Part shown: positions 1 through 64,000 of the stretch, in pieces
Position numbering within the stretch: position 1 is the first letter of the stretch
How the letters are laid out: each line of letters starts with the position of its first letter
IMG/VR virus record: IMGVR_UViG_3300034012_003212
Coordinates: 186,001 to 250,000 of that record
Direction: 5' to 3' (one strand)
Length of the DNA stretch: 64,000 bases
The notes under the pieces: generated by a model
What the model saw: only the letters and a program-made list of their open reading frames with translations
Told to the model about the DNA's origin: nothing
The model's database searches: none
Program-made: the position numbers and the translations under genes

Positions 1-36
1 CTGTCCCGATCCGTCGGAAGTCGGTTGGTTATCCAC

Positions 37-273
37 TCACTCATCTGTTTTCCCTCCTGGATTGTCGCGACTTCCAAATTTCAGCTCATGTAACTCGTGG
101 TATATTTTAGCGTGTCGTTCGAATAAATGTATGGCAGTATTTAGCATCTCTCTGAGGTACAACTCATTCATAATATCAAGGTCGTGAGAATATGATCTGG
201 CCTCAATCATGATGGCCTGTACATGTTCCATCACGGCGATCGAGAACGAAGGTTTATTCTGAGTCATGATCAA
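37..273 (-). CDS. hypothetical phage protein
   Basis: 78-aa ORF in tightly packed minus-strand gene run. Confidence 0.6.
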   Translation of the reverse strand: MIMTQNKPSFSIAVMEHVQAIMIEARSYSHDLDIMNELYLREMLNTAIHLFERHAKIYHELHELKFGSRDNPGGKTDE

Positions 274-421
274 ACTCCATTATTTTAAAAATGATGAACA
301 CGATGAACTTCCCTATCCAGTATAGCCCACATGTGATTCCAGCAATTCTGAAAAAATGCATGAAATCACTGGACACTTCCCATGCGATCGATGCCATGAG
401 CACACCCATCAATATGTACAT
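254..421 (-). CDS. small membrane protein (two hydrophobic segments)
   Basis: Likely start MYILMGVL at 421; the longer ORF 254..598 runs through an AT-rich promoter-like region. Confidence 0.5.
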   Translation of the reverse strand: MYILMGVLMASIAWEVSSDFMHFFRIAGITCGLYWIGKFIVFIIFKIMEFDHDSE

Positions 422-533
422 TATGGTGTAGTGTATCGCTTGATCCGTTCCTCTCGTACGGGCCTTGCTATTCCGCGCATGACGCCTCCAAAAAATTAGT
501 GTGAAACGTTGAACTGTTGCGATCTGTCTTGTG

Positions 534-565
534 CAAAAATACAAAAAAAACGTGAAAGTTTTCAA
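534..565 (-). promoter_or_regulatory. sigma70-like promoter TTGAAA-N18-TATTTT
   Basis: Minus-strand TTGAAA...TATTTT in AT-rich intergenic DNA; same TATTTT box as the 57-bp modules. Confidence 0.4.
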
Positions 566-661
566 TTTTTTTATTTTTTGGAAAAAAAATATCCGCACGG
601 AAGATCAGGCCAGTAGCTCCTTTTTGTAGTTGGAGCGCAGTTCACGAATTCTGTGCCTGGC

Positions 662-877
662 TTATTCTGCGTGATCCTCAAACCACTCGATCCCGCAGAA
701 GTAGATTTCCCCATCTTCTGCCAGAAAATGGGTTATCCCGTGTGACCAAGATGGGTAGTGAACTTTCATGAGTTCATGATCCTCTCCGTTTATTGGCGTC
801 ACATCCCCGAAATCTTTCAGGTGGAATTTCCTGTTCTGGAGATACTTCGGAGTTGGACCTTTGTGCCATTTTTCCAT
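662..877 (-). CDS. hypothetical phage protein
   Basis: 71-aa ORF in operon. Confidence 0.6.
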   Translation of the reverse strand: MEKWHKGPTPKYLQNRKFHLKDFGDVTPINGEDHELMKVHYPSWSHGITHFLAEDGEIYFCGIEWFEDHAE

Positions 878-895
878 GATTCTAAAGTATTTGTG

Positions 896-1189
896 TTACA
901 ACCGTCCTTTGACCTTCCACCCATATTGGAGGTTAAACATTCTCACGGCTTCTTTGCTCTTGTACTTTGGCTCTCGGAAAGTCTTGGAATATGAATCAAT
1001 CATCCACTCCATGAAAGACCTTTCTTCCTCTAGTGTCCACTCTCGGAGCGCGTACCACTTGTCCTGCTCAGTGAACGCAGGGTCATAGCCGCTGAACCCC
1101 ACACGGCGGAACATCTCGTCGAGGGCTATTTTGCGGAAGTCTTCGATCTTCTTCTTTACATCGAGTGTGCTCATATAGTTTATTCCCAA
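896..1189 (-). CDS. hypothetical phage protein
   Basis: 97-aa ORF overlapping neighbour. Confidence 0.65.
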   Translation of the reverse strand: MGINYMSTLDVKKKIEDFRKIALDEMFRRVGFSGYDPAFTEQDKWYALREWTLEEERSFMEWMIDSYSKTFREPKYKSKEAVRMFNLQYGWKVKGRL

Positions 1190-1839
1190 TTGTTGTTCTC
1201 TACACGTGATTTTGCAGACTCCCTATCCACAAAAGTTCCAACATACTTAAACGAACGTTCTGCTCGAGACCATAATGACACGCTACATTTTCCGCTGTTT
1301 CGTTCCATACTTAGTTCTGCAATGACCTGTCCTTTTGCGTCTATTGCGAACATATTAAATAATCCTTTTTCTTTCCAGGTGATTGTGCCCGGATACTCAG
1401 GATCTGTGGTAAATTTAGTGGGTTTACTTTGTGCATAGCGAAGATTGTTGTTGATTGCGCGGATCCACTCTTTGCACTGAAATATGATGTACTCCCTCAA
1501 TTCTGGTGTTAAAAGACCTAAACCATGGTCGTAGCTCAGACAAACGTTCCCGATAAAATTATCATCAGTAGGAACGCTATAGGGCGTCTCCGTATTGCTG
1601 TTATCTTTTGTTTTTTGTGGTTGTTGATCTTCGTTAATTACATGGCCCTCTGGCGGTACCGGAGGCTCTGGCTTGACGTATGGCGCGGGTTTATTTGCAA
1701 TAGTTTGCCACGGTGTACCAAGTTTTACTTGATCAAACTGCTCAACATATACGTATCCGTCGCAATCTGAGATCCATACCTGTCCGTGAATATCAGAATT
1801 TTCTACATTTGGCAGCCTGTCTGTTATCCACTCACTCAT
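1180..1839 (-). CDS. hypothetical phage protein (MSEWITDRLP N-terminus, DUF551-like)
   Basis: 219-aa ORF; N-terminal EWI..RLP motif common in phage accessory proteins. Confidence 0.65.
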   Translation of the reverse strand: MSEWITDRLPNVENSDIHGQVWISDCDGYVYVEQFDQVKLGTPWQTIANKPAPYVKPEPPVPPEGHVINEDQQPQKTKDNSNTETPYSVPTDDNFIGNVCLSYDHGLGLLTPELREYIIFQCKEWIRAINNNLRYAQSKPTKFTTDPEYPGTITWKEKGLFNMFAIDAKGQVIAELSMERNSGKCSVSLWSRAERSFKYVGTFVDRESAKSRVENNNWE

Positions 1840-2044
1840 TTTCGCCTCCTAAAAAATTAAATTCTTTTGTTTCTTGCCTATTCCATCTGTCAATGAGCAT
1901 ATTGATATGCATCAGATGAAATTCGCCTTTTGTCCCTCTGAACCTGTCTGCACTCATCATACTATATCTCGTGGATAAACGCTTAGTCCCGACGTTTTGT
2001 TGACGTTCTATTGTGATCGTTATGAGTTCTTCGCCGGTTATCAT
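1832..2044 (-). CDS. hypothetical phage protein
   Basis: 70-aa ORF, start/stop overlaps with neighbours. Confidence 0.6.
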   Translation of the reverse strand: MITGEELITITIERQQNVGTKRLSTRYSMMSADRFRGTKGEFHLMHINMLIDRWNRQETKEFNFLGGENE

Positions 2045-2358
2045 TGATTTTCTCCTTCATTTACGAATGTTTGAATTACACTTCTCATACCAGTAAAGCG
2101 ATGCATTCCGGCGAGATCACACGCCCTATCTACGTTGTCCATGTCTCGGAGAAGAGCACGGAACGCCCTTAACATTAGTTCGTGTTGTTCTTCTAACTTC
2201 TTCACATCTTCGCCAATAACCCAATAACCATCAGCCATTGGATACTCACACCCACATTCGTCTATATCATATCTTTCTAGGGGTTTCGTGTTGTCAATCC
2301 TTTTTATTGTTGTTAATAATTCTACCGGTGAAGTAAGACCCAATGACACCCAGTCCAA
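2041..2358 (-). CDS. hypothetical phage protein
   Basis: 105-aa ORF, ATGA overlap. Confidence 0.6.
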   Translation of the reverse strand: MDWVSLGLTSPVELLTTIKRIDNTKPLERYDIDECGCEYPMADGYWVIGEDVKKLEEQHELMLRAFRALLRDMDNVDRACDLAGMHRFTGMRSVIQTFVNEGENQ

Positions 2359-2527
2359 TTAATCCCCCAAAACGTATCTCTGGTGTTACGAATGGAGACA
2401 TGAGAAAATAGACTATCACGTCTGTCGTTATGATTACTCTGATTAAGGGCATACCACGTTCCGATGTCTCCATGATATGTATCAAGAACTCACCGATTGA
2501 ACCGCCTTTTGAATTCTTACTATCCAT
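2294..2527 (-). CDS. small membrane protein
   Basis: Two hydrophobic stretches. Confidence 0.5.
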   Translation of the reverse strand: MDSKNSKGGSIGEFLIHIMETSERGMPLIRVIITTDVIVYFLMSPFVTPEIRFGGLIGLGVIGSYFTGRIINNNKKD

Positions 2528-2948
2528 TGGTTTTTTCTCCTATTATTTCAAATTCGTTCGCGTACATATAGTGGCATTGTAGTACCTGTCCAATATCTGG
2601 CTTATACCCGGCCTTTTTTGCCATTCTTATTACGTCAGGATATATGCTATCTTCTCCGTATGCTGCCTCTATGTTCAGAGTCTTCAGTAACATCATGTCA
2701 TCTTTCATTCCAACAAATTCAAATTCTTCTCGTCCTGGTATCAAGTTATCATCCGAATCAGACGTGTATTTCCTTCTGAGGATGACGCCTGGATTAAAAG
2801 GATTTGGGTCTTCATTATATCCTAGGGATAGGGCCCATTCAGTGTAACTCTGTACCTTATCTGTTGTCTTATCCGCACTTTTAAAGATGCGGCCAAATGT
2901 CTTTCCGATGTTGTCCATCATGACTGTTCTCCTATTGTTTAAGATCAT
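2520..2948 (-). CDS. hypothetical phage protein
   Basis: 142-aa ORF in operon. Confidence 0.65.
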   Translation of the reverse strand: MILNNRRTVMMDNIGKTFGRIFKSADKTTDKVQSYTEWALSLGYNEDPNPFNPGVILRRKYTSDSDDNLIPGREEFEFVGMKDDMMLLKTLNIEAAYGEDSIYPDVIRMAKKAGYKPDIGQVLQCHYMYANEFEIIGEKTNG

Positions 2949-3156
2949 TCAACAAACTTCTTATCTTCTTTGCTGCTTTGATTGCTTCCTGCTTCGAGGG
3001 AAAGAGATTCCCAAGTTTCCAACGTGTATAGTGATACCTTTCCTCATACTCATAACAATCAACCAATCCAGCGGAATATAAACACTTTGGCGAGCTGATG
3101 TTTACGTACCACACCAAGTCTTCCTCTTTCGGTTTCCATCTCTTCGTTTTCATCAT
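2932..3156 (-). CDS. hypothetical phage protein
   Basis: Start MMKTKRWKP preceded by AGGAG Shine-Dalgarno. Confidence 0.6.
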   Translation of the reverse strand: MMKTKRWKPKEEDLVWYVNISSPKCLYSAGLVDCYEYEERYHYTRWKLGNLFPSKQEAIKAAKKIRSLLNDLKQ

Positions 3157-3234
3157 GTTTCTCCTGTGTTGTGTGAGCCGTGGACAATAGTACCTATGTC
3201 TTGTTGTGCTCACGGTTAGAGTTGTGATTTTGAC

Positions 3235-4059
3235 TTATTGCACTGCCTTCAAAAAATCTTCTTCACTCCATACGGTGACGCCATGTTCCCGTGCTCTATT
3301 CAGCTTATTTCCTGGCGCCTTACCTACAATGATGATGCTTGTGTTTTTATTAACGCTCCCGGAGATTTTACCACCACGTTTTTCTATAAACTCAGTGGCA
3401 TTAGATCGGGTCATAGAGTTTAACTCACCGGTGAGAACAAAGGTCATGCCAGACCATTCGTCGGATGTTCCAGGGTTTGAAACATCGGAGTTCATATCGC
3501 AGTTTGGTGAGTAGACACTTATGCTTCGTTTTATATCATCACGCTGGCGAATCCGATGTTCCAACGCTTCTTTTAGAAATTCAATTTCACGTTCTATCCC
3601 CAATAAAATCATATCCGTATTGTTTCCATACCAGGGGGCGCACTCCTCATCTTTTTGTCCTTCTTTCTCGAGAAGATCCTTAACACGCGCACGAGGATTT
3701 GAAAAATCAGAATAGTACCACTCGCCTTTGGTGAAGATGTAACCGCACTCATTCAAATCATACTCTCCGAGGTCTTTATACACAACAACTCCGCCAAACA
3801 CATCATCATCGGTCACATCGGGGTCGTCTTTAAAGTCATCTGCATAAAAAACTGTTGCGTCCTTGTCTTTCCACGGATCTCCTATGCACTTTCCTAATGT
3901 TGTTATCTCGCCCCGTGAAAGAAGATCCTTAATGATAGATGCGTCTTTATAGTGCATCACAAGAATCTTTCCTGTGTGGGATAGATACCCGTCGGATGAC
4001 ACGGGAACAACTTTGATTGTTCCGTCTTCCATCTCCATAGCTATAGTTGCTTTTGTCAT
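3235..4059 (-). CDS. phage protein with C-terminal BRCT domain
   Basis: C-terminus GMTFVLTGELNSMTRSNATEFIEKRGGKISGSVNKNTSIIIVGKAPGNKLNRAREHGVTVWSEEDF matches NAD-ligase-type BRCT; N-terminal SDGYLSHTGKIL..HY phage domain. Confidence 0.8.
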   Translation of the reverse strand: MTKATIAMEMEDGTIKVVPVSSDGYLSHTGKILVMHYKDASIIKDLLSRGEITTLGKCIGDPWKDKDATVFYADDFKDDPDVTDDDVFGGVVVYKDLGEYDLNECGYIFTKGEWYYSDFSNPRARVKDLLEKEGQKDEECAPWYGNNTDMILLGIEREIEFLKEALEHRIRQRDDIKRSISVYSPNCDMNSDVSNPGTSDEWSGMTFVLTGELNSMTRSNATEFIEKRGGKISGSVNKNTSIIIVGKAPGNKLNRAREHGVTVWSEEDFLKAVQ

Positions 4060-4093
4060 TGATGCATCCTTTGATTGTGTGAATCTTCTTGGT

Positions 4094-4150
4094 TCAAAAA
4101 TAACATTTTTTGACGCACGGAAAAAATAAATTTTGATTAAAGATTGTTAA
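4094..4150 (-). promoter_or_regulatory. 57-bp conserved early-promoter-like module, copy 1
   Basis: TCAAAAATAA..TTTTTTG-N7-GAAAAAATA...TTAAA..TTGTTAA; four equal-length copies. Confidence 0.7.
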
Positions 4151-4380
4151 TCTCTTTCCCTGCTGTTCATCAAAACTGCAATTTCTGGCATCATCGACAC
4201 AATCGTGAGTCCTATCATGATGGGCATGGTTAATAGTAGTGCACAGTTTGTCAAGCAGTCCGTCCACCCAGAATCCGGCATGACCATCGCATTGTGCACG
4301 TGCGCGAGGCTCCTCACATATGCTGCAAATATCAAAACAAGCATGAGGACCTTCATCATTAGAATGTTCTTGTGTTTCAT
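4147..4380 (-). CDS. two-TM small membrane protein (holin-like candidate)
   Basis: Two hydrophobic helices, AAGGAG SD, directly downstream of muramidase. Confidence 0.5.
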   Translation of the reverse strand: MKHKNILMMKVLMLVLIFAAYVRSLAHVHNAMVMPDSGWTDCLTNCALLLTMPIMIGLTIVSMMPEIAVLMNSRERD

Positions 4381-4411
4381 GGCTTTCTCCTTATTGTTAG
4401 AATGTTGAACA

Positions 4412-4999
4412 TCACCCATTTGCATCTCGCATCAAAACAGCCAACTTCTCGTGGTACCTGTTCTTTCTGTACGCAGGACCGTTGTACCTTGATGCGAATG
4501 ATCTGTACTTTCCGTCTCTCAGAAGCCGGTCGAGTTTCTCATTTCTGATGAACTTACGGAACGCCTTCACCTGCCGTGCGCTATCGGCCCTGAACATCTC
4601 ATCGAGGCTAGAGAACCCGGCCTTCTTGTAGTTCATTCCCATTATCTGAAACATCCCGGCAGAACTGCTCATGAGGGCTGCGCGGTAGTTCATTCTTCTC
4701 GCTTGGTCGAAAGTCTTTGCCCTTCTTCCGGTCAGACGGCGGAACACGTGGCTTTCAAATCGGCGTGCCCTCGGGTTCGAATTGCTCTCGATTCGGGCTA
4801 TTGCTTTAGTCGCCATGATGAGCACATCGGGCCTTGGTTTTACTTCAGGCTTTGGTTCAATGACATCCGCCTGCACAGAAAACTGAGGCGCCATTGCAGG
4901 CGCAGGAATAACATTCTTTCTGACGGGCGGCACATTAGAGATGTTTGCGAGGAACACGATAGACGAGCAAGCAGCTAAGCACATCAAGAAGATTTTCAT
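4412..4999 (-). CDS. N-acetylmuramidase (DUF3380-type lysin) with N-terminal hydrophobic leader
   Basis: SSAGMFQIMGMNY..AGF and FASRYNGPAYRKNRY motifs. Confidence 0.8.
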   Translation of the reverse strand: MKIFLMCLAACSSIVFLANISNVPPVRKNVIPAPAMAPQFSVQADVIEPKPEVKPRPDVLIMATKAIARIESNSNPRARRFESHVFRRLTGRRAKTFDQARRMNYRAALMSSSAGMFQIMGMNYKKAGFSSLDEMFRADSARQVKAFRKFIRNEKLDRLLRDGKYRSFASRYNGPAYRKNRYHEKLAVLMRDANG

Positions 5000-5019
5000 G
5001 ACAGTTCTCCGTTGTTTCG

Positions 5020-5190
5020 TTAAGCCAAAAGATCAATTACATAATCAGGTTCGAGGCCTTCATCATAAAGGACTTCCTCCGGGTCCTCTCCGTCAATGAA
5101 CACACGGTGCCGCATTTCGCGGATCACATCAGCCGCCTCTTTGCGATCGAGACCGTCTCGCTCGATCAGCGTTCTCATGAGATCTGACAT
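5020..5190 (-). CDS. small acidic hypothetical protein (56 aa, below ORF-track cutoff)
   Basis: MSDLMRTLIERDG...DLLA, GGAGG SD, directly after 57-bp module copy 2. Confidence 0.7.
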   Translation of the reverse strand: MSDLMRTLIERDGLDRKEAADVIREMRHRVFIDGEDPEEVLYDEGLEPDYVIDLLA

Positions 5191-5250
5191 AAAACCTCCA
5201 GAAAAATGTGGGTGAATGTTTCCCGGTCCAGTATTGGTCCGTCATCTGGG

Positions 5251-5307
5251 TCAAAAATAATATTTTTTGAGGTGGGGAAAAAATAATTTTCGATTAAACG
5301 TTGTTAA
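5251..5307 (-). promoter_or_regulatory. 57-bp conserved early-promoter-like module, copy 2
   Basis: Aligns gap-free to copies at 4094, 10229, 10946. Confidence 0.7.
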
Positions 5308-5322
5308 CCATAGGCCTAAAAC

Positions 5323-5350
5323 AAAAAAAGAGGTTGGGAACCCCAACCTC
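5323..5350 (-). terminator. rho-independent terminator
   Basis: Minus strand GAGGTTGGG-GTT-CCCAACCTC followed by T7. Confidence 0.8.
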
Positions 5351-5403
5351 CTGCATCTTTAACACTTTAACATGTCATGGTCCAATAGGTCCCATGGCTA
5401 GAT

Positions 5404-5844
5404 CTAAGCGTTCTTCAATTCCTTTACAAGCTCTTCAAATGAGTCATTGTAGCAGAGTGTTACGTTGAATATCACTTGTGAATCCTTTGTGGCCACTACA
5501 TATGGTTCGTTTTCTTCAGTATCGAATTTGAACATCGGAGCCCGTTTCGTGTTTCCGGGGACTTGGACAATGCACAACATGATCCATTGGTCGGCAATTG
5601 CTTCATCTGTCGGCCCGTTCTCTTCGCCCATGGTTCTTTCGATATCGTTTATGAACAAACGATAGAGCTCCTTGATATTTTCCTTTGCCTCTTCTTTGCT
5701 GCCATGCTTCGACACTTCAATTACATCATCCAGATCAGGGATAAGGTAGAATTCATCCCGGTTGAAGGAGTAGCCCATTGCATAGAACGAGTCGCTATAG
5801 TTATTATGGCCGCTCCATTGCTCAATTAACTTAACATGTTTCAT
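5404..5844 (-). CDS. hypothetical protein, probable late/virion (MKHVKLIEQW N-terminus)
   Basis: 146-aa ORF, AATATATA box upstream, own terminator. Confidence 0.7.
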   Translation of the reverse strand: MKHVKLIEQWSGHNNYSDSFYAMGYSFNRDEFYLIPDLDDVIEVSKHGSKEEAKENIKELYRLFINDIERTMGEENGPTDEAIADQWIMLCIVQVPGNTKRAPMFKFDTEENEPYVVATKDSQVIFNVTLCYNDSFEELVKELKNA

Positions 5845-5870
5845 GATAATGTTCCTTTGTATTTTTTTAC

Positions 5871-5878
5871 TATATATT
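5871..5878 (-). promoter_or_regulatory. putative late promoter AATATATA
   Basis: Recurrent (G/A)ATATATA box upstream of structural genes. Confidence 0.5.
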
Positions 5879-5967
5879 CAAACCGGAGTTAAACAGCTAA
5901 CAGATTGATTAAACGTTTTAATGGAAGTGGGCGCAAACAAACTCGTAGTTCATGGATATAACACAAC

Positions 5968-6942
5968 ATGGAAAATATACTCATCACAGGGGGAATGGGG
6001 TTCATAGGCTCGCACCTCGTTCAAAGATTCACGCGAGAGGGGAAATACACTGTGTACAACGTCGACTGTTTGACATATGCAGCGAACCTCGATAATCTCA
6101 CAGAGCTCAAAGATGATCGACGCCACGTGTTCGTGCGCGCGAGGATAGATGATATGGAAAGCATGGACAAGCTCTTTGAGAAGTGCAAATTCACGTACGT
6201 CATCAATTGTGCGGCAGAGAGTCACGTGGATCGTTCGATAGAATCATCCACAGATTTCATAAGAACCAACGTCCTTGGAACCACGGTGCTACTCGAGTGC
6301 AGCAGAAAACACGGGGTGAAGAGGTTCCTGCAGGTGTCGACTGATGAGGTCTATGGATCCCTTGGCCCTGAGGGAACATTCACCGAAGAATCACCATTCG
6401 ATCCAAGGTCCCCGTATTCTGCGTCAAAGGCGTCTGCCGACCTTCTTGTGGCGGCGTTCTCCCATACACATTCGATGGACTGTGTCATCACCAGGTGCAC
6501 GAATAATTACGGAACACGCCAACACACGGAGAAGCTCATACCCAACACAGTGACGAAGGCATTCAACGGAGAGAAGATCCCAGTGTATGGAAAAGGTGAC
6601 AACGTCAGGGACTGGATACATGTGACAGACCACTGCGAGGGCATATTCGATGCACTCTTGAAAGGAAGACCAGGAGAGGTCTATAATTTCTCGGGTGGAA
6701 ACGAATTGTCGAACATCGATTGTATCATGTTGCTCCTGGAATTTGTTTCAGAATTATCCGGAACTGCTATCGAGAAGCTGAAGGATACTGTGTGTTTTGT
6801 CCAGGACCGTAAAGGCCACGACTACAGATATTCTATGGATTCTTCGAAAGCAAAGAGGGAACTCGGTTGGAGTCCTAAAGTACGGCTAAGCGATGGATTG
6901 AGAGAAACAGTGGGATTCTACTTTGAGCGCATGAGGCGCTGA
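5968..6942 (+). CDS. rmlB: dTDP-glucose 4,6-dehydratase
   Basis: ITGGMGFIGS, YAANL, AAESHVDRSI, STDEVYGS, PYSASKAS, NNYG, RDWIHV, DRKGHDYRY motifs. Confidence 0.95.
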   Translation: MENILITGGMGFIGSHLVQRFTREGKYTVYNVDCLTYAANLDNLTELKDDRRHVFVRARIDDMESMDKLFEKCKFTYVINCAAESHVDRSIESSTDFIRTNVLGTTVLLECSRKHGVKRFLQVSTDEVYGSLGPEGTFTEESPFDPRSPYSASKASADLLVAAFSHTHSMDCVITRCTNNYGTRQHTEKLIPNTVTKAFNGEKIPVYGKGDNVRDWIHVTDHCEGIFDALLKGRPGEVYNFSGGNELSNIDCIMLLLEFVSELSGTAIEKLKDTVCFVQDRKGHDYRYSMDSSKAKRELGWSPKVRLSDGLRETVGFYFERMRR

Positions 6943-7191
6943 TTACATGGAGGATTCCACTCGTAAGAGATCGCCGGACTCACAATCAAACGTGAGCAAC
7001 GCGCCCGATAGTTTCATGGAAACAGGGCCCTTTAATCCTGAATCGTGGGATGCATTTTTCAGGTAGCCCGACACGAATGTTATGACGAGGCTCAAGTCAT
7101 TTGGATTCTCGAACCCATCGAGGTATGGTCCTATGATCGATTCCGGGAGTTGGAATGTGTCGCCGGATTCTATGTGAGTGAACTCGAACAT
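6943..7191 (-). CDS. hypothetical phage protein
   Basis: 82-aa ORF converging on rmlB. Confidence 0.55.
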   Translation of the reverse strand: MFEFTHIESGDTFQLPESIIGPYLDGFENPNDLSLVITFVSGYLKNASHDSGLKGPVSMKLSGALLTFDCESGDLLRVESSM

Positions 7192-7215
7192 TTTTCTTTA
7201 GGCTCTTGCTGAGTT

Positions 7216-7275
7216 AAAAAAATGAGAAACAGGGGGTTGCAGTTTTTTTTTGGAGGATTGCGCCCCCTGCTTCTC
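7216..7275 (-). terminator. hairpin with T-tract downstream of tRNA
   Basis: GAGAA-CAGGGGG...CCCCCTG-TTCTC imperfect stem, then ATTTTTTT on minus strand; long loop. Confidence 0.4.
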
Positions 7276-7327
7276 TGCCAACACGTCCGCGATCAGCATT
7301 TCGTTCGTATGGCATCTATGTTCTTCG

Positions 7328-7400
7328 TGGGACCTGAGGGAGTTGAACCCCCAACCAACAGATTATGAGTCTGCTGCTCTAACCATTGAGCTAAGATCCC
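7328..7400 (-). tRNA. tRNA with CAT anticodon (Ile2-like or elongator Met)
   Basis: GGGATCT/AGGTCCC acceptor, GCTC/GAGC D-arm, GCAGA-CTCATAA-TCTGT anticodon arm, TTCAACT T-loop; lacks initiator features; no encoded CCA. Confidence 0.9.
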
Positions 7401-7411
7401 CGCGTGACAAT

Positions 7412-7816
7412 TTACAATGATAGATTCACGCCTATGCATGACGACAATCTATTTTTCCAGTCGGGCCAGATGTTCTTATCTATGAAAGAAAGATCAACAT
7501 CTGTGAAATCTGCGCCCGTGAAGTTGCATGAATAGAACGTAGGGATTCCATTCTCATCTGGCTTCGTCATGCCAAATCCCCTGCTGCCAGAGAAATCGGC
7601 ATTCGTGAAATCACACCGGTTAAGAATTGAATACGTGAAATCACAATTTCTAAGTATTGCCCCGGAGTGATCCCCGTCAAATTGTGCATTTACAAATGAT
7701 GCGCCAACGATCTCAGTTCTAATGTCCTTAGGGAAGTAATCGCCTGCCGCATCCTCATCTGAAGAAGCCTCATGCATCTTTGAGTATCTCTCAAATGATT
7801 CGACTCTGTTATCCAT
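7412..7816 (-). CDS. pentapeptide-repeat protein
   Basis: ASFVN AQFDG ... AILRN CDFTY SILNR CDFTN ADFSG repeats. Confidence 0.8.
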   Translation of the reverse strand: MDNRVESFERYSKMHEASSDEDAAGDYFPKDIRTEIVGASFVNAQFDGDHSGAILRNCDFTYSILNRCDFTNADFSGSRGFGMTKPDENGIPTFYSCNFTGADFTDVDLSFIDKNIWPDWKNRLSSCIGVNLSL

Positions 7817-7840
7817 AATTCAATCCTAGTATGACGGCGA

Positions 7841-8092
7841 TTAATTGATGATCTGCTTCGTTATCCTGGCCTCGCAACGGTTCTCATTGAGGACCGAATG
7901 GATCTTGTCTTCTGCTTTCCTTGCGCTCTTCGTGTACTTGAACCGGGCGACAATGAAGTTCTCACTCTCGGCCATCGACACTCTGTTTGCTATTCCTATG
8001 TTAGATAGAATTTGATTCTTCATTCTCGCTGTGTTCATTCCTTCAGGGAAGTCCACTCTGAGCTCTATCACATGTGTCTTTTTGACGTTCAT
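7841..8092 (-). CDS. hypothetical phage protein
   Basis: 83-aa ORF. Confidence 0.6.
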   Translation of the reverse strand: MNVKKTHVIELRVDFPEGMNTARMKNQILSNIGIANRVSMAESENFIVARFKYTKSARKAEDKIHSVLNENRCEARITKQIIN

Positions 8093-8172
8093 ATAAAATC
8101 CGTCTGATATAGTTAAACATTTCCAAGCCCCCCTTTTTGTTACCGTTAGATGATCGATAAATCTTCCTCTAG

Positions 8173-8246
8173 TACACCCGATAGGAATCGAACCTACAAC
8201 CTAGAGTTTAGGAAACTCTTGCTCTGTCCAGTTGAGCTACGGGTGC
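8173..8246 (-). tRNA. tRNA-Arg(CCT)
   Basis: GCACCCG/CGGGTGT acceptor, AGAGT-TTCCTAA-ACTCT anticodon arm, GGTTCGATTCC T-arm. Confidence 0.92.
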
Positions 8247-8328
8247 ATCGTTTGATTCCCTCGATGCGCAAATTTAAATAATATCTTTTTAACAAAAAAA
8301 GATTTTTTTGTTTTTTTTTTCAGGAGTC

Positions 8329-8658
8329 CTAGGAGATACTTCGGTATGCATCAAGGAGAAGGTTCAAAGATTCAATCTCCTTCTCGAGGTCATTCTTTTC
8401 AATGATCAGCTTCTTGATTGTGTTCCTCAGTGCCATGACTTCCGTGCTGTTTCCGCCTGTTCTCACCGTCATGTTGGTATACATGTCAGGGTATGTAACT
8501 TCCCTAAATTCTTGGTCAAGTGCTCCCGAAATCATGATGTTTCCGCATGAACACGAAGGGGCGTAATTTTCTTTTGTGCTCTCGATTATTTCACAGCAGT
8601 TCATGCATTTGGCTGCATTGATCAGTATGGAATCCTGTATGCCTTTTGTTTCTTTCAT
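8329..8658 (-). CDS. putative Zn-ribbon protein (CxxC...CxC) with coiled-coil tail
   Basis: NAAKCMNCCEIIES...SCSCGNIMISG; start at 8658 chosen for AAGGA SD (ORF track extends to 8712). Confidence 0.6.
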   Translation of the reverse strand: MKETKGIQDSILINAAKCMNCCEIIESTKENYAPSCSCGNIMISGALDQEFREVTYPDMYTNMTVRTGGNSTEVMALRNTIKKLIIEKNDLEKEIESLNLLLDAYRSIS

Positions 8659-8744
8659 GGTCCTTCTTGTATTTTTTGTGTTACTTGTTTCTTTTATATG
8701 AGTCTGATCCATTTGTTACAATTACAATGCAGCAAAATCTTGTG

Positions 8745-9293
8745 TCAGTGGCTGTACTTGTAGATGTATTCAACGCCTTCGTCCCAGCCTTGCACCTGAG
8801 TCAGGGCCTCTAGCTGCTTTACTGTATTTTCGGTTTTTTCCATGTACACTGAATCATACTCAACACTTCCGTAGAATTTTCCATTTCCGGCCATTGTCGG
8901 CAGAAGATTATGTCCCGATGATGGATCACGCAGAACGGACTTGCACAGCTTCAACAGTTTTACGATGTCGCATGGCTGGACCATGCATTCCTGCTTGGAA
9001 GAAACATCCTCCGATGAATTCATGATGAACCATCGGTGTATGTGGTTGGCCTTTGTCCATTTGGCATGTGTGTGCAACACGACTGCTGTGTCGAAGCTCA
9101 AATCATTCTTCGAAAGAGAGCATGACACTTTTTTCAACAACTGGTCAGGAAGAAGAACCGAAGCGGAAAGGTCCATGCGGTCCACTGTGACATGTGATAC
9201 TGCTTTGAAATCGAACCCCAGGCTCTTTGCGAAGAACTTCCTAAGCATGTCCTGCGCGTTCATTCTTGAGTGGAGCATCATTGACAGTGCCAT
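8745..9293 (-). CDS. conserved phage hypothetical protein (WxKANxIH family)
   Basis: WTKANHIHRWF...LLPT...FYGSVEYD motif pattern. Confidence 0.7.
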   Translation of the reverse strand: MALSMMLHSRMNAQDMLRKFFAKSLGFDFKAVSHVTVDRMDLSASVLLPDQLLKKVSCSLSKNDLSFDTAVVLHTHAKWTKANHIHRWFIMNSSEDVSSKQECMVQPCDIVKLLKLCKSVLRDPSSGHNLLPTMAGNGKFYGSVEYDSVYMEKTENTVKQLEALTQVQGWDEGVEYIYKYSH

Positions 9294-9329
9294 ACCGGTT
9301 CCTCTTTATCGATGTTGTGGGAAATATTC

Positions 9330-9368
9330 AAAAAAACCCTGGGGGCTCCTGTGGCCCCGCCCCCAGGG
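9330..9368 (-). terminator. rho-independent terminator
   Basis: CCCTGGGGG / CCCCCAGGG stem followed by T-tract on minus strand. Confidence 0.75.
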
Positions 9369-9394
9369 GAGGGTGGTGAACGGAAGAACTTCGG

Positions 9395-9784
9395 TTACTC
9401 TTCTGGGTTTTCGCCTTCTTTTGCTTCATTTATCGCCTTCGAGACCATGTTTTCCACGATCTTCAGCTGGACCAGGTTGTGTATGATCGACACCACGTGC
9501 GCAACGAGGACGACGTCGAGTTTATTCTTGCTCATGCAGTAATCGATGATGATGTTGGAATCATCGTTCGACATTCCAACTGCATGGTTTGTGCGAAGAA
9601 ATGAATCGAATTTTTTGAAACACTCCCTGAGATCATCCTCGCTCTTGTGGTAGAGCGAATCGATGAGTTCTGTTGCCTTTCTCTCTCCTAGCGAGTGCAT
9701 GTTGTCACAAAGCACCTTGTCGAATTCTGAGTCATTGAGCTCAGAGATAGAAGAAGAGAACACTCTGCTGATCTTGGTTTTCAT
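9395..9784 (-). CDS. hypothetical phage protein
   Basis: 129-aa ORF, GGAGG SD. Confidence 0.65.
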   Translation of the reverse strand: MKTKISRVFSSSISELNDSEFDKVLCDNMHSLGERKATELIDSLYHKSEDDLRECFKKFDSFLRTNHAVGMSNDDSNIIIDYCMSKNKLDVVLVAHVVSIIHNLVQLKIVENMVSKAINEAKEGENPEE

Positions 9785-9824
9785 ACATCCTCCATGTATG
9801 TTAGTGAAACAACTAAAACAACAT

Positions 9825-10187
9825 CTACTGCTTTACCTGAATCTTTGGAAGTTCGACGACTTTTCCGATGAGGCTAGACTCATCAACCAGCTCGATTGTC
9901 TCTCCTATGAGACCGTTTGCGAGAGAGTAGGTTTTTCCATTTGCGTGTATCCATTCGATAGAATCTATGGATATGGATCTGATTGCCTTCTTGACGTGAT
10001 CCCGCACGATGAGGAGGTTCTTCTCCTCTGGCGAGTATGCGAGTTCACCACCTTTGGTGAGATTCTGATAGTTGACCGAGCAGTTCATGATGCGGCGCTC
10101 TCCGGTGGTGCGTTTGATGAAACTCACGGTGAATATCCGGGTTCCGACCATGTCTCGCATCTGTCGCATGAGTGATTTCGGTTCCAT
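9825..10187 (-). CDS. SH3/WYL-like phage protein
   Basis: IFTVSFIKRTTGERRIMNC...VRD...IRSI pattern. Confidence 0.55.
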   Translation of the reverse strand: MEPKSLMRQMRDMVGTRIFTVSFIKRTTGERRIMNCSVNYQNLTKGGELAYSPEEKNLLIVRDHVKKAIRSISIDSIEWIHANGKTYSLANGLIGETIELVDESSLIGKVVELPKIQVKQ

Positions 10188-10228
10188 GGCTTTGCTCCTT
10201 GTGTGCTAGTGTAACAACTAATCTTGGG

Positions 10229-10285
10229 TCAAAAATAACTTTTTTTGAATTACCGAAAAAATACTTTTCAATTAAAGGTTGTTAA
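10229..10285 (-). promoter_or_regulatory. 57-bp conserved early-promoter-like module, copy 3
   Basis: Gap-free alignment to other copies. Confidence 0.7.
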
Positions 10286-10494
10286 TCTTCGGCTTCCACG
10301 AAATCGACGTACTTTGAGAGCGTGTCGATGAAAACCCCGCGGGGCATTGTGCCATCGACTTTGGAGAACAGTTCACTCGCTTTATCATCCATTCCGGCCT
10401 TGCGGAGCTCGTTCATGGATCTCAGGAAGAGTGTTGTGATGGATCCTGACACTCTGCCATTTTTTCCGATTGCAGGGACTTTGGGCTTTTCCAT
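10282..10494 (-). CDS. hypothetical phage protein
   Basis: 70-aa ORF, AAGGA SD; its TAA lies in the end of the 57-bp module. Confidence 0.65.
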   Translation of the reverse strand: MEKPKVPAIGKNGRVSGSITTLFLRSMNELRKAGMDDKASELFSKVDGTMPRGVFIDTLSKYVDFVEAED

Positions 10495-10524
10495 ATAGAT
10501 GGTCCTTTCGTTTGTTGGTGGTGG

Positions 10525-10908
10525 TTATGAAATTGTGACGTGCATTACGAGCTTCGGGGGAAAAACTGGCTCTCTCATGGATAAATCTGTCTTGAATCCA
10601 GGACTGCAGGGGCAGGAGCAGCCGAGCCGTTGTCTCCATCTGAAGTTCTCAATTCTCATTCCAAATTCTTCTATGAGCCGGTTGATCTCCGGTAGTATCT
10701 CCTTTTTGTAGTAGCTGTAGGGTCTTGACCTGCGGTTCTGGAGGTTTTCCAAGAGCGTCTCGCCTTCTGGCCATATGTATACAAAGCATTCTCCTGGGCG
10801 TGGATCGTGCGATGACCCCATTTGCCTGGATTCATTGATAGAAATCTCGATGCTCACGTCGCGTCCGCTTCTATCGACCATCTTGCTGCTGATGCTCTCG
10901 AACTTCAT
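10525..10908 (-). CDS. conserved phage hypothetical protein (GCSCPCSPGF motif)
   Basis: WRQRLGCSCPCSPGF, GGAGG SD. Confidence 0.7.
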   Translation of the reverse strand: MKFESISSKMVDRSGRDVSIEISINESRQMGSSHDPRPGECFVYIWPEGETLLENLQNRRSRPYSYYKKEILPEINRLIEEFGMRIENFRWRQRLGCSCPCSPGFKTDLSMREPVFPPKLVMHVTIS

Positions 10909-10945
10909 AAATCCTCCGTAGATTGGTGTGTTACTTAATCTCAGT

Positions 10946-11002
10946 TCAAAAATAATATTTTTTGTGACGCTGAAAAAATAATTTTCGGTTAAACGTTGTT
11001 AA
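10946..11002 (-). promoter_or_regulatory. 57-bp conserved early-promoter-like module, copy 4
   Basis: Gap-free alignment to other copies. Confidence 0.7.
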
Positions 11003-11098
11003 TCCAAATGTCCCTTTTTTTAAAGACTGCACACCCCAACTTACTATAAATCTAAGAATGTTATGGTTAACGTGGAAATACTTTTGGGTTAAAAGAAA

Positions 11099-11395
11099 TT
11101 AACCTCGAAGGATGGTGATGCGTCCCTTTGATGCGGTGATTGTGGCAGCTGATTCGTCTATCGGCCCGACTGTGGATTCATGGAGCCTGATTGATCCATC
11201 GAGCTCCACTGTGTATGTTGCTATGATCTTCTGTTTCGCCGGAGGATTCTGGGTCATCACGAGTTCATCGAACCCGTTCTTCCCGTATGTGACATAGACC
11301 GTGTCACGGGGGAAAATTCCACAAGCGCGCAGGACTATAGACCAGATGCGAACCCTCCTCCTGCTACATTTTGATATGCCAGTCGTGTTTACCAT
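11099..11395 (-). CDS. hypothetical protein, possible AbrB/MraZ-like fold
   Basis: RVRIWSIVLRACGIFPRDTVYV and TVELDGSIRL segments; overlaps the stop of the last minus-strand LRR gene. Confidence 0.45.
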   Translation of the reverse strand: MVNTTGISKCSRRRVRIWSIVLRACGIFPRDTVYVTYGKNGFDELVMTQNPPAKQKIIATYTVELDGSIRLHESTVGPIDESAATITASKGRITILRG

Positions 11396-11784
11396 TCAGT
11401 GTACTTCAACTTGTGCTTCAGGTGCTTAGGAATCACACCGGGCACATGCACACGGCCATAGAACCCTGTGTCCGAATCATAAGAGATCTCTTCTCCCGTA
11501 TGAAGGTCATCAGGCAGCTTCTTGATCCCTGAGCATCTACTAAGATGCACACCTCCTCTAACTATGAGTCCATCAGGCAGCTTCGTGAGGCCCTTGCAAT
11601 CCCATAGACTCAAATACCCATTCACCTTGAGTCCATCAGGCAGCTTCGTGATCCCTGTGCAATAATAGAGACGCAGATCGCCATTCACCTTGACAACCTC
11701 AAGTGTTCCAAATGAATCCAAAGCCTCCTGGGAACACCTTCGAAGTTCCACCCTCGTTTCTTCTTCTACATTTATTTCTATCAT
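11389..11784 (-). CDS. capped LRR protein, 3 repeats
   Basis: CSQEALDS N-cap, 21-aa LxLxxCxGLxxLPxxLxVxG repeats, TGF..PGVIP C-cap. Confidence 0.9.
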   Translation of the reverse strand: MIEINVEEETRVELRRCSQEALDSFGTLEVVKVNGDLRLYYCTGITKLPDGLKVNGYLSLWDCKGLTKLPDGLIVRGGVHLSRCSGIKKLPDDLHTGEEISYDSDTGFYGRVHVPGVIPKHLKHKLKYTEW

Positions 11785-11809
11785 ATTCAGTTTCTATTTT
11801 GGAATCCCT

Positions 11810-12325
11810 TTACACCATCCTCAACTTGTGCTTCAGCCTCTCGGGGATCACACCGGGCTCGTCCTCATGGCCAGAGAACCCTGTCTCTGAATTATAATAT
11901 ATTCTTCCTTCCACCTGAAGATCTTCAGGCAGCTTCGTGATCCCTGAGCAACCATAGAGACTCATCCCGCCATTCACCTTGAGATCAACAGGCAGCTCCG
12001 TGAGTCCTGTGCAATAATCGAGATTCAATTCCCTATTCACCATGAGGCCATCAGGCAGCTTCGTGATCCCTGTGCAATAATTGAGAAACAAATACATATT
12101 CACCATCAGGCCCTCAGGCAGACTCGCGAGTCCTGTGCAATTTCTGAGACTCAAATACCCATTCACCTTGAGATCATCAGGAAGCTTCTTGAGTCCTGCA
12201 CAATAATAGAGACTCAGATCCCCATTCACCTTAAGGGCCCTGAGGGACCCAAATGAATCTAAAGCTTCCTGGGAACACTTCCTGAGGTGTACCCTCGTTT
12301 CTAGTTTTACTTCTATTTCTATCAT
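11810..12325 (-). CDS. capped LRR protein, 5 repeats
   Basis: Same caps and 21-aa repeats. Confidence 0.9.
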   Translation of the reverse strand: MIEIEVKLETRVHLRKCSQEALDSFGSLRALKVNGDLSLYYCAGLKKLPDDLKVNGYLSLRNCTGLASLPEGLMVNMYLFLNYCTGITKLPDGLMVNRELNLDYCTGLTELPVDLKVNGGMSLYGCSGITKLPEDLQVEGRIYYNSETGFSGHEDEPGVIPERLKHKLRMV

Positions 12326-12345
12326 ATTCAGTTTTTATTTTGGAA

Positions 12346-12801
12346 TCAATCCCATTTCTTCAATTTGTGCTTCAGGCCCTCAGGGATCACTCCAGGTTCA
12401 TCCTCGTGGCCAGAGAACCCTGTGTCCGAATCATACAAGATGTTTTCTTCCACATGAATGCCCTCAGGCAGCTTCGTGATCCCTGTGCAACCATAAAGAA
12501 TCATACCCCCTTGCACATGGAGTCCATCGGGCAGCTTCGTGATCCCTGTGCAACCATAGAGATCCAGATGGATTCTAACCTTAAGATCTTTGGGCAGCTT
12601 CGTGAGCCCCACGCACCAACGTAGATTCAATTGCCCATTCACCTTGAGTCCATCGGGCAGCCTTGTGAGCCCTGAACAATTCCTAAAAATCAAATACCGA
12701 TCCACCTTGACGGCCTCAAGGGACCCAAATGAATCCAAAGCCTCTTGGGAACAATACTCAAGGTCCACCTTCGTTTCTAGTTTTACTTCTATTTCTATCA
12801 T
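12346..12801 (-). CDS. capped LRR protein, 4 repeats
   Basis: Same architecture; close paralog of 19152..19607. Confidence 0.9.
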   Translation of the reverse strand: MIEIEVKLETKVDLEYCSQEALDSFGSLEAVKVDRYLIFRNCSGLTRLPDGLKVNGQLNLRWCVGLTKLPKDLKVRIHLDLYGCTGITKLPDGLHVQGGMILYGCTGITKLPEGIHVEENILYDSDTGFSGHEDEPGVIPEGLKHKLKKWD

Positions 12802-12826
12802 ATTCAGTTTCTATTTTGGAATCCCT

Positions 12827-13222
12827 TTACACCATCCTCAATTTGTGCTTCAGCCTCTCGGGGATCACACCAGGTTCATCCTCGTGGCCGTAGAACCCTG
12901 TTTCTGAACCATAAAAGATCTTTTCTCCCATATGAAGGTCATCAGGCAGCTTCGTGAGTCCTGTACAGCCATTAAGATGCAGATACCCTCCCACAATGAG
13001 ACCATTAGGAAGTCTTGCGATCCCTGTGCAGTCAATAAGATTCAAATACCCATCCACCCTGAGACCCTCAGGAAGCCTCGTGAGTCCTGTGCACATAAAG
13101 AGATCCAAATCCCCATTCACCCTGACGGACTCAAGGGACCCAAATGAATCCAAAGCCTCCTGGGAACAATACTCAAGGCGCACCCTCGTTTCTACTTGTA
13201 TCTTTATCTTCTTCTTTCTCAT
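12827..13222 (-). CDS. capped LRR protein, 3 repeats
   Basis: Same architecture, MRKKKIK start variant. Confidence 0.9.
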   Translation of the reverse strand: MRKKKIKIQVETRVRLEYCSQEALDSFGSLESVRVNGDLDLFMCTGLTRLPEGLRVDGYLNLIDCTGIARLPNGLIVGGYLHLNGCTGLTKLPDDLHMGEKIFYGSETGFYGHEDEPGVIPERLKHKLRMV

Positions 13223-13248
13223 GTCTTGTTTCTATTTTGGAATCACAA

Positions 13249-13650
13249 CTACCACATCTTCAACTTGTCCCGTAGGTGGTCAGGGATCACACCAGGCTCA
13301 TCCTTATGTTTAAAGAACCCTGTGTGTGAGTTATACCATATCTTTGCACCTACAGTGAGACCCTCAGGCAGCTTCTTGATCCCTTTGCAATATGAGAGAT
13401 TCAGAATTTCTCCTACTATGAGATCTCTAGGAATCTCTGTCGTTGTATCACGTAGAATCAGACCCTCTTTCACCCTGAGATCTCTAGGAAGCTCTTTGAG
13501 CCCTACACAACCAGCGAGATTCAGGTACCCATTCACCCTGAGACCCTCTATCCTTCTTAAGGAGTTCAAGGCCTGCCTAGAACACTCCATTAGAGACACA
13601 ATAGTAAGCTCAGGTACTTGTATTTTTCCATTTATTTCTGTCATGCTCAT
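13249..13650 (-). CDS. capped LRR protein, 3 repeats (diverged)
   Basis: Same architecture, more diverged framework. Confidence 0.88.
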   Translation of the reverse strand: MSMTEINGKIQVPELTIVSLMECSRQALNSLRRIEGLRVNGYLNLAGCVGLKELPRDLRVKEGLILRDTTTEIPRDLIVGEILNLSYCKGIKKLPEGLTVGAKIWYNSHTGFFKHKDEPGVIPDHLRDKLKMW

Positions 13651-13671
13651 GTTTTATTTATTTTTTATTTA

Positions 13672-14244
13672 TTAATGCCATCTCTTCAACCTTTCCTTCA
13701 GATGGTTAGGGATCACTCCCCGCTTGTCCTTACTTTTAGAGAACCCTGTGACTGAGTTATACCAGATCTTTCCTACCACCTGGAGATCTTCAGGCAGCTT
13801 AGTGATCCCTTCACAACCGCGTAGATCCAGATCCTTTCTAACTATGAGGTCATCAGGAAGCTCCGTGAGCCCTGTGCAATTGCATAGATCCAGATCCTTT
13901 CTAACTATGAGGTCATTAGGAAGCTCCGTGAGCCCTTCACAATTACTGAGTGTTAGGCTCCCTCCTACAACAAGACCCTCAGGCAACTCTGTGAGCCCTG
14001 TGCAATCTTCTAGATCCAGTCTCTCTCCTACAACAAGACCCTCAGGCAGCTCTGTGAGCCCTGCACAGTCTTGGAAAAACAGACTCCCACTCACCTTTAG
14101 ATCATCAGGCAGCCCTGTGCAGCTGACGAGACCTATATTCCCTTTCACCCTTAGAGTTCCGATCTTCCTTAAGGAGTCAATAGCCTCACGAGAACAACTT
14201 CCGGCATTCACTTTCGTGTAATCTTCTACATTTATTGTTACCAT
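13672..14244 (-). CDS. capped LRR protein, 6 repeats
   Basis: Same architecture with internal repeat duplications. Confidence 0.9.
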   Translation of the reverse strand: MVTINVEDYTKVNAGSCSREAIDSLRKIGTLRVKGNIGLVSCTGLPDDLKVSGSLFFQDCAGLTELPEGLVVGERLDLEDCTGLTELPEGLVVGGSLTLSNCEGLTELPNDLIVRKDLDLCNCTGLTELPDDLIVRKDLDLRGCEGITKLPEDLQVVGKIWYNSVTGFSKSKDKRGVIPNHLKERLKRWH

Positions 14245-14269
14245 ATTCAGTTTCTATTTTGGAATCCCT

Positions 14270-14659
14270 TTAATATTTCCTCAACTTGCACTTCAGGTGC
14301 TTAGGAATCACACCGGGCACATGCACACGGATATAGAACCCTGTGTCTGAATTATAATATATAACTCCTATCAGATGAAGATCTTTAGGCAGCTTCGTGA
14401 TCCCTGTGCAATTTCTGAGGTTCAGAAGCCCTCCCACGGTGAGGCCATCAGGCAGCTTCTTGAGTCCTGCACAATAATAGAGACTCAGGTTCCCTCCCAC
14501 AGTAAGGCCATCAGGCAGCTTCGTGAGGCCTGTGCAACCCACCAAATACAAACCCCCATTCACCTTAGGGGACTCAAGGGACCCAAATGAATCCAAAGCC
14601 TCTTTGGAACACTCTCTAAGGACCACTAACGTTTCTTTTCTTACCTTTATTTCTATCAT
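14270..14659 (-). CDS. capped LRR protein, 3 repeats (mosaic)
   Basis: Each repeat matches a different plus-array gene. Confidence 0.9.
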   Translation of the reverse strand: MIEIKVRKETLVVLRECSKEALDSFGSLESPKVNGGLYLVGCTGLTKLPDGLTVGGNLSLYYCAGLKKLPDGLTVGGLLNLRNCTGITKLPKDLHLIGVIYYNSDTGFYIRVHVPGVIPKHLKCKLRKY

Positions 14660-14681
14660 ATTCAGTTTCTATTTTGGAATC

Positions 14682-15140
14682 TTATTTATATTTCTTCAAC
14701 TTGTGTTTCAGTCTGTCAGGGATCACACCGGGCACATGCTCATGGCCATAGAACCCTGTCAATCCATTATAGTAAATTGTTTCACCCACATGAAGGTCAT
14801 CAGGCAGCTTAGTGATCCCTGAGCAACCATAGAGAAACAAATACCCCACCATGAGGTCATCAGGCAGCTCCGTGAGCCCTGTGCAGCCTACTAGATTCAA
14901 ATACCCATTCACCATGAGATACACGGGCAATTTTTTGAGCCCCTTGCGGCCACTAATATCCAAATCCCCATTCACCCTGAGGCCCCCAGACAGCTTCGTG
15001 AGCCCCTTGCAATCATAGAGACTCAAATGCCCATTCACCTTGAGGGCGTCAATCCTTCCTAAGGAGTCAATAGCCTCCTGAGAACAGCCCCTAAGGTTCA
15101 CTGTTGTTTCTTCTTCTACATTTATTTCTATCATATTCAC
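14682..15140 (-). CDS. capped LRR protein, 4 repeats
   Basis: Same architecture. Confidence 0.9.
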   Translation of the reverse strand: MNMIEINVEEETTVNLRGCSQEAIDSLGRIDALKVNGHLSLYDCKGLTKLSGGLRVNGDLDISGRKGLKKLPVYLMVNGYLNLVGCTGLTELPDDLMVGYLFLYGCSGITKLPDDLHVGETIYYNGLTGFYGHEHVPGVIPDRLKHKLKKYK

Positions 15141-15159
15141 TTTATATTTTGGAATCCCT

Positions 15160-15744
15160 TTACACCATCCTCAACTTGTGCTTCAGCCTCTCGGGGATCA
15201 CACCAGGTTCATGCTCATGGTCATAGAACCCCGTGTATGAATTATACCAGATGACTCCATCTACATTAAGATCATCAGGCAGCTTAGTGATCCCCTTGCA
15301 ATCATAGAGATCCAAATCCCCATTCACCTTGAGTCCATCAGGCAGCTTAGTGATCCCCTTGCAATCATAGAGACTCAAATACCCATTCACCTTGAGACCG
15401 TCAGGCAGCCCTGTGAGCCTTATGCAATGATTGAGAGCCAAATCCCCATTCACCATAAGATCATCAGGCAGCTTCGTGATCCCTGTGCAACCATAGAGAT
15501 CCAGATGCCTTCCAACCTTAAGATCTTTGGGCAGCTTCGTGAGCCCTGTGCAACCACGAAGACTCAAATACCCAGCCACCATGAGATCATCAGGCAGCTT
15601 CTTTATCCCTGTGTGTTTCCATAGACCCAGATCCCCATTCACCTTGACAACCTCAAGGGACCCAAATGAATCCAAAGCCTCTTGGGAACACCTTCCAAGG
15701 TTCACTATTGTTTTTTCTTGTATCTTTATCTTCTTCTTTCTCAT
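15160..15744 (-). CDS. capped LRR protein, 6 repeats
   Basis: Same architecture; first LRR gene of minus array. Confidence 0.9.
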   Translation of the reverse strand: MRKKKIKIQEKTIVNLGRCSQEALDSFGSLEVVKVNGDLGLWKHTGIKKLPDDLMVAGYLSLRGCTGLTKLPKDLKVGRHLDLYGCTGITKLPDDLMVNGDLALNHCIRLTGLPDGLKVNGYLSLYDCKGITKLPDGLKVNGDLDLYDCKGITKLPDDLNVDGVIWYNSYTGFYDHEHEPGVIPERLKHKLRMV

Positions 15745-15780
15745 GTCTAGTTTCTATTTTGGAATCCAACGAACCCTAAT

Positions 15781-15945
15781 CTACACAAAATACCAGTGTG
15801 ATCGTGCAGCTTCTTCGTATTCTTCTTCGTCCTCTTCATCCTCGTCTTCGTAGTCCTCTTCGTACTCATCAGAATCATCAGGAGGAAAGAACCACGGGGC
15901 GGTGGGCCTTACGAACACTGCGAACTTTGTCTCGGGGTCTTTCAT
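15781..15945 (-). CDS. 54-aa highly acidic peptide heading the minus LRR operon
   Basis: MKDPETKF...DDSDEYEEDYEDEDEEDEEEYEE...HWYFV; GATATATA box 5 nt before ATG. Confidence 0.7.
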   Translation of the reverse strand: MKDPETKFAVFVRPTAPWFFPPDDSDEYEEDYEDEDEEDEEEYEEAARSHWYFV

Positions 15946-15950
15946 GGTTT

Positions 15951-15958
15951 TATATATC
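15951..15958 (-). promoter_or_regulatory. putative late promoter GATATATA (minus LRR array)
   Basis: GATATATA-AAACC-ATG, same 5-nt spacing as at 45298 and 57921. Confidence 0.6.
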
Positions 15959-16055
15959 ACGCGGGGCGTGGTGTTACATTGTGCTACAGGGAGGCTGGGG
16001 TGGAAGAGAGGGCCCCAGGGGGAACGCGCGCCAGGATTGACCAGGTGACTCGAAA

Positions 16056-16080
16056 GGGAAAATGGGTGGGGTAACATGGG
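16056..16080 (+). other. canonical G-quadruplex motif
   Basis: GGG-AAAAT-GGG-T-GGGG-TAACAT-GGG fits G3N1-7 x4. Confidence 0.6.
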
Positions 16081-16198
16081 TATGATGAGTTTCATTAGAC
16101 CTGGGTGGAACAGTAGTGTCAGAAAATGAACAGGGGTAAAGGGTCGGGGGTTTTTTAAAAAAACATTTATATTGTATCAACCTCATCCGCTTTCCGCT

Positions 16199-16347
16199 CT
16201 CCTGGGCAAAAAGTGCCCTGGTTGTGCCCATTCACATATCACCCTCATGGGCAAAACGTTCCGTGGCTGCGCCTTTTTGTATACCGTACCCTCCTGGGCA
16301 AAAAGTTCTATGGCCCGGGCGAGTCCACTTACTGTGCCCTCCTGGGC
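16199..16347 (+). repeat. four regularly spaced CTCCTGGGC(AAAAAGT) repeats
   Basis: Copies at 16199, 16244, 16291, 16339; copies 1 and 3 identical over 16 nt. Confidence 0.65.
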
Positions 16348-16877
16348 CCTCAGTCCTGGTCCTTGGTCCTTGGTCCTGATTGTCTTGAGGGCCTGTGCGA
16401 GTGTGTCCTGACAGAACAGAGGGGTGGAACTGATTCATCTACTCTGTTCTCAGGTTTCCTTGTCTTTTTTCTTCTTTCTCTCTGTGGGTGTGGGTGGATC
16501 TTCTGGATCCTGTGCCCCCTTTTGATCTTCTCTCTCTCTCTTTCTTTCCTTTCTTCCAGGCTGGGTTGGGTGTGAGTGTGAGTGTGAGAGGAGGGTCATT
16601 CCTTTTTCTGGTCCTTCTGGTTGTTGGTCGGTGGGCACACAGAGAGAGTGGGGGGTTCTGGCATCTTGGAGGGTTTTTTTTTGGAGGGGGAGGGGGAGGG
16701 GGGTGTGAGTAAAAATGTTATTTTTGTTATTTTTGTTAGTTGGAGTCTTCTTCCCGGGTCTGATCATCAGAGGGAAGATGTTGGGCCGTTGTGGTTATGA
16801 AGAGAAGCTGATCCGTCATCGGGCACAGGGGCGATGATTTTAATGGCAGAAGGTTCCATCAGGGGTGGTTTATTTTT

Positions 16878-16885
16878 GATATATA
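16878..16885 (+). promoter_or_regulatory. putative late promoter GATATATA (plus LRR array)
   Basis: GATATATACAGC 12-mer identical to that upstream of the portal gene. Confidence 0.6.
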
Positions 16886-16941
16886 CAGCCCACCGTGGAT
16901 TATGAATAGACGGCGCGCGCTAGGTGAAATAAAAACTGAAT

Positions 16942-17460
16942 ATGATAGAAATAAATGTAAGAAAAGAAACGTTAGTGTACCTTAGAGAGTGTTCCAAAGA
17001 GGCTTTGGATTCATTTGGGTCCCTTGAGGCCCTTAAGGTGAATGGGCATTTGGATCTCTATTATTGCACTGGGCTCAAGAAGCTGCCTGATGGCCTAATG
17101 GTGAATGGGGATCTGAATCTCTATGGCTGCACAGGACTCACGAAGCTGCCTGATGATCTTAAGGTTGGAAAGCATCTGATTCTATGGAGTTGCCCGGGGC
17201 TCACAGAGCTGCCTGATGATCTCAAGGTGAATGGGAGTCTGAATATATGGAATTGCACGGGCCTCACGAAGCTGCCTGAAGGGCTCAAGGTTGAAGGGAC
17301 TCTGGATCTATGGTATTGCACAGGGATCACGAAGCTGCCTGAAGATCTTCAGGTGGAAGGATTCATATATTATAATGAAGGCACAGGGTTCTATGGACAT
17401 ATGGATGAGCCTGGCGTTATCCCTAACCACCTGAAGAACAAGTTGAAGAAACGTAAATAA
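16942..17460 (+). CDS. capped LRR protein, 5 repeats
   Basis: N-cap, 21-aa LRRs, C-cap. Confidence 0.9.
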   Translation: MIEINVRKETLVYLRECSKEALDSFGSLEALKVNGHLDLYYCTGLKKLPDGLMVNGDLNLYGCTGLTKLPDDLKVGKHLILWSCPGLTELPDDLKVNGSLNIWNCTGLTKLPEGLKVEGTLDLWYCTGITKLPEDLQVEGFIYYNEGTGFYGHMDEPGVIPNHLKNKLKKRK

Positions 17461-17476
17461 GACTTTAAAATAGAAA

Positions 17477-17878
17477 GTGAATATGATGGAAATAGAGGTA
17501 GATGTAGAAACGAGTGTGGTCCTCCGAAGGTGTTCCCAAGAGGCTTTGGATTCATTTGGGTCTCTTGAGGCCGTCAAGGTTAATGGGGATTTGGGTCTGC
17601 ACCGTTGCACAGGGCTCACGGAGCTGCCTGATGATCTCAAGGTGGATGGGTATTTGAGTCTATATGGTTGCCCGGGGATCAAGAAGCTTCCTGGGGGCCT
17701 CAGTGTGAATGGGGACCTGGATCTAGGTCATTGTCCAGGGATCAAGGATCTTCCTGAAGATCTTCAGGTGGAAGGAAGCATATATTATAATTCAAAGACA
17801 GGGTTCTCTGGCCATGAGGACGAGCCTGGCGTGATCCCTGATCATCTGAAGAACAAATTGGAAAAATATGGTAGATGA
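17477..17878 (+). CDS. capped LRR protein, 3 repeats
   Basis: N-cap, 21-aa LRRs, C-cap. Confidence 0.9.
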   Translation: MNMMEIEVDVETSVVLRRCSQEALDSFGSLEAVKVNGDLGLHRCTGLTELPDDLKVDGYLSLYGCPGIKKLPGGLSVNGDLDLGHCPGIKDLPEDLQVEGSIYYNSKTGFSGHEDEPGVIPDHLKNKLEKYGR

Positions 17879-17900
17879 GATTCCAAAATAGAAACTGAAC

Positions 17901-18290
17901 ATGACAGAAATAAAGGTAAAAGAAAAAACACTAGTGAAACTTAGTTGGTGTTCTCAGGAGGCTTTGGATTCATTTGGGTCCCTTGAGGCCCTTAAGGTGA
18001 ATGGGGGGCTGAGTCTCTATTATTGTGTAGGCATCAAGAAGCTGCCTGATGATCTCAAGGTGAATGGATATTTGAATCTCACCAATTGCGCAGGGCTCAC
18101 AGAGCTGCCTGATGGACTCCATGTGAAAGTTAGTGTGATTCTTTATGGTTGCTTAGGGATCACGAAGCTGCCTGATGACCTTCATGTGGGAGAAGAGATC
18201 TGGTATAATTCATACACGGGGTTCTACGGCCGTGTGCATGTGCCCGGTGTGATCCCTAAGCACCTGAAGCGCAAGTTGAAGAAATTTTAA
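17901..18290 (+). CDS. capped LRR protein, 3 repeats
   Basis: N-cap, 21-aa LRRs, C-cap. Confidence 0.9.
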   Translation: MTEIKVKEKTLVKLSWCSQEALDSFGSLEALKVNGGLSLYYCVGIKKLPDDLKVNGYLNLTNCAGLTELPDGLHVKVSVILYGCLGITKLPDDLHVGEEIWYNSYTGFYGRVHVPGVIPKHLKRKLKKF

Positions 18291-18314
18291 GAGATTCCAA
18301 AATAGAAACTGAAT

Positions 18315-18734
18315 ATGAGAAAGAAGAAGATAAAGATACAAGAGAAAACAATAGTGCACCTCTGGAATTGTTCCCAAGAGGCTTTGGATTCATTTGGGTC
18401 CCTTGAGGCCGTCAAGGTGAATGGCGATCTGCGTCTCAATTATTGCACAGGGATCACGAAGCTGCCTGATGGACTCAAGGTGAATGGGTATTTGAGTCTT
18501 ATTGGCTGCACAGGACTCACGAAGTTGCCTGATGGCCTCAAGGTGGATGGGAATTTGAATCTCTTTATGTGTACAGGACTCGCGAAGCTGCCTGAAGATC
18601 TTCAGGTGGAAGGAGTCATATATTATGATTCAGACACGGGGTTCTCTGGCCATGAGCATGAACCTGGTGTGATCCCTACAAGGCTGAAGCACAAGTTGAA
18701 GAAATGGGAGATGAGATTCCAAAATAGAAACTGA
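18315..18734 (+). CDS. capped LRR protein, 3 repeats, read-through tail
   Basis: GAG where siblings have TAG extends ORF through spacer (EMRFQNRN). Confidence 0.9.
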   Translation: MRKKKIKIQEKTIVHLWNCSQEALDSFGSLEAVKVNGDLRLNYCTGITKLPDGLKVNGYLSLIGCTGLTKLPDGLKVDGNLNLFMCTGLAKLPEDLQVEGVIYYDSDTGFSGHEHEPGVIPTRLKHKLKKWEMRFQNRN

Positions 18735-18736
18735 AT

Positions 18737-19126
18737 ATGATAGAAATAGAGGTAAAAGAAAAAACGACAGTGAACCTTCAATGGTGTTCCCAAGAGGCTT
18801 TGGATTCATTTGGGTCCCTTGAGGCCGTCAAGGTGAATGGGGATCTGGGTCTATGGGATTGCAGGGGCCTCACTAAGCTGCCTGATGGACTCAAGGTGAA
18901 TGGGTATTTGAATCTTATTGACTGCACAGGGATCGCAAGACTTCCTAATGGTCTCATTGTGGGAGGGTATCTGCAACTTTATGGTTGCACAGGGATCACG
19001 AAGCTTCCTGATGACCTTCATGTGGAAGAAAAGATCTTGTATGATTCGGACACAGGGTTCTCTGGCCATGAGGACGAGCCCGGTGTGATTCCTAAGCACC
19101 TGAAGCGCAAGTTGAGGAAATATTAA
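18737..19126 (+). CDS. capped LRR protein, 3 repeats
   Basis: N-cap, 21-aa LRRs, C-cap. Confidence 0.9.
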   Translation: MIEIEVKEKTTVNLQWCSQEALDSFGSLEAVKVNGDLGLWDCRGLTKLPDGLKVNGYLNLIDCTGIARLPNGLIVGGYLQLYGCTGITKLPDDLHVEEKILYDSDTGFSGHEDEPGVIPKHLKRKLRKY

Positions 19127-19151
19127 AGGGATTCCAAAATAGAAACTGAAT

Positions 19152-19607
19152 ATGATAGAAATAGAAGTAAAACTAGAAACGAAGGTGGACCTTAGTGAGT
19201 GTTCCCAAGAGGCTTTGGATTCATTTGGGTCCCTTGAGGCCGTCAAGGTGGATCGGTATTTGATTTTTAGGAATTGTCCAGGGCTCACGAAGCTGCCTGA
19301 TGGACTCAAGGTGAATGGGCAATTGAATCTACGTTGGTGCACAGGGCTCACGAAGCTGCCCAAAGATCTTAAGGTTGGAAGCCATCTGGATCTCTATGGC
19401 TGCACAGGACTCACGAAGCTGCCCGATGGACTCCATGTGCAAGGGGGTGTGATTCTTTATGGTTGCTTAGGGATCACGAAGCTGCCTGATGACCTTCATG
19501 TGGGAGAAGAGATCTATTATGATTCGGACACAGGGTTCTATGGCCGTGTGCATGTGCCCGGTGTGATCCCTGAGAGGCTGAAGCACAAATTGAAGAAATG
19601 GGATTGA
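19152..19607 (+). CDS. capped LRR protein, 4 repeats
   Basis: Close paralog of 12346..12801. Confidence 0.9.
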   Translation: MIEIEVKLETKVDLSECSQEALDSFGSLEAVKVDRYLIFRNCPGLTKLPDGLKVNGQLNLRWCTGLTKLPKDLKVGSHLDLYGCTGLTKLPDGLHVQGGVILYGCLGITKLPDDLHVGEEIYYDSDTGFYGRVHVPGVIPERLKHKLKKWD

Positions 19608-19627
19608 TTCCAAAATAGAAACTGAAT

Positions 19628-19954
19628 ATGATGGAAATAGAGGTAAGAAAAGAAACGACGGTGGACCTTGAGTATTGTTCCCAAGAGGCTTTGGATTCAT
19701 TTGGGTCCCTTGAGGCTGTTGGGGTGAATGGGCATTTGTTTCTTGATGGATGCCGAGGGCTCACGGAGCTGCCTGATGGCCTCAAGGTGGATGGGCATTT
19801 GTTTCTCAATTATTGCACAGGGATCACGAAGCTGCCTGAAGATCTTCAGGTGGAAGGATTCATATATTATAATTCAGAGATAGGGTTCTATGGCCATGAG
19901 GATGAACCTGGCGTGATTCCTAAGCACCTGAAGCGCAAGTTGAGGAAATATTAA
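19628..19954 (+). CDS. capped LRR protein, 2 repeats
   Basis: Minimal unit, 108 aa. Confidence 0.9.
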   Translation: MMEIEVRKETTVDLEYCSQEALDSFGSLEAVGVNGHLFLDGCRGLTELPDGLKVDGHLFLNYCTGITKLPEDLQVEGFIYYNSEIGFYGHEDEPGVIPKHLKRKLRKY

Positions 19955-19979
19955 AGGGATTCCAAAATAGAAACTGAAT

Positions 19980-20399
19980 ATGATAGAAATAAAGGTAAGA
20001 AAAGAAACGACGGTGCATCTCTGGAATTGTTCCCAAGAGGCTTTGGATTCATTTGGGTCCCTTGAGGCCCTCAAGGTGAATGGCGATCTGAATCTCTTTA
20101 GGTGCAAAAGACTCACGAAGCTGCCTGACGTCCTCAAGGTGAATGGGGGGCTGAGTCTCAGAAATTGCGCAGGACTCGCGAGTCTGCCTGATGGCCTCAA
20201 GGTGGATGGGCATTTGGATCTCTATGGTTGCTCAGGGATCACGAAGCTGCCTGGCGACCTTCATACGGGAGAAGAGATCTGGTATAATTCAGAGACAGGG
20301 TTCTATGGTCATGAGGATGAGCCCGGTGTGATCCCTGAGAGGCTGAAGCACAAGTTGAAGAAATGGGAGATGAGATTCCAAAATAGAAACCGAATATGA
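19980..20399 (+). CDS. capped LRR protein, 3 repeats, read-through tail
   Basis: Ends EMRFQNRNRI overlapping next start. Confidence 0.9.
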   Translation: MIEIKVRKETTVHLWNCSQEALDSFGSLEALKVNGDLNLFRCKRLTKLPDVLKVNGGLSLRNCAGLASLPDGLKVDGHLDLYGCSGITKLPGDLHTGEEIWYNSETGFYGHEDEPGVIPERLKHKLKKWEMRFQNRNRI

Positions 20400-20725
20400 T
20401 AGAAATAGAGCTACAAAGAGACGCGACAGTGGACCTTATGAAGTGTTCCCAAGAGGCTTTGGATTCATTTGGGTCCCTTGAGGCCGTCAAGGTTAATGGG
20501 GATTTGAATCTGCACCGTTGCACAGGACTCACGAAGCTGCCTGAGGGCCTAATGGTGAATAAGGATTTGTTTCTCAATTATTGCACAGGGATCACGAAGC
20601 TGCCTGAAGATCTTAATGTATATGGAGACATCTGGTATAATTATTGCACAGGGTTCTGTGGCCACGAGGATGAACCTGGAGTGATCCCTGAGAGCCTGAA
20701 GCACAATTTATATAAATTCTCCTGA
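20396..20725 (+). CDS. capped LRR protein, 2 repeats
   Basis: Minimal unit, 109 aa. Confidence 0.9.
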   Translation: MIEIELQRDATVDLMKCSQEALDSFGSLEAVKVNGDLNLHRCTGLTKLPEGLMVNKDLFLNYCTGITKLPEDLNVYGDIWYNYCTGFCGHEDEPGVIPESLKHNLYKFS

Positions 20726-20773
20726 AGTGCAATTTATATAAATTCTAGAGAGATTCCAAAATAGAAACTGAAT

Positions 20774-21163
20774 ATGATAGAAATAAAGGTAAAAGAAAAA
20801 ACGACAGTGTACCTTAGATATTGTTCCCAAGAGGCTTTGGATTCATTTGGGTCCATTGAGTCCCCTAAGGTGGATGGGGATCTGGTTCTATGGCAACACA
20901 CAGGGATAAAGAAGCTGCCTGATGATCTCAGGGTGGCTGGGTATTTGAGTATCAGAAATTGCACAGGGCTCACGGAGCTGCCTGATGATCTCAAGGTGAA
21001 TGGCGGAATGAGTCTCATTGGTTGCTCAGGGATCACGAAGCTACCTGAGGGCATTCATGTGGAAGGAGAGATCTTGTATAATTCAAAGACGGGGTTCTGT
21101 GGCCATGAGGATGAGCCCGGTGTGATCCCTGACAGACTGAAACACAAATTGGAAGAATTGTAG
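20774..21163 (+). CDS. capped LRR protein, 3 repeats
   Basis: N-cap, 21-aa LRRs, C-cap. Confidence 0.9.
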   Translation: MIEIKVKEKTTVYLRYCSQEALDSFGSIESPKVDGDLVLWQHTGIKKLPDDLRVAGYLSIRNCTGLTELPDDLKVNGGMSLIGCSGITKLPEGIHVEGEILYNSKTGFCGHEDEPGVIPDRLKHKLEEL

Positions 21164-21189
21164 ATGAGATTCCAAAATAAAAACAGAAC

Positions 21190-21702
21190 ATGATAGAAAT
21201 AAAGGTGAGAAAAATAACGAGGGTAGTCCTCCGCAGGTGTTCCCAGGAGGCTTTGGATTCATTTGGGTCCCTCAGAGCCCTCAAGGTGAATGGGGATCTG
21301 GATCTAACATGGCACGAAGGGCTCATAGAGTTGCCCGAGGGACTCATAGTTGCAGGGGATCTGGATCTATGGGGTTGTACACTGCTCACAGAGCTGCCTG
21401 AGGGTCTCACTGTAGGAGGGAGTATGGATCTAGACGGTTGCATAGGGCTCACAGAGCTGCCTGAGGGTCTCACTGTAGGAGGGAGTATGGATCTAGAAGG
21501 TTGCATAGGGCTCACAGAGCTGCCTGAGGGTCTCACAGTTGCAGGAAATCTCGATCTCCGAGGTTGTGAAGGAATAACAATGCTGCCCGAAGATCTTCAT
21601 CTAGGAGGAGGCATCTGGTATAACTCAGAGACGGGGTTCTGTGATCAAGAGCATGAACCTGGTGTGATCCCTAAGCACCTGAAGGGTAAGTTGTGGAAAT
21701 AA
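21190..21702 (+). CDS. capped LRR protein, 5 repeats
   Basis: Contains near-perfect 63-bp tandem duplication. Confidence 0.9.
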   Translation: MIEIKVRKITRVVLRRCSQEALDSFGSLRALKVNGDLDLTWHEGLIELPEGLIVAGDLDLWGCTLLTELPEGLTVGGSMDLDGCIGLTELPEGLTVGGSMDLEGCIGLTELPEGLTVAGNLDLRGCEGITMLPEDLHLGGGIWYNSETGFCDQEHEPGVIPKHLKGKLWK

Positions 21703-21724
21703 GATAATAAAATAGAAACTGGGT

Positions 21725-22177
21725 ATGATAGAAATAAAGGTAAGAAAAGAAACGAGGGTAGTCCTCCGCAGGTGTTCCCAGGAGGCTTTGGATTCATTTG
21801 GGTCCCTCAGAGCCCTCAAGGTGAATGGGGATCTGGATCTAATGTATTGCGCAGGGCACATTAAGTTTCCTGATAATCTCATAGTTGCAGGGGATCTGGA
21901 TCTATGGAGTTGCCTAGGACTCACTGAGCTGCCTGATGGCCTCAATGTGGATGGGAGTCTGGATCTATATAATTGCGCAAAACTCACAAGACTTCCTGAT
22001 GGCCTTGTGGTAATGGGGCGGTTGGATCTTAGGTATTGTGCAGGAATAACAATGCTGCCTGAAGATCTTCAGGTGGAAGGAATCATATATTATAATTCAG
22101 AGACAGGGTTCTATGGTCATGAGGATGAGCTTGGTGTGATCCCTGATCATTTGAAGAACAAGTTGATGAAATTTTAA
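21725..22177 (+). CDS. capped LRR protein, 4 repeats
   Basis: N-cap, 21-aa LRRs, C-cap. Confidence 0.9.
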   Translation: MIEIKVRKETRVVLRRCSQEALDSFGSLRALKVNGDLDLMYCAGHIKFPDNLIVAGDLDLWSCLGLTELPDGLNVDGSLDLYNCAKLTRLPDGLVVMGRLDLRYCAGITMLPEDLQVEGIIYYNSETGFYGHEDELGVIPDHLKNKLMKF

Positions 22178-22201
22178 GAGATTCCAAAATAGAAACTGAA
22201 T

Positions 22202-22594
22202 ATGATAGAAATAAATGTAAGAAAAGAAACGGTAGTGAAACTTTATAAGTGTTCCCAAGAGGCTTTGGATTCATTTGGGTCCCTCAGAGCCCTCAAGGTG
22301 AATGGGGATCTGAGTATATGGCATTGTCCAGGGCTCACGGAGCTGCCTGATGGACTCAAGGTGAATGGGTATTTGTATCTTAATGGATGCACAGGTCTCA
22401 TGAGTCTGCCTGATGGCCTTACTGTGGGAGGGAACCTGAGTCTCTATTATTGCGCAGGACTCAAGAAGCTCCCGAAGGGACTCACAGTTTTTGGTGTCAT
22501 ACGGTATACCTCAGGGACGGGATTCTATGGCCATGAGGATGAGCCTGGGGTGATTCCTGAGGGCCTGAAGCATAAGTTGAAAAAAATGGTTTAA
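22202..22594 (+). CDS. capped LRR protein, 3 repeats
   Basis: N-cap, 21-aa LRRs, C-cap. Confidence 0.9.
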   Translation: MIEINVRKETVVKLYKCSQEALDSFGSLRALKVNGDLSIWHCPGLTELPDGLKVNGYLYLNGCTGLMSLPDGLTVGGNLSLYYCAGLKKLPKGLTVFGVIRYTSGTGFYGHEDEPGVIPEGLKHKLKKMV

Positions 22595-22601
22595 ATAGAA
22601 T

Positions 22602-23129
22602 TTGAATATGATAGAAATAGAGGTAAGAAAAGAAACGAGGGTGGAACTTCGAAGGTGTTCCCAGGAGGCTTTGGATTCATTTGGGTCCCTTGAGGCTGTC
22701 AAGGTGAATGGGGATCTGGGTCTATTGTATTGCACGGGGATCACGAAGCTCCCTGGCGCCGTCAAGGTCACAGGGTCCCTGGATCTTAGGTATTGCACGG
22801 GCCTCACAAAGTTGCCTGATGGTCTAAAGGCGGGAGGCCATCTGTATCTACGGAATTGCACAGGACTCACAGGGCTGCCTGATGATCTTATGGTGAATGG
22901 GGATTTGACTCTCAATCATTGCATAAAGCTCACAGGACTGCCTGATGGTCTCAAGGTGAATGGGTATTTGAGTCTATGGAATTGCACAAGACTCAAAGAG
23001 CTTCCTGATGACCTTCATGTGGGAGAAGAGATCTGGTATAATTCAAAGACAGGATTCTATGGACATATGCACGAGCCTGGTGTGATTCCTGATGCCCTGA
23101 AGCGCAAGTTGAGGAAAAATGGTAGATGA
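22602..23129 (+). CDS. capped LRR protein, 5 repeats
   Basis: N-cap, 21-aa LRRs, C-cap. Confidence 0.9.
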   Translation: MNMIEIEVRKETRVELRRCSQEALDSFGSLEAVKVNGDLGLLYCTGITKLPGAVKVTGSLDLRYCTGLTKLPDGLKAGGHLYLRNCTGLTGLPDDLMVNGDLTLNHCIKLTGLPDGLKVNGYLSLWNCTRLKELPDDLHVGEEIWYNSKTGFYGHMHEPGVIPDALKRKLRKNGR

Positions 23130-23151
23130 GATTCCAAAATAAAAACAGAAC

Positions 23152-23541
23152 ATGATAGAAATAGAGGTAAGAAAAGAAACGAAGATGTACCTTAGTGGGT
23201 GTTCCCAAGAGGCTTTGGATTCATTTGGGTCCCTCAGGGCCCTTAAGGTGAATGGGGATTTGAATCTCCTATTTTGTGTAGGGCCCACGAAGCTGCCCGA
23301 TGGGCTCAAGGTGAATATGGGTTTGAATCTTATTGGCTGCACAGGGCTCACGAAGCTGCCTGATGGACTCACTGTTGGAATGAATTTGTTTCTCTATGGT
23401 TGCTCAGGGATCACGAAGCTGCCTGAAGATCTTCAGGTGGAAGGAAGAATATATTATAATTCAGAGACAGGGTTCTATGGTCATGAGGATGAGCTTGGTG
23501 TGATCCCTGAGAGGCTGAAACACAAGTTGGAAAAATGGTAG
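23152..23541 (+). CDS. capped LRR protein, 3 repeats
   Basis: N-cap, 21-aa LRRs, C-cap. Confidence 0.9.
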   Translation: MIEIEVRKETKMYLSGCSQEALDSFGSLRALKVNGDLNLLFCVGPTKLPDGLKVNMGLNLIGCTGLTKLPDGLTVGMNLFLYGCSGITKLPEDLQVEGRIYYNSETGFYGHEDELGVIPERLKHKLEKW

Positions 23542-23567
23542 ATGAGATTCCAAAATAAAAACTGAAT

Positions 23568-23957
23568 ATGATAGAAATAGATGTAGAAGAAGAAACAATA
23601 GTGGTCCTTAGATATTGTTCCCAAGAGGCTTTGGATTCATTGGGAACGCTTGACGTCCTCAAGGTGAACGGGGGGTTGTTTCTCTATAGTTGCACAGGGC
23701 TCACTGAGCTGCCTGATGATCTTAAGGTGAATGGGAGTCTGAATCTATATAATTCCGAAGAACTCACAAGACTTCCTGATGGCCTTAGGGTAGCGGGGCG
23801 GTTGGATCTTAGGTATTGTGCAGGAATAACAATGCTGCCTGAAGATCTCAATGTAGATGGAGGCATCTGGTATAATTCAGAAACAGGGTTCTTTGACCGT
23901 AAGGATGAACCTGGTGTGATCCCTGATCATTTGAAGAACAAGTTGATGAAATTTTAA
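23568..23957 (+). CDS. capped LRR protein, 3 repeats
   Basis: N-cap, 21-aa LRRs, C-cap. Confidence 0.9.
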   Translation: MIEIDVEEETIVVLRYCSQEALDSLGTLDVLKVNGGLFLYSCTGLTELPDDLKVNGSLNLYNSEELTRLPDGLRVAGRLDLRYCAGITMLPEDLNVDGGIWYNSETGFFDRKDEPGVIPDHLKNKLMKF

Positions 23958-23981
23958 GAGATTCCAAAATAGAAACTGAAT

Positions 23982-24371
23982 ATGATAGAAATAAATGTAA
24001 AACCAAGCACGCATGTGCAACTTCGATGGTGTTCCCAGGCGGCTTTAGATTCTCTGGGAATGCTTGACACACTCAGGGTGGATGGGGATTTAAATTTCTA
24101 TACTTGCAGAGGACTTACAGGGCTATCTGATGATATAAATGTGAAAGGGACTCTGAATCTCAGTTTCTGCACAGGGCTTACAGAGCTTCCTGATGGTCTC
24201 ACTGTGAAATGGGGCCTGGCTCTTTTTGGTTGCAAAGGGATCACGAAGCTGCCTGAAGATCTTCAGGTGGAAGGAGTCATATATTATAATGAAGGCACAG
24301 GGTTCTATGGACATATGGATGAGCCTGGCGTGATCCCTAACCACCTGAAGAACAAGTTGAAGAAATTTTAA
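23982..24371 (+). CDS. capped LRR protein, 3 repeats
   Basis: N-cap, 21-aa LRRs, C-cap. Confidence 0.9.
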   Translation: MIEINVKPSTHVQLRWCSQAALDSLGMLDTLRVDGDLNFYTCRGLTGLSDDINVKGTLNLSFCTGLTELPDGLTVKWGLALFGCKGITKLPEDLQVEGVIYYNEGTGFYGHMDEPGVIPNHLKNKLKKF

Positions 24372-24395
24372 GAGATTCCAAAATAGAAACTAGAC

Positions 24396-24851
24396 ATGAG
24401 AAAGAAGAAGATTAAAGTACAAGAAAAAACGAGTGTGGACATTCGAAGGTGTTCACAAGAGGCTTTGGATTCATTTGGGTCCCTCAGCGCCCTCAAGGTG
24501 AATGGGGATCTGTTTCTAGACTGGCGCGAAATGCCCGCTAAGCTGCCTGATGATCTCATAGTTAGAGGAGGTGCGCATCTTAGTAGATGCAGAAGGCTCA
24601 TAGAGCTTCCTATGGGTCTAATTGTGGGAGAGCATCTGGATCTAAGATGGTGCGAAAGACTCACAGAGCTGCCTAATGATCTAATTGTAGGAGAGAATCT
24701 ATATCTCTATGGCTGTGTGGAGATCAAAAAGCTCCCTGGAGATCTTACAGTTTGTGGAGACATCTACTATGATTCAGAGACAGGGTTCTATGGTCGTGTG
24801 GATGAACCTGATGTGATCCCTAAGCACCTGAAGGGTAAATTGTGGAGATAA
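24396..24851 (+). CDS. capped LRR protein, 4 repeats
   Basis: N-cap, 21-aa LRRs, C-cap. Confidence 0.9.
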   Translation: MRKKKIKVQEKTSVDIRRCSQEALDSFGSLSALKVNGDLFLDWREMPAKLPDDLIVRGGAHLSRCRRLIELPMGLIVGEHLDLRWCERLTELPNDLIVGENLYLYGCVEIKKLPGDLTVCGDIYYDSETGFYGRVDEPDVIPKHLKGKLWR

Positions 24852-24873
24852 GATAATAAAATATGAACTGGGT

Positions 24874-25275
24874 ATGAGAAAGAAGAAGATAAAGATAAAG
24901 GTAAGAAAAGAAACGAAGGTGTACCTTAGTGGGTGTTCTCAGGAAGCTTTGGATTCATTTGGGTCCCTCAACGCCCTCAAGGTGGATGGGTATCTGGGTC
25001 TATGGTATTGCGCAGGGCTCAAGAAGCTGCCTGATGGACTCATGGTGGGCGGGGTTTTGAATCTCGGTTATTGCATAGGACTCACGAGGCTGCCCGATGG
25101 ACTCATTGTCGCAGGTGGGTTGAATCTCGGTCATTGCATAGGACTCACGAGTCTGCCTGATGATCTTAATGTGGGAGAAGTCATCTGGTATAATCTAAAA
25201 ACAGGGTTCTGTGGCCATGAGCATGAACCTGGCGTGATCCCTGATCATCTGAAGAACAAATTGCACAAACATTAA
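24874..25275 (+). CDS. capped LRR protein, 3 repeats
   Basis: N-cap, 21-aa LRRs, C-cap. Confidence 0.9.
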   Translation: MRKKKIKIKVRKETKVYLSGCSQEALDSFGSLNALKVDGYLGLWYCAGLKKLPDGLMVGGVLNLGYCIGLTRLPDGLIVAGGLNLGHCIGLTSLPDDLNVGEVIWYNLKTGFCGHEHEPGVIPDHLKNKLHKH

Positions 25276-25300
25276 AGAGATTCCAAAATAGAAACTGAGT

Positions 25301-25690
25301 ATGATGACGATAAAGGTAAAAGAATACACGAAGGTGGACTTTCGAAGGTGTTCCCAAGAGGCTTTGGATTCATTTGGGTCCCTTGAGGCCCTCAAGGTGG
25401 ATGGGGGTTTGTATTTGGTGGGTTGCACAGGCCTCATGAGGTTGCCTGATGGACTCAAGGTGAATAGGGGTCTGTATTTGGTGGGTTGCACAGGCCTCAC
25501 GAAGCTTCCTGATGGCCTAAATGTGAGACATAGACTGGAGGTCACATGGTGCTCAGGAATCACAAAGCTTCCCTATGATCTTCACGTGGGTGGATACATC
25601 TACTATAATTCAAAGACGGGGTTCTATGGCCATGAGGATGAACCTGGAGTGATCCCTGAGAGGCTAAAGCACAAGTTATATAAATTCTAG
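25301..25690 (+). CDS. capped LRR protein, 3 repeats
   Basis: N-cap, 21-aa LRRs, C-cap. Confidence 0.9.
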   Translation: MMTIKVKEYTKVDFRRCSQEALDSFGSLEALKVDGGLYLVGCTGLMRLPDGLKVNRGLYLVGCTGLTKLPDGLNVRHRLEVTWCSGITKLPYDLHVGGYIYYNSKTGFYGHEDEPGVIPERLKHKLYKF

Positions 25691-25715
25691 AGAGATTTCA
25701 AAATAAAAACTGAAT

Positions 25716-26108
25716 ATGATAGAAATAAATGTAGAAGGACACACGACGGTGGACCTTAGTGATTGTTCCCAAGAGGCTTTGGATTCATTGGGAACGCTTG
25801 ACACACTCAGGGTGAATGGGGGTCTGAGTTTTTTTAGGAATTGCTCAGGGCTCACAAGGCTGCCTGATGGACTCATGGTGAATGGGAATTTGAATCTCGA
25901 TCATTGCATAAGGCTCACAGGGCTTCCTGGTGGTCTCAAGGTGGATGGGCATTTGAGTCTATGGGATTGCAAGGGCCTCACGAAGCTGCCTGATGACCTT
26001 CATGTGGGAGAAGAGATCTATTATGATTCGGACACAGGGTTCTATGGCCGTGTGCATGTGCCCGGTGTGATTCCTAAGCACCTGAAGCGCAAGTTATATA
26101 AATTCTAG
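25716..26108 (+). CDS. capped LRR protein, 3 repeats
   Basis: N-cap, 21-aa LRRs, C-cap. Confidence 0.9.
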   Translation: MIEINVEGHTTVDLSDCSQEALDSLGTLDTLRVNGGLSFFRNCSGLTRLPDGLMVNGNLNLDHCIRLTGLPGGLKVDGHLSLWDCKGLTKLPDDLHVGEEIYYDSDTGFYGRVHVPGVIPKHLKRKLYKF

Positions 26109-26133
26109 AGAGATTCCAAAATAAAAACTGAAT

Positions 26134-26541
26134 ATGATAGAAATAAATGTAAGAAAAGAAACGTCGGTGAACCTTCGAAGGTGTTCCCAGGAGGCTTTGG
26201 ATTCATTGGGAACGCTTGACACACTCAGGGTGAATGGGGGGTTGTTTCTCTATAATTGCACAGGACTCACGAAGCTGCCTGAGGGACTCAAGGTGAATAG
26301 GGGTTTGTATCTTAATGGATGCGCAGGGCTCAGAGAGCTGCCTGATGGACTCACTGTTGGAATGAATTTGGTTCTCTATGGTTGCTCAGGGCTCACGAAG
26401 CTGCCTGAAGATCTTAATGTGGGAGAAGTCATCCGGTCTGATTCAAACACAGGGTTCTCTGGCCGTGTGCATGTGCCTGGTGTGATCCCTAAGCACCTGA
26501 AGGATAAGTTAAGTATCGCATGGTTATCATGGATATCATAG
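26134..26541 (+). CDS. capped LRR protein, 3 repeats, SIAWLSWIS tail
   Basis: Tail identical to 28555..28962. Confidence 0.9.
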   Translation: MIEINVRKETSVNLRRCSQEALDSLGTLDTLRVNGGLFLYNCTGLTKLPEGLKVNRGLYLNGCAGLRELPDGLTVGMNLVLYGCSGLTKLPEDLNVGEVIRSDSNTGFSGRVHVPGVIPKHLKDKLSIAWLSWIS

Positions 26542-26572
26542 TAGAGATAAGATTCCAAAATAGAAACTGAAT

Positions 26573-27025
26573 ATGACAGAAATAAAGGTAAAAGAAAAAA
26601 CGACAGTGAATCTTCAATGGTGTTCCCAAGAGGCTTTGGATTCATTTGGGTTCCTTGAAGCCGTCAAGGTGAATGGGGATTTGGATTTCTATCGTTGCAA
26701 AAGACTCACGAAGCTGCCTGTTGATCTCAAGGTGGCAGGGGAACTGCGTCTCAATCGGTGCACAGAGCTCACAGAGCTACCCGACGATCTCATAGTGGGA
26801 GGGGGCATCTATCTCTATAGCTGCGAAAAGATCACGAAGCTGCCTAGGGGTCTCATAGTGGGAGAGTGGATGAATCTAGGTCAATGCAAAGGGATCACGA
26901 AGCTGCCTAAAGATCTCACAGTTTTTGATGACATATGGTATAACCCAGAGACGGGATTCTCTGGCAGTGTGCATGAGCCTGGTGTGATCCCTGTCCACCT
27001 GAAGCACAAGTTGAAAAACTATTAA
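26573..27025 (+). CDS. capped LRR protein, 4 repeats
   Basis: N-cap, 21-aa LRRs, C-cap. Confidence 0.9.
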   Translation: MTEIKVKEKTTVNLQWCSQEALDSFGFLEAVKVNGDLDFYRCKRLTKLPVDLKVAGELRLNRCTELTELPDDLIVGGGIYLYSCEKITKLPRGLIVGEWMNLGQCKGITKLPKDLTVFDDIWYNPETGFSGSVHEPGVIPVHLKHKLKNY

Positions 27026-27049
27026 GAGATTCCAAAATAAAAACTGAAT

Positions 27050-27508
27050 ATGAGAAAGAAGAAGATACAGATACGAAAAGAAACGCATGTGCAACTTCGA
27101 TGGTGTTCCAAAGAGGCTTTGGATTCATTTAAGTCCCTTGATGCCGCCAGTGTGAATGGGAATTTGAATCTTAGTGGTTGCACAGGACCCACGAAGCTTC
27201 CTGATGGTCTAATCGTAGGAGGGTTTTTATATCTCGGCAATTGCACAGGGCTCAAGAAGCTGCCTGATGGACTCATGGTGAATGGGGATTTGAATCTGTA
27301 TGGTTGCTCAGAGCTCACGAAGCTTCCCGATGGCCTCAGGGTGATTGGGGATCTGGATCTCTGTTATTGCCCAGGGATCAAGGATCTTCCTGCGGATCTC
27401 ATTGTTGACGGTGTTATCACCTATGATTCAGACACGGGGTTCTATGGCCGTGTGCATGTGCCTGGTGTGATCCCTAAGCACCTGAAGAACAAATTGCACA
27501 AATATTAA
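27050..27508 (+). CDS. capped LRR protein, 4 repeats
   Basis: N-cap, 21-aa LRRs, C-cap. Confidence 0.9.
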   Translation: MRKKKIQIRKETHVQLRWCSKEALDSFKSLDAASVNGNLNLSGCTGPTKLPDGLIVGGFLYLGNCTGLKKLPDGLMVNGDLNLYGCSELTKLPDGLRVIGDLDLCYCPGIKDLPADLIVDGVITYDSDTGFYGRVHVPGVIPKHLKNKLHKY

Positions 27509-27533
27509 AGAGATTCTAAAATAGAAACTGAAT

Positions 27534-28055
27534 ATGCTGGAAATACAGGTAAAAGAAGAAACGAAAGTGGACCTTGGGTATTGTTCACAAGAATCACTTG
27601 ATTCCTTGGTGACTATCAAGCGCCTCAATGTGAACGGGGATTTGGATCTATTGGGTTGCCCAGGGATCACAGAGCTGCCTGAAGATCTTAAAGTGGGAGG
27701 GAATCTGGATCTACGTTGGTGTGACGGGCTCACAGAGCTGCCTAAAGAGCTCACCGTCGCTGGGAAACTGAATCTAGAGAATTGCACAGGACTCACGAGG
27801 CTGCCTGAGGGACTCCGTGTGAATGTGTATTTGTTTCTCTATGGTTGCTCAGGGATCAAGAAGCTTCCTGGGGGCCTCAGTGTGAATGGGGACCTGGATC
27901 TAGGTCATTGTCCAGGGATCAAGGATCTTCCTGAAGATCTTCAGGTGGAAGGAAGCATATATTATAATTCAGGGACAGGATTCTTTGGCCATATGCAAGA
28001 GCCCGGTGTGATCCCTGATCATCTGAAGAACAAATTGGAAAAATATGGTAGATGA
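27534..28055 (+). CDS. capped LRR protein, 5 repeats
   Basis: Shares 120-nt identical tract with 17477..17878. Confidence 0.9.
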   Translation: MLEIQVKEETKVDLGYCSQESLDSLVTIKRLNVNGDLDLLGCPGITELPEDLKVGGNLDLRWCDGLTELPKELTVAGKLNLENCTGLTRLPEGLRVNVYLFLYGCSGIKKLPGGLSVNGDLDLGHCPGIKDLPEDLQVEGSIYYNSGTGFFGHMQEPGVIPDHLKNKLEKYGR

Positions 28056-28077
28056 AATTCCAAAATAGAAACTGAAT

Positions 28078-28530
28078 ATGAGAAAGATAAAGGTAAAAAA
28101 AGAAACGAGGGTGAACCTTCAATTGTGTTCCCAAGAGGCTTTAGATTCATTTGGGTATCTCAGCGCCCTCAGGGTGGATGGGTACCTTAATCTCGCTTAT
28201 TGCGCGGGGGCCACGAGGATTCCCGAGGGGCTCAAGGTGAATGGGGATCTGAATCTTAATGGTTGTGTAGGGATCACAAGTCTGCCTGATGGATTCAGGG
28301 TTGGAGGGGATCTGATTCTGTATAAATGTTCAGGGTTCGCGGAGCTGCCTGATGATCTCACTGTTGCAGGGGAATTGTTTCTATGGGGTTGTACAGGGAT
28401 CACAAGTCTGCCTGACGATCTCCATGTGGCAGGAAACATACTTTATGATTCAAAGACAGGATTCTTTGGCCATGTGCACGAGCCTGGTGTGATACCCGGT
28501 AACCTGAAGAACAAATTGAAAGAAATATAA
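28078..28530 (+). CDS. capped LRR protein, 4 repeats
   Basis: N-cap, 21-aa LRRs, C-cap. Confidence 0.9.
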   Translation: MRKIKVKKETRVNLQLCSQEALDSFGYLSALRVDGYLNLAYCAGATRIPEGLKVNGDLNLNGCVGITSLPDGFRVGGDLILYKCSGFAELPDDLTVAGELFLWGCTGITSLPDDLHVAGNILYDSKTGFFGHVHEPGVIPGNLKNKLKEI

Positions 28531-28554
28531 GAGATTCCAAAATAGAAACTGAAT

Positions 28555-28962
28555 ATGATGACGATAAATGTAAAAGAAGAAACTAGGGTGATACTTTATG
28601 AGTGTTCTCAGAAAGCTTTGGATTCATTTGGATCACTCAGCCGGATGAGAGTGGGTGGGTTTCTGAGTTTCTATGGTTGCACAAAGCTCAAAAAGCTGCC
28701 CGATGGCCTCAGGGTACGAGGGGGTTTACAAATTACGTGGTGTGTAGGACTCACGAGGCTGCCCGATGGACTCATTGTCGCAGGTGGGTTGAATCTCGGG
28801 GCTTGCGAAGAACTCACAAGTATCCCTCAAGATCTCCAGGTGGGCGGCACCATCCTCCATGATCAAGGAACGGGGTTCTATGGCCACGAGAATGAGCCTG
28901 GTGTGATACCCGAGATGCTGAAGGATAAGTTAAGTATCGCATGGTTATCATGGATATCATAG
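28555..28962 (+). CDS. capped LRR protein, 3 repeats, SIAWLSWIS tail
   Basis: N-cap, 21-aa LRRs, C-cap. Confidence 0.9.
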   Translation: MMTINVKEETRVILYECSQKALDSFGSLSRMRVGGFLSFYGCTKLKKLPDGLRVRGGLQITWCVGLTRLPDGLIVAGGLNLGACEELTSIPQDLQVGGTILHDQGTGFYGHENEPGVIPEMLKDKLSIAWLSWIS

Positions 28963-28993
28963 TAGAGATAAGATTCCAAAATAGAAACTGAAT

Positions 28994-29389
28994 ATGATAG
29001 AAATAAATGTAAGAAAAAAATACACGAGGGTGGACCTTAGTGAGTGTTCCCAAGAGGCTTTGGATTCATTTGGGTCCATTGAGACCCTCAAGGTGAATGG
29101 GGATCTGAGTCTTCGTGGTTGCTCAGGGCTCACAAGGCTGCCTGATGGCTCCACTGTGGGAGGCGGTTTGTATATTAGTGGTTGCACAGGACTCATAAAG
29201 CTGCCTGATGGCCTCACCGTGGGAGGGCTTCTGAACCTCAGAAATTGCACAGGGATCACAAGACTTCCTGAAGATCTTCAGGTGGGTGGAATGATCTGGT
29301 ATAGTCTAAAAACAGGGTTCTTTGGTCATAAGTATGATCCTGGCGTGATACCCGATAGGCTGAAACACAAGTTGGAAAACCGGTGGTAA
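28994..29389 (+). CDS. capped LRR protein, 3 repeats
   Basis: N-cap, 21-aa LRRs, C-cap. Confidence 0.9.
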   Translation: MIEINVRKKYTRVDLSECSQEALDSFGSIETLKVNGDLSLRGCSGLTRLPDGSTVGGGLYISGCTGLIKLPDGLTVGGLLNLRNCTGITRLPEDLQVGGMIWYSLKTGFFGHKYDPGVIPDRLKHKLENRW

Positions 29390-29414
29390 TAAGGTCGTAA
29401 AATAAAAACTGAAT

Positions 29415-29930
29415 ATGATAGAAATAAATATAAAAGAACATACTCATGTGAACTTCCAGCGGTGTTCTAGGGAATCACTGGACTACTTGGGATCCCTTTA
29501 TGGCTTCAAGGTGAATGGGGAATTGGTTCTTAATGGTTGTGGAAAACTTACAAAGCTTCCAAATAGTCTTATTGTACGTGGGAACTTGGATCTTGTGGAT
29601 TGTGATAATTTAAAAAAGCTTCCCGATGATCTGAAGGTTGGGGGTACTTTATATCTAATGCGCTCTATGCTAAAAAATCTGCCCGACAATCTCGAGATAG
29701 GAGAAGATCTTAGTATTTGGGGATCTATAGAACTTTCATCACTTCCTAGTAGTCTTACTATAGGATCGGATTTTTATTTAGGTAGTTGTTTTAAGCTTAA
29801 AAAACTGCCCGATGATCTTCATGTGGGCGGATACATTTACTATGATTCAAACACAGGATTCTCAGGTCATGTGCATGAGCCCGGTGTGATCCCTGACCAC
29901 CTGAAGCACAAGTTGAAGAAATGGGATTGA
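29415..29930 (+). CDS. capped LRR protein, 5 repeats (diverged body, canonical C-cap)
   Basis: AT-rich diverged repeats joined to canonical KHKLKKWD end. Confidence 0.88.
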   Translation: MIEINIKEHTHVNFQRCSRESLDYLGSLYGFKVNGELVLNGCGKLTKLPNSLIVRGNLDLVDCDNLKKLPDDLKVGGTLYLMRSMLKNLPDNLEIGEDLSIWGSIELSSLPSSLTIGSDFYLGSCFKLKKLPDDLHVGGYIYYDSNTGFSGHVHEPGVIPDHLKHKLKKWD

Positions 29931-29950
29931 TTCCAAAATAGAAACAGAAT

Positions 29951-30406
29951 ATGAGAAAGAAGAAGATAAAGATACAAGAGAAAACAATAGTGGACCTTAT
30001 GAAGTGTTCCCAAGAGGCTTTGGATTCATTTGGGTCCATTGAGGTTGTCAAGGTGAATGGGGATTTGAATCTCTATTATTGCACAGGGATCACGAAGCTG
30101 CCTGATGGACTCAGGGTGGCACTGAGGTTAAGTATTAAATATTGCACAGGGCTTACAGAGCTGCCTGATGATCTCAAGGTGGGGGTGAATATGGATATAC
30201 AAGGTTGCACAGGGCTCACGAAGCTTCCTGGGGGCCTAAGGGTAGGAGGTTATCTGAATCTGCATGGTTGCGCAGGACTCACGGAGCTGCCTGATGATCT
30301 TCAGGTGGGTGGGATGATCTGGTATAATTCAGAAACAGGGTTCCATGGCCATGAGGATGAACCTGGGGTAATTCCTGATCACCTGAAGGACATGTTGTTG
30401 TGGTAG
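29951..30406 (+). CDS. capped LRR protein, 4 repeats
   Basis: N-cap, 21-aa LRRs, C-cap. Confidence 0.9.
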   Translation: MRKKKIKIQEKTIVDLMKCSQEALDSFGSIEVVKVNGDLNLYYCTGITKLPDGLRVALRLSIKYCTGLTELPDDLKVGVNMDIQGCTGLTKLPGGLRVGGYLNLHGCAGLTELPDDLQVGGMIWYNSETGFHGHEDEPGVIPDHLKDMLLW

Positions 30407-30432
30407 TTAGGATTCCAAAATAGAAAAAGAAT

Positions 30433-30888
30433 ATGATGACGATAAAGGTAAAAGAAAAAACATTGGTGGACTTTGATGGGTGTTCACAGAATGCACTCGA
30501 CTCCTTAGTTTCACTTGGATCCCTCAAGATTTCAGGAAATGTGTTCCTCAATTATTGCACAAAGCTCACGAAGCTGCCTGATGGTCTCATTGTAGGAGGT
30601 CATTTGGATCTATGGATGTGCACGAGCCTCACGAAGCTGCCCGATGAATTCAGGGTGAATGGGGATTTGAATCTGTATGGTTGCTCAGGGCTCATGAAGC
30701 TGCCTGATGACCTCAATGTTGCAGGGGATTTGAATCTTTGTGGATGCAAAGGAATCCAGAGCCTGCCTGTTGGTCTCAATGTGAATGGAAACATATGCTA
30801 CGATTCAGAGACGGGATTCCATTGGTTTGAGGGTGATCCAGGAGTTATACCAGATCATCTAAGAAACAAGTTGAAGTTTATTTCATAG
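30433..30888 (+). CDS. capped LRR protein, 4 repeats
   Basis: N-cap, 21-aa LRRs, C-cap. Confidence 0.9.
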   Translation: MMTIKVKEKTLVDFDGCSQNALDSLVSLGSLKISGNVFLNYCTKLTKLPDGLIVGGHLDLWMCTSLTKLPDEFRVNGDLNLYGCSGLMKLPDDLNVAGDLNLCGCKGIQSLPVGLNVNGNICYDSETGFHWFEGDPGVIPDHLRNKLKFIS

Positions 30889-30909
30889 ATTCCAAAATAT
30901 AAACTGAAT

Positions 30910-31365
30910 ATGACAAAGAAGAAGATGAAGATAGAGGTAATAGAAGAAACGAAGGTGAAACTTAGTGAGTGTTCCCAACATGCGTTGGATTCCTTGGCGT
31001 CACTTGGATCCCTCAAGATTTTAGGTAATATGTCTCTCAATTATTGCACAGGACTCACAGGGCTCCCTGATGAACTCAAGGTGGCTGGAGATTTGAATCT
31101 ATGGGATTGTACGAGCCTCATGAATCTATCCGATGACATGAAGATCAAAGGGGATTTAAATCTATGGTCTTGCACAGGACTCACAGGGCTCCCTGGTGGA
31201 CTAGCGGTGATCGGAGATTTGACTCTATATGGATGCAAAGGAATCAAGAGCCTGCCGGATGACCTTCAAGTAAGTCGCATATTCTGTGATGCAAAGACGG
31301 GGTTCTCTGGCCATGAGCATGAGCCCGGCGTGATCCCTGAGAGTCTGAAGCACAAGTTACGTTAA
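30910..31365 (+). CDS. capped LRR protein, 4 repeats
   Basis: N-cap, 21-aa LRRs, C-cap. Confidence 0.9.
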   Translation: MTKKKMKIEVIEETKVKLSECSQHALDSLASLGSLKILGNMSLNYCTGLTGLPDELKVAGDLNLWDCTSLMNLSDDMKIKGDLNLWSCTGLTGLPGGLAVIGDLTLYGCKGIKSLPDDLQVSRIFCDAKTGFSGHEHEPGVIPESLKHKLR

Positions 31366-31390
31366 AGAGATTCCAAAATAGAAACAGAAT

Positions 31391-31843
31391 ATGATAACAA
31401 TAGAAATAAGAAAAGAAACGACAGTGAACCTTAGAGGGTGTTCTCAAGAAGCACTTGATTCCCTGGGAACGCTTGACGCCCTCAAGGTGAATGGGGATTT
31501 GAGTCTATGGCGTTGCACAGGAATCACAAAGCTGCCTGGGGGCCTCAGGGTGAATGGGGATTTGAGTCTATGGGGTTGCACAGGAATCACAAAGCTGCCT
31601 GGGGGCCTCAGGGTGAATGGGGATTTGAGTCTATCGGGTTGCACAGGAATCACAAAGCTGCCTGGGGGCCTCAGGGTGAATGGGGATTTGAGTCTATCGG
31701 GTTGCACAGGAATCACAAAGCTGCCTGAAGATCTTCAGGTGGAAGGAGTCATATATTATAATTCAAAGACGGGGTTCTATGGCTATGAGCATGTGCCTGG
31801 TGTGATCCCTGATCATCTGAAGAACAAGTTGAATAAATGGTAG
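31391..31843 (+). CDS. capped LRR protein, 4 near-identical repeats
   Basis: 63-bp tandem repeat x~4 at 31481-31727. Confidence 0.9.
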   Translation: MITIEIRKETTVNLRGCSQEALDSLGTLDALKVNGDLSLWRCTGITKLPGGLRVNGDLSLWGCTGITKLPGGLRVNGDLSLSGCTGITKLPGGLRVNGDLSLSGCTGITKLPEDLQVEGVIYYNSKTGFYGYEHVPGVIPDHLKNKLNKW

Positions 31844-31869
31844 AGAAGATTATAAAATAGAACCTAGAT

Positions 31870-32259
31870 ATGATGACGATAAAGATAGAAGAAAAAACAA
31901 AGGTGGACTTCACATGTTGTTCTCAGGAAGCTTTAGATTCCTTGTCGTTCCTCGATGGGCTCAAGGTGAATGGGTATTTAAATCTCTTTGATTGCTGGAG
32001 ACTTGAGAAACTCCCTCAGGGTTTTGAGGTGTCGGGTGGTTTGCAAATTGCATGGTGTAGGGGAATCACAAGGTTGCCTAATGGACTCAAGGTGGGCGGG
32101 TGGCTGGGCATCAGACATTGCCCGAAAATTACTGTGCTTCCTGAAGATCTCCAGGTGGGTGAAACAATTAACTATAATGGAGCGACGGGGTTCTATGGCT
32201 ATGAGCATGTGCCTGGTGTGATCCCTGATCATCTGAAGAACAAGTTGAATAAATGGTAG
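31870..32259 (+). CDS. capped LRR protein, 3 repeats
   Basis: C-cap identical to preceding gene. Confidence 0.9.
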   Translation: MMTIKIEEKTKVDFTCCSQEALDSLSFLDGLKVNGYLNLFDCWRLEKLPQGFEVSGGLQIAWCRGITRLPNGLKVGGWLGIRHCPKITVLPEDLQVGETINYNGATGFYGYEHVPGVIPDHLKNKLNKW

Positions 32260-32285
32260 AGAAGATTATAAAATATAAATTGAAT

Positions 32286-32735
32286 ATGAGAAAAAGGAAG
32301 ATAAAGATAGGAGATTTTACATTCGTGGATATTAGGTCCTGTTCTCAGAAGGCAATGGAATCCATAACATCATTGGACAATAAGTTAAGGATCAAGGGAT
32401 ATTGGTGGTTTAACAATCTCACGAGAATTCCTGAAGGACTTAGAATTGACGAAGATCTGGATCTCTATGAGTTCGGATTCAAAGAGCTGCCTTCTGGCAT
32501 AAAGGTTGCGGGAAGTTTGTCTCTTTCTGATTCAACAGAACTCGCTGGACTCCCTGATGACCTCAAAGTGGGAAAGAATTTGTATTTAGGCGGATGCAAA
32601 GGACTCTTGTCTCTTCCTGCGAGTCTTCAAGTAGGAAGATATATTTACTATGATACACGAACAGGATTCTATGATCATATTCGTGAATCTGGTGCCATCC
32701 CTGTAGGCCTCAGGCGTAAATTGAAGAAGTATTAA
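32286..32735 (+). CDS. capped LRR protein, 4 repeats (diverged)
   Basis: Start MRKRKIKI after TGAAT motif; ORF track starts at 32253. Confidence 0.85.
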   Translation: MRKRKIKIGDFTFVDIRSCSQKAMESITSLDNKLRIKGYWWFNNLTRIPEGLRIDEDLDLYEFGFKELPSGIKVAGSLSLSDSTELAGLPDDLKVGKNLYLGGCKGLLSLPASLQVGRYIYYDTRTGFYDHIRESGAIPVGLRRKLKKY

Positions 32736-32747
32736 TGGGATTTCAAA

Positions 32748-33161
32748 ATGCAAACTGGATATGAAAAAAAAGCTATAGAAATACAAGTAGGGGAAGTAGG
32801 GACCGTAAAACTCAATGGCTGCTCCGGGTGTGCATTAGACAGTATTATGTCTCTTTCACGTCTAAATGTCAGAGGACACTTGATTCTATGGGATTGCTCA
32901 AACATCAATAAGCTTCCTGATTGCCTAAATGTGGTTTGGGATCTATGTCTCCAAAGTTGCGAAAACCTCACTAAGCTTCCCGACGATCTCAAGGTAGGAA
33001 GGAATTTGTATATTTACGGATGCATAAAGCTCAAGAAGCTGCCCGAGAGCCTTCAAGTTGGGGATCTTATTTTATACAACGTCTTCACTGGATTCAGAAG
33101 AAGTGACCCAGGAATCCCCTTTCACTTACTCGATAAAATAACAGATGTTGGCAAAAAATAA
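32748..33161 (+). CDS. capped LRR protein, 3 repeats (diverged)
   Basis: LPDCLNVVWDL, LPDDLKVGRNL repeats. Confidence 0.85.
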   Translation: MQTGYEKKAIEIQVGEVGTVKLNGCSGCALDSIMSLSRLNVRGHLILWDCSNINKLPDCLNVVWDLCLQSCENLTKLPDDLKVGRNLYIYGCIKLKKLPESLQVGDLILYNVFTGFRRSDPGIPFHLLDKITDVGKK

Positions 33162-33170
33162 ACACTGGTC

Positions 33171-33713
33171 ATGAAACATCAGATAAAGACACAAGAAATA
33201 TCAGTCATTAATCTTAGGGAATGTTCTCAAAAGGCACTGTATTCCATAAAATACATGCATGGTTCGTTCAATGCGCAGGGTTGGTTGATCCTCTCGGGTT
33301 GCATAGTACTTGATGGGCTTCCCGATACACTCAAAATAGCGGAGCGTTTGAATCTCCATGGTTGCACAGGGCTCAAGAGCCTGCCTGATGGTCTCAAGAT
33401 CGGAGGGAATTTGCACCTTAATCGGTGCACTGGACTCATTAGTTTGCCCGATGGACTCACCGTGGGAGGGAATTTGTATCTCAATGACTGCACAGGGCTT
33501 AAGAGTTTACCTAATGGCCTCAGTATTGCAGGGGATTTGAATCTCTCGGGATGTGCAAACATTAAAACGTTACAGAAAGATCTACGTGTAGGAGGATATA
33601 TCAAATATGATGAATCAACAGGATTCTATGATCATATATATGAACCAGGGGTGGTTGAATACTTAATGAACGGCGGTAGATTCCAGAAAGTGATGAGATA
33701 CGATATAAACTGA
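33171..33713 (+). CDS. capped LRR protein, 5 repeats (diverged caps)
   Basis: LPDGLKIGGNLHLNRC-type repeats. Confidence 0.85.
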   Translation: MKHQIKTQEISVINLRECSQKALYSIKYMHGSFNAQGWLILSGCIVLDGLPDTLKIAERLNLHGCTGLKSLPDGLKIGGNLHLNRCTGLISLPDGLTVGGNLYLNDCTGLKSLPNGLSIAGDLNLSGCANIKTLQKDLRVGGYIKYDESTGFYDHIYEPGVVEYLMNGGRFQKVMRYDIN

Positions 33714-33718
33714 GCACG

Positions 33719-34114
33719 ATGACAAAGATACATATACGCAAAGTAACAGAAGTGAAACTCGTTCAATGTTCACAGCGTGCGCTGAACTCTATAATGTTTC
33801 TTGATGGTAAGTTAAAAATCAAAGGACATTTGAATCTACGATGGTGTAGGGGAATCCCAAAACTCCCAGATGAACTCATGGTTGAAGGTAGTGTTGGGCT
33901 CGATCATTCGTATACAGTCAAAATACTTCCTATTGGGCTCAGGATTGGAGGCAGTCTGTGGATCCGCGGTAGCATGATATCATCACTTCCTGATGATTTG
34001 CAAGTTGGAGATAAAATATACTATAGTTACAGAAAGGGATCACAGAAGGATGAAAGATTTTTTAGGGAGATTCCAAGTCACCTCATAAATAAACTATATG
34101 GCATTGAAACGTGA
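33719..34114 (+). CDS. capped LRR protein, 3 repeats (diverged)
   Basis: LPDELMVEG, LPIGLRIGG, LPDDLQVG. Confidence 0.85.
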   Translation: MTKIHIRKVTEVKLVQCSQRALNSIMFLDGKLKIKGHLNLRWCRGIPKLPDELMVEGSVGLDHSYTVKILPIGLRIGGSLWIRGSMISSLPDDLQVGDKIYYSYRKGSQKDERFFREIPSHLINKLYGIET

Positions 34115-34132
34115 TTCGAATATAAACAATCC

Positions 34133-34534
34133 ATGATAACAATAAAGATAGAAGAAGAAACTTTAGTCAATTTTCAGAAATGTACACAAGCTGCATTAGA
34201 CTCCATTTTAGTGCTTGATGACAAGATAAGGGTCAAAGGATGCTTGAGTTTCTGGGGATGCACTGGAATTACGACGATTCCTCGCGGAATTATCGTATCG
34301 GAGGAACTGAATTTATGGTATTGTAAGAATCTTGTAACACTTCCTTCTGGGATTGGGGTTGGATTAGATTTACATCTAGGTGCCTGTGAACTTCTCCTGT
34401 CGCTTCCCGAAGATCTGAGAGTGGGAGGCAGGATTCGATATAATTACAGAACCGGTTTATCCGGCCATGAGCATGAACGCGGTGTGATACCAAATAACTT
34501 ACGGAAAAAAATGATTAAATCAGTATATTGGTGA
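34133..34534 (+). CDS. capped LRR protein, 3 repeats (diverged)
   Basis: Retains GHEHERGVIP C-cap. Confidence 0.85.
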   Translation: MITIKIEEETLVNFQKCTQAALDSILVLDDKIRVKGCLSFWGCTGITTIPRGIIVSEELNLWYCKNLVTLPSGIGVGLDLHLGACELLLSLPEDLRVGGRIRYNYRTGLSGHEHERGVIPNNLRKKMIKSVYW

Positions 34535-34552
34535 AAAATAAAATTAAACACT

Positions 34553-35011
34553 ATGATTGAGATAAAGGTAAAAGAATCAGCGGTTGTAAAATTTATCTGG
34601 TGCTCTGATGATGCACTTAAATCTATAGAAGGACTAAGGAGGTTGACGGTTTATGGAAGATTGGACTTATATCAATCTAAAATAAAAAGGATTCCTGACA
34701 ATACTATGGTTGAAGGAATTCTATCAATAGATTATTGCAGAAAAATAGAGAATCTTCCTACTGGACTAGTGGTCGGAGGTAACCTAGAACTACAGGAATC
34801 TACTCATATACGGAACTTGCCAGAGGACTTATTAGTAGGAGGGAACATGAACCTCATGGGTTGTAGCTTAATTAAATCCCTTCCAAAAGGTCTGCGTTTC
34901 TCTGGAATTATCTTTTGTGATTCTTCCACCGGGTTCTCAGATGAAACAATATGGGGAAGAAATTGGAGGCACCATATTCCAGACCATCTTAAAGATAAAT
35001 GCTGGAAATAA
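34553..35011 (+). CDS. capped LRR protein, 4 repeats (diverged)
   Basis: LPTGLVVGGNL, LPEDLLVGGNM. Confidence 0.85.
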   Translation: MIEIKVKESAVVKFIWCSDDALKSIEGLRRLTVYGRLDLYQSKIKRIPDNTMVEGILSIDYCRKIENLPTGLVVGGNLELQESTHIRNLPEDLLVGGNMNLMGCSLIKSLPKGLRFSGIIFCDSSTGFSDETIWGRNWRHHIPDHLKDKCWK

Positions 35012-35146
35012 TTAAATTATGATAAAATACCTTTAAAAATAAAACATTGAAACAGAAATAAAGTGTACAATATGAAGCAGTGTATACAAAAGACACCTGA
35101 CTATATTGCCTTCTTTTACTTTATTCAATAAACTTTTTGAAAAAAA

Positions 35147-35548
35147 ATGAAAGACAATTACGATTTTGATACGCGCGTTAACTTAAGCAACTGCCCTTTA
35201 CGAGTGATAGACAATCTTCCTATAGGGATGAAAATAAAAGGAATTCTCAATATAGTTGGAATTAAAAAGGATTTCTCCCTTCCTGAAGGATTATGTGTAT
35301 CTTGGCTCATGCAGTTAATAGGGGCAGTGAAACTAAAAAGCCTTCCACGCGATATGAAGATAGGCGGATGGATCAATCTACTTGATTGTCAATCACTACT
35401 CGATTTACCTGATGATATCTTTATATGTGGTGGAGTGTGGTATAATAAAGAAACTGGATTTATCGCAGCAGGACAAGACATACATGAACTAGAGGAGCGC
35501 TTTAGGGCAGAATTTAACATGTTTAACTCCAGCACTATAACACGATGA
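35147..35548 (+). CDS. LRR protein, 3 repeats (distant paralog)
   Basis: LPEGLCV, LPRDMKIGG, VWYNKETGF. Confidence 0.8.
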   Translation: MKDNYDFDTRVNLSNCPLRVIDNLPIGMKIKGILNIVGIKKDFSLPEGLCVSWLMQLIGAVKLKSLPRDMKIGGWINLLDCQSLLDLPDDIFICGGVWYNKETGFIAAGQDIHELEERFRAEFNMFNSSTITR

Positions 35549-36145
35549 ATATATCACAAATATGTACAGTAGATTTCAGCAAGTGTGATCAAAAGGTGTT
35601 TGATAGTATGAAGACAAATTCATGCATAAAAGCACTAACAATAATCAGTCGGAATCCTAGAATCAATAAGCTTCCCGATGGATTGCATATTGGTGGTTAC
35701 GTTGATATTAGCCGATGCAAAGGAATCGAGGACCTCCCCGGGGGGTCTGAGAGTTCTACACGGCATAATGATGATAGAGACTCGAATAAAAGAGATTCAT
35801 TCTGATGTGGTTGTTCTCGGCGAAATCGATCTACATGGAAGCCAAAGATTTAACAAAATCCCTGAGAACTTTACGGTATACGATGATTTATGTTTATCTG
35901 GAATCCCAATCAGTAATCTCCCAAAAGGATTACATGTACTAGGTAATCTGTTTGTTCGTAACTGTGAATTTCTCAAGGATCTTCCCGATGATTTACGTGT
36001 ATCTGGTACAATCTATTATTCAGAGAAGACGGGGTTCTACAGAGATAAACGTAAATTTAATAAATTAATTAAACGGTTAAATCTTCGGATTCCCCCTGAC
36101 TCCGATTTATACTCAATACAGTTATGGAAGAAAAAGCAAGAATAG
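35545..36145 (+). pseudogene. LRR gene split by +1 frameshift in G6 tract
   Basis: EDLPGG in ORF 35545..35805 continues as GLRVLHG in ORF 35678..36145; run of 6 G at 35740-35745 where 5 would keep frame. Confidence 0.75.
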
Positions 36146-36558
36146 ATATAGGCGCATGTAGTTTACGCGCACTCCGGAGTCTACCCCATGGGATGTGTGT
36201 CTGCGGTGCGTTGATATCCAAAACCCGGGTTGACCCTATGTTTCTGCCTGAACAACTAAGGGCGTTGAAGCTTGACTTATACAATTGTCAAGGGGGTGTT
36301 GAGGTTTCCCATGGGACATGTATTGCAGACGGTATGTTTCTGGAAAAATGTAGGATATCAAAATTACCCACGGGTCTAATTGTAGGTGACTTAATATATG
36401 TATCCAACTGCAAAGATCTAATGGATCTACCCAAAGATATGTTGTTGTCATTGGATGGTAGAGTATATTACAATAATCACACAGGGTTTGCTGGTAATAA
36501 AGAGAAACTAGAGGAGTTGCAAGAAAGGTTCCCTGGACAAATAAAAACCTTGTTTTGA
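36124..36558 (+). CDS. LRR protein (distant paralog)
   Basis: LPHGMCVCG, LPTGLIVGD, VYYNNHTGF. Confidence 0.8.
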   Translation: MEEKARIDIGACSLRALRSLPHGMCVCGALISKTRVDPMFLPEQLRALKLDLYNCQGGVEVSHGTCIADGMFLEKCRISKLPTGLIVGDLIYVSNCKDLMDLPKDMLLSLDGRVYYNNHTGFAGNKEKLEELQERFPGQIKTLF

Positions 36559-36571
36559 AAGTAAGAATTAA

Positions 36572-36868
36572 TTGAGTGTTCAGATAAAAACAAATTTTTT
36601 GAATAGTGTTGTGTGTGAAGAACTTTTTCTCTTTGGCGTTACATCAGGTTTTTTTTTGAAGTGGATCGATTCCGTCGTCTTCGCAAAATTCATCTTCTTG
36701 AAAGATTTGTACAACTATGTTAATGGTGATTTTGTGCCTTACAGGGGGGAGCTCCACAATTTGAATATTATCACAGCGAAAGTGAAAGATGGGCTATTTC
36801 TCACAAGAAGTATGGATGAACTTCCTAAAAATGCCAAAGTCTTAGACGACAAGAATCACAATAGTTAA
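36572..36868 (+). CDS. hypothetical protein, degenerate solenoid-like
   Basis: TTG-start ORF filling the gap; VVCEELFL segment. Confidence 0.45.
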   Translation: MSVQIKTNFLNSVVCEELFLFGVTSGFFLKWIDSVVFAKFIFLKDLYNYVNGDFVPYRGELHNLNIITAKVKDGLFLTRSMDELPKNAKVLDDKNHNS

Positions 36869-36882
36869 TAAAAGAATATGAT

Positions 36883-37341
36883 ATGAGTAAAAATAAACTT
36901 TCAAATAGTAATCCAAAAAACGACAAGGCAGTTGTCATGTTTAAGAAAGGAAATTTGAGGTTTCCCAATGGAATCAAGGTCAATGGAATGTTGACGATAC
37001 ATATTGCTGCAAATATCGAGATCACAGGTGATATTGTCTGCGATTATCTGAACCTAAATTCTCTATTTTCTGCCATGCCTCTTATCGTGAGTACGAGATT
37101 CATATGCAAAACTGCATCACTGCGTACTGTTGTGCTTCCTAGTGAATCTTTTCAAGATTGGATTCATAATGTGATATTCGTAGAAAAAATCACACTTCAT
37201 TACTATATGCACCATGCAGTTACTACAGCTATAGAATCTTCACAGGAAGAAGAAAATTATTCGTACCTCGATAAACTAGGATTTAAAACAGATTTTGATA
37301 CATACAATCATCTGATAATCAGAAGGAAAGGGGATGCATGA
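36883..37341 (+). CDS. hypothetical protein with one LRR-like unit
   Basis: FPNGIKVNGMLTI then non-LRR body. Confidence 0.6.
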   Translation: MSKNKLSNSNPKNDKAVVMFKKGNLRFPNGIKVNGMLTIHIAANIEITGDIVCDYLNLNSLFSAMPLIVSTRFICKTASLRTVVLPSESFQDWIHNVIFVEKITLHYYMHHAVTTAIESSQEEENYSYLDKLGFKTDFDTYNHLIIRRKGDA

Positions 37342-37823
37342 TGAAATATCAGGAGTTCAAAACAAACATAAATGATGCTAATTTTCTTCCCTTTTCAGGT
37401 GTTAGCAAGATAACTATAAGGGATCTTTCGAAGATATCTGTGAAGAATCACATAAGAGTCCGAGGGGTGATGTCTTTGGCCACAAAGGTTGATATGAATT
37501 CTGATCTCACACACACATTCCCTCATGGGTTCTCGTGTGAAACACTAGAGTTTGCTAGAGGACTTGTATCAACAATTTTAAACAGTACTGGATTGATTGG
37601 GCCCTCGTTCAAGTTTCTTGAGCTGAACGTATTTCTTTTTTTTATGCCTTTACACGCAGCGAGAGACATCATCAAGTCTCATGATGAATGTCTACGGGTA
37701 TACTGCAAAACGGACTTAAGCAATAGTGACAAGGATCTCAAAGGAACTGGTTTAAAATATTTACCTGTTGCAAAAAGTAATACGCCCAGAGAACTATACT
37801 GGACTATAGTGAGTCGAAAGTAA
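37338..37823 (+). CDS. hypothetical protein
   Basis: 161-aa ORF, ATGA overlap, FPHGFSCETL segment. Confidence 0.6.
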   Translation: MMKYQEFKTNINDANFLPFSGVSKITIRDLSKISVKNHIRVRGVMSLATKVDMNSDLTHTFPHGFSCETLEFARGLVSTILNSTGLIGPSFKFLELNVFLFFMPLHAARDIIKSHDECLRVYCKTDLSNSDKDLKGTGLKYLPVAKSNTPRELYWTIVSRK

Positions 37824-37865
37824 AAGGCTACGTAAGATCTATGAGATTTTGCAAGTTCACATAAG

Positions 37866-37873
37866 AATATATA
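37866..37873 (+). promoter_or_regulatory. putative late promoter AATATATA
   Basis: Intergenic, upstream of 37898. Confidence 0.45.
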
Positions 37874-37897
37874 AAAGAAGAGAAATGATGTAGAGTT

Positions 37898-38542
37898 ATG
37901 ATAGATGAACTTAAAATAAAAACAATCACAGAAATAAAATTGCAACGCTGCGAAGGACCAGTAACGAATAATCTCCCAAGGGGCATGAGAGTGGACGGCA
38001 ATTTAATATTTGATTATAATCCGGATCTGATTAAAGCGCCAGACGATCTTCTAGTTAATGGGTCCTGTTCATTTAGAGCGTGCGACAATCTTAAACACGT
38101 GTCAGAGAATTTAATCGTCAAAGACTCATTATTGATCCAATACTGCCAAAATATTACTGAATTGCCAAAAGGGATGATTGTATACCGCCTATTTCTTAGT
38201 GCGAACAAGAATCTAAACAAAATTGCAGAAGATATATCAGTCAGGTTATTATCCATGCGGGGGTGCGTCAATATCAATAAACTTCCTAAAGCATTCGCCG
38301 GAAGGAGTATGGTATTCCTTGATATAAAGAATTCTGCTATTGATGAAATACCAGATGGAATGAATTTGGAATTGCTCAACATAGAAGGATGCCGGTCTAT
38401 CCAAGATCTTCCTCAGAGTCTGACTGTCATCGATGAAGTAGTGTATAATGCTGACACCGGATTTGCATCTGACAAGAAAAAAATCAAAGAGCTCAAACAA
38501 AGGTTTAGGATGAGGTTTGCGCGAAATAGAAGGTGGAGATGA
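37898..38542 (+). CDS. LRR protein, long distant paralog
   Basis: LPRGMRVDGNL, LPKGMIV, VVYNADTGF. Confidence 0.82.
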   Translation: MIDELKIKTITEIKLQRCEGPVTNNLPRGMRVDGNLIFDYNPDLIKAPDDLLVNGSCSFRACDNLKHVSENLIVKDSLLIQYCQNITELPKGMIVYRLFLSANKNLNKIAEDISVRLLSMRGCVNINKLPKAFAGRSMVFLDIKNSAIDEIPDGMNLELLNIEGCRSIQDLPQSLTVIDEVVYNADTGFASDKKKIKELKQRFRMRFARNRRWR

Positions 38543-38578
38543 TGAAGACCGTAAAAATAAATAAATAAAATCATCAAA

Positions 38579-38941
38579 ATGCTGAAAAATATAGCCATTT
38601 TCACAACAGTGGAGATCGACAGAAATACTGTGATAAGGGATGGGTCAAAAATAAAAGGCAATCTTCGTATAGGGTATAGGTCAAAAACTTTACTAAATCT
38701 ACCAGTAGGACTTAGAGTAAAAGGCGACATAAATTTATACTATGAGCAGGATTTAGTTTCGCTTCCAGAAGGACTTGTAGTATTACATGATATTGATCTA
38801 CGAGGTTGTATGGAATTGAAATACATACCTACAGATGCAATCATAGGCGGCGAGATACACTATGACGGTAACACATATGAAAAAACTGTAGATGTATTGA
38901 AGAAACGATTTAAAGGTAAGGTGATCTATGATAATGATTGA
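38579..38941 (+). CDS. LRR protein, terminal distant paralog
   Basis: LPVGLRVKGDINL, LPEGLVVLHDIDL. Confidence 0.8.
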   Translation: MLKNIAIFTTVEIDRNTVIRDGSKIKGNLRIGYRSKTLLNLPVGLRVKGDINLYYEQDLVSLPEGLVVLHDIDLRGCMELKYIPTDAIIGGEIHYDGNTYEKTVDVLKKRFKGKVIYDND

Positions 38942-38944
38942 TTC

Positions 38945-40069
38945 TCACTTCTTACTGAAGAAGTAGTGAACGTCCTGGGTTTCGTTGTATACGAAGAATA
39001 TCGCAGCTTCATCGATGGGTATGTCCATCCCTAAATGCTTGGATATGTAGTAAAATTTCGCCCTTCCGTTTATAGAGTTCTTTGGGAGATTTGATTCCCC
39101 TACGAATTTCATAAATTCTTCTCTTGTTATCTCAGTGGAGTCTCCTACGTCCCCTTCGTCGGGATTACCTACCTTTTGTGCCATGCTAGTAGCATCCGTA
39201 AATATGTCGCACACGGGCATTCTATTACCTGATTCCATATTGACGTCAATGCAGCTTCCTATGTATTTGGCGCCTTCGTTGATTTTTATGCTTTCTACTA
39301 CTCCCTGCACTGGAGGTACGCCAAGAGATGAATGAAAGGCTTGTGAGTCTTTCTTGTATCCTTCTTGAGTTTCATCTGTGACGTCCTGTGTGTACTGCCA
39401 TGACCACGTCAATTCGCTAGGGGTTTCGAAACCATAGAAACTGAGAACTTCTTTCTGTTTTTCTGACTCATTCTTCCCATTCCAGTTGTGGCCTATACAG
39501 ATGAATCCAGCATTTTTCCCCTCTATGGGATTCGCTCCGCCGAGGGTCGTGTGCATGTTTTGCATCCACGTCAGCCTCTCTATGAGTTTCTGGTATTCTG
39601 CGTTTGCTGAACCCCATCGTATGCTAGCAAAAAATATGACTGCGTCTGATTCAAATATTTCACGGCTGATTCTCCAAAGCTCGTCCTTATTATCATTCAC
39701 ACTCGCCCAACATCTATGGAGCCCTGATGGATTTTTCTTCTTGTCCTTTAGGATGGCATCTTTCACTCCACATGTATTTCCGGATGCATGACTAACATTT
39801 CCTTCACACGGGAGGATGTTAAGCCGTGGAACATCTATCCATGAAGTGGGGTGAAGAACCTGGCTCTTTATATGTAGCGCAAGTAGTGTCGACCTGGGAA
39901 CCTCAGGAGAATGGCCTCCGAGGTCATACCCTGTGTTGTAGGGATACCTTGTACTCGTGGTGAGGAACAGCGTTTTTTTGCTATTGTTATTCAAAAAATC
40001 CACTGTCATCTGAACAGGGTTGGAGCTAGAGTAGTCTAACGATACATCTGAGTTTCCTATGTAGGGCAC
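38945..40069 (-). CDS. flavodoxin-fold NAD(P)H-dependent FMN reductase-like protein with C-terminal extra domain
   Basis: LFLTTSTR, PCEGNVS, SDAVIFFASIRWGS, KLIERL motifs; GTG start uncertain. Confidence 0.7.
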   Translation of the reverse strand: MPYIGNSDVSLDYSSSNPVQMTVDFLNNNSKKTLFLTTSTRYPYNTGYDLGGHSPEVPRSTLLALHIKSQVLHPTSWIDVPRLNILPCEGNVSHASGNTCGVKDAILKDKKKNPSGLHRCWASVNDNKDELWRISREIFESDAVIFFASIRWGSANAEYQKLIERLTWMQNMHTTLGGANPIEGKNAGFICIGHNWNGKNESEKQKEVLSFYGFETPSELTWSWQYTQDVTDETQEGYKKDSQAFHSSLGVPPVQGVVESIKINEGAKYIGSCIDVNMESGNRMPVCDIFTDATSMAQKVGNPDEGDVGDSTEITREEFMKFVGESNLPKNSINGRAKFYYISKHLGMDIPIDEAAIFFVYNETQDVHYFFSKK

Positions 40070-40087
40070 GTTACTTTGTTTTTTTTT

Positions 40088-40423
40088 TTAATTGAATTCC
40101 GCAACTTTCCACTTATCCGGGGCGGATTCTATCTTCTCTGTTGATATCCTGATTCCCGATTCGTTGAGTGAATCCATGTCATCATTGACTTTGAAGTGAC
40201 TTGTGAATTCTTCGCACACAACTTCATTGGGTACATGTTCAGTGGAATCATGTAGCCATGTCACTCCGAGGGAACACATGATTCTATCCACTGATTCATT
40301 TTTGAACTTAACATCTAGATTCCCTAGAACCTTGAGTTCAGAGCACCCAGGATCATTCTTCAGAACAACAAGTGTCTCGTATTCACTTCCTAAACCTAAC
40401 TTATGTAAGAAGAACCTTGACAT
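40088..40423 (-). CDS. hypothetical protein
   Basis: 111-aa ORF. Confidence 0.6.
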   Translation of the reverse strand: MSRFFLHKLGLGSEYETLVVLKNDPGCSELKVLGNLDVKFKNESVDRIMCSLGVTWLHDSTEHVPNEVVCEEFTSHFKVNDDMDSLNESGIRISTEKIESAPDKWKVAEFN

Positions 40424-40610
40424 ACATCCATTTCGGTGTTACAATTCTGGTATAATATACACAATTCTTTCTAACGGATGAAATTTTTTTTATCAAAAAT
40501 TGAACAAACGTTTCATCACAGAATCTCAGGTATATATACACCTATCGGATGGTTTAATAAAAAATGCAATCGGAATTCACACCCCGGGAGCGGAGAAAAA
40601 AAGTAACAAC

Positions 40611-41399
40611 ATGGAATTTTTGGGCGTTTCGAACATAATAAGCATGATAGAAAAGATAGGAGTACTCCAGACGATCTTCGTCACTATTGTGATGACATGT
40701 ATCTATCTGCTATCACGTCACTGGTTAAAACGCATAGACTCAAACTATGAGAAGATAAAAAAAGATAACGAGATCCTCCAGGATAAGATAACAGCGCTAA
40801 AGACTGAACACGAGGATAAGATGTCATCGATAGAGGCCGAGATAAAGAAGAAACTCGACCAGAGGACAAACTTCATGAAGAACCACCCATTTTTCTCAAC
40901 CATGGATTATCTTGTGGATGTGAAAATACCCGGGATATACTACCGATCACAGTTCAAGAAGATTGTGTTCACCGATATACTTGTTAACATGGTATCGAGC
41001 GCCAATGAAGTTTTCAAAAATTTCGTCTTCGATTCGAAGAATTACGAAACCGGAGCGATAGAATTCAGGAACAATATAACCACGTCCATGAAGAACATGC
41101 ACCAGTCATTCGCTGCCGCATGTAACAAGGACGCGGTACCTGCTATTGTCATGGAATCTTTCAGCGCGTGGGTGGCGCCTCTGACGCGTTTTGTGTTCTC
41201 TGCGACAGAGAGTATATGCGACAGCAAAATGTATGAAACTAACATAGATAAGATAAACACGATACTGAGCATCAATCTTGCAGTCTATGACGAGATGGTT
41301 TCTAATATAGAGGTGTATTTAGACGAGATAAATGGCGATTTCAACGGACTCACATACAAAGGAATCGTGTGTGAAGAAGAGCACCACCATCATCCTTAG
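40611..41399 (+). CDS. single-TM membrane protein with coiled coil (holin-like candidate)
   Basis: TM IGVLQTIFVTIVMTCIYLL near N-terminus, then coiled coil and large soluble domain; ATG at 40611 with GGAG SD (ORF track starts 40500). Confidence 0.5.
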   Translation: MEFLGVSNIISMIEKIGVLQTIFVTIVMTCIYLLSRHWLKRIDSNYEKIKKDNEILQDKITALKTEHEDKMSSIEAEIKKKLDQRTNFMKNHPFFSTMDYLVDVKIPGIYYRSQFKKIVFTDILVNMVSSANEVFKNFVFDSKNYETGAIEFRNNITTSMKNMHQSFAAACNKDAVPAIVMESFSAWVAPLTRFVFSATESICDSKMYETNIDKINTILSINLAVYDEMVSNIEVYLDEINGDFNGLTYKGIVCEEEHHHHP

Positions 41400-42991
41400 A
41401 TGTCGTCGGCTCCTGCGAAGTCTGATGGCTTTTCTTCCCGTAGGCGCTTCTTTATCTCCTCAAAATTCATGTCGTCTAGCTTTTCTTCCTTCTTCTTTTC
41501 GTCGAAGTCCTTGCTAACGAGCATGAGGGTTTTTCCATTCGGAGATTTTGTTATATCCTCGAATGATACGCGCATTCCTTTGAGTCTTCCTTTTTTCTTA
41601 TTTGCTATAAGAGACAGTTCAAGATCTGCCAAAGTTAGCTTTTTGTTTCCCTTTGTTCCAACCGGAATGCCATCTAATGTGAGGACCACTTCTCGCAGCG
41701 GGGATCCTTCTACCTTCTTTTTTATACCAAGGGACCTAAGGGGCATGAAATCACCATCTCTTAGTTTTGCGTAAAACACCGATGAGTTATCGGATGGAAC
41801 TATCCGGTATTTTGATGCATTGTTCTTCACCCATGAACTAAGTTCTTCTTGGCGTATGATGAGGTTCTGCCCTTCTGATATGAGCTTTACGATTATTCTT
41901 CCTGACGTGTAAAACCATGGGCATGATTCGAACACAGCAGGATTTTTTGAATCATTGTTACACGCAACATTGAGCCTTGTCATGAATGTTCTGAAGCTCC
42001 GGCTGACTTCATCATCAGACTCACAGAAAGATTCGTAGTAACTGTCTATGTAATTATTCTTTCCTGTATTCCAGGACTTAATTGGATTATCATCGGAGCC
42101 ATACTTACTCTGTCCCATGCACATGTTCCATGCATCGTATATCACCATCATCATGGTATTGAATACAGAGAAGTATGATGCACTAATGGGATCATCACCA
42201 AAAATCCCCACAAAGTCTTTGTTCAAGTACGGTGATATCCACGATAGAAGCACATCATCTTCGATCTCTTCTATATCCCCGTATGCTATGTATTTCCAAG
42301 CGCCACTAACTATATCCCATACGATGTAGTCGATTGCCAACACAGCTACGGCAGGAAGGGCTTCATTGACAGAGGACTCATTCACCTTTTTTTTGAAGAG
42401 AGCGGATACCTTTTTGAACAGCCCATCTAATGAATTAGAGGCGCTCGGTATCACTTTTTTTCCGATCTTCAGGAGATCTTTTCCCACCTGAGCTGCCGCG
42501 ATGGCCTGAGTGGGATCCGAACGAACGACCCCTGACACTGTGAGATTTGCTAGATCGTCGTCATTCTTTATGTAATCAATGAGAACTGATTTAGCACTGC
42601 TTGCATCTGGCCATCTGTACCACTCCTCTATAACGGAGCACAATACATCTGCGTATGTTCCTTCCTTTTTCTGCTGGATGAATTCGTGTAGTTTAATGCT
42701 AAGGTTCGTGTTTCCGATTATATCCTCGGCCTTTGCTTCAATGCCATATAGCTGCTTGTAACTACTTGCGATGGTTGATTTCACGAAGTCGGGAGAGTCT
42801 GATTTTCTTTTAGTCCAGCCCTTTAGTATTTTTTTGGCATTGACGTACTTATTTGGATTCCTCGACGGGCGCACATCGGGCATATTACGATAAGCCTCGA
42901 TGATTTTTGCCATGTACTTTGACTTGGGCTTCATCTCGGTTAGTTCATCTACCTCATTTACAATATTCCATTTTTTAAAGTCTTTGATCAT
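41396..42991 (-). CDS. large hypothetical, probable virion-internal protein
   Basis: 531 aa, MIKDFKKWNIVNE start, in run downstream of portal. Confidence 0.65.
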   Translation of the reverse strand: MIKDFKKWNIVNEVDELTEMKPKSKYMAKIIEAYRNMPDVRPSRNPNKYVNAKKILKGWTKRKSDSPDFVKSTIASSYKQLYGIEAKAEDIIGNTNLSIKLHEFIQQKKEGTYADVLCSVIEEWYRWPDASSAKSVLIDYIKNDDDLANLTVSGVVRSDPTQAIAAAQVGKDLLKIGKKVIPSASNSLDGLFKKVSALFKKKVNESSVNEALPAVAVLAIDYIVWDIVSGAWKYIAYGDIEEIEDDVLLSWISPYLNKDFVGIFGDDPISASYFSVFNTMMMVIYDAWNMCMGQSKYGSDDNPIKSWNTGKNNYIDSYYESFCESDDEVSRSFRTFMTRLNVACNNDSKNPAVFESCPWFYTSGRIIVKLISEGQNLIIRQEELSSWVKNNASKYRIVPSDNSSVFYAKLRDGDFMPLRSLGIKKKVEGSPLREVVLTLDGIPVGTKGNKKLTLADLELSLIANKKKGRLKGMRVSFEDITKSPNGKTLMLVSKDFDEKKKEEKLDDMNFEEIKKRLREEKPSDFAGADDI

Positions 42992-43881
42992 GAGCTTAGT
43001 TTTTTGAACATAGAATATGTCGAGAACGTCATAGCATTAAGTTTCATAAGCGATTCCATAAATGTGGAATCAAAGTCTTTGAATAGTGAGTACGACTCAT
43101 ACGGGGCTTCTGCTGTCTTCTTACCAGAGGCGATACGCTCTATATTTTGTATAGTTGTCGTGTAGTATGCCCCAGATATCTGAGATGAAATGTCTCCCAA
43201 TTCTGTGAATAGGGATGTGCTAGGCACATTCTTTGATGCCCTTCTGCAGAAACTAAGAACGCCTTCGAGTGCATCCTTTGTGAGATCTTTGTCGAAATCA
43301 GAAGAGTTATTTGTCAAACATGCAGTATCTATCCCTCGGTCTTCGAGTTTTGAATTAAGTTCAGACCTGTCCGCTAGACCAAAGAGGAATGCCAGTTTTT
43401 TCCAATCTTCCTTCACCCCGGAATCCAGTTTTTTATCGCTGTACTCAACATCAGATGAACCGAAAACATTTGTGAGAAACATGCTCGTTCTATCCGATCG
43501 AAGAGATTCGAACCATTCTGTTTCAAACCAATCACAGAACTCTTTTGCCTGTTTTTTCATATCATCCAGGGGCACATCTTCTCCGGCTTCCTTTTTGATG
43601 ATGGCCTCTAATACCAATTTCTTTTCCTGGGTTTTGTTTAGACCCATTCTCGGCAGATTCTCCAGGACCTGAGAAGATTGACACAAGAAATTCTTCTTTT
43701 GTGCAATATCGGCGAAGAAATTGAAGCAGTGCTTTAGAAGAATCCTCTGTGAAGAATACGCTAAAAATTCTTTGGTTGTGCACCCAGATTTTGAGAGCTG
43801 CGATAGCCTTGGAAACGAAAATTCAACTCCATGGTCTCTTATCCACGTGCTCGCATTAACCTCTGCAATATTTTTTTCCAT
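42988..43881 (-). CDS. hypothetical, probable virion protein
   Basis: 297-aa ORF in late operon. Confidence 0.65.
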   Translation of the reverse strand: MEKNIAEVNASTWIRDHGVEFSFPRLSQLSKSGCTTKEFLAYSSQRILLKHCFNFFADIAQKKNFLCQSSQVLENLPRMGLNKTQEKKLVLEAIIKKEAGEDVPLDDMKKQAKEFCDWFETEWFESLRSDRTSMFLTNVFGSSDVEYSDKKLDSGVKEDWKKLAFLFGLADRSELNSKLEDRGIDTACLTNNSSDFDKDLTKDALEGVLSFCRRASKNVPSTSLFTELGDISSQISGAYYTTTIQNIERIASGKKTAEAPYESYSLFKDFDSTFMESLMKLNAMTFSTYSMFKKLSS

Positions 43882-43924
43882 GAATTGTGTTTATAGTTTA
43901 TCGGCCAAATATAGAATCACGACG

Positions 43925-45292
43925 CTACTTTTCCATCAGCGCATTGTAGAGCTTTATCGGGATTATCAACCTCGATGAGCCGTCTGTCCTCAGGGCCTTG
44001 AGTAATCTAGGGTATTTTGTTTTGGAGTACCCATTTGAATTACCCCAGTAAATTATCTGGGTTCGTATCTGGCGAACGAGAAACTTTATATCTTTTTTAG
44101 ATTCTATCTGCGTCATCAGAGAATCATATTGAGATTTTCCTATCTGATTCTCTGACAGCAACTTGCTTATTATTGAAGCCATTGTACTGCTGGAGTAGTG
44201 TATGTAATACACGTCAACTCCTTCGTATACGTCTTTTCTTACATCAGGATCCTGTGCTTCTTCTTGGTCTGTTATTTTTTCCTGGCCTTTTTCAGCTTCG
44301 GCTGATCCAGAAGAACCATCTGGCATCTGAATCATCTTTGCCATTCCTAACTGGTCGTAGACCCACGCACACATTCCTATGACAACCAACGATTGGAATA
44401 GATAGAATAGGTCTGTTGTGAGAAGAACGCTGGACCATGTTTTACTGGATTCCGCCTTTTCCCTCAATTCGAGAGTTTTCTTTATTGCTATGCTGCATAC
44501 GTAGTTGATCGCAGATAGACCACTCGTCATTGAAGGTATGGGAGCCACTAGACCTGCATCAACGACAAATCCCTCAAAAGCGTCCTCGGGAGATGGGGAT
44601 ATTCCCGTTTTTATCGATAATGGTTTGTACTCATTCGAGCTGAGCCATTTCACGTGATCATCGTCATCAGCTATGTTTTTAAAGAGCCAAGATACTGCAC
44701 GCTTCCAGCTTTTTTCCGAAAAGTACGTCGTCAACATGCTCACTGCTTGCTTTAACGCAGAACTCCCTGGTTGTTTCTGTATGTCTATATGAGCAGATCC
44801 TTTATAGAGATCAATTCCTAGATTTCCCCCTGATAAGAATTCATCCATCTTTAAAAAATAGTCCGCGACAGTCTCTCGTTCTGATTTAAGGTCCTCGAGG
44901 TTCTTTTTGCTGAACCAAGTTCCTTTCATCTTTGACCTAGCAGTACTGCGTTCCTCTGAGGTAAGCATCGTTGCAGCGATCGTTCCATTCTTTACGTTAT
45001 TCCATGTTTCCTTGGCGAATGTGTTCACCACTTTTGCAGCAAACACAGAAAGTATATCGTCTTCCTTCAGCAGTGGGGTGTATGCATTTCCAGATGTGGG
45101 AAAGTCATTTTTCATGAGATCAAAGTCCCACATCCAGTCGGAAACTTTCACCTGATTCATTTTCTTCCCCTCGAGGTTTATACCCTCTCCCTTCTTTTCA
45201 TACAGCACGCCTCCAGTAAACAGATCACCGACCTCTTTGTTCTGGAACCGTACTTCTGGTAAAAACTCGTCTATTTTCTTAAGATTGTTCAT
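43925..45292 (-). CDS. large hypothetical, probable virion-internal protein
   Basis: Start MNNLKKIDEFLPE 5 nt after AATATATA box. Confidence 0.65.
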   Translation of the reverse strand: MNNLKKIDEFLPEVRFQNKEVGDLFTGGVLYEKKGEGINLEGKKMNQVKVSDWMWDFDLMKNDFPTSGNAYTPLLKEDDILSVFAAKVVNTFAKETWNNVKNGTIAATMLTSEERSTARSKMKGTWFSKKNLEDLKSERETVADYFLKMDEFLSGGNLGIDLYKGSAHIDIQKQPGSSALKQAVSMLTTYFSEKSWKRAVSWLFKNIADDDDHVKWLSSNEYKPLSIKTGISPSPEDAFEGFVVDAGLVAPIPSMTSGLSAINYVCSIAIKKTLELREKAESSKTWSSVLLTTDLFYLFQSLVVIGMCAWVYDQLGMAKMIQMPDGSSGSAEAEKGQEKITDQEEAQDPDVRKDVYEGVDVYYIHYSSSTMASIISKLLSENQIGKSQYDSLMTQIESKKDIKFLVRQIRTQIIYWGNSNGYSKTKYPRLLKALRTDGSSRLIIPIKLYNALMEK

Positions 45293-45296
45293 ACGT

Positions 45297-47537
45297 CTAT
45301 ATATTTCTATCCAATTCATTCATGACCCATTCGAGAAGAACTGGTATCTCATTTATCTTCGGGGATTCGCTCTTTAGATTGGCTACAACTTTTATATTTT
45401 TCCATGCGTTCACTGTTTCGGTGTCCATCACTCCGTTTGGAACAACACTAGAAACTCCTTCTAACAGAATCTCCGCCTGTTGAAGAAGAGACTGCAATCT
45501 TGTTACATTTTCATGTGAAACGTTCTCAATTCCTTCATTGGCTTTCTTTGGAATTAGCATTGAACAAGTTTCATTCATCATGCACAGTGCCATTATATCT
45601 CGCATGACAGAAAAATAGTGCCCATTAGTTCCGTACTTATCTATGAGGGATCCTTTTTCAGGAGAGCGCCCTTTGATAGTGCTTGTCACCTCATCAACGT
45701 AATCACCAAAAATAGAATTAAGTATTTTTGATTGTCCTATTTTTTCATATCCAGAAGGGGTTCCTGCGATAAACGACATCGCCTTGATACAGTTGCCCAA
45801 TTGGCCACTTCCAAATAAAGAGGCTGATAGGTATTTTCCTGACTGAAATGGACTGTTGCTCGATGGAATAGAAGCAAGGCACGTGAACAACCAATCGCAC
45901 CATAGTGCAAAATCACTAGCAGAACTTTTATTAGACTGGATTGTCTGCATTTCTTCATTGAATTTTTCGAGGTTCTTTAGCTGTACGTCCTTTCCCTCAT
46001 CCGACTGCATAAAACGATAAACATCAGTCTTTACTCTTCCTGATTCAACTGTGTTTTTAAATGATGAAAACATACCACAGAACACGGAAGCGCCGTTTAA
46101 TGCAGCTGCAGCATCCCCGGAATCACCGCGGAGGTTTTCGGTGTAGAATAGATTCTTAACGCCCTTGTCCGATAAAGACAATTTATGGTTACCGAAACGA
46201 ATAGGTGAACCATTTTCATAAAAATCAGACAGTCCTTCCTTTCCTTTTTCTGATACTTTAACAAAAACACTGTACAGATCCTTTGATTTGTTCAGCTCAG
46301 TCAACATGGAAAACATCCCATCTTGGTTGCTGATCAAACTATCCCGATAGTATGAAAAGTATGTTATAGGCTTACTTATGAACGCATCTTGTGTGTTTGC
46401 CGCTATATCTGCGATTGTTTTTTCTGTCCCCGATTCTGAATATTTAACATCAGTCGGGAGAGCTTCCTGTTTGAACCCTGGTATGCTATCCGAAGATGTG
46501 GTCGTGCTGAATGAATTAAGGTCTATGTATTTGTTTATACTATCACTAACGCCAGCTGTAGCGCTTCCTCTAGCGTTTGATGCTACATTCTCAGGAGTCT
46601 CTCCTTTTGAGAAAAATTCACGCCTCATCCATTCGCCAACCGCAAACAGAAAAATACTAGCTGTTACCCATTTAGACACTTTGTATAACTTCTTCGCCTT
46701 TGCCAATACATTAAGATTCTTCTTAGGACCTTTCACGTCGCCAGAAGATTCAATGGAATCTGTTGCATCATTCTGAAGCTCCTTGCCTGCATCATCCACC
46801 AATCCTTCGGCCTTTTTGTTTAGCTCGTCTCTTAGTTCACTTCTTGAACTTGTTCCCATGCTAGATGCGTCACTTATAGCATTGTCCACATTCTGTAATA
46901 TCTCCTGGGGCTCATCATTTTTCAATGAATTGACTATATCAGCAACAACTTCATCTGCTGGTTTTACTGCTTTTGACGCTTTAGCTGAAAGCTTACCTAC
47001 ATTCTTCTTCCATCTGTTTCCATCCTTTATCAAACCGTTCACGGCTGATATCTCAGTGTCATAATCCTTGAGTTTGCTCGAGGCTGCTATCAAATAATCA
47101 TCCATCGAATTCTTCGCCTTCAAGAGAGCGTTCTTCGTCTCTCCTTTAGGCCAATCGATAAAATCAGTGAAGTCCTCTATTCTTTTATGTGTATCCTGTA
47201 ATTTTTCTACCTGTTTTCCGAATTTTTCAAAATTCTTTATGGCATCATCCAACTCCTGTTTACTCATGGTGTTGTATGCCTTTTTGAAATCATCGACGAG
47301 GTCATTCGCATTTTTCTTCAGATTGATGCGAACCTCCAACGGGAGTTCTTTGAATTCTTTCTGCGACAATTTCTCGAATGCTTCTCGTATCTCTGGGGTG
47401 AAATTCTTCCATTCCTTTTCAGTGAATTTGAAGAGGTTGGAAACATACTTAGGTATGTTTTTTAATAACCCTGAGCCAGTGGCTTCATCTATAGATTGGT
47501 TTTTATTTTCTTCCCACTGATTAAAATTCTTTATCAT
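45297..47537 (-). CDS. large helical hypothetical, probable virion-internal protein
   Basis: 746 aa, MIKNFNQWEE start, one hydrophobic segment. Confidence 0.65.
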   Translation of the reverse strand: MIKNFNQWEENKNQSIDEATGSGLLKNIPKYVSNLFKFTEKEWKNFTPEIREAFEKLSQKEFKELPLEVRINLKKNANDLVDDFKKAYNTMSKQELDDAIKNFEKFGKQVEKLQDTHKRIEDFTDFIDWPKGETKNALLKAKNSMDDYLIAASSKLKDYDTEISAVNGLIKDGNRWKKNVGKLSAKASKAVKPADEVVADIVNSLKNDEPQEILQNVDNAISDASSMGTSSRSELRDELNKKAEGLVDDAGKELQNDATDSIESSGDVKGPKKNLNVLAKAKKLYKVSKWVTASIFLFAVGEWMRREFFSKGETPENVASNARGSATAGVSDSINKYIDLNSFSTTTSSDSIPGFKQEALPTDVKYSESGTEKTIADIAANTQDAFISKPITYFSYYRDSLISNQDGMFSMLTELNKSKDLYSVFVKVSEKGKEGLSDFYENGSPIRFGNHKLSLSDKGVKNLFYTENLRGDSGDAAAALNGASVFCGMFSSFKNTVESGRVKTDVYRFMQSDEGKDVQLKNLEKFNEEMQTIQSNKSSASDFALWCDWLFTCLASIPSSNSPFQSGKYLSASLFGSGQLGNCIKAMSFIAGTPSGYEKIGQSKILNSIFGDYVDEVTSTIKGRSPEKGSLIDKYGTNGHYFSVMRDIMALCMMNETCSMLIPKKANEGIENVSHENVTRLQSLLQQAEILLEGVSSVVPNGVMDTETVNAWKNIKVVANLKSESPKINEIPVLLEWVMNELDRNI
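45298..45305 (-). promoter_or_regulatory. putative late promoter AATATATA
   Basis: AATATATA-GACGT-ATG. Confidence 0.55.
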
Positions 47538-47549
47538 GACAGATTTATT

Positions 47550-49883
47550 TTACTTTTTAGATGGAGCACCTTTCTTTGACTGCTTTTCATTACCAGCAAC
47601 CGGTTTATCCAAATTTTGTGAAATAGAAGAGCCCTTTAATTTTTTGGACAAAACTGATTCCAACTCATCCTTTAGACTCGAAACGAGTTCTTTCCATTCA
47701 CCCTCCTCAATGTCCTGCTTTCCGTTCGCATCCTCGATTCGATTCGTCAACTCCTCGTTGCGTATCATTTTATGAGAATTATTGATGAACGCCCTCAAAC
47801 CGTACTTTAATGTCTCCAGCAAAAACGGGGTTACGAGTTCTCCGAAGTTCATTAGTCTGTAAGACTCCTTGAGCTTCGGGTCTTTGGAAACATTTATGAT
47901 ATACCAAGACAAAACATTATCGTATTTTTTATACATCTCTTGTATTGTAGCTGCGTCATTGTGTATAGATTCTCCTGATGGAGAGAACACTATCTTTCCG
48001 TGACATAGTATACACGCAAAGGACTTACCTTGCTTCTGTATGTAGTTTATCCAATCGGCTGTGTTCTTGATCTCAACGGTGTTATCACCAACTGTGATGA
48101 CGATCTTCTTCTGATCGCCTTCCAGCTTGTTTATCACTTCTTTTTCCGGAAACCATTTCTGCACAACTCCGTCCATAACAGCCGACTTCAATTCTCCCAT
48201 GGCGGTCCATACTGACTTTCCATTTTTGATCACGTCATACACAGGTTTTGCCAGATTATATGCAAGTCCTATTGTTACGTCATTTCCAAATTCCAACGTC
48301 TTCAGGAGCGCATCTTTAGCCCCGAGTTCTGATACTGTATTTGTGGAAGATTTTACGTCGTATGAAGCAACATTTCTTGCAGCATACTTTATCGGCATGC
48401 TGAGATCAACACCAGAAGAACTCTTCAATTCTGATTCAGGCTCCGTCGTGGGTTCAAAAAACCACGAATTTAATTTCTCGACAGTTTTTCCAACATCTGA
48501 AGTCCCGAATATGTCCATGAACCCTGTGAGGTTGAGTATGTTAACTATGGTTTTTTTATCGTTTGAACTAAGATCATCATAGCTCTGGGCGAATGCGTTC
48601 GATTCCTTGTCGGTTAACATTACAGAACCTTTGAAGTTTTCAATACTCATCTGAGTGAAGTAATTGACCTTCTTGGACATTCTTTCCATCATGTCGTTGA
48701 GATCATACACGATGTTCTTTATCTCCTGTATGTTAGGATTATCCGATGTTTTTAGCGTTTCGTAGAACGCCATGTTGTTTATAAAATGTAATCCGCCATC
48801 CTTTTCGTTTGAATCAAGAAACTGAGTGTATTTCCTGGTCTTGATGTCGACCGCCTTTGCAGCCTTTCCGATGCTCTCATCTATTTCAGCAAGGGATTTT
48901 ATCGCAAGTATGATCTTCACAAACGGTTTCCATTTCGATCCAATAAGCCATGACATGCCAAAAGACTCTAACATGGAATCATCGATTCCTTCTGCAAGTT
49001 CATTTAGTATATCATCTGCTATTGGCGAGGATTTTGAAAGGAACGATGGAACAGGAAAAAGATCATACTTCTTGGAATTTTCTCCTGAGAATTTTTCAAC
49101 GTCGAAATCAAACGTTCCATCTTCTTTAATAAACTGTGAAAAGAGTCCAACAGACAATGCTTGTTGGTTCTTGAGCTCATCTGATTGGGCTGCTATTTTC
49201 AGCGAATCGAACACTGCGTCGACTGCTTTTGCAATATCTGAATCCGCTTTTTCAGCATCAAATTCAACAGTGAACCTGCTGCTTATAGGATATTCGGTGA
49301 ACATGCTTATGTTCTTGTTCGCAAACGCCTCGATGAAATCACGCCTGGACTCTTTAGTAGATACCACATCAGAGGCTCGCTGGTCAACGAGGAACATCTT
49401 CATGCATGATTTGTAGATATTCTTGAGGCCCTCAATGATGTCTTCCTGTGCTGATTCGTTCCTTCTTAGTATCTTCTTTGCATTTTCGATTCCTTTGGAA
49501 TTCTTTACTCTAAGGTCAATTTGCGAAGAAAGAGCCTTTATGAAAACCTGGTAGTATATGTAGATGAAAAATGTTTCAACATACTCATCATAATATAGCT
49601 CTCCTTTTGACTTTCCGTCTTTTACGTAACTCTTTTCACCGAATGCTTGAATTTTTTTAGCATTGTCCAATCCAATTCCAAAAGGACTCGTCGGACCCGT
49701 GCTAAAAAGATCCTTGAATTTACCGTATGAAAAATTGCTATCATTGAAGAATCTTTCGATCTTACTGTACATGTCCTGAATGGAATCAGCTTTCACGAAA
49801 GACGAGAGCTTTTCTGGTTTTGCGTTATCCCCTTTTCTGGTTATATCGCGATCGATCGTTTCGAGTAAATGTTGAATTTTCAT
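47550..49883 (-). CDS. large hypothetical, probable virion-internal protein
   Basis: 777 aa, directly downstream of portal. Confidence 0.65.
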   Translation of the reverse strand: MKIQHLLETIDRDITRKGDNAKPEKLSSFVKADSIQDMYSKIERFFNDSNFSYGKFKDLFSTGPTSPFGIGLDNAKKIQAFGEKSYVKDGKSKGELYYDEYVETFFIYIYYQVFIKALSSQIDLRVKNSKGIENAKKILRRNESAQEDIIEGLKNIYKSCMKMFLVDQRASDVVSTKESRRDFIEAFANKNISMFTEYPISSRFTVEFDAEKADSDIAKAVDAVFDSLKIAAQSDELKNQQALSVGLFSQFIKEDGTFDFDVEKFSGENSKKYDLFPVPSFLSKSSPIADDILNELAEGIDDSMLESFGMSWLIGSKWKPFVKIILAIKSLAEIDESIGKAAKAVDIKTRKYTQFLDSNEKDGGLHFINNMAFYETLKTSDNPNIQEIKNIVYDLNDMMERMSKKVNYFTQMSIENFKGSVMLTDKESNAFAQSYDDLSSNDKKTIVNILNLTGFMDIFGTSDVGKTVEKLNSWFFEPTTEPESELKSSSGVDLSMPIKYAARNVASYDVKSSTNTVSELGAKDALLKTLEFGNDVTIGLAYNLAKPVYDVIKNGKSVWTAMGELKSAVMDGVVQKWFPEKEVINKLEGDQKKIVITVGDNTVEIKNTADWINYIQKQGKSFACILCHGKIVFSPSGESIHNDAATIQEMYKKYDNVLSWYIINVSKDPKLKESYRLMNFGELVTPFLLETLKYGLRAFINNSHKMIRNEELTNRIEDANGKQDIEEGEWKELVSSLKDELESVLSKKLKGSSISQNLDKPVAGNEKQSKKGAPSKK

Positions 49884-49923
49884 CTATTATTGGTCTTGTT
49901 GTTTTCGTGCAACATGAATATCA

Positions 49924-51618
49924 CTATTCGGCTGCTTCTTCCTCGGTTGCTCCACCTTCTTGCGGGCTCTCTTCAGGTGTCTCTGTTTCCTCTGGTGCCT
50001 CTTCGGTTTCGGGTTCGGATGTAACTTCTTCTGAAGCTGATACTGTTTCGCTGGATTCTTCTGTTCCTTCTGACTGAGATTCTTCCGATTCCGCCGTAGC
50101 TTTCTCAAGCAGGGACTTATTCTCTTTCAGCTCAGTCTCTGTGAAGTCCAGGAATTGTTCCACAAGCCAATCAACAGAGAAGAACGCTTTGTCGTTCTGA
50201 TCCTTGAAGTCTCTGAGTTTTGTGATGTGGTCTATCTCCTTCTGGAGTATCTCCATCTTCTTCGCTTTTTCGAAGAGGTTATCGCTGTTGAACTTTATTC
50301 CTATGCTACTCTTGAGGATGATGTCATCCTTTAATTCAGGGTACTTTAGAAGGAACATTGTCCATACAGGCTTCCATATTATCTCCTGGAATCCAGATCT
50401 CAGACGGTTTATGAACTTGGCAAATCGTATCTCGTCTCTCTCGGCACCATCCGCGTTAAACGTTATTGTGCCGCTACCACCATCTTGATTGAACCGGCTG
50501 AATGGTACGTTAGATTCCTGTCTCATCTTGTCCCTGAAGTACTTCAGCGCGTCCATGTTTGAAAGATCAGGACCACCATTTTCAACGGCATCTATCGACA
50601 CCTGTTCTCCGCCTTTGTTTGGGAATATGTAGTTCTTGTAGAATGGAATGTTCGGCCTTCCTTGAACAGAAAGCTCACCACTATCGTTATCGAGGTACAG
50701 GTCTTCCCTGTATATCGCGGCGAACTGACTGAGGCTTTGAACCCATCTCTGAGGACTCTTTGTGCCCACCGGAACAACCATCTTCATTCGCCACTGGGAG
50801 TTCATTATGTTCCATATCACTCTCGAGTTCTCGAGAACTCGCAGAAGGTTGAAACTCCTTACAAGTGGTTCTATGTACGATATAGGACCCACTCCAGTTC
50901 TGGCGTAGGATATGTATATGATCTGTGAATCGTACAGCATTCTCTCCTGCGAGAGGTTTCCTGCATATTGGACCCACACCTTCTTCTTTTGGCCGCCTTC
51001 GTCTATTATATCGGGCCTAAGACTCGATGGGTCAAGTTCCTTAAAGCCTATGATCTTTTTACCCATTTGATCGAATACCATCTCGAATGCGAGGGCTCCT
51101 TCTATCAGGAACTGACGGAAGAATGCGAAAGCCTGGTGATCTTCATTGAAACGAAACGCAGCATATACGTGATTGAATATTTCTTCAAGGTTAGATTTTA
51201 TCTCTTCTGCCTTATCATCGCTGACGACGCTGGTTATTCCTTTGGTGTCTATATAGCAGAACCTGTTCTTGTTGTCGTAAACGATGCTCTCGTCTGCTAT
51301 GATATTGATGATAAAGTTCACTTCTCCGTTACGGCTGAACTTCCTGAGCATTTCTCGCTTTCCGATGTAGTCCTTATCGAAATACGTGACATACTTTTTA
51401 GGCCCGATGTCCTGCATCGCAAGCGCGTACTGGAGTTCAGTCTGTGTGAGCAGATCCGCCCCGGCAACACTAGCTAAGGTCGATTCAGTGGATCCTATCG
51501 CCATGGATTGCTTTACCACCATGTCATCATAGGACATTCCGAGATTCGAGATCTTTCTCAGTGTCGTTGCAAGTCGGGCGACGACGCCACTCTGTTTTCT
51601 ATCAAAAAATCCTGCCAT
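49924..51618 (-). CDS. gp20: portal protein (T4 gp20-like)
   Basis: FRQFLIEGALAFE, IIYISY, YIEPLVRSFNLLRVLENSRVIW, YFRDKMRQESNVPFSR, RDEIRFAKFINRLR motifs. Confidence 0.9.
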   Translation of the reverse strand: MAGFFDRKQSGVVARLATTLRKISNLGMSYDDMVVKQSMAIGSTESTLASVAGADLLTQTELQYALAMQDIGPKKYVTYFDKDYIGKREMLRKFSRNGEVNFIINIIADESIVYDNKNRFCYIDTKGITSVVSDDKAEEIKSNLEEIFNHVYAAFRFNEDHQAFAFFRQFLIEGALAFEMVFDQMGKKIIGFKELDPSSLRPDIIDEGGQKKKVWVQYAGNLSQERMLYDSQIIYISYARTGVGPISYIEPLVRSFNLLRVLENSRVIWNIMNSQWRMKMVVPVGTKSPQRWVQSLSQFAAIYREDLYLDNDSGELSVQGRPNIPFYKNYIFPNKGGEQVSIDAVENGGPDLSNMDALKYFRDKMRQESNVPFSRFNQDGGSGTITFNADGAERDEIRFAKFINRLRSGFQEIIWKPVWTMFLLKYPELKDDIILKSSIGIKFNSDNLFEKAKKMEILQKEIDHITKLRDFKDQNDKAFFSVDWLVEQFLDFTETELKENKSLLEKATAESEESQSEGTEESSETVSASEEVTSEPETEEAPEETETPEESPQEGGATEEEAAE

Positions 51619-51641
51619 CTATTCTCCTAGTTTTGGTGCTG

Positions 51642-51649
51642 TATATATC
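51642..51649 (-). promoter_or_regulatory. putative late promoter GATATATA
   Basis: Upstream of portal, followed by AGGAG SD. Confidence 0.6.
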
Positions 51650-51688
51650 TTTTTGAGCGCAGTTGAAAATGAAAAAATCCAATTAACG

Positions 51689-52297
51689 CTAAAAATCGCA
51701 ATGGATCAAGTGCTTCCAGTGTCTGTAGTCTATGCATCTCAGGGTGTTCCTGAGTATCAGACGATTGTCATATTTCCTTATCCTAGGGTTAATGTTCGCT
51801 GAACCGAATAGGAATTTTCTGGTGCCTTCCTCATGCAGAGGCAATGCCCTCTGTTCTGGTACATTTTTGTGCAAAAATTCCATATTTTCTTGCAGTATGA
51901 ACCCGAACATCGTTAAAATTGCTTTAAACAATCTGGCGCGTTCTCCTGGATCGATGCTCTTTATTTCAAACCCGTAATCAGTAAAAACATCATTGACGGC
52001 GAGTCCGTTCATGACACAGAAGATTGTATGCCTCGTGGCCTTATTATCCTTCTGTGAAACGAACGTGTATATTTTACCTGGAACCATTCCAAGCCCTGAT
52101 GATATCATCATGTCATCGGTTGTGTCCTTGAATGAATCCCGCCAGGATACATAATATTTGTTGGATATAAAATCCAATGCATCTTTCGATGATATGATAT
52201 CGTCCCCGAGAATTGAAGGCCCTCTTCGGTACACATCATCGATGTTTCCTATTATGTTCGATGGTTCTATCATAGGCCAAGATTCTCCTCTGTCCAA
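51689..52297 (-). CDS. hypothetical, possible gp2-like DNA end protector
   Basis: PGKIYTF motif and position next to gp4-like gene; weak. Confidence 0.35.
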   Translation of the reverse strand: MDRGESWPMIEPSNIIGNIDDVYRRGPSILGDDIISSKDALDFISNKYYVSWRDSFKDTTDDMMISSGLGMVPGKIYTFVSQKDNKATRHTIFCVMNGLAVNDVFTDYGFEIKSIDPGERARLFKAILTMFGFILQENMEFLHKNVPEQRALPLHEEGTRKFLFGSANINPRIRKYDNRLILRNTLRCIDYRHWKHLIHCDF

Positions 52298-52752
52298 ACT
52301 TTAAATTCAAACCCTATAGACTTTGCATACAATTCTGCTGCCTCCCACTTGGCCCTATTTGTTACGTATGTCTCCAGATGTTGTCTGTATCTTTCCATGG
52401 TCTTGAAAGAACCTGGATTCTTCATCTCAAACAGAGTCTGGTTTTTAGGTTTTATCTCGACGAGAAAATTCTTGATGGTCCCATCCGGATCTGAGAACTT
52501 ATAGTAAAAATCAACAAAGTAACGATGCGTCTTCCCATCGATCGGGGAAACGTATGGTATTGCTATGGGCTCACTCGACCAGGATATTACAGATTCGTTC
52601 GTATCACACATTATCATAAAGATCCTCTCCCAGGAGGAACGATATATTATGTTTGATATATTCCCAGTGTATTTATGGGGGTTCGACGGAATGAAATATC
52701 CCTGCTTGAATGTTGAGTTTGGATTTGGTGCAAGTTCTTTTATGCTTTTCAT
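52270..52752 (-). CDS. gp4: head completion nuclease (T4 gp4-like, TnsA-type endonuclease)
   Basis: YRSSWER.FM..CD, WSSEPIAIPY.SPIDGK.HRYFVDF, VEIKP, KWEAA motifs. Confidence 0.9.
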   Translation of the reverse strand: MKSIKELAPNPNSTFKQGYFIPSNPHKYTGNISNIIYRSSWERIFMIMCDTNESVISWSSEPIAIPYVSPIDGKTHRYFVDFYYKFSDPDGTIKNFLVEIKPKNQTLFEMKNPGSFKTMERYRQHLETYVTNRAKWEAAELYAKSIGFEFKVWTEENLGL

Positions 52753-52761
52753 GATCTAGTG

Positions 52762-52769
52762 AATATATA
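52762..52769 (+). promoter_or_regulatory. putative late promoter AATATATA
   Basis: Upstream of plus-strand ORF 52804. Confidence 0.45.
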
Positions 52770-52803
52770 AAAAGCATCACACAATAAACTTGAAAGGAAG
52801 AGA

Positions 52804-53085
52804 ATGAAGGATGCTTTACGCATGCTTAACAGCGAAACACCTGGGTTTGGTGAGAGAAAAGAAAAAACCCATTCAACGTACAGAATGGATGACCAGGTTA
52901 GAGAAATGGCAGATCTTGTTATCGTCATTCGTTCATTGATGTTTGGAAATCGTGCAGAAACTTACACGAAACTGTACGCGAACCTAGTAAAAGAAGAACT
53001 ATACCGACTAAAGAACCATGAACGGTTCGCAGAGGTGATAGAATCCACCATAAATAAAGATAACGAGAATAAGGAAAGTAACTAG
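52804..53085 (+). CDS. hypothetical protein
   Basis: 93-aa ORF with AGGAAG SD. Confidence 0.6.
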   Translation: MKDALRMLNSETPGFGERKEKTHSTYRMDDQVREMADLVIVIRSLMFGNRAETYTKLYANLVKEELYRLKNHERFAEVIESTINKDNENKESN

Positions 53086-53432
53086 ATGTTACTAATACCA
53101 TCCGACTCGTTTATGTTTATGATGCGAATGTTTTGCGTCTTTCCATGGAGCTTCTTCCAGCCTTTAGCAAGACCATTCTTTGCTATTTGTGTATAATACG
53201 CAAATGCGTTGCTTGACATGTTAGGATCGAACCCCCTCCAATATCGAAGAAGATCCTCGATTGCAAATGCTATGCAATCCTTTCTATCCTCTTCATATTT
53301 GAACTTCAGCGCCTTTGATAGCTCATTTGGTATTACTATGAGCATCTCTAATGCTAACGGTGTTAATTCCCCATCCCTTTTTGAGATTATTATCTCTTGG
53401 AATAATTTCTTTTGATCTATGTATTTTGCCAT
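53082..53432 (-). CDS. gp55: late-transcription sigma factor (gp55-like)
   Basis: YIDQKKLFQEI, DRKDCIAFA, YWRGFDP..SSNAFAYYTQIAKN pattern of T4-superfamily late sigma. Confidence 0.8.
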   Translation of the reverse strand: MAKYIDQKKLFQEIIISKRDGELTPLALEMLIVIPNELSKALKFKYEEDRKDCIAFAIEDLLRYWRGFDPNMSSNAFAYYTQIAKNGLAKGWKKLHGKTQNIRIININESDGISNI

Positions 53433-53466
53433 AACAAATTATATCATTTTAAGTATAGTTTGTTAA

Positions 53467-53736
53467 CTATTCAGATATTGTCTTTATTATCGAGGCAAGT
53501 TCATAGTATAGTGTGTTCAACCTATCTGTTTCTATCTCCATCCTGTCTAAATCCTGAGTGATGAGTCCTATGGAATGCAGTATCTCTTTTAATTGATCAA
53601 CTGACGTCAATAGATCGAGCTTTTTACTTTCCCGTTCTTGGGTCTCCTTCGCCTTCATCATAACTCCCTGATAGTCAACATCATCGTAATTAAGTTGACC
53701 TTCAAGAAACATGTCGATTGATGTTATGTTTTTCAT
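53467..53736 (-). CDS. hypothetical protein
   Basis: 89-aa helical ORF. Confidence 0.6.
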   Translation of the reverse strand: MKNITSIDMFLEGQLNYDDVDYQGVMMKAKETQERESKKLDLLTSVDQLKEILHSIGLITQDLDRMEIETDRLNTLYYELASIIKTISE

Positions 53737-53789
53737 AAGCAGTGTATGTAATTTTAAAGGGGACTTTTAAGAAGTAATCATTTCCATAT

Positions 53790-53822
53790 AAAAAACCCCC
53801 TACACTGAGAAGTTATAGGGGG
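53790..53822 (-). terminator. rho-independent terminator
   Basis: CCCCCTA / TAGGGGG stem then T6 on minus strand after 831-aa gene. Confidence 0.75.
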
Positions 53823-53850
53823 TGTAGATTAATTACTCATTCAGTCAGAG

Positions 53851-56346
53851 TTATTCTTCTTCTATCATTCCGGATCCAGAGCCTTCTAGATCTTCATTTT
53901 CTTCTTCGCCATATTCATCGTCGTCATCGACATCTTCTGCAGCCTCTGTACCAAAATCAGAGATTTCTTCGCCTTCGTCGTTCATTGTTTCATCGCCTTC
54001 GCTGTAGTTCTCATATGCTCCATCATACTCATCATATTCCTCATCATCATATGAAAATGGTTGGACTGTATCTTCTATTTCAATTTCATCATCATTGATA
54101 TCGTCGAGGCTCTTATAACCATAATCGTCACCCTCTTCTGCTTCTTCGCGCTCCATTTCGTCATAATTAAATTCCTGATCTTCTACGCTAGTGTCATCAT
54201 CATACATTGTGTGGTTAGGTTCCGTTTCGTGCCCATCATAAAACACTATGGATTCTTCCATTTCTCCTTCTTCGTCGAACGGGCGTTCTTCGAGGGGTGT
54301 ACCAAACTCATCTTCTTCAGCAGCAAAATCTTCAGCATACTCTTCGGTTTCACTGTCCATTCCATACTCATCCTCAGAAGGATATAGTTCTTCATCTTCC
54401 TCGGGAGAATAATCACCGAATCCTCTTTGTACCCTTTCTTCGAAGTTCTCCTCGTCTGTATCATATACTGTTCCAAAGTCTGGGTGCTTCATGACAGCAG
54501 AAGGGTCATTGTACAGTCCTTCAACCTCTTCAGGGGATACTTCTTCAACCTCGTCAAATTCTGTTTCCATGAAGGATTCTTTCAACTTCTTTGCACCTTT
54601 CATGCTCTTTGTGTCAAGAGGAGTGGCCTTCGAACCCTTTATTGCGTCTATCGCAGCTTCAGCTGAAGCTACTCTGCTCTTCTTAACAACGGGGTCCAAG
54701 ATGCTTATCTCGTTTCCGTTGCAACGGCAAGTGCTGCCATTTTCCAGCATTACGGTGAATTGCTTGTTAACTCCATCTACTGAAAGAACTGTTCCGTTTC
54801 CCTTTTTTCCCACCTTCACTTTATCGCCTACTGCGGGAATGGGAACAAAACTCATCATTTCGTTCAGCTTCAACTGTGCGGAGTTATACGTCTTCTTCAG
54901 GATATTCAATTCGGAATCGAGTGATTTGAACAGCATCTGTATGTGCTTGTTTTCGTTCACTGCTTCGTCACTTTCCATTGCAGCTTTAACCTTCCTGTGT
55001 TCCCTTTCGATTTTAACCAGGTTCTCAAATATTTTTGAGATGACATCCTTTTGTTTTTGGATTCCGGCTTCTTCTTTCGTGAGAACTTCGGAGAATGCTT
55101 CAGAAATGTCATACGATAATTTTTCCATGACAAAATTCCTCAGCTTCCTTGCTGATATAAAATCAAGGCACCTTGATTCATTCATTGCACCGTTTCGGAA
55201 ATTGACCAAATAATTTTTGCCTTTCACGATGTTGATGCGAACGCCTTCGAATATGTTTGACTTTATAGTCTTTGCGAAATCGATGTCCATCAATTTCTGT
55301 GCATGGAGGTTGAGAGTCAGTGCGTCGTAGAGGTTCTTTACCTGCGAACGATCCACGATAGATGCCATGTTAACTCTGTGTGTCAACTGATCACGGCTGA
55401 TCTTCTCTTCATTCACATATATGCTACCGTCATCTGTGAGGCGGATTGTCGTGCTGCCCATCGGTACCATGATAGAATCTTCGAGTATGTACGCGCCTGT
55501 CCTTGACATTGCACCGTGTATTTCAACGAGATCACTACATTCCTTCAAGGCCTCAGATTCTTTAACATACGAGAAAGACTGACCTTCTTTGCGGTATATG
55601 ACACCGTCTAAGAGGAAGTAATCGCATTTTTCATTTATCTTAACAAATCCTATCGCCGATTTTATCGAACATTTGGAATCATTCGACAGAGGGTTAAAGT
55701 TTCCATTCTCGTTCTCGAGCATTCGAAGTCCATTTGCGAGCCTATTGATAGTGGAATCGAATTTGTATTTATCGAGTTCCTGTATAATCATCTTCCTTGA
55801 ACCAGATGAAAGATCATACACATAGTTATCTAACTTCTCAAGCAGCGGTTTGTATATGATTCGATTTTTTGATGCACTTATGATATCAGCATGCTTTTTA
55901 ACGAGGATTTCTTCCCTGAGGCCAGAAATCTTCGATTCAAGCAGGTCGTACTCCCTTTTGATTACGGGGTCCCACAATAGATTCTTAAGACTGTTCATGT
56001 AGTTCTCTGCTATGATATAATCCGCAGATTGACCACTGACATTCCTAAATTGTCCTATGGGGTTCCTCAAGTGAGGGTATTTAGATATAGAGCTCTCCTG
56101 GAGTATACGATTAACAGACTCGGATATTCCCATGTCTTTTAATGTCGATATCCTCTTCTCATTCGCTATAAATGACCTCACAGCGATGTCTGAAGTATAC
56201 GGTTCCAACTTTTCAATCGAAATGATTGAAAGATTGTGATCGGGAATGTTATCGGCCATTTCGAGGAGCGATTCACATATCCTCCTCACGGCGCTCTTTA
56301 CCGTTTTGTTCGAAAGGACTGCCAACCTGAGTTTAGCTGTATTCAT
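53851..56346 (-). CDS. large coiled-coil structural/scaffold-like protein with long acidic C-terminal tail
   Basis: 831 aa; roughly the last 230 aa D/E-rich; GATATATA upstream. Confidence 0.65.
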   Translation of the reverse strand: MNTAKLRLAVLSNKTVKSAVRRICESLLEMADNIPDHNLSIISIEKLEPYTSDIAVRSFIANEKRISTLKDMGISESVNRILQESSISKYPHLRNPIGQFRNVSGQSADYIIAENYMNSLKNLLWDPVIKREYDLLESKISGLREEILVKKHADIISASKNRIIYKPLLEKLDNYVYDLSSGSRKMIIQELDKYKFDSTINRLANGLRMLENENGNFNPLSNDSKCSIKSAIGFVKINEKCDYFLLDGVIYRKEGQSFSYVKESEALKECSDLVEIHGAMSRTGAYILEDSIMVPMGSTTIRLTDDGSIYVNEEKISRDQLTHRVNMASIVDRSQVKNLYDALTLNLHAQKLMDIDFAKTIKSNIFEGVRINIVKGKNYLVNFRNGAMNESRCLDFISARKLRNFVMEKLSYDISEAFSEVLTKEEAGIQKQKDVISKIFENLVKIEREHRKVKAAMESDEAVNENKHIQMLFKSLDSELNILKKTYNSAQLKLNEMMSFVPIPAVGDKVKVGKKGNGTVLSVDGVNKQFTVMLENGSTCRCNGNEISILDPVVKKSRVASAEAAIDAIKGSKATPLDTKSMKGAKKLKESFMETEFDEVEEVSPEEVEGLYNDPSAVMKHPDFGTVYDTDEENFEERVQRGFGDYSPEEDEELYPSEDEYGMDSETEEYAEDFAAEEDEFGTPLEERPFDEEGEMEESIVFYDGHETEPNHTMYDDDTSVEDQEFNYDEMEREEAEEGDDYGYKSLDDINDDEIEIEDTVQPFSYDDEEYDEYDGAYENYSEGDETMNDEGEEISDFGTEAAEDVDDDDEYGEEENEDLEGSGSGMIEEE

Positions 56347-56371
56347 GTGCTAAAATTTTTTTTGGATGATC

Positions 56372-56379
56372 TATATATC
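56372..56379 (-). promoter_or_regulatory. putative late promoter GATATATA
   Basis: Intergenic upstream of 56346. Confidence 0.6.
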
Positions 56380-56403
56380 AAATTTTGTGTAAAAGTAATA
56401 GCA

Positions 56404-57915
56404 TTAATTGCGTATTATCTTCGTTGAATCCGATTCTTTGAATATTCGAAGGTTTAATTCCATGAAATCTGTCTTCGGTATATTCGTCCAGAATTCTAAT
56501 GCGACGTCATTAAAGTCGTCATCTGAAGAGTATTGTGCTATGATGATATCCTGGTCAAAGAATTTTGCATTTCCAGATACATGTTCAACGTCGATTATCA
56601 CATAGTTCACAGTGCCAGAAGGATTCAATTCATATGCTACTTTCTTCGTGTGGAATGTCGCAGAGCCACCAATGCTCATATTGCGCAATGAAATCTTCTT
56701 ATCGAACCTTTCTTCTTTAATGTATGCAGAAAGAAACCATTCAGATAGATCGTTTTGATTGAAATCCTGGCCTGAGATATATATCTGTGTTATCTGGTTT
56801 AATGTATTCGCCTGTAAAAGCGATGACTCTTCTTCTGGGACTCCTGGAACTTCTATAGAGAAACACAGAGCACCTTGTGTGATTTCCCCCTCTCCTCCTG
56901 CTATATACTTGAACGTTTGGAAAGGATTGTTCGAACCGTTTATGTCGATCCTGAATTTTGTGATGTCATTGTATACTGCATCACTTAGATCATTGCTGTC
57001 CACAACCGGAACTGTGATCGTGTTTCCTGACTTTGAAACCGGATCGCTGATTATAAGATAGAACTCATCTCCCGATTCGTTGGATACCTTTATCCTCTGG
57101 CCTACTGTGAAATTTGACGTCGGATAGAAGCCGTCGAACACCAGTTTCATAGACCCTGATGTTGCACTCGTATTGGAAGAAAGAACGGGATTTGCATTAC
57201 TTACCTGCTTTTTTGATTTCGACATCTCGATGCTTGATGCAAATGTCTGCATCGTGTTTCCTTTAAAGAACTCCGTCGTGAGATCGAGCACAGGCATATA
57301 TGTCTCCACTTCGACAGAGAAATCCATTTTTATCCTTTGATCGCCCCCGACGTCATAGTTGAAGTTCTTTTCTCCTGGTATCGGAGCCGGAAACATAGCC
57401 CTTGCAGGTATCCTGAAGGTTTTATACCTGAAACTGAAAGGGACACTTTTGAAAAACTGGGAAAAAGCAACCTCGAATATCCTGAAATAATCTAAGATTA
57501 TGTCAGCATACATCTTAACCTGAAATGTTACCCTCAGGGGCACGGCAAACCCTCTCGCTGAAAACGTCTTCATCTGGCCATCTACCAGCTTCTGGTATTC
57601 CATGCGAACGAAATTATTGGTCAATGCATCTTCTGCCACACTGACTGATGCCATATTCACCACTCCTCTAGGTATGGGGTCGAAGTTTCCATCAGCAAAA
57701 TCGAATTTACAGTTATCGAAATTGATGAAGTTATCCTGTATAAATCTCCCGTCTCCGACTATTGAGTAGTAAAATGGAACAGAATAAGTTCGAGTCTCTG
57801 TAGGAGATACAACCACATCGTATTTTATCCTATCGTTGAGAGTGTTTATGAATGCGATGATCAGAGATCGCAGAAAAACATCATCTGTGTTTGTCTTAAA
57901 GTTAAATGGCAGCAT
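56404..57915 (-). CDS. gp15-like tail terminator/sheath stabiliser with C-terminal extension
   Basis: DDVFLRSLII, VPFYYSIVGDGRF, PIPRGVV, VPLRVTF, FSVEVETYMP; start MLPFNF 5 nt after GATATATA. Confidence 0.6.
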   Translation of the reverse strand: MLPFNFKTNTDDVFLRSLIIAFINTLNDRIKYDVVVSPTETRTYSVPFYYSIVGDGRFIQDNFINFDNCKFDFADGNFDPIPRGVVNMASVSVAEDALTNNFVRMEYQKLVDGQMKTFSARGFAVPLRVTFQVKMYADIILDYFRIFEVAFSQFFKSVPFSFRYKTFRIPARAMFPAPIPGEKNFNYDVGGDQRIKMDFSVEVETYMPVLDLTTEFFKGNTMQTFASSIEMSKSKKQVSNANPVLSSNTSATSGSMKLVFDGFYPTSNFTVGQRIKVSNESGDEFYLIISDPVSKSGNTITVPVVDSNDLSDAVYNDITKFRIDINGSNNPFQTFKYIAGGEGEITQGALCFSIEVPGVPEEESSLLQANTLNQITQIYISGQDFNQNDLSEWFLSAYIKEERFDKKISLRNMSIGGSATFHTKKVAYELNPSGTVNYVIIDVEHVSGNAKFFDQDIIIAQYSSDDDFNDVALEFWTNIPKTDFMELNLRIFKESDSTKIIRN

Positions 57916-57920
57916 ATGTT

Positions 57921-57928
57921 TATATATC
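57921..57928 (-). promoter_or_regulatory. putative late promoter GATATATA
   Basis: GATATATA-AACAT-ATG. Confidence 0.6.
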
Positions 57929-59597
57929 AATTTACGGGCTCTAGTTCTATTGAACTGAAACCATTTGCCTTTTTCGTTCTGAGGATGTAATCGAATTCCT
58001 CATGTGGAAGCTGTGCATGGTTCACAACTATCGTGTTTAGCCTCATATCCCTCGTTATCTTTCCTAGTATTCTGATGACATGGTAGACGTTTCCCTGATC
58101 AACGGATGAAAAGACCTCATCGAGGAACAATATGTTAAGCTCAGGGAACCTCATCTTCATCAGTTTTATGAGGCCGACGAGAACTATTATGTCGAGCTTC
58201 TTTGTCTCGCCTGTCGAGAGAGTTTTGGGTGATATCTCTTCTCCGAGGTGAAAAAGTTTTGCCTCAAATTCTTCGTCGAATGATGCAGCATACTCCGACC
58301 CCATTTCAGTCGATAGATCTGATATGTACGTGTTTAATACAGGCAGGAGGTTTCGTATTGCCATGGTCTTTATTCCACCATCTCCTAGTATAGAATCAAG
58401 GACTCTTATGTATGAGGATTTTGATTCTGCTTTTGTCCGTATTTCTTGCTTCTCTTCAAGAAGGGCTTCTGATTCTTCTATGAGTTTGGCTATGACCCCA
58501 ACATCTTCATTCTTTGATCCCTGGTTCTCCAGAAAATCTATCTTTGACTTTATCGTCTTTATTGATGATTGAGTGTTGATTCGCCTTTCTCGAATGGATT
58601 CGTTGAGTTCCTTAAGTTTATCTATAGATTCATTGACCTCTTTGAGGAGATTCTTTTTATCCAGCATGTTGCTCTTCAGGCTATCTATCTCTGCCAATAT
58701 GCTTTGTTTTGAACTCTCTCTGAAACTCAGTTCCATTTCACGGCCACATGTTGGGCAGCTGTCTTTTTCAAACAGCGTGAGTTCTTTTTCTTTTATGTCT
58801 ATAGTGTATTTAGTTTTCCTCACTTCTTCCTCGAGGTTACTCCTCTTTGGCGAGAGATTATTGTAAGATTCTTTCACTTTAGAGTCTTCGATACTTATCT
58901 CTTTTGATTCCTCCTCGAGGTGCTGGGCATTTAATGTGAGTCGTTCTATTTCTTCGCTCGCATCCTGTTTCATCTTCTTTTCTATTTCTGCCCTTTTTTC
59001 TATGCTCTTCTGTATCGATGATTCTATCCATGTGATTTCTTTGTTGACGGAATCGAGGATGTTCTTAACATCCCTGGAATCAGCCTTCAACAATTCGCGC
59101 ATCTGGTTTATTATATCCAAAGAAAAAAGACGGTCTATGATCGCCCGTTTATCTGAAGGCGTCATGTCTATAAAACTCTTAAAGTCATTTATGTTCAGGC
59201 TTATGAGGTTGTCGAAAACATAGAAGGGCATTTTGAATATCTCGTCCTCGAGGTACTTCTGGATGTTTGCCTTTCCAGCCTCTCCGATGACTGCGCCGTC
59301 AACTGTGACTTCAAATGTATTCGGGGATATGCCTCTTTCTATTACCACGTTTCGCTGTGACGCTTCTAACTCTATCCTCACCCATGCATTTTTGTTCTTT
59401 CGATTCGCCAGGTCCTTCAAACTCTTGTTTGTGACCTTTCCATAGAGTGCGAATGTTATGCAGTTCAAAAAACTTGATTTACCAGTTGCATTGTCTCCTG
59501 TGAGCATGAAAAATCCAGGATTGTTCTCGAAATCAATCCTCTGTACCTTGTTGCCGTAGGAAGATATGTTCCTCCATGCTATCCTCTTTATCCTCAT
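57927..59597 (-). CDS. gp46: recombination endonuclease ATPase subunit (gp46/SbcC-like)
   Basis: Walker A GDNATGKS, CPTC zinc hook, LSTGE signature, LFLDEVFSS Walker B. Confidence 0.93.
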   Translation of the reverse strand: MRIKRIAWRNISSYGNKVQRIDFENNPGFFMLTGDNATGKSSFLNCITFALYGKVTNKSLKDLANRKNKNAWVRIELEASQRNVVIERGISPNTFEVTVDGAVIGEAGKANIQKYLEDEIFKMPFYVFDNLISLNINDFKSFIDMTPSDKRAIIDRLFSLDIINQMRELLKADSRDVKNILDSVNKEITWIESSIQKSIEKRAEIEKKMKQDASEEIERLTLNAQHLEEESKEISIEDSKVKESYNNLSPKRSNLEEEVRKTKYTIDIKEKELTLFEKDSCPTCGREMELSFRESSKQSILAEIDSLKSNMLDKKNLLKEVNESIDKLKELNESIRERRINTQSSIKTIKSKIDFLENQGSKNEDVGVIAKLIEESEALLEEKQEIRTKAESKSSYIRVLDSILGDGGIKTMAIRNLLPVLNTYISDLSTEMGSEYAASFDEEFEAKLFHLGEEISPKTLSTGETKKLDIIVLVGLIKLMKMRFPELNILFLDEVFSSVDQGNVYHVIRILGKITRDMRLNTIVVNHAQLPHEEFDYILRTKKANGFSSIELEPVN

Positions 59598-60688
59598 TTT
59601 CCTGTGCTCCTCTGGGAAATTGCTCTTGTGTAGAGATCCTGTAAGTGGTTCTTGAGTTTATTTTTAACTTTGACGTTGTACCTGTCCATTGAATTTATCA
59701 TTTCTTCGCTGAGTTTCATAACATCCATCGGAGAATTATCATGCGAACTCACGGATTCTACTGGCTCCTCTTCTGTTTTCTTCTTGCCCACAGGAAAGAG
59801 GCTCCTCGCACAGCCTTCGAATATCCTCACAAATTCCTGATATGGGAAATCTGGATACTTATAGAAATCAACTACGACATCGACGAAATTATTTTTCACT
59901 AGATTTTCTATTTCATAGATGGGCATATCCAACAGGGAATCCATCTCAACTTTAAGGAACTCCGGGCAGTTCCTGTTCTTTATGAACTCATACTCAAGGG
60001 TTTCGGTATCGATGATCCAGAAACCTTTTTCGTTTCCAACATCAGACCTTGTCATTGAATAAGGAGGTCCGACGAATATCACGTTTCCGTTTTTCTGTCT
60101 GTGGTGTATGTGTCCCGAGAAAACTAGTTTGAACTTTGAGAAATCTTCTGCTATGCACCCTTCTTCTATCTTCCTCCATGGATTAAAGTCTGCGCCCTTC
60201 ATGTCAGTGTGTGCGAAGAGCACTTCTGCTTTCTGTGATGCCAATAAGTCCATTGCAGACCTCTCAGAATCGTGGCGGTTTTTGTCGTCTCCGTATCTCC
60301 ATGGCATCAGACCAAATATTCGATTTCCGTACTTCTGCGTACACGGCTCTCGAAAAACCCGTATGTTCTCTATCAGTCCTAGCGTGGGTTCGACTGAGTT
60401 GATGTCATTCGTATTCCTATCGTGGCAGTCGTGGTTTCCTAGTATTATGTCTATTGGCGCTATCTTGGATAGTTCCTCAAATTTCCTGGGAACTGAATCC
60501 AGGACCTTCATATGGATAGACTGCCGGGAATCAAAAACATCGCCAAGGTGTATTATCCTGTCGCCGTTATTCATCCTCTTCTTAACTTCTCTTTTGAACC
60601 AGTCGAGGGTTGAAAGCTGAATCTCCAACCACTCCTGCGAACAGTTCCTGACTCCAAAGTGTGTATCACTGATAATGAATAGTTTCAT
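59594..60688 (-). CDS. gp47: recombination endonuclease subunit (gp47/SbcD-like metallophosphoesterase)
   Basis: SDTHFG, LGDVFD, GNHD, SGHIH motifs. Confidence 0.92.
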   Translation of the reverse strand: MKLFIISDTHFGVRNCSQEWLEIQLSTLDWFKREVKKRMNNGDRIIHLGDVFDSRQSIHMKVLDSVPRKFEELSKIAPIDIILGNHDCHDRNTNDINSVEPTLGLIENIRVFREPCTQKYGNRIFGLMPWRYGDDKNRHDSERSAMDLLASQKAEVLFAHTDMKGADFNPWRKIEEGCIAEDFSKFKLVFSGHIHHRQKNGNVIFVGPPYSMTRSDVGNEKGFWIIDTETLEYEFIKNRNCPEFLKVEMDSLLDMPIYEIENLVKNNFVDVVVDFYKYPDFPYQEFVRIFEGCARSLFPVGKKKTEEEPVESVSSHDNSPMDVMKLSEEMINSMDRYNVKVKNKLKNHLQDLYTRAISQRSTGK

Positions 60689-61146
60689 CAGAATAACTTT
60701 TTAATGTTCATTTTTGATAAAATACGGTATTCGCTGTCGAGTTCACTGAGTATCTTCTCCTTGTGCGTTAGGCTGAGCTTTTTGAACATGTTCTCATAGC
60801 TACAACCAAGGTATTCACAGGATCCTATCATCATCTCCACAATAGTGTATGTGGAATCTTTTGCCTTTACATTTTCCACGATGAAGCAGAAGAAATCGTT
60901 TAATTTTGCTTTTGGGAACTTCCGTTTCACCTGGAGCTTTAGGCTGTACTTGCTATCGTGTGTTATTTCTTCTATGATATGGAGAAGGTTGGTCAATCGT
61001 GCATACTTCTCATTGTCATAGTATTCATTCAAATAATCATCGGCGTATTCATTACTGATCTTCATATCGCGCACGTGGAAATGTTCGTGCTCTATCTGGC
61101 CAGTGTTGAAACTGTTATCCAGTATTTTGTCCCCTGTTCTTCTCAT
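60688..61146 (-). CDS. conserved hypothetical phage protein
   Basis: 152-aa ORF between helicase and gp47. Confidence 0.65.
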   Translation of the reverse strand: MRRTGDKILDNSFNTGQIEHEHFHVRDMKISNEYADDYLNEYYDNEKYARLTNLLHIIEEITHDSKYSLKLQVKRKFPKAKLNDFFCFIVENVKAKDSTYTIVEMMIGSCEYLGCSYENMFKKLSLTHKEKILSELDSEYRILSKMNIKKLF

Positions 61147-61161
61147 GCTGTATGTGTTTTT

Positions 61162-62466
61162 TTATTGAGCGGGTTCTAATGTCTCTCTTATCATCATCTT
61201 TGGGTACTCTACCAAGAATTTTTTCCTCATGCCAGAGTCTTCTGAATTCCTAAGTGCGAGTGATTTAAGGACGTATTCTCCCTCTGCTTTCATGAGATCA
61301 CTCTGTATGATTCCATATAGAGTATCTACAGTTGAAGCGAGACCCATGGATTCAGATATATCGGTCATGCTCATATCAGTCGAACCCACATTAGTCCTGT
61401 TTATCTGTGTTGCTGATGCTATAGCCCAGTTATTTCGAAGAGCCATAGCTCGAACATCTTCTGATATCTGCTTAACCTTTATATAGAGGTTCTCCGTGTT
61501 AGGGTTCCTCCAGTTCTTCATTATGTTAAGATAATCTATAACGATGAGATCAAATTTTATGCCTTTGGTCTCTTCCTTTTTTCTGATAAACGATTCTATG
61601 TCATTAGCAGACGCAGTCGACGTTGGATAAGACTTTATGTACAATGCACCGAACGGATTGTAACCATCGCCGTAATCTATAACCTTACGTATATTCTTCT
61701 TCAGCCACAAGGAATCCTTTTCGATGAGTTTTTTGGAATACTCACCAGTGGAAACACCCATGAGATTGGAAGATATCCTTTGGAGGTACTGGTAATCAAG
61801 GAGCTCAAGCGTTATGATCATCACATTCTTCCCTGTTCTTACTGCATTCGCAGCTAGATTAAGGAGCCACACAGACTTACCAGATTTTTGTGCACCCATG
61901 AGAACATTGAGTGTTCCGGGTATCCAACCTCCCCCCATGGTCTGATCTATGAAATTATATCCCGTGGAGAACGATTTCATTGTTATAGACCTATGGTTCT
62001 CGGGATCAGAGAAGTCCAAACAGTCATCGTTTGCGAGATCTATACTAGCGCCATCTCGTATGATATTGACAACACGATCCGCAACATCCTTTGCATTCTG
62101 TGCCGTTACCTTCTGGCCTTTCATGAATGTGAAAGCATCGAATAGAGTTGTGTTCAATGCTCTCCAGGATATCCAGCCTTCGAGTGTCTGCTGGAGCCAA
62201 TCTTCATCGTAACCGCTGTTGTTCTCTATTAGGCTATCAATGTAATCGACCGACAATACATCCTCTAGCTTGTTGGTCTGAACAAGGTGCTTGAGCTGCC
62301 TTTTCTCCGGAGAATGTTTGTATTTTTCAAAGAACCTCCTGCTGAGCTCGTATGCTTTACGTATCTCCGGTGTCTCAAAGTATTCATCCTTTACCGATTC
62401 AAAGTACTTGTAATCAGCAAGAATCTGGTTGAGTATTATCTTTTCCGTCTGCACATCGCCGTTCAT
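61162..62466 (-). CDS. gp41: replicative DNA helicase (gp41/DnaB-like)
   Basis: STG...D...GGG, GAQKSGKS, ITLE, IVIDYL, SATQINR, SESMG motifs. Confidence 0.93.
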   Translation of the reverse strand: MNGDVQTEKIILNQILADYKYFESVKDEYFETPEIRKAYELSRRFFEKYKHSPEKRQLKHLVQTNKLEDVLSVDYIDSLIENNSGYDEDWLQQTLEGWISWRALNTTLFDAFTFMKGQKVTAQNAKDVADRVVNIIRDGASIDLANDDCLDFSDPENHRSITMKSFSTGYNFIDQTMGGGWIPGTLNVLMGAQKSGKSVWLLNLAANAVRTGKNVMIITLELLDYQYLQRISSNLMGVSTGEYSKKLIEKDSLWLKKNIRKVIDYGDGYNPFGALYIKSYPTSTASANDIESFIRKKEETKGIKFDLIVIDYLNIMKNWRNPNTENLYIKVKQISEDVRAMALRNNWAIASATQINRTNVGSTDMSMTDISESMGLASTVDTLYGIIQSDLMKAEGEYVLKSLALRNSEDSGMRKKFLVEYPKMMIRETLEPAQ

Positions 62467-62759
62467 AGGTATGGACTCCGAAGGAATTGTATGGTTCTTT
62501 TTGTTTTTGTTGTTGTCACTTCAGCGTACCCTTCTTTGCCACACCACTCGATGAATTTATTCCTCCATGATTCTTCCGTCGGATGCTTGAATGCATATGA
62601 CAACGAGTGCTCACTTATAGAATCGCTTTCCTTCTCTTTCAAAAAAACAAGAAGGTCGTACAGTGCATCGTTAAATGACTTGTACTCGTCATTTTTATGA
62701 TGTAATTTTAATGTAAGGCAAAGTGGAACTTTCTTCTCATCAAATAATATCTTCGTCAT
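62463..62759 (-). CDS. hypothetical protein between uvsX and helicase
   Basis: 98-aa ORF overlapping neighbours. Confidence 0.6.
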   Translation of the reverse strand: MTKILFDEKKVPLCLTLKLHHKNDEYKSFNDALYDLLVFLKEKESDSISEHSLSYAFKHPTEESWRNKFIEWCGKEGYAEVTTTKTKRTIQFLRSPYL

Positions 62760-63984
62760 ACAGCTCTTCCTCGATGTGACTTAAATCCTCTGTTATTTCT
62801 GTTATGTTAGGGAGTTCAAATAACGGACGAATTATTTTAGAATCAAGTTCCCTTAGTATTTCTTCCGTGAAGACTTCTTTTCTGAATATTTGGCTCGATT
62901 TAATGTTTTCTCCTAAGTGACGAACTGCGTACGTTTTAGGATTTGCTGAATCGTCTGGAACGTAAATGAATTCGCCAGTAGGAACGCTGTCGTATACCGG
63001 TTTACCCCTTTTGACGACTTGTACTCCGTTTTCATCAAGAACCGGGACCATGTCTATTTTTTCTTCTAGTTTACCGGGCCCTATTCCAATGCTTTCCCAC
63101 GACACATATTTCTCGAGTCCAACGTATGGATTCATTCCTGTCAAGAATGATATATGGAATTTGACTGGTATAGTCTTCGTGAACCTGCTCTTTTTCAATT
63201 TAGAGGTAACAACAATACCCGTTCCCGTCATCCCTTGTTTTTCTGCTTCCTTGTTGTTCTCCTTTAGTTTTGCCTTTTGGAGCATCAGAATCATAGAAGC
63301 TGCATATTCTGGTCCACCTCCGCCACTCATCCTCTGGGAGGGAACATACGAACCTATTTCTGCGTAGCTGTGGTTTGTGAAGACGAGCGGTATCTTGAGT
63401 TCGGCGAGATCTGTTGTTATGATCCTGAAAAGGCTCCTGAGACCGGCCTGGCGAGTCATGTCTTTCTTCTCGCTACCGGAGACCGCGTCATCCCTCTCTT
63501 TATCTGTTCCAAGATTTCCGAGTGAGTCTATCACCATGAGAATTTTCGGGAGTTCAAATCCTTTGTTCTTTTTTTCCTTCATCTCTATGTAGAGATTCGA
63601 ACATATCTTCTTTAATGCTGTTATCGTTTTAACGGGCTCGTGCCTGAACCTGTTCAGATCAACACCAAATTTTCCACACACATCCCTATCGACTGCTGCT
63701 TCAGTGTCACAATAGATCACGGCGTAGCCCATCTTCTGGGCCTCTCTTGCTATGTTAAGACACAGAAATGTTTTTCCCGTGCCACTCTCTCCTGAAAGAG
63801 CAACACTTCTTGTGTTTGGTATTCCGCCAAAAAGTGAACCTGTCATCTGTGCATTTACCATGTAATTACCGGTTGGTATATGCTCATCTATGATGCTAAA
63901 CTTACTATCTGCTATTATTGAACCCAGGTCGTTCACCTTCGACATGGTCTTCGAAAGGTCCTCGAACGAAAATACTTTGCTCAT
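62740..63984 (-). CDS. uvsX: RecA-like recombinase UvsX
   Basis: GESGTGKT Walker A, DTEAA, VIDSLGNL, DMTR, TNH, SGGGG motifs. Confidence 0.93.
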   Translation of the reverse strand: MSKVFSFEDLSKTMSKVNDLGSIIADSKFSIIDEHIPTGNYMVNAQMTGSLFGGIPNTRSVALSGESGTGKTFLCLNIAREAQKMGYAVIYCDTEAAVDRDVCGKFGVDLNRFRHEPVKTITALKKICSNLYIEMKEKKNKGFELPKILMVIDSLGNLGTDKERDDAVSGSEKKDMTRQAGLRSLFRIITTDLAELKIPLVFTNHSYAEIGSYVPSQRMSGGGGPEYAASMILMLQKAKLKENNKEAEKQGMTGTGIVVTSKLKKSRFTKTIPVKFHISFLTGMNPYVGLEKYVSWESIGIGPGKLEEKIDMVPVLDENGVQVVKRGKPVYDSVPTGEFIYVPDDSANPKTYAVRHLGENIKSSQIFRKEVFTEEILRELDSKIIRPLFELPNITEITEDLSHIEEELYDEDII

Positions 63985-64000
63985 GGTTGATCCTCTGATA

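What the first reader, a model, noticed from the sequence alone, without database searches (positions are those of the whole stretch)
12978..28997. Units are mosaics: identical tracts swapped between distant genes and between the two inverted arrays
Seen: a 76-nt tract at 18900-18975 (+) is identical to 12978-13053 (-). A 120-nt tract at 17675-17794 equals 27852-27971. An 80-nt tract at 26497-26576 equals 28918-28997 and crosses a gene junction. Minus gene 14270..14659 has three repeats that each match a different plus gene (~25401-25436, ~22406-22470, ~29198-29259). Genes 12346..12801 and 19152..19607 are a near-paired 151-aa set, and their upstream neighbours share the 76-nt tract. Inference: ongoing gene conversion or template switching shuffles repeat modules combinatorially, probably through the phage's own UvsX/gp46/gp47 machinery encoded in this window. 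Tracts that cross junctions favour homologous over site-specific cassette exchange.
Basis: partly seen in the sequence, partly recalled or inferred. Interest (0 to 1): 0.85.

Follow-up and report, generated by a model that had tools for sequence, protein, structure and literature searches.

The report
Recombining LRR gene array in jumbo phage
A 260-kb T4-like phage devotes about 27 kb to roughly 56 small leucine-rich-repeat genes in two head-to-head arrays, and these genes keep swapping pieces, gaining or losing whole units and apparently flipping between arrays by ordinary homologous recombination, which looks like a way of diversifying a set of binding proteins.

Summary
All three exact tracts (76, 120, 80 nt) sit at the stated coordinates. 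They are the top of a larger pattern: 409 exact matches of at least 30 nt, covering 45% of the core array.

The units are about 56 small LRR proteins: a conserved N-cap, 2-6 repeats of 21 aa, and a conserved C-cap. Nine lie on the minus strand (11389-15744) and about 47 on the plus strand (16942-38941).

Site-order permutation tests show real mosaicism, not chance or simple duplication:
- Nearest-neighbour agreement between N-cap and C-cap is 0 of 42, against 11.2±2.4 in random site partitions.
- The PHI-type test gives z=-5.7.
- The longest run of matching polymorphic sites is 61, against a permutation maximum of 38.

Independent assemblies reproduce the window's tracts at 100% identity. They also show that genomes otherwise identical to the window differ by a whole unit, by repeat number, by short donor-matched patches, and by two inversion-type junctions between the arrays. 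Every breakpoint lies in a shared exact tract of 34-51 nt.

The attribution to UvsX/gp46/gp47 is plausible but untested. Breakpoints do not follow 63-nt module borders. What the proteins bind is unknown.

The parts
11389..15744 (-). Minus-strand array: 9 paralogous small LRR genes (129-194 aa), transcribed away from the central spacer
   Evidence: ORF map and module parsing
15745..16941 (.). Central spacer between the two divergent arrays. It has no family gene. It holds a 54-aa acidic ORF and G-rich and CT-rich low-complexity DNA.
   Evidence: Sequence read; weak promoter-like sites only
16942..32259 (+). Plus-strand array, exchanging core: 34 paralogous genes. Most share exact tracts of >=30 nt with up to 25 partners.
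32253..38941 (+). Plus-strand array, diverged periphery: 13 more distant family members with no shared exact tract longer than 22 nt
   Evidence: sequences
12978..13053 (-). 76-nt exact tract, minus copy (in gene 12827-); partner is 18900-18975(+) in gene 18737+
   Evidence: present in independent contig L009 and within the 100% match of L025
18900..18975 (+). 76-nt exact tract, plus copy
   Evidence: the gene pair is 77% identical outside the tract
17675..17794 (+). 120-nt exact tract, copy in gene 17483+ (repeats 2-3 of 3)
   Evidence: present in L009
27852..27971 (+). 120-nt exact tract, copy in gene 27534+ (repeats 4-5 of 5)
   Evidence: present in L006; aligned upstream blocks are 57-83% identical
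26497..26576 (+). 80-nt exact tract crossing the 26134+/26573+ junction
   Evidence: present in L006
28918..28997 (+). 80-nt exact tract crossing the 28555+/28994+ junction
   Evidence: present in L006
12346..13222 (-). Two-gene block (12827-, 12346-), the inverted counterpart of 18737-19607(+). It contains 100% tracts next to stretches of 60-87% identity.
   Evidence: Pairwise alignment; profiles
18737..19607 (+). Two-gene block (18737+, 19152+). The 3' end of 19152+ is replaced relative to its twin: it shares 94 nt exactly with 25716+ and 69 nt with 17901+.
12295..12334 (.). 40-nt junction homology (= 12771-12810) at which contig L009 lacks the 476-bp unit carrying gene 12346-
   Evidence: 0 mismatches in 8,541 nt and 5,961 nt on the two sides
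12336..12375 (-). 40-nt homology (= 19578-19617, +) at which contig L026 joins gene 12346- to the plus-array genes 19628+ onward (inversion-type junction)
15439..15472 (-). 34-nt homology (= 22874-22907, +) at which contig L010 fuses the 5' part of 22608+ to the 3' part of 15160-, giving an in-frame 192-aa hybrid gene
   Evidence: seen in one contig only
18681..18731 (+). 51-nt tract (= 20340-20390) at which L009 switches from the tail of 18315+ to the start of 20396+. This would delete four genes; only 28 nt lie beyond the junction, so the evidence is weak.
26164..26172 (+). Micro-conversion footprint: contig L020 differs here by 4 substitutions in 9 nt that reproduce the sequence of paralogues 22608+ and 11389-. 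There is only 1 other difference in 1,445 nt.
31391..31843 (+). Gene with four near-identical tandem 63-nt repeats; independent contigs show 63 nt (L006) or 126 nt (L007) fewer
   Evidence: a JGI contig from another sample lists the 150-aa form
62740..63984 (-). UvsX-like recombinase
   Evidence: Pfam RecA 1.8e-12; PHROG 97 'UvsX-like recombinase' 3.2e-48
59594..60688 (-). SbcD/gp47-like nuclease subunit
   Evidence: PHROG 100, 3.8e-71
57927..59597 (-). SbcC/gp46-like ATPase subunit
   Evidence: PHROG 77, 1.7e-80

Best explanation
The region is a lineage-specific expansion of about 56 small leucine-rich-repeat (LRR) proteins in a 260-kb T4-like phage. The genes lie in two divergently oriented tandem arrays.

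Each unit is a 22-nt family-specific leader, a conserved N-cap, 2-6 repeats of 63 nt, and a conserved C-cap.

Because the leader, the caps and the repeat scaffold stay similar in DNA, any two units offer stretches of perfect homology tens of bases long. Homologous recombination between misaligned units, within one genome or between genome copies in an infected cell, then produces four kinds of event:
(a) short non-reciprocal patches (gene conversion);
(b) unequal crossovers that add or remove whole units or single repeats;
(c) in-frame hybrid genes;
(d) inversion of the DNA lying between two units in opposite arrays.

Units that have diverged too far no longer take part (32253-38941 and a few core genes).

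Shown: the mosaic structure; the clustering of strain differences; breakpoints lying in shared exact tracts; and amino-acid variation concentrated at the x positions of xLxLxxC on a confidently predicted solenoid.

Inferred: that the phage's UvsX/gp46/gp47 pathway carries out the exchange; and that the result is a diversified repertoire of binding proteins acting on host or competitor targets. I think they most likely act inside the cell, because there is no signal peptide and the one relative in a cultured phage sits among early accessory genes. I put that functional reading at about 0.4.
For: Anatomy.

Mosaicism inside the window:
- N-cap versus C-cap distances correlate at r=0.42, against 0.67±0.04 for 500 random site partitions.
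- Nearest neighbours agree in 0 of 42 genes, against 11.2±2.4.
- The PHI-type test gives z=-5.7. The longest matching run is 61 against a permutation maximum of 38. 71 of 171 pairs are significant where 8.6 are expected.
- Modules of most genes point to 2-5 different partner genes.
- Identity is 100% inside tracts and 53-77% outside.
- Tract sharing between the inverted arrays equals that within arrays: 9.5% of pairs share >=40 nt, against 9.8% and 8.3%.

Not an assembly artefact: L006 equals window 26122-31664 at 100%. L025 has 0 mismatches in 6,730 nt. L009 has 0 mismatches in 8,541 and 5,961 nt. A JGI contig from another sample has the same order of gene sizes.

Ongoing change:
- Unit indel at a 40-nt homology.
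- Inversion-type junctions at 40-nt and 34-nt homologies, from two samples and two assembly sources.
- Repeat-number differences.
- Four substitutions in 9 nt matching two other paralogues.
- A 10-difference patch with a perfect donor.
- 142 of 156 strain differences lie in clusters.
- A strain with ~99% identical flanks has array genes only ~70-80% identical, built from exact tiles of 50-170 nt drawn from five or more window genes.

Binding repertoire: pN/pS is 1.2-3.1 at repeat positions 1, 3, 5, 6, 8, 18 and 20, against 0.03-0.2 at scaffold positions. The AlphaFold2 model has pLDDT 92.5. The profile matches solved LRR proteins, with FlrP 8z5u at 4e-19 and the plant TNL/RNL LRRs next.

Machinery present.
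Against: All comparison sequences are short-read metagenome contigs. No reads were examined, so each individual strain junction could still be a mis-join.
- The L010 hybrid is seen in one contig only.
- The reciprocal junctions were not found.
- The L009 end junction rests on 28 nt.

It is not known whether ENA analysis ERZ27272050 comes from a sample different from the window's JGI sample.

L009 and L026, both from that ENA analysis, cannot both be fitted into one simple rearranged genome. This implies a mixed population or an error in one of them.

Most dense difference patches have no good donor in this window. Their origin is therefore inferred, and import from other phage lineages is equally possible.

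Likelihood tests of clade incongruence between N-cap and C-cap rejected nothing (lowest p=0.09).

pN/pS on repeats that recombine and are saturated at synonymous sites is only indicative.

Nothing shows expression, targets or location of the proteins, and nothing links the exchange to UvsX.
Confidence: 0.78

Rival explanations
1. The mosaics come mainly from recombination between different co-infecting phage lineages that carry different arrays. On this view array segments are imported, rather than exchanged among paralogues of one genome.
For: The L004/L005/L017/L021 strain has ~99% identical flanks but array genes only 70-80% identical, with an extra gene and missing genes. Several dense difference patches have no good donor in the window. 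A separate divergent patch occurs in the flank at 2901-3100, which shows that patchwise import also happens outside the array.
Against: Within the window itself, paralogues share exact tracts, including between the inverted arrays. The cleanest strain patches do have perfect donors among the window's own paralogues. Unit indel and inversion-type junctions join sequences that are 100% identical to the window on both sides. This rival is a contributor rather than an alternative: the chemistry is the same.
Confidence: 0.3
2. The shared tracts and alternative junctions are artefacts of short-read metagenome assembly across repeats.
For: All sequences are short-read assemblies. Contigs of related strains break inside the array. 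One junction rests on 28 nt and one hybrid is seen in one contig. L009 and L026 from one ENA analysis are hard to reconcile as a single genome.
Against: The window's tracts are reproduced base for base by other assemblies made with other software (contig names indicate k=141): L006, L009 and L025. The junction homologies (34-51 nt) are far shorter than those final k-mers, so a graph mis-join there is not expected. The mosaic signal within the window is spread over hundreds of tracts of 30-60 nt, well below read length. The L020 footprint is an internal patch, not a join.
Confidence: 0.07
3. Simple serial duplication followed by divergence, with the long identical tracts preserved by strong constraint on parts of the sequence.
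For: The N-cap, the leader and the scaffold codons are conserved. Nearby genes are slightly more alike than distant ones (Mantel r=0.22 for the N-cap and 0.12 for the C-cap).
Against: The exact tracts include synonymous sites and the hypervariable repeat codons, and they differ from pair to pair. The phylogenetic signal depends on site order. No gene has the same closest relative at both ends. Tracts cross non-coding junctions.
Confidence: 0.04
4. A dedicated diversity generator acts on the array: a diversity-generating retroelement, or a site-specific invertase/shufflon.
For: There are two inverted arrays with inversion-type junctions. Variation is focused on a binding face.
Against: No reverse transcriptase, integrase or invertase domain was found in the window ORFs scanned or in the precomputed annotations. 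Strain differences use all 12 substitution types, and 40 of 98 involve no adenine. Breakpoints lie at four different places in the unit with four different sequences. The rest of the 260-kb genome was not searched.
Confidence: 0.03

Closest known systems
Tandem multigene families shaped by ectopic gene conversion and unequal crossover (plant NLR/LRR resistance-gene clusters such as RPP8; PMC6771003)
   Same: Clustered paralogues encode LRR binding surfaces. Short exchanged tracts create mosaics. Copy number varies between close relatives. Amino-acid variation is concentrated on the solvent-exposed LRR positions. The repeat type here matches plant TNL/RNL LRRs in profile searches.
   Different: The genes are in a bacteriophage. 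The proteins are tiny (108-214 aa), consisting of the LRR alone with no NB-ARC or signalling domain. The arrays are two inverted blocks in a 260-kb genome. Change is visible between genomes with no point differences over many kilobases.
Cassette-based antigenic variation in bacteria (Borrelia vlsE/vls, Neisseria pilE/pilS). Comparison from general knowledge, not tested against those sequences.
   Same: Segmental, homology-guided, non-reciprocal transfer between related copies generates new combinations.
   Different: There is no single expression site with silent, truncated cassettes. Every core unit here is a complete ORF with its own leader and ATG.
Lamprey variable lymphocyte receptors. Comparison from general knowledge.
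   Same: An N-cap, a variable number of LRR modules and a C-cap; new combinations arise by copying through short homologies.
   Different: VLR assembly is a programmed somatic process acting on an incomplete gene and needs a cytidine deaminase. Nothing of the kind is seen here, and the change is evolutionary and at population level.
Lineage-specific expansions in large viruses: about 35 zinc-ribbon copies in Bacillus phage G (PMC7824862); FNIP/LRR and ankyrin families of giant eukaryotic viruses (e.g. CroV FNIP structure 7zal, listed)
   Same: One small repeat or domain family is amplified many-fold in one viral genome.
   Different: About 56 copies in a tailed phage. I found no description of mosaic exchange or strain-level turnover in a phage family of this kind in the papers searched.
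FlrP, the small LRR protein of the Vibrio polar flagellar motor (PDB 8z5u; bioRxiv 10.64898/2025.12.04.692373)
   Same: This is the closest solved relative by sequence (profile E=4e-19). It is a small stand-alone beta-solenoid of 21-22-residue 'LPxGLxVxGxLxL' repeats that binds other proteins.
   Different: FlrP has a Sec signal peptide and is a single-copy cellular gene. The phage units have no signal peptide and have different caps. Foldseek similarity is weak (E=0.6).
LRR domains of NEL (IpaH/SspH-type) E3-ligase effectors
   Same: Long relatives found with the family profile carry this repeat type followed by a NEL domain (P0081, P0088). In those proteins the LRR is the target-recognition part (general knowledge).
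   Different: The phage units have no NEL or any other catalytic domain.

Membership tests
Leucine-rich repeat (LRR) proteins | Tandem 20-30-residue repeats with the LxxLxLxx(N/C)xL core | tested here: met
   130 cleanly parsed 21-aa repeats with consensus DLNLYGCTGLTKLPDGLKVEG. L2, L4, C7, L13, P14, L17 and V19 are nearly invariant.
Leucine-rich repeat (LRR) proteins | Solenoid fold | tested here: met
   The AlphaFold2 model of 19152+ built with a 40-sequence alignment has pLDDT 92.5 and pTM 0.86, with one short strand per repeat. Foldseek hits are all LRR or beta-solenoid proteins, but only 1 reaches E<=0.001, a viral 'Leucine-rich repeat' protein.
Leucine-rich repeat (LRR) proteins | Significant sequence match to known LRR proteins or models | tested here: met
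   Profile against PDB: FlrP 4e-19, RPP1 6e-14, Roq1 8e-9. Single sequences stay below Pfam's curated cut-offs: LRR_EndoS 20.6 and 22.6 bits against 27.9.
Multigene family evolving by ectopic homologous exchange (gene conversion / unequal crossover) | Statistical signal of recombination among paralogues | tested here: met
   Site-partition test 0 of 500; PHI-type z=-5.7; longest-run test 61 against a maximum of 38. AU clade tests were inconclusive.
Multigene family evolving by ectopic homologous exchange (gene conversion / unequal crossover) | Internal patches replaced while both flanks stay colinear, with the donor sequence present in another copy | tested here: met
   L020: 4 of 4 clustered differences equal 22608+/11389-. 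L017: 10 of 10 differences equal the 23982+/16942+ C-cap. Other patches lack a donor in this window.
Multigene family evolving by ectopic homologous exchange (gene conversion / unequal crossover) | Copy-number change with breakpoints in homologous sequence | tested here: met
   A 476-bp unit is absent in L009 at a 40-nt exact homology. L006 and L007 lack 63 and 126 nt in gene 31391+. L017 has an extra gene.
Cassette-type antigenic variation (one expression site plus silent cassettes) | Silent, incomplete donor cassettes and a single expressed locus | tested here: not met
   All 43 core units are intact ORFs with an ATG and the same 22-nt leader.
Diversity-generating retroelement | Reverse transcriptase and a template/variable repeat pair differing at adenines | tested here: not met
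   No RT domain was found in the window ORFs scanned. The substitution spectrum is not adenine-specific. The remaining ~196 kb of the genome was not examined.
Site-specific inversion systems / shufflons | A dedicated recombinase and a conserved short crossover site at segment borders | tested here: not met
   No recombinase domain was found. The four breakpoints lie in four different sequences at different positions in the unit.
NEL (IpaH-type) effectors | C-terminal NEL E3-ligase domain after the LRR | tested here: not met
   The units end in a 29-33-residue cap with no Pfam match. NEL is present only in long relatives from other sources.
T4-type recombination machinery acting on the array | UvsX, gp46 and gp47 homologues are encoded, and exchange depends on them | not testable with these tools
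   The genes are present. Dependence needs genetics.

The most novel reading that the evidence does not exclude
The two inverted arrays work as a phage-encoded, recombination-driven repertoire generator. Frequent conversion, unequal crossover and array-to-array inversion continually make new LRR binding surfaces, and possibly change which units lie next to the central spacer. A single phage population would then carry many variants of a host-interaction or counter-defence protein set. That would be a non-DGR route to targeted protein diversification in phages, similar in logic to LRR-based immune receptor repertoires.
Probability: 0.25. Interest if true: 0.85.

Novelty: new variant of a known kind. 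Interest (0 to 1): 0.64.

Why it matters
Phages are known to diversify host-interaction proteins by mutagenic retroelements, invertible segments and swapping of tail-fibre modules. A family of about 56 small LRR binders taking up about a tenth of a phage genome is a different strategy. The family turns over between genomes that are otherwise base-for-base identical. This resembles plant resistance-gene clusters or parasite surface-antigen families, which are normally associated with cellular organisms and giant viruses.

If the proteins target host defence or surface components, the locus would be a natural library of binders with a conserved scaffold. It would also be a tractable system for measuring ectopic recombination rates and minimal homology lengths in a T4-like phage in nature.

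It also matters practically. Such arrays break short-read assemblies and can be mistaken for errors.

Tried and rejected
- Megablast of 19 kb of the array against GenBank phages gave no match.
- tblastn of one unit against phages found only Edwardsiella phage Edno5, a single 247-aa gene in the early region.
- PHROGs gave no family for the units. Pfam hits for single units stay below the curated cut-offs.
- IMG/VR scans by protein and by a 23-nt conserved pattern returned only the source contig.
- The JGI metagenome scan with the same pattern returned nothing, so that collection does not hold this lineage.
- Foldseek against PDB gave only LRR-like hits, none significant.
- AU tests of N-cap clades on C-cap data, and the reverse, had no power: lowest p=0.09, and constrained trees often scored better than the quick free search.
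- An exact-donor search explained only 3 of 21 difference clusters, and the lenient search only a few more.
- The L010 hybrid protein and the L009 141-aa hybrid were each found in one contig only.
- The predicted reciprocal junctions are absent from all fetched loci.
- The phase of tract ends within the repeat showed no preference for module borders; it only followed codon variability.
- The spacer showed no convincing promoter or terminator.
- The 330-kb relative contig has two dispersed members and no array.
- My first attempt to place the L009 indel used a wrong offset. It was corrected by exact walking.

Full report
WHAT IS THERE

The window is positions 186001-250000 of a 260,658-bp contig: IMG/VR UViG_3300034012_003212, which is also NCBI JBFDBI010003367.1.

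The contig is a large T4-like phage. The window encodes:
- a UvsX-like recombinase (62740-63984);
- a DnaB-type helicase (61162-62466);
- SbcD/gp47-like (59594-60688) and SbcC/gp46-like (57927-59597) proteins;
- a T4-type portal (49924-51618);
- a head-closure protein (52270-52752);
- a gp55-like late sigma factor (53082-53432).

Its UvsX is only 34-41% identical to the best GenBank phage hits, which are huge uncultured phages and the Lak phages. Megablast of the array finds nothing in GenBank phages.

Between 11389 and 38941 lie about 56 paralogous genes of 108-214 codons. Nine are on the minus strand (11389-15744) and about 47 on the plus strand (16942-38941). A 1.2-kb spacer separates them, so the two arrays point away from each other.

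Each protein has:
- a 35-residue N-cap (MIEIxVxxETxVxLxxCSQEALDSFGSLxxxKVNG; some copies start MRKKKIK);
- 2 to 6 copies of a 21-residue repeat (consensus DLNLYGCTGLTKLPDGLKVEG);
- a C-cap (xIyYNSxTGFxGHEDEPGVIPxxLKxKL).

Each core gene is preceded by the same 22-nt leader, GATTCCAAAATAGAAACTGAAT. Its 12-nt core CAAAATAGAAAC occurs 35 times in the window (one mismatch allowed), against 0.73 expected by chance, and only in front of family genes. None of the 43 core genes has a Shine-Dalgarno-like motif, against 13 of 30 other genes.

THE PROTEINS

A profile of 40 members matches solved LRR proteins:
- the small flagellar-rod-binding protein FlrP of Vibrio (8z5u, E=4e-19; described in bioRxiv 10.64898/2025.12.04.692373);
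- the LRR domains of plant TNL and helper NLR receptors (RPP1 6e-14, Roq1 8e-9).

AlphaFold2 with the paralogue alignment gives a confident short solenoid, with pLDDT 92.5. Foldseek returns LRR proteins only, mostly without significance. The best viral matches are small 'Leucine-rich repeat' proteins of uncultured tailed phages.

The language-model atlas places the protein next to clusters of small viral hypothetical proteins, the largest with 1,437 members.

A profile search of 1.84 billion representatives finds 19,099 clusters at E<=0.001. The strongest are long multi-repeat proteins, some with a C-terminal NEL E3-ligase domain. Full-length matches that include both caps are essentially this phage's own genes.

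So the repeat type is common, and the small capped format is widespread in phages. The unusual part is the array.

Within the repeat, amino-acid variation sits at positions 1, 3, 5, 6, 8, 18 and 20, where pN/pS is 1.2-3.1. The scaffold positions L2, L4, C7, L13, P14, L17 and V19 have pN/pS of 0.03-0.2 despite high synonymous diversity. This is the pattern expected for a diversified binding face on a fixed scaffold. The numbers are only indicative, because the repeats recombine and synonymous sites are near saturation.

CHECK OF THE OBSERVATION

All three tracts are exact at the stated coordinates. The three matches of gene 14270..14659 to three plus-strand genes are exact over 36, 47 and 62 nt.

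Genes 12346- and 19152+ are 91% identical. Together with 12827- and 18737+ they form a colinear inverted two-gene block. In this block, stretches of 100% identity, including 70 nt across the gene junction, alternate with stretches of 60-87%.

The finding understates the pattern. There are 409 maximal exact matches of >=30 nt, 124 of >=40, 46 of >=50 and 21 of >=60. Of the 409, 137 link the two orientations, and 13 of >=40 nt span a gene junction. Tracts of >=30 nt cover 45% of the core array.

IS IT MORE THAN CHANCE OR SIMPLE DUPLICATION?

Average divergence between units is 26-27% in both caps. Outside the long tracts the same gene pairs are 53-77% identical.

Three tests that depend only on the order of sites agree:
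- Splitting the concatenated cap alignment at the true N|C border gives a distance correlation of 0.42 and no gene with the same nearest relative at both ends. In 500 random site partitions the values are 0.67±0.04 (minimum 0.52) and 11.2±2.4 (minimum 3).
- On a gap-free 381-column alignment of the 19 three-repeat genes, a PHI-type statistic is 5.7 standard deviations below its permutation mean.
- On the same alignment, the longest run of matching polymorphic sites is 61 against a permutation maximum of 38, and 71 of 171 pairs are individually significant at 0.05 where 8.6 are expected.

At module resolution, most genes draw their repeats' closest relatives from 2-5 different genes. The last repeat stays last (31 of 36), while internal repeats shift register freely.

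Likelihood (AU) tests of clades across the two caps rejected nothing. The segments are 87-105 nt long and the test had no power. I do not count this for or against.

EVIDENCE FROM OTHER ASSEMBLIES

Exact-protein look-ups retrieved contigs of the same and closely related phages from other data sets.

(a) Confirmation of the window
- L006 (ENA ERZ27272050) equals window 26122-31664 without a mismatch. It contains both 80-nt copies and one 120-nt copy.
- L009 (same ENA analysis, 27.7 kb) equals 3794-12334 and 12771-18731 without a mismatch.
- L025 (JGI 3300042518) equals the reverse complement of window 6346-13075 without a mismatch.
- A 47.7-kb contig of JGI 3300059473 has the same order of gene sizes from 25301+ onward.

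(b) Structural differences at short homologies
- L009 lacks the 476-bp unit that carries gene 12346-. The two sides overlap in a 40-nt exact repeat.
- L026 joins gene 12346- to genes 19628+ onward through a 40-nt homology shared by the twin genes 12346- and 19152+.
- L010 fuses the 5' part of 22608+ to the 3' part of 15160- through a 34-nt homology, giving an in-frame 192-aa hybrid.
- L026 and L010 are the junctions expected from crossovers between units in opposite arrays, which would invert the DNA between them. They come from different samples and assembly sources.
- L006 lacks 63 nt and L007 lacks 126 nt in the internally repetitive gene 31391+.

(c) Conversion footprints
- L020 differs from the window by one isolated base and by four substitutions within 9 nt. 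Those four recreate the sequence of two other paralogues.
- Over 8,577 colinear nucleotides in six contigs (L007, L017, L018, L020-L022), 142 of 156 differences lie in clusters.

(d) A divergent strain
L004 and L005 are ~99% identical to the window across about 9.5 kb of flank. Identity falls to about 70-80% from the first array gene onward. Their array genes are tiled by exact pieces of 50-170 nt from 16942+, 17483+, 27534+, 23982+, 28078+ and others. L017, L021 and L022 show an extra gene and missing genes.

LIMITS OF THAT EVIDENCE
- No reads were seen.
- The L010 hybrid occurs in one contig.
- The reciprocal junctions were not found.
- The L009 end junction rests on 28 nt.
- L009 and L026 come from one ENA analysis and cannot both belong to one simply rearranged genome. 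Either the population is mixed or one contig is wrong.
- I could not establish whether that ENA analysis is a different sample from the window's.
- Most dense patches have no good donor in this window.

The junction homologies are much shorter than the final k-mers implied by the contig names (k119-k141), so graph mis-joins are not expected there. I judge it likely, not certain, that at least some of these variants are real.

MECHANISM

The simplest account is homologous recombination between misaligned units. The conserved leader, caps and repeat scaffold provide perfect homology of tens of bases between almost any two core units, in either orientation.

Sharing of tracts is as common between the inverted arrays as within them, so distance and orientation do not matter. 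That fits exchange among many replicating genome copies.

Units that have diverged no longer share tracts: the 13 genes at 32253-38941 and a few core genes such as 13249-, 13672-, 28078+, 29415+ and 30910+. This suggests a homology threshold.

T4 recombination is known to work on homologies of about 50 bp. This is from my own knowledge of T4 genetics and was not checked here. The window encodes the UvsX, gp46 and gp47 homologues. The link between them and the exchange is an inference.

Copy-choice template switching during replication would leave the same traces and cannot be separated from strand exchange with these data.

A dedicated mechanism is unlikely:
- No reverse transcriptase or recombinase domain was found in the window ORFs scanned or in the precomputed annotations.
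- There is no adenine bias.
- Breakpoints occur at different places in the unit.

FUNCTION

Function is unknown. My best guess, at about 0.4, is a repertoire of intracellular binders directed at host or competitor proteins. The reasons:
- variation is concentrated on the binding-face positions;
- there is no signal peptide or virion-attachment domain;
- all units are intact;
- the only relative in a cultured phage (Edno5_0047) lies among early accessory genes, between the repressor and the exo/RecT genes.

A role as exchangeable receptor-binding parts of the virion is not excluded. LRR domains are proposed to serve host recognition in phage Goslar (bioRxiv 10.64898/2026.04.21.720040).

COMPARISON AND NOVELTY

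The process is the one known from plant NLR clusters and other tandem families. It differs from cassette systems of antigenic variation, because there is no silent-donor and expression-site arrangement. It also differs from retroelement or invertase systems.

In the papers searched I found no description of a phage LRR array or of mosaic turnover in a phage multigene family. The largest jumbo-phage expansion mentioned is about 35 zinc-ribbon copies in phage G (PMC7824862).

I therefore rate it a new variant of a known kind. The mechanism itself is unsurprising for a T4-like phage. The scale, the architecture and the turnover at near-zero background divergence are what make it interesting.

Noticed in passing
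window 15745-16941: The spacer between the arrays has unusual composition. It has a 54-codon ORF on the minus strand (15781-15945) with a very acidic C-terminal half. It also has runs such as GGGGGAGGGGGAGGGGGG and CTCTCTCT, and a motif CCTCCTGGGCAAAAAGT repeated three times around 16200-16350. The longer minus-strand ORFs there are proline/glycine-rich and look spurious. There were no Pfam or PHROG hits.
   Followed up: partly
window 18681-18734, 20340-20399, 26497-26541, 28918-28962: Four units have lost the usual stop codon and read on into the conserved leader. This gives the C-terminal extensions ...EMRFQNRN(RI) in 18315+ and 19980+, and ...SIAWLSWIS in 26134+ and 28555+. The extended tails are themselves shared exact tracts.
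   Followed up: partly
window 11389-31870, upstream of each gene: Family genes have no Shine-Dalgarno-like motif (0 of 43), while 13 of 30 other genes of >=100 codons do. The family-specific 22-nt leader may carry its own start signal or promoter. The host is unknown.
   Followed up: partly
window 2901-3100: In the otherwise ~99% identical flank, both related strains (L004, L005) drop to 78% identity in this 200-nt stretch, around the overlap of ORFs 2520-2948 and 2932-3156. This is a locally replaced patch outside the array.
   Followed up: no
window 7327-7400 and 8172-8246: Two tRNA genes on the minus strand: tRNA-Met (CAT) and tRNA-Arg (CCT).
   Followed up: yes
window 21384-21497 and 31512-31727: There are recent tandem duplications of single 63-nt repeats inside genes. 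Repeats 3 and 4 of 21190+ share 51 nt exactly at an offset of 63. Gene 31391+ has four near-identical repeats with a 92-nt exact self-overlap.
   Followed up: partly
window 35147-38941: The last members of the plus array (for example 36883+, 37338+ and 38579+) are barely recognisable as family members, and the gaps between genes widen (136, 130 and 325 nt). This looks like the old, decaying end of the expansion.
   Followed up: no
L011 (JGI 3300045518 contig of 330,928 bp), 8232-8858 and 10001-10627: Another huge-phage contig has two dispersed 208-aa relatives of the family on opposite strands, next to an S8 peptidase, a reprolysin-like protease and an RNA ligase. There is no array.
   Followed up: partly
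window 3235-4059, 4412-4999, 5968-6942, 7412-7816: The left flank encodes a BRCT-domain protein, a muramidase, an NAD-dependent sugar epimerase/dehydratase and a pentapeptide-repeat protein. These come from the precomputed Pfam hits on the syntenic contigs.
   Followed up: no
L009 versus L026 (both ENA ERZ27272050): The two contigs imply incompatible neighbourhoods. L009 has no 12346- unit beside 11810- and a join from 18315+ to 20396+. L026 has 12346- followed by 19628+. The exact 19152+ protein was on record only for the source contig. Either several array variants coexist in that sample, or one contig is mis-joined.
   Followed up: partly

What the first reader, a model, noticed from the sequence alone, without database searches (positions are those of the whole stretch)
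15951..16889. Both LRR arrays appear to be driven outward from late-type GATATATA promoters
Seen: GATATATA at 15951-15958 (-) and 16878-16885 (+) face away from each other. The plus copy shares the 12-mer GATATATACAGC with the box upstream of the portal gene. Established: T4 late genes use a single -10 box (TATAAATA) read by gp55, and a gp55-like gene is present here. Inference: the LRR repertoire is expressed late with virion genes. That would suit packaging into the capsid for delivery to the next host, or blocking late-acting defences or superinfection, rather than classical early anti-defence.
Basis: partly seen in the sequence, partly recalled or inferred. Interest (0 to 1): 0.65.

Follow-up and report, generated by a model that had tools for sequence, protein, structure and literature searches.

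The report
Late-type promoters heading phage LRR arrays
Two copies of this uncultured T4-like jumbo phage's own late-gene promoter box sit back to back at the ends of a 0.9-kb non-coding spacer and point into two large arrays of small leucine-rich-repeat genes. The phage probably makes this binder repertoire together with its virion and lysis proteins, but no expression data could be obtained.

Summary
GATATATA lies at 15951-15958 (-) and 16878-16885 (+), facing outward, and the plus copy shares GATATATACAGC with the portal box.

It is not chance. In the 260.7-kb genome, [GA]ATATATA is a strongly oriented, intergenic motif (GATATATA: 24 intergenic versus 0.7 expected). It sits 4-62 nt before start codons of the portal, tail sheath, protease/scaffold plus capsid operon, endolysin and neck genes. 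Relatives carry NATATATA, NATAAATA or TATAAATA before their portal genes, and a short gp55-like gene is present.

A second promoter class, of Bacteroidota host type (T-run plus TAnnTTTG), drives DNA-metabolism genes. It is absent in canonical form from the spacer.

Refinements:
- The minus box sits 5 nt before a 54-aa acidic ORF (leaderless spacing) that precedes the nine minus LRR genes.
- The plus box gives a leader of about 50 nt.
- LRR genes are about 22 nt apart, with a conserved A-rich spacer and no internal perfect box, so they are probably polycistronic.
- Dispersed LRR genes also lie behind boxes.
- An unrelated T4-like phage has an LRR array behind an exact TATAAATA.

Late timing and any role for the proteins (packaging, late counter-defence) remain inference.

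The parts
15951..15958 (-). Late-type box GATATATA, minus copy. By the T4 rule (box at -13 to -6) the predicted start is at 15945, the A of the ATG, which would give a leaderless mRNA.
15781..15945 (-). 54-aa strongly acidic ORF (pI about 4), the first cistron behind the minus box. It has no family match and is identical in six assemblies.
11389..15744 (-). Minus array of nine small LRR genes (129-194 aa). Spacers are about 22 nt, with consensus GATTCCAAAATAGAAACTGAATATG.
15959..16877 (.). Non-coding divergent spacer between the two boxes. Its centre (16135-16590) is variable between strains, with 1-nt and 13-nt indels, and every SNP in its ORFs is non-synonymous.
16184..16351 (+). Three to four direct repeats of 45-48 nt with core CCTCCTGGGC plus an A-run. 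The same GC-rich core is repeated five times upstream of another LRR cluster, at genome 182969-183050.
16683..16702 (+). (GGAGGG)3.3 microsatellite lying between a T9 run (16674-16682) and the TATTTTTG boxes.
16716..16738 (+). (TGTTATTTT)2.6 repeat holding two host-type -7 boxes, TATTTTTG, at 16719-16726 and 16728-16735. The upstream T-run is 36 nt away instead of about 18, and the early-promoter matrix scores are -35 and -33 bits.
16871..16878 (+). Third TATTTTTG, overlapping the first base of the plus late-type box. It may simply be the T-rich stretch that precedes about half of all boxes.
16878..16885 (+). Late-type box GATATATA, plus copy. The predicted start is near 16891-16892, giving a leader of about 50 nt. 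A 27-codon ORF starts 17 nt after the box, at 16903.
16942..38941 (+). Plus array of about 55 LRR genes. The proximal 34 or so (to 32259) are closely related; the distal ones diverge progressively.
37866..37873 (+). AATATATA box 24 nt before the divergent LRR gene 37898-38542. It is the only perfect box on the sense strand inside the plus array.
51642..51649 (-). GATATATA box 23 nt before the portal gene 49924-51618 (phrog_213). It shares the 12-mer with the plus copy.
53082..53432 (-). gp55-like late sigma factor in a short form (116 aa), single copy. It is syntenic with the portal gene in relatives.
56372..56379 (-). GATATATA box 25 nt before the 831-aa gene 53851-56346.
57921..57928 (-). 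GATATATA box 5 nt before the 503-aa gene 56404-57915 (leaderless spacing).
10947..10954 (-). Example of the contrasting early-type promoter (T-run, 16-18 nt, TATTTTTG). Others in the window start at 534, 4095, 5252, 8269 and 10230, all on the minus strand.

Best explanation
The two GATATATA boxes are working members of this phage's late promoter class, [GA]ATATATA. This is a single A/T-rich -10-type element with no -35 element, most likely read by host RNA polymerase core carrying the phage's gp55-like sigma factor. The boxes mark the outer ends of a 0.9-kb non-coding divergent control region.

The minus box starts a probably leaderless mRNA at the ATG of a 54-aa acidic protein and reads on through nine LRR genes. 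The plus box starts an mRNA with a leader of about 50 nt that reads into the array of about 55 LRR genes. Within the arrays each cistron is translated from a conserved A-rich, Shine-Dalgarno-free spacer.

The LRR repertoire is therefore wired to the same programme as head, tail and lysis genes.

Shown: motif class, positions, gene associations, conservation in relatives, presence of the gp55-like gene, and absence of a canonical early promoter. Inferred: which factor reads the box, the start sites, the timing, and polycistronic read-through.
For: Motif statistics and orientation.

46 [GA]ATATATA sites lie 4-62 nt before ORFs, 12 of them at 4-7 nt.

Genes driven by the box:
- portal, tail sheath, head maturation protease, endolysin, head closure and an adaptor-like protein;
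- the capsid gene lies 14 nt behind the box-headed protease gene.

Early-type promoters instead drive a DNA-binding protein, the clamp loader, topoisomerase II, dCMP deaminase and a BRCT protein.

A box of the form ATA[TA]A[TA]A lies within 60 nt of the portal start in 16 of 22 distinct relatives, against 1.26 expected. One of these is an exact TATAAATA.

The gp55-like gene is present here and in 4 of 5 relatives' records.

The spacer's TATTTTTG boxes score -33 to -38 bits on the early-promoter matrix, while genuine sites score 28-53.

LRR gene spacers are about 22 nt. There is no perfect box inside 16942-37800 and no convincing terminator.

Other LRR family members sit behind boxes at genome 136730, 181564 and 182560 and at window 37866.

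An independent T4-like phage has six LRR paralogues 8 nt behind an exact TATAAATA, paired back to back with one serving a Sod-gp13 operon.

The T4 rule for box position and the variability of its first base come from PMC1524935.
Against: - There are no transcript data.
- The box differs from TATAAATA at two positions.
- gp33 and gp45 homologues were not found, although the control genomes did not ring either.
- The gp55-like protein is short (116 aa) and matches T4 gp55 itself only weakly (E 0.36).
- Some box-driven genes are not structural: an ATPase and a DNA-binding protein.
- Three host-type -7 boxes lie upstream of the plus array.
- One promoter for about 21 kb and 50 or more cistrons is long.
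- Single LRR homologues in a lambdoid phage and in another phage sit in early or replication modules.
Confidence: 0.68

Rival explanations
1. Dual or earlier control. The plus array is also, or mainly, transcribed by unmodified host polymerase from the TATTTTTG -7 boxes at 16719, 16728 and 16871, so LRR proteins would already be made early. The late-type box would only extend expression.
For: Three TAnnTTTG boxes lie within 220 nt upstream of the plus array, where about 0.3 are expected. The sequence AAAAATGTTATTTTTG at 16709-16726 is identical to part of the genuine early promoter at 4095. A T9 run would sit at the canonical 18-nt distance if the (GGAGGG)3 repeat were absent. LRR homologues in Edno5 and in L048 lie in early modules.
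Against: The full early-promoter matrix scores are -33 to -38 bits, against 28-53 for about 19 genuine sites. No such box faces the minus array. The 16871 box may be only the T-rich stretch that precedes half of all late boxes. In the other T4-like phage, the array's 34-nt spacer has room for nothing but the two TATAAATA boxes.
Confidence: 0.15
2. The box class is real, but the arrays are not single operons. Each LRR gene, or many of them, has a weak promoter of its own in the conserved spacer (AAAATAGA or AAAATATA 8 nt before the ATG, or TATATAAA 31 nt before). The head boxes would then contribute only part of the expression.
For: The spacer is nearly invariant across about 40 genes. A dispersed, 58%-identical copy at genome 26221-27183 keeps it. 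One-mismatch variants occur at 15143, 20735, 25677, 26095, 30894 and 32270. TATATAAA is the portal box in some relatives.
Against: The common spacer has two mismatches at positions that are invariant in all 46 sites. An A-rich stretch 2-12 nt before the start codon is what Bacteroidota ribosome-binding regions look like (PMC2483708), which explains the conservation without a promoter.
Confidence: 0.12
3. The [GA]ATATATA class is a phage promoter but is not late (it is middle or constitutive), or it is read by something other than the gp55-like protein.
For: Timing is inferred only by analogy. Several driven genes have unknown or non-structural functions. gp33 and gp45 were not detected.
Against: The class is tied to capsid, portal, sheath, neck and endolysin genes and is segregated from the DNA-metabolism promoters. 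It grades into TATAAATA in relatives that also carry the gp55-like gene.
Confidence: 0.08
4. The two boxes at this locus are chance A/T-rich octamers without function.
For: Octamers are short, and the shared 12-mer is not significant by itself.
Against: The expected number of oriented copies within 60 nt of a given start codon is about 0.004. Both copies lie at the extreme outer ends of the spacer, pointing outward. The minus copy has the modal 5-nt spacing.
Confidence: 0.02

Closest known systems
Phage T4 late promoters (TATAAATA at -13 to -6, read by gp55 with gp33 and the gp45 clamp)
   Same: A single A/T-rich octamer without a -35 element lies directly upstream of orthologues of T4 late genes. 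A gp55-like gene is present. Relatives show intermediate forms up to an exact TATAAATA.
   Different: The consensus is [GA]ATATATA, with T instead of A at position 5. The gp55-like protein is about 116 aa against 185 aa. gp33 and gp45 were not detected. The host appears to be of Bacteroidota type, and many sites have leaderless spacing.
Divergent late-promoter consensus of Aeromonas phage Aeh1 (CTAAATA) and NATAAATA of other T4-like phages
   Same: These are precedents for a T4-type late box that has drifted together with a diverged gp55, and for a free first position (PMC1524935).
   Different: Those phages keep AAATA at the 3' end. Here the alternating ATATATA core is invariant in the sites used.
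Bacteroidota housekeeping promoters (-7 TAnnTTTG, -33 TTTG)
   Same: The phage's other promoter class, and the three boxes at 16719, 16728 and 16871, carry the -7 motif.
   Different: The boxes in the LRR spacer lack the T-run or -33 element at the spacing found in all genuine sites of this genome.
T4 internal proteins and Alt (late-made, capsid-packaged, injected counter-defence proteins)
   Same: Accessory proteins expressed from late promoters.
   Different: No conserved (L/I)xE cleavage motif at about residue 10 was seen by inspection of the LRR N-termini. There are about 65 paralogues rather than a few proteins. Packaging is untested.
Small bacterial and plant LRR solenoids (Vibrio flagellar rod-binding FlrP, PDB 8z5u; LRRs of RPP1, Roq1, ADR1 and NRG1)
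   Same: They share the 21-residue unit LxLxxCxGLTxLPxxLxVxG. The predicted structure is a confident solenoid (pLDDT 92). Variation is concentrated on the strand face.
   Different: The phage proteins have their own conserved N- and C-terminal caps, no signal peptide, and form a tandem family of about 65 genes.
LRR array of another T4-like phage (L064-L066, with relatives at 72 IMG/VR loci)
   Same: Tandem small LRR paralogues with the same 21-residue unit. The array head sits 8 nt behind a late box that is paired back to back with a second late box.
   Different: The box there is the canonical TATAAATA, the spacer is 34 nt rather than 0.9 kb, the caps differ and there are six genes. Across that AT-rich family the box test was not discriminating.

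Membership tests
T4-type (gp55-dependent) late promoter | Single conserved A/T-rich octamer at about -10, with no conserved -35 element | tested here: met
   The count matrix of 46 sites shows an invariant ATATATA core, G or A at the first position, about 50% T at the four bases upstream, and nothing conserved further upstream.
T4-type (gp55-dependent) late promoter | Consensus TATAAATA | tested here: not met
   The local consensus is [GA]ATATATA. TATAAATA occurs only 12 times in the genome. Relatives bridge the two forms, and the first position is known to vary.
T4-type (gp55-dependent) late promoter | Lies 5' of orthologues of T4 late genes and not of replication genes | tested here: met
   Portal, sheath, protease plus capsid operon, neck genes and endolysin have the box. 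Clamp loader, topoisomerase II and dCMP deaminase have the other class.
T4-type (gp55-dependent) late promoter | Phage encodes gp55 | tested here: met
   53082-53432 (-) matches phrog_234 at E 1e-11 and is single copy. It aligns weakly to T4 gp55 (PDB 7d7c_F). It is conserved beside the portal gene in relatives.
T4-type (gp55-dependent) late promoter | Co-activator gp33 and sliding clamp gp45 present | tested here: inconclusive
   PF09116 and PF02916 found nothing, but the control genomes did not ring either. gp33 was not searched for with a model.
T4-type (gp55-dependent) late promoter | Transcription starts 6 nt after the box, late in infection, and depends on replication | not testable with these tools
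Bacteroidota sigma-A promoter (for the TATTTTTG boxes in the spacer) | -7 TAnnTTTG plus an upstream T-rich or -33 element at the genome's usual 16-18 nt | tested here: not met
   The -7 motif is present three times. The T-run is 36 nt away or absent. Matrix scores are -33 to -38 bits.
Leucine-rich repeat proteins | Tandem LxxLxLxx(N/C)xL units forming a solenoid | tested here: met
   153 units of 21 residues. AlphaFold2 pLDDT 92 and pTM 0.86. The top fold and sequence matches are almost all LRR domains. Pfam LRR hits fall below the cut-off.
T4-like capsid-packaged internal proteins | N-terminal capsid-targeting sequence ending in an (L/I)xE protease site | tested here: inconclusive
   By inspection of the alignment, only the MRKKKIKIQE- subset has IxE at residue 10. 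The common MIEIxVKxET- type does not. The specificity of this phage's protease is unknown.

The most novel reading that the evidence does not exclude
The phage carries a late-expressed library of about 65 diversified LRR binders. Their hypervariable strand-face positions are rich in Tyr, Trp, Asn, Asp and Ser. The library is made with the virion from two divergent polycistronic operons. It would be either carried on or in the particle, or deployed against late-acting host systems. It would be governed by a dedicated 0.9-kb control region whose GC-rich repeats (CCTCC(C)TGGG(G)C) recur upstream of another LRR cluster as sites for an unknown regulator.
Probability: 0.2. Interest if true: 0.8.

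Novelty: new variant of a known kind. Interest (0 to 1): 0.52.

Why it matters
The analysis gives a usable two-class promoter map for a clade of uncultured T4-like jumbo phages related to huge phages and Lak phages: host-type T-run plus TAnnTTTG promoters, and phage late-type [GA]ATATATA boxes. It shows how the T4 late box has drifted in this clade.

It also places the genome's largest accessory family, about 10% of the DNA, in the late regulon. In classical T4-like phages, lineage-specific ORFs are reported to go with early genes (PMC1524935). Late wiring of a diversified binder family therefore narrows the plausible roles to virion-associated, next-host or late-acting functions. It also supplies concrete, testable start sites.

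Tried and rejected
- **Chance occurrence:** rejected by shuffles, a Markov model of intergenic DNA and the orientation test.
- **Canonical early promoter in the spacer:** rejected by a 60-nt matrix built from 16 clear sites.
- **Protein-coding ORFs in the spacer** (15974-16231, 16232-16438, 16213-16575, 16450-16767): rejected. A 97%-identical natural variant has 1-nt and 13-nt indels there, and all 11 SNPs that could be scored in these ORFs are non-synonymous. The 104-aa extended form of the acidic ORF is disfavoured because the box lies inside it.
- **Known RNA family in 15500-17200:** none found.
- **Structured leader, or a terminator between the acidic ORF and the first LRR gene:** none. 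Only weak, in-gene terminator-like hairpins occur in the arrays.
- **Sigma-70-type promoters:** at background level.
- **GC-skew minimum at the spacer as a replication origin:** not separable from the switch in transcription direction.
- **Close DNA relatives among deposited phages:** none, or low-complexity hits only.
- **This LRR family elsewhere:** absent from ten related phage records, most of them fragments, and from IMG/VR by pattern search.
- **Late box at LRR cluster heads across the second, AT-rich LRR family:** not discriminating. ATAAATA occurs at 7 of 44 heads, 8 of 142 internal genes and 39 of 285 other genes.
- **Boxes before the Lak and LR756500 portal genes:** present, but uninformative in such AT-rich DNA.
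- **Sliding-clamp Pfam searches:** empty, with silent controls.

Full report
**Setting**

The window is bases 186001-250000 of a 260,658-bp, 41.6% GC virus contig (IMG/VR; linear; CheckV estimate 88% complete; JGI sample 3300034012). It has a T4-like core:
- portal (phrog_213);
- SbcCD-like gp46 and gp47;
- a gp41-type helicase;
- a UvsX-like recombinase;
- a head-completion protein;
- outside the window, a gp23 capsid protein, sheath, prohead protease, clamp loader and topoisomerase II.

The portal protein is closest to uncultured huge phages (41% identity) and to Prevotella Lak phages (36%). Leaders are A-rich and lack a Shine-Dalgarno sequence, and one promoter class is of the Bacteroidota type (below). 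The host is therefore probably a member of the Bacteroidota, which is an inference.

**The observation**

The 12-mer shared with the portal box is real.

The motif is far from random:
- 38 copies in the genome, 27 of them in the 7% that is intergenic;
- 24 within 100 nt upstream of a same-strand gene start, against about 2.5 expected;
- within intergenic DNA alone, 24 copies against 0.71 expected from a composition-matched model;
- in gaps between co-directional genes, 23 sense and 3 antisense.

AATATATA behaves the same way: 12 of its 21 copies lie upstream of genes. The class is therefore [GA]ATATATA. The four bases before it are about 50% T, the base after it is almost never T, and nothing is conserved at -35.

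The 46 sites lie 4-62 nt before an ORF. Twelve of them lie 4-7 nt before it, with a mode of 5. In T4 the late box spans -13 to -6 (PMC1524935). By that rule a 5-nt gap puts the transcript start on the A of the ATG, which would make the mRNA leaderless. This is an inference.

**What the class drives**

Behind the boxes lie:
- the portal gene, the tail sheath, the head maturation protease (with the capsid gene 14 nt behind it), the endolysin, a head-closure protein and an adaptor-like protein;
- many large proteins of unknown function in the 50-135 kb structural block.

A second class has a sharp architecture: an A/T-run (AAAAAtATTTTTTTc), then 16-18 nt, then TAnnTTTG. About 19 sites score 28-53 bits on the matrix. 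This class precedes a DNA-binding protein, the clamp loader, the topoisomerase II large subunit, dCMP deaminase and a BRCT protein. TAnnTTTG with TTTG is the published Bacteroides and Flavobacterium consensus (PMC2483708).

The two classes are thus separated both by function and by position in the genome. This is the pattern expected of host-read early promoters and phage-read late promoters.

**Link to T4 late transcription**

A single gp55-like gene lies at 53082-53432 (-). It matches phrog_234 ('late sigma transcription factor') at E 1e-11 and aligns weakly to T4 gp55 itself. The same short form (117-134 aa) lies beside the portal gene in 4 of 5 relatives' records searched.

Upstream of the portal gene, 16 of 22 distinct relatives (42-77% identity) carry ATA[TA]A[TA]A within 60 nt, against 1.26 expected. 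The forms run from GATATATA and AATATATA through GATAAATA and TATATAAA to an exact TATAAATA. The local box is therefore a drifted T4-type late box. There is precedent in Aeh1 (CTAAATA) and in the free first position of other T4-like phages.

Clamp and co-activator homologues were not detected, but those searches had silent controls and prove nothing.

**The locus itself**

The boxes mark the two ends of a non-coding spacer of 919 nt (15959-16877).

*Minus side.* The box is 5 nt from the ATG of a 54-aa, very acidic ORF (15781-15945) with no family match. An unstructured 36-nt gap follows, and then nine LRR genes.

*Plus side.* The box is 56 nt from the first LRR start codon. The leader is unstructured (z = +0.7) and ends in the array's conserved A-rich stretch. 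A 27-codon ORF starts 17 nt after the box, and its reality is unknown.

*The arrays.* LRR genes are separated by about 22 nt of nearly invariant sequence (GATTCCAAAATAGAAACTGAATATG). This leaves no room for separate canonical promoters. There is no perfect box on the sense strand between 16942 and 37800, and no convincing terminator. The conserved spacer fits the A-rich Bacteroidota ribosome-binding region, and a dispersed family member keeps it.

*Other family members.* A perfect AATATATA precedes the divergent member at 37898-38542. Dispersed members elsewhere are also box-headed:
- genome 136747-137436, with a box 9 nt upstream;
- the cluster at genome 180132-182554, headed by boxes at 182560 and 181564.

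*Early-type promoters.* No canonical early promoter exists in the spacer on either strand.

**Caveat on the plus side**

Three host-type -7 boxes (TATTTTTG) lie at 16719, 16728 and 16871. The first shares 16 consecutive bases with a genuine early promoter at 4095. Its T-run is pushed from about 18 nt to 36 nt away by a (GGAGGG)3.3 microsatellite. This could be a decayed or tunable early promoter, so I keep dual control as the main rival.

**Independent support**

The locus is 100% identical in five other assemblies. One 97% variant differs only in the centre of the spacer, where it has frame-breaking indels and only non-synonymous SNPs. The centre is therefore non-coding, and the minus box, the acidic ORF and 176 nt upstream are invariant.

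A different, 29% GC T4-like phage (L064-L066) has six tandem LRR paralogues with the same 21-residue unit. Their head lies 8 nt behind an exact TATAAATA, which is paired back to back in a 34-nt spacer with another TATAAATA serving a Sod-gp13 operon. That family is widespread, with 72 IMG/VR loci, but its DNA is too AT-rich for a discriminating general test.

By contrast, single LRR homologues in a lambdoid Edwardsiella phage and in another phage sit in early or replication modules.

**The proteins**

There are about 65 paralogues, found as 83 tblastn places and making up about 10% of the genome. Each has a conserved N-terminal cap, two to six 21-residue units and a conserved C-terminal cap.

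The model is a confident LRR solenoid (pLDDT 92). The nearest folds are plant helper-NLR and RPP1 LRRs, and the nearest solved sequence is the Vibrio flagellar rod-binding protein FlrP.

Variability is concentrated at unit positions 12, 14, 16, 18, 20, 21 and 2, which form the strand face. These positions are rich in Tyr, Trp, Asn, Asp and Ser. pI values range from 4.4 to 9.3. This looks like a diversified binder repertoire, but its targets are unknown.

I saw no general T4-style capsid-targeting or cleavage motif, so the packaging idea is neither supported nor excluded.

**Verdict**

The reading 'late-type promoters drive both arrays' is well supported by sequence evidence but has not been shown by expression data. 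The functional speculation is open.

This is a new variant of a known kind: a drifted T4-type late box, with an unusually large accessory family attached to it. In classical T4-like phages, novel ORFs are reported to go with early genes, which makes the late wiring moderately surprising.

Noticed in passing
window 534-541, 4095-4102, 5252-5259, 8269-8276, 10230-10237, 10947-10954 (all minus strand): Six copies of a sharply defined host-type promoter (A/T-run, 16-18 nt, TAnnTTTG). Four of them (4095, 5252, 10230, 10947) share a near-identical cassette of about 50 nt. They drive the small early-looking genes downstream of the minus LRR array.
   Followed up: yes
window 16184-16351 and L010:2969-3050 (genome 182969-183050): The GC-rich motif CCTCC(C)TGGG(G)C occurs 9 times in the genome. 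Seven copies lie in the two long non-coding regions, 240-480 nt upstream of the GATATATA boxes that head minus-strand LRR clusters. It may be a regulator-binding array.
   Followed up: partly
window 16674-16738: A T9 run, a (GGAGGG)3.3 microsatellite and duplicated TATTTTTG boxes. Without the 18-nt G-rich repeat the spacing would match the canonical early promoter. This could be a decayed promoter or one tuned by repeat length.
   Followed up: partly
genome-wide; in the window 15951, 45298 and 57921 (minus strand): Twelve of the 46 late-type boxes lie 4-7 nt before the ATG, with a mode of 5. By the T4 spacing rule these would give leaderless mRNAs. They include the endolysin gene and the acidic ORF.
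   Followed up: partly
window 11389-38941, LRR units: Within the 21-residue unit, the strand-face positions are hypervariable and rich in Tyr, Trp, Asn, Asp and Ser, while the scaffold positions (C1, L7, P8, L11, V13) are more than 90% conserved. The gene at 12346-12801 (-) is 85% identical to the one at 19152-19607 (+), which implies recent exchange between the two arrays.
   Followed up: partly
window 16135-16590 versus L050: Variation between strains is confined to the centre of the spacer and includes a 13-nt indel in a CT-rich tract. Metagenome assemblies repeatedly break at the array borders, leaving contigs of about 1 kb that hold only the spacer.
   Followed up: yes
window 53082-53432 (-) and 53740-53850: The gp55-like gene is a short form (116 aa) conserved beside the portal gene in relatives. 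A GC-rich hairpin followed by a T-run lies after the 831-aa gene, just upstream of the gp55 operon.
   Followed up: partly
L001:8500-19500 (genome 8.5-19.5 kb, outside the window): A second repeat-rich region with strong GC skew (+0.2) and reiterated ...ACTCCGTG... units. It may be another multigene or repeat-protein family.
   Followed up: no
L064:6001-8679 and loci L067-L138: A second family of small tandem LRR genes, with the same 21-residue unit but different caps, is widespread in large environmental phage contigs. Several loci fall on single 200-270 kb contigs.
   Followed up: partly
window 5968-6942 (+), 7412-7816 (-), 3235-4059 (-): A plus-strand GDP-mannose 4,6-dehydratase-like gene lies among minus-strand early-type genes, alongside a pentapeptide-repeat protein (weak Pfam hit recorded with the contig) and a BRCT-domain protein.
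   Followed up: no
window 16903-16986 (+): A 27-codon basic ORF starts 17 nt after the plus box, which is the commonest box-to-ATG distance. It overlaps the first LRR start codon out of frame and could be a leader ORF or could be noise.
   Followed up: no

What the first reader, a model, noticed from the sequence alone, without database searches (positions are those of the whole stretch)
16942..32259. Hypervariable codons are mostly NNT inside a C/G-ending framework (DGR-like signature without an RT in view)
Seen: the residue between the two strand leucines uses GAT, AAT, ATT, AGT, GGT, CGT, TTT, TAT, ACT, GCT and CAT, with few exceptions (CAA, GAG). The residue before the first Leu is also mostly NNT, while framework codons are ctc, ctg, aag, gtg, ggg. 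Established: DGR adenine mutagenesis of AAT/AAC templates yields NNY codons. Inference: either a targeted mutagenic mechanism with an RT or template elsewhere in the genome, or strong positive selection on codon positions 1-2. TGG codons at the following positions do not fit a pure AAT template.
Basis: partly seen in the sequence, partly recalled or inferred. Interest (0 to 1): 0.6.

Follow-up and report, generated by a model that had tools for sequence, protein, structure and literature searches.

The report
Huge-phage array of variable LRR genes
A freshwater huge phage carries about 55 tandem copies of a small leucine-rich-repeat gene whose exposed strand residues vary between copies; this comes from gene duplication, shuffling and selection, not from a DGR-type mutator.

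Summary
The codon pattern is real. In 143 aligned 63-bp repeat units, the codon between the two strand leucines ends in T in 135. The codon before the first Leu ends in T in 114.

The DGR reading fails every test I could run:
- The 260.7-kb phage record has no reverse transcriptase, no Avd and no adenine-biased template/variable repeat pair.
- Several adenine columns are conserved, and G, T and C columns are among the most variable.
- Framework synonymous sites have diverged (pS about 0.4-0.5), so no single template is overwriting the units.
- An independent assembly is 100% identical over 5,543 bp of the array.
- An orthologue in a diverged strain keeps all of its variable codons.

The region is a tandem family of small 21-residue LRR proteins. 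It has 55 genes over window 11389-38941, about 10% of the record. The variable residues are the outward-facing positions of each beta-strand, including the strands of the N- and C-caps.

NNT is a third base kept by descent while codon positions 1-2 change. Cap positions show NNC and NNG instead. Framework Asn and Asp codons are just as T-biased. dN/dS is about 1.2-2.4 at variable codons and 0.3-0.4 in the framework.

The proteins' function is not shown; a repertoire of binding proteins is my inference.

The parts
11389..15744 (-). Left arm of the array: 9 codirectional small LRR genes (129-194 aa, 3-6 units each).
   Evidence: Family HMM hits with E 3e-45 to 1e-87; ORFs and translations; unit register.
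15745..16941 (.). 1.2-kb spacer between the two divergent arms. It is G-rich and low in complexity and holds no family gene.
   Evidence: Sequence read directly. Promoter- and terminator-like sites are no more frequent than in shuffles.
16942..32259 (+). Each has a 31-residue N-cap, 2-5 units of 21 residues and a 35-residue C-cap.
   Evidence: Codon tables.
32253..38941 (+). Older, more divergent and AT-richer family members: 12 ORFs with HMM E 1e-10 to 3e-52. They still carry the Y-x-x-x-T-G-F motif of the C-cap.
   Evidence: GC falls from 0.46 to 0.37.
17035..17097 (+). One example unit: codons 32-52 of gene 16942-17460, consensus K-V-N-G-x-L-x-L-x-x-C-T-G-L-T-K-L-P-D-G-L. The variable codons are 5, 7, 9 and 10 of the unit.
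   Evidence: HMM register; entropy table; predicted strands cover unit positions 5-9.
31391..31843 (+). Gene with four nearly identical 63-bp units (98% matches). The units differ only at unit codons 1, 9 and 10. An independent assembly has one unit fewer.
   Evidence: Tandem Repeats Finder; closest unit pairs; L002 offset of 63 bp.
17461..17482 (+). Example of the conserved A-rich spacer of 20-26 nt in front of nearly every start codon. It has no Shine-Dalgarno-like run, and it is duplicated together with the gene.
   Evidence: Column conservation of 0.8-1.0 over the last 22 bases before the ATG in 40 genes; gaps mostly 20-26 nt.

Best explanation
The region is a tandemly amplified family of small cytoplasmic leucine-rich-repeat proteins in a freshwater huge tailed phage. 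There are 55 genes in two divergent arms over window 11389-38941, about 10% of the record.

The family grows and changes by ordinary processes:
- duplication of a whole gene together with its spacer;
- gain and loss of 63-bp units;
- exchange of segments between paralogues;
- point substitution.

The framework residues (Leu, Cys, Gly, Pro) are under purifying selection. The outward-facing residues of each beta-strand are free or pushed to change. These are unit positions 5, 7, 9 and 10, plus the in-register positions of the N-cap and C-cap strands.

All units descend from one unit. Nearly all changes at codon positions 1-2 alter the residue, whereas most position-3 changes do not. The variable codons therefore keep their ancestral third base while positions 1-2 run through all four bases. 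That third base is T in the units, and C or G at the cap positions.

The residues tolerated are mostly Asp, Asn, Tyr, His, Ser, Gly, Arg, Trp and Phe. Lys and Glu are almost absent. This alphabet is encoded by NNY codons, so the pattern looks like DGR output without any DGR.

Inferred, not shown: the variable sheet is a binding surface, and the array is a repertoire of binders for host or rival proteins inside the infected cell.
For: Phage context: T4-type portal at window 49924-51618 (Pfam E 1.9e-64). The nearest relatives are huge uncultured phages and Lak phages. The record is 260,658 bp.

Family and architecture.

LRR fold:
- The AlphaFold2 model has pLDDT 86.7, with strands at unit positions 5-9.
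- All 50 best structural matches are LRR domains; the best is Vibrio FlrP, Z 11.3 over 114 residues.
- A sequence profile hits the same protein at E 2.3e-16.

Selection, dN/dS at variable codons against framework:
- 1.9 against 0.30 over all unit pairs.
- 2.4 over nearest-neighbour pairs.
- 1.4 when pairs are chosen without bias.
- 1.0-1.15 in the three closest gene pairs.
- 1.2 against 0.41 by parsimony on a tree.

Third base kept by descent:
- Framework AAY is 78:2 and GAY 147:17, like the variable codons.
- Position 3 of codon 7 differs in 13% of neighbour pairs, inside the framework range of 5-31%.
- Gly is GGT at variable codons (61 of 86) but GGG or GGA in the framework.
- Cap strand positions are NNC in 29/40, NNG in 30/40 and NNC in 22/39.

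Restricted alphabet: K, E, Q, M and W together make 4 of 146 at codon 7, against 20% genome-wide.

Recombination and turnover:
- Exact tracts of up to 120 nt are shared by otherwise diverged genes, against a median of 24.
- A unit's nearest relative lies in another gene in 133 of 146 cases.
- One 63-bp unit is lost in L002.
- A related strain has mosaic genes at the array edge, while its flanks are 98.2-99.8% identical.

Stability:
- L002 is 100.000% identical over 5,543 bp.
- Contigs of three lake runs show 0 differences.
- The orthologue in strain L001 has all three units identical in protein.
Against: - dN/dS above 1 is not secure. The unbiased estimates are 1.0-1.4, so relaxed constraint alone could explain much of the variability.
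- Codon 7 has the lowest synonymous diversity of all 21 columns (pS 0.18). I explain this by residue choice and a family-wide preference for NAT over NAC, not by a measured mutation bias.
- The record is estimated 88% complete, so an RT could lie in the missing part.
- Contigs drop rare variants, so low-frequency diversity within a sample was not tested.
- No evidence of expression, localisation or a binding partner was obtained. The functional part rests on analogy with other LRR families and on one homologue in the early region of a temperate phage.
Confidence: 0.75

Rival explanations
1. A DGR or another template-directed adenine mutator, with its RT and template elsewhere in the genome, writes NNT codons into the repeat units.
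For: NNT at 94% of codon 7 and 80% of codon 5, with all four bases at positions 1-2. Columns whose commonest base is A are somewhat more variable on average (entropy 1.03 and 1.31 at codon positions 1 and 2). The record is only about 88% complete.
Against: - No RT, no Avd and no adenine-biased repeat pair in the array among 20,062 self-matches.
- Some adenines are conserved right beside variable sites: codon 1 position 1 at 92%, codon 15 position 1 at 94%, codon 12 position 3 at 85%.
- The most variable columns have G, T or C as commonest base.
- Codon 16 shows only A/G at position 1.
- TGG occurs at codons 9 and 10, and NNG at a cap position.
- Framework synonymous divergence (pS 0.4-0.5) shows that no single template overwrites the units.
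- The closest gene pair (91% identity) has 0 nonsynonymous changes at its variable codons but 29 elsewhere.
- The array is identical across independent assemblies and samples.
- The fold is LRR, not the C-type lectin or Ig fold of known DGR targets (the folds of known targets are from my own knowledge and PMC5006420).
Confidence: 0.03
2. The variable positions are simply unconstrained surface residues that drift neutrally after duplication. There is no diversifying selection and no repertoire function; the array may be a selfish or transient amplification.
For: The unbiased dN/dS estimates lie near 1: 1.4 with a range of 0.97-2.0, 1.0-1.15 in the closest gene pairs and 1.2 by parsimony.
Against: - The positions are not free. 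At codon 7, position 3 changed 9 times on the tree, against 42 and 39 changes at positions 1 and 2.
- K, E, Q, M and W are almost excluded from codon 7, so residue identity is selected.
- All 55 reading frames are intact, with a framework under purifying selection (dN/dS 0.3-0.4).
- The array is conserved letter for letter in independent samples.
- Look-alike small LRR proteins fill 22 mostly viral clusters in the ESM Atlas.
Confidence: 0.18
3. The array is an assembly artefact: repeats collapsed or chimerically joined, so the apparent paralogues are mixed strains.
For: Short-read contigs break inside the array and show many joints between paralogues.
Against: An independent ENA assembly reproduces 11 consecutive genes without one mismatch over 5,543 bp. 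Contigs of three other runs match exactly. All frames are intact and keep a regular architecture.
Confidence: 0.03

Closest known systems
Tandem LRR gene locus of Flavobacterium psychrophilum and the LRR family of Dictyostelium purpureum (Altae-Tran et al. 2020, PMC10392669)
   Same: Many non-identical LRR genes lie side by side. Hypervariable residues sit on one face of the solenoid. There are signs of unit shuffling and recombination. In Dictyostelium the variable positions are dominated by Tyr, Asp, His and Asn, the same NAY-encoded alphabet.
   Different: Those are cellular genes. The Flavobacterium proteins carry a signal peptide and a type 9 secretion signal and are cell-surface proteins. 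Here the genes lie in a phage, the proteins are 108-194 aa with no hydrophobic N-terminus, and they have their own N- and C-caps.
Vibrio FlrP, LRR protein of the polar flagellar motor (PDB 8z5u chain 0; bioRxiv 10.64898/2025.12.04.692373)
   Same: The same short repeat class of about 21 residues, with L-P-x-G-L-x-V-x-G-x-L-x-L. Profile E 2.3e-16 and Z 11.3.
   Different: FlrP is a single periplasmic gene with a Sec signal that binds the flagellar rod. No multigene array and no shared caps. The match says nothing about function here.
DGR variable proteins (Bordetella phage Mtd type)
   Same: Variable codons with a fixed third base and free positions 1-2. The residue alphabet avoids stops and is rich in Asn, Asp, Tyr, Ser and Gly.
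   Different: No RT, no Avd and no template repeat. The variation is between paralogues, not between alleles. The framework has diverged at synonymous sites. The fold is LRR, not C-type lectin or Ig.
Plant NLR / R-gene clusters and lamprey VLR cassettes (own knowledge)
   Same: LRR arrays that evolve by birth and death and by unequal crossing-over, with diversification of the solvent-exposed x residues in the xLxLxx strand. Plant NLR LRR domains are among the best sequence and fold matches.
   Different: There is no NB-ARC or other signalling domain and no somatic assembly. The genes are viral and very small.
Multigene repeat-protein families of giant viruses (e.g. FNIP/LRR proteins of CroV, PDB 7zal) and poxvirus gene 'accordions' (own knowledge); amplification of anti-defence loci in phage T6 (PMC13096335, abstract only)
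   Same: A virus carries many paralogues of a repeat protein, or amplifies a host-interaction gene in tandem. The CroV FNIP LRR protein is a fold match at Z 7.4.
   Different: Those viruses infect eukaryotes, or the amplification is short-lived. Here the array is stable, old enough to have diverged, and sits in a tailed phage.

Membership tests
Diversity-generating retroelement (target/variable repeat) | Reverse transcriptase (RVT_1 type) in the element or genome | tested here: not met
   PF00078 search of the whole 260,658-bp record found 0 candidates; the controls were positive. Caveat: the record is estimated 88% complete.
Diversity-generating retroelement (target/variable repeat) | Accessory Avd-type four-helix-bundle protein | tested here: not met
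   PF05635 search found 0 candidates. That Avd belongs to this Pfam family is from my own knowledge.
Diversity-generating retroelement (target/variable repeat) | Template repeat / variable repeat pair that differs almost only at template adenines | tested here: not met
   Of 20,062 self-matches with at least 7 mismatches, none inside the array has 70% or more A (or T) on one side. The 9 biased matches elsewhere are Gly-X-Y collagen-like repeats.
Diversity-generating retroelement (target/variable repeat) | Non-adenine positions of the variable repeats are identical | tested here: not met
   Framework pS is 0.48. Synonymous columns such as codon 8 position 3 (C 60, A 44, T 30, G 9) vary freely.
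Diversity-generating retroelement (target/variable repeat) | Allelic hypervariability between individuals or samples | tested here: not met
   100.000% identity over 5,543 bp with an independent assembly. 0 differences in contigs of three runs. The orthologue in a diverged strain has identical units. Rare variants were not testable with contigs.
Leucine-rich repeat superfamily | Tandem units of 20-30 residues with the L-x-x-L-x-L-x-x-N/C core | tested here: met
   Units of 21 residues in strict register with x-L-x-L-x-x-C and L-P.
Leucine-rich repeat superfamily | Solenoid fold with one parallel beta-strand per unit | tested here: met
   The model has pLDDT 86.7, with strands at positions 5-9 of each unit. 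All 50 best VIA-align matches are LRR domains, with Z up to 11.3. Foldseek alone gave only weak matches.
Leucine-rich repeat superfamily | Match to a curated LRR profile above its threshold | tested here: not met
   The Pfam LRR_1 and LRR_EndoS hits are all below their gathering scores. The profile match to the solved LRR protein FlrP is significant, E 2.3e-16.
Hypervariable tandem LRR gene arrays (Flavobacterium type, plant R-gene type) | Many paralogues side by side in one locus | tested here: met
   55 family ORFs over window 11389-38941.
Hypervariable tandem LRR gene arrays (Flavobacterium type, plant R-gene type) | Variability concentrated at solvent-exposed strand positions | tested here: met
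   Residue entropy is 2.9-3.6 bits at positions 5, 7, 9 and 10, against 0.2-0.6 at the Leu, Cys and Pro positions. These positions alternate with the core leucines inside the predicted strands. In-register positions of both caps vary too. That they face outward is inferred from the alternation, not read from coordinates.
Hypervariable tandem LRR gene arrays (Flavobacterium type, plant R-gene type) | dN/dS above 1 at the variable positions | tested here: inconclusive
   Estimates are 1.9, 2.4, 1.4, 1.0-1.15 and 1.2, depending on method.
Hypervariable tandem LRR gene arrays (Flavobacterium type, plant R-gene type) | Recombination or shuffling of units and genes | tested here: met
   Shared exact tracts of up to 120 nt. 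Unit-number polymorphism. A mosaic gene in strain L001, whose first 105 nt are 98% identical to another paralogue.
Hypervariable tandem LRR gene arrays (Flavobacterium type, plant R-gene type) | Secretion signals (Sec / type 9) as in the Flavobacterium proteins | tested here: not met
   The N-termini are charged (M-I-E-I-K-V-R-K-E-T...) with no hydrophobic stretch, read directly. No signal-peptide predictor was run.

The most novel reading that the evidence does not exclude
The array is a phage-borne repertoire of about 55 small LRR binders. It is diversified by duplication and paralogue shuffling, and each member recognises or blocks a different host (or rival-phage) protein inside the infected cell. 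That would make it a viral counterpart of NLR- or VLR-type recognition repertoires, and it would account for about a tenth of the genome.
Probability: 0.3. Interest if true: 0.75.

Novelty: new variant of a known kind. Interest (0 to 1): 0.45.

Why it matters
For the scan: a fixed third base with free first and second bases is not enough to call a DGR. A young repeat family under diversifying or relaxed selection gives the same picture. The cheap controls are:
- third-base conservation at framework codons;
- adenines at synonymous positions;
- a comparison between strains.

For phage biology: tailed phages rarely keep paralogues. Here about 55 intact copies of one small binder scaffold take up roughly 10% of a huge phage genome. 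They are stable across lakes and years, while the array edge differs between strains. Look-alike small LRR proteins fill many mostly viral clusters that carry no name or Pfam family in the Atlas. A function found here would therefore annotate a large unnamed class. If the proteins are binders, they would also be a natural library on a very small, single-domain scaffold.

Tried and rejected
- **Relatives in viral contigs.** A search of IMG/VR viral contigs with the family alignment confirmed no relative. PHROGs gave no meaningful family, and Pfam hits were all below threshold.
- **Promoters and terminators.** Scans found no excess over shuffles in the spacer or the arrays. Transcription units remain unknown.
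- **Template/variable repeat scan.** It flagged 9 short A- or T-biased matches outside the array. I opened those at genome 258 kb, with their partners at about 99.5-102.9 kb, and they are collagen-like Gly-X-Y repeats, not DGR parts. The two others (genome about 12-17.5 kb) were not opened.
- **Inversion hypothesis.** I suspected that strain L001 differs from the window by a simple inversion between inverted paralogues. The junction gene is instead a mosaic of several paralogues, so I dropped the idea.
- **Nearest-neighbour dN/dS.** The value of 2.4 is inflated by the way pairs were picked. The split-sample control gave 1.4.
- **Literature.** Searches found no description of LRR arrays in phages or of LRR targets of DGRs.
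- **Not run.** The large representative protein search, because no claim here rests on absence of relatives. Complex prediction, because no partner is proposed.

Full report
**Where the window lies.** The window is bases 186001-250000 of a single 260,658-bp virus record. The record is linear and estimated 88% complete. A T4-type portal gene lies at window 49924-51618 on the minus strand (Pfam PF07230, E 1.9e-64; PHROG portal). Its nearest relatives in the phage collection are huge uncultured phages (41% identity) and the Lak megaphages. Parts of the array sequence occur in lake and freshwater metagenomes of 15 studies. This is a freshwater huge tailed phage.

**What the region is.**
- Nine genes lie on the minus strand at 11389-15744.
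- A 1.2-kb G-rich spacer follows, at 15745-16941.
- Forty-six ORFs lie on the plus strand from 16942 to 38941. The last twelve (32253-38941) are more divergent and AT-richer.
- Four further family ORFs lie elsewhere in the genome. One of them is a 320-aa protein with 13 units.

Each array protein has a 31-residue N-cap, 2 to 6 units of exactly 21 residues, and a 35-residue C-cap with a conserved Y-x-x-x-T-G-F ... G-V-I-P motif. Nearly every gene is preceded by the same A-rich spacer of 20-26 nt, which has no Shine-Dalgarno-like run. The duplicated module is therefore gene plus spacer.

**Fold.**
- Pfam gives only sub-threshold LRR hits.
- An AlphaFold2 model built on 12 paralogues has mean pLDDT 86.7. 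It has one strand per unit, at unit positions 5-9, plus one strand in each cap.
- Foldseek found only weak matches, all LRR.
- The exhaustive structural search gave LRR domains in all 50 best rows. The best is Vibrio FlrP at Z 11.3 over 114 of 129 residues.
- A sequence profile hits FlrP at E 2.3e-16 and plant NLR LRR domains at E 1e-11 to 1e-7.
- FlrP is a periplasmic rod-binding protein. The match defines the repeat class, not the function.

**The observation.** In 143 units from 43 genes the counts of NNT codons are as follows:

| Unit codon | NNT of 143 | Note |
|---|---|---|
| 7 (between the two leucines) | 135 | |
| 5 (before the first Leu) | 114 | |
| 10 | 108 | |
| 9 | 82 | TGG 19 times |

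Genome codon usage predicts only about half as many: 70 expected at codon 7, z = 11.7.

**Why NNT.** Four results place the pattern in an ordinary frame.
1. Third bases are frozen all over the unit, whatever the base. Codon 6 ends in G in 94% of units, codon 14 in C in 93%, codon 18 is CCT in 84% (z = 13.6), and codon 12 ends in A in 85%. In nearest-neighbour pairs, position 3 of codon 7 differs in 13% of pairs. That lies inside the framework range of 5-31%.
2. Asn and Asp codons at non-variable unit positions are as T-biased as those at variable positions: AAY 78:2 and GAY 147:17, against 74:5 and 84:7. In the caps and genome-wide they are not.
3. Four-fold boxes follow descent, not preference. 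Gly is GGT at the variable codons (61 of 86) but GGG or GGA in the framework. This is expected if GGT arose from GAT or AGT by one change.
4. The caps give a natural control. Their strands have in-register variable positions with other frozen third bases: NNC in 29 of 40 (N-cap), NNG in 30 of 40 (N-cap) and NNC in 22 of 39 (C-cap).

The general rule is 'positions 1-2 vary, position 3 is inherited'. T is only the letter that the ancestral unit happened to carry.

**Residue choice adds to it.** At codon 7, K, E, Q, M and W together make 4 of 146, against 20% of residues genome-wide. Lys is nearly absent from all four variable positions. On a tree of the units, codon 7 changed 42 and 39 times at positions 1 and 2 but only 9 times at position 3. 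The position is therefore variable within a restricted alphabet (Asn, Asp, Ser, Phe, Tyr, Ile, Gly ...). That alphabet is encoded by NNY codons. From my own knowledge, the same Tyr/Asp/Asn/Ser/Gly-rich, Lys/Glu-poor make-up is typical of binding sites. It was also reported for the hypervariable LRR positions of Dictyostelium purpureum (PMC10392669).

**Tests of the DGR reading.**
- *Parts.* The record has no RT and no Avd-type protein. None of 20,062 self-matches in the array shows 70% or more of its mismatches at A or T on one side. Nine biased matches lie elsewhere; those I opened (genome 258 kb and their partners at 99.5-102.9 kb) are collagen-like Gly-X-Y repeats.
- *Adenines.* Some adenines are conserved next to variable sites: codon 1 position 1 at 92%, codon 15 position 1 at 94%, codon 12 position 3 at 85%. 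The most variable columns have G, T or C as commonest base.
- *Framework.* Framework synonymous sites are well diverged (pS 0.48). That cannot happen if a template keeps overwriting the units.
- *Closest gene pair.* At 91% identity it has no nonsynonymous change at its 16 variable codons but 29 elsewhere.
- *Independent assembly.* An ENA assembly is 100.000% identical over 5,543 bp, or 11 genes. The only difference is the loss of one 63-bp unit in the gene with four near-identical units.
- *Other samples.* Contigs of three lake runs lie on the array without a single difference.
- *Diverged strain.* In a strain whose flanks are 98.2-99.8% identical, the orthologue of gene 17483-17878 has all three units identical in protein. 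It differs only in the caps.
- *Variant contigs.* The differences seen in the variant contigs of run X4 are spread over caps, framework and variable codons. They start from all four bases.

The variability is between paralogues, not between alleles.

**Selection.** dN/dS at codons 5, 7, 9 and 10 depends on the method:

| Method | Variable codons | Framework |
|---|---|---|
| All unit pairs | 1.9 | 0.30 |
| Nearest-neighbour pairs (pair choice biased) | 2.4 (2.1-2.8) | 0.35 |
| Pairs picked on half the framework, measured on the other half | 1.4 (0.97-2.0) | about 0.3 |
| Three closest gene pairs | 1.0-1.15 | 0.39-0.46 |
| Parsimony counts on a tree | 1.2 | 0.41 |

The caps give about 0.5-0.6. 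The variable codons evolve at or somewhat above the neutral rate inside a constrained scaffold. Diversifying selection is likely but not proven.

**How the array changes.**
- A unit's nearest relative lies in another gene in 133 of 146 cases. It is at the same relative position (first, middle or last) in 99 of 146. Whole-gene duplication therefore dominates.
- Exact tracts of up to 120 nt are shared by otherwise diverged genes, against a median of 24.
- Unit number is polymorphic.
- In strain L001 the array edge holds another gene order. One gene there is a mosaic: its first 105 nt are 98% identical to the start of gene 28078, and its end is 88% identical to gene 19628.

**Function (inferred).** The N-termini have no hydrophobic stretch, so the proteins should stay in the cytoplasm or be packaged in the virion. 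The only cultured-phage homologue is in Edwardsiella phage Edno5. It is a single gene in the early region between the CI repressor and exo/RecT. From my own knowledge, lambdoid phages keep host-takeover and exclusion genes in that region. The ESM Atlas holds 22 look-alike clusters that are 97-98% viral, the largest with 1,437 members, and all are unnamed.

My best reading is a repertoire of small binders aimed at variable host or rival proteins. This is an analogy, not a result.

**Verdict.** The DGR interpretation is rejected, and the selection alternative is supported in a moderate form. The object itself, a stable 55-gene LRR array in a phage, is a new variant of a known kind of locus and is of moderate interest.

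Noticed in passing
window 7327-7400 (-) and 8172-8246 (-): Two phage tRNA genes: tRNA-Met (CAT) and tRNA-Arg (CCT). AGG is the commonest Arg codon in the phage's long ORFs, at 36%.
   Followed up: partly
window 15745-16941: The spacer between the two arms is G-rich and low in complexity, with runs such as GGAGGGGGAGGGGGAGGGG near 16680-16705 and CT-rich tracts. It holds an ORF at 15781-16095 (-) with a long acidic tail. There is no Rfam, Pfam or PHROG match and no excess of promoter-like sites.
   Followed up: partly
window 38945-64000, mostly minus strand: A block of large ORFs (up to 831 aa) around the T4-type portal. Nine of the ten ORFs tested have no Pfam match, and eight have no PHROG match. 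This is probably the structural module of a poorly known huge-phage lineage.
   Followed up: partly
genome 256942-260658 (+) and about 99500-102900 (-), outside the window: Very long collagen-like Gly-X-Y repeat ORFs. One is at least 1,239 aa and runs off the end of the record. They produced the only adenine-biased self-matches that I opened.
   Followed up: partly
genome 26221-27183 (-), 136717-137436 (+), 180132-181090 (-), outside the window: Four further family members away from the array, one of them a 320-aa protein with 13 units. Whether one of them is the progenitor was not examined.
   Followed up: no
window 16942-32259, last 22 nt before each start codon: The spacer before the start codons is conserved, A-rich and without a Shine-Dalgarno-like run. 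From my own knowledge, such initiation regions are usual in Bacteroidota. That would fit the predicted hosts of the nearest huge-phage relatives, but no host was tested.
   Followed up: no
L001 1-10579 against window 2346-12801: A related strain is 98.2-99.8% identical in 15 flanking genes, yet has a different, mosaic set of LRR genes at the array edge. The array is a hot spot of turnover between strains.
   Followed up: yes
window 16000-34000: There is strong strand asymmetry over the young part of the array: GC skew +0.19 to +0.26, and GC 0.43-0.48 against about 0.40 elsewhere. Framework codons such as GGG are the rarest of their box genome-wide, at 12% of Gly codons. This suggests a recent burst from one unit with atypical codons, or a foreign origin.
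   Followed up: partly
window 12340-31716, strand opposite to the genes: Long open frames run antisense to many array genes, for example 18851-19363 (-) with 170 aa. They repeat with the units and are most likely a by-product of the repeat's composition, not genes.
   Followed up: no
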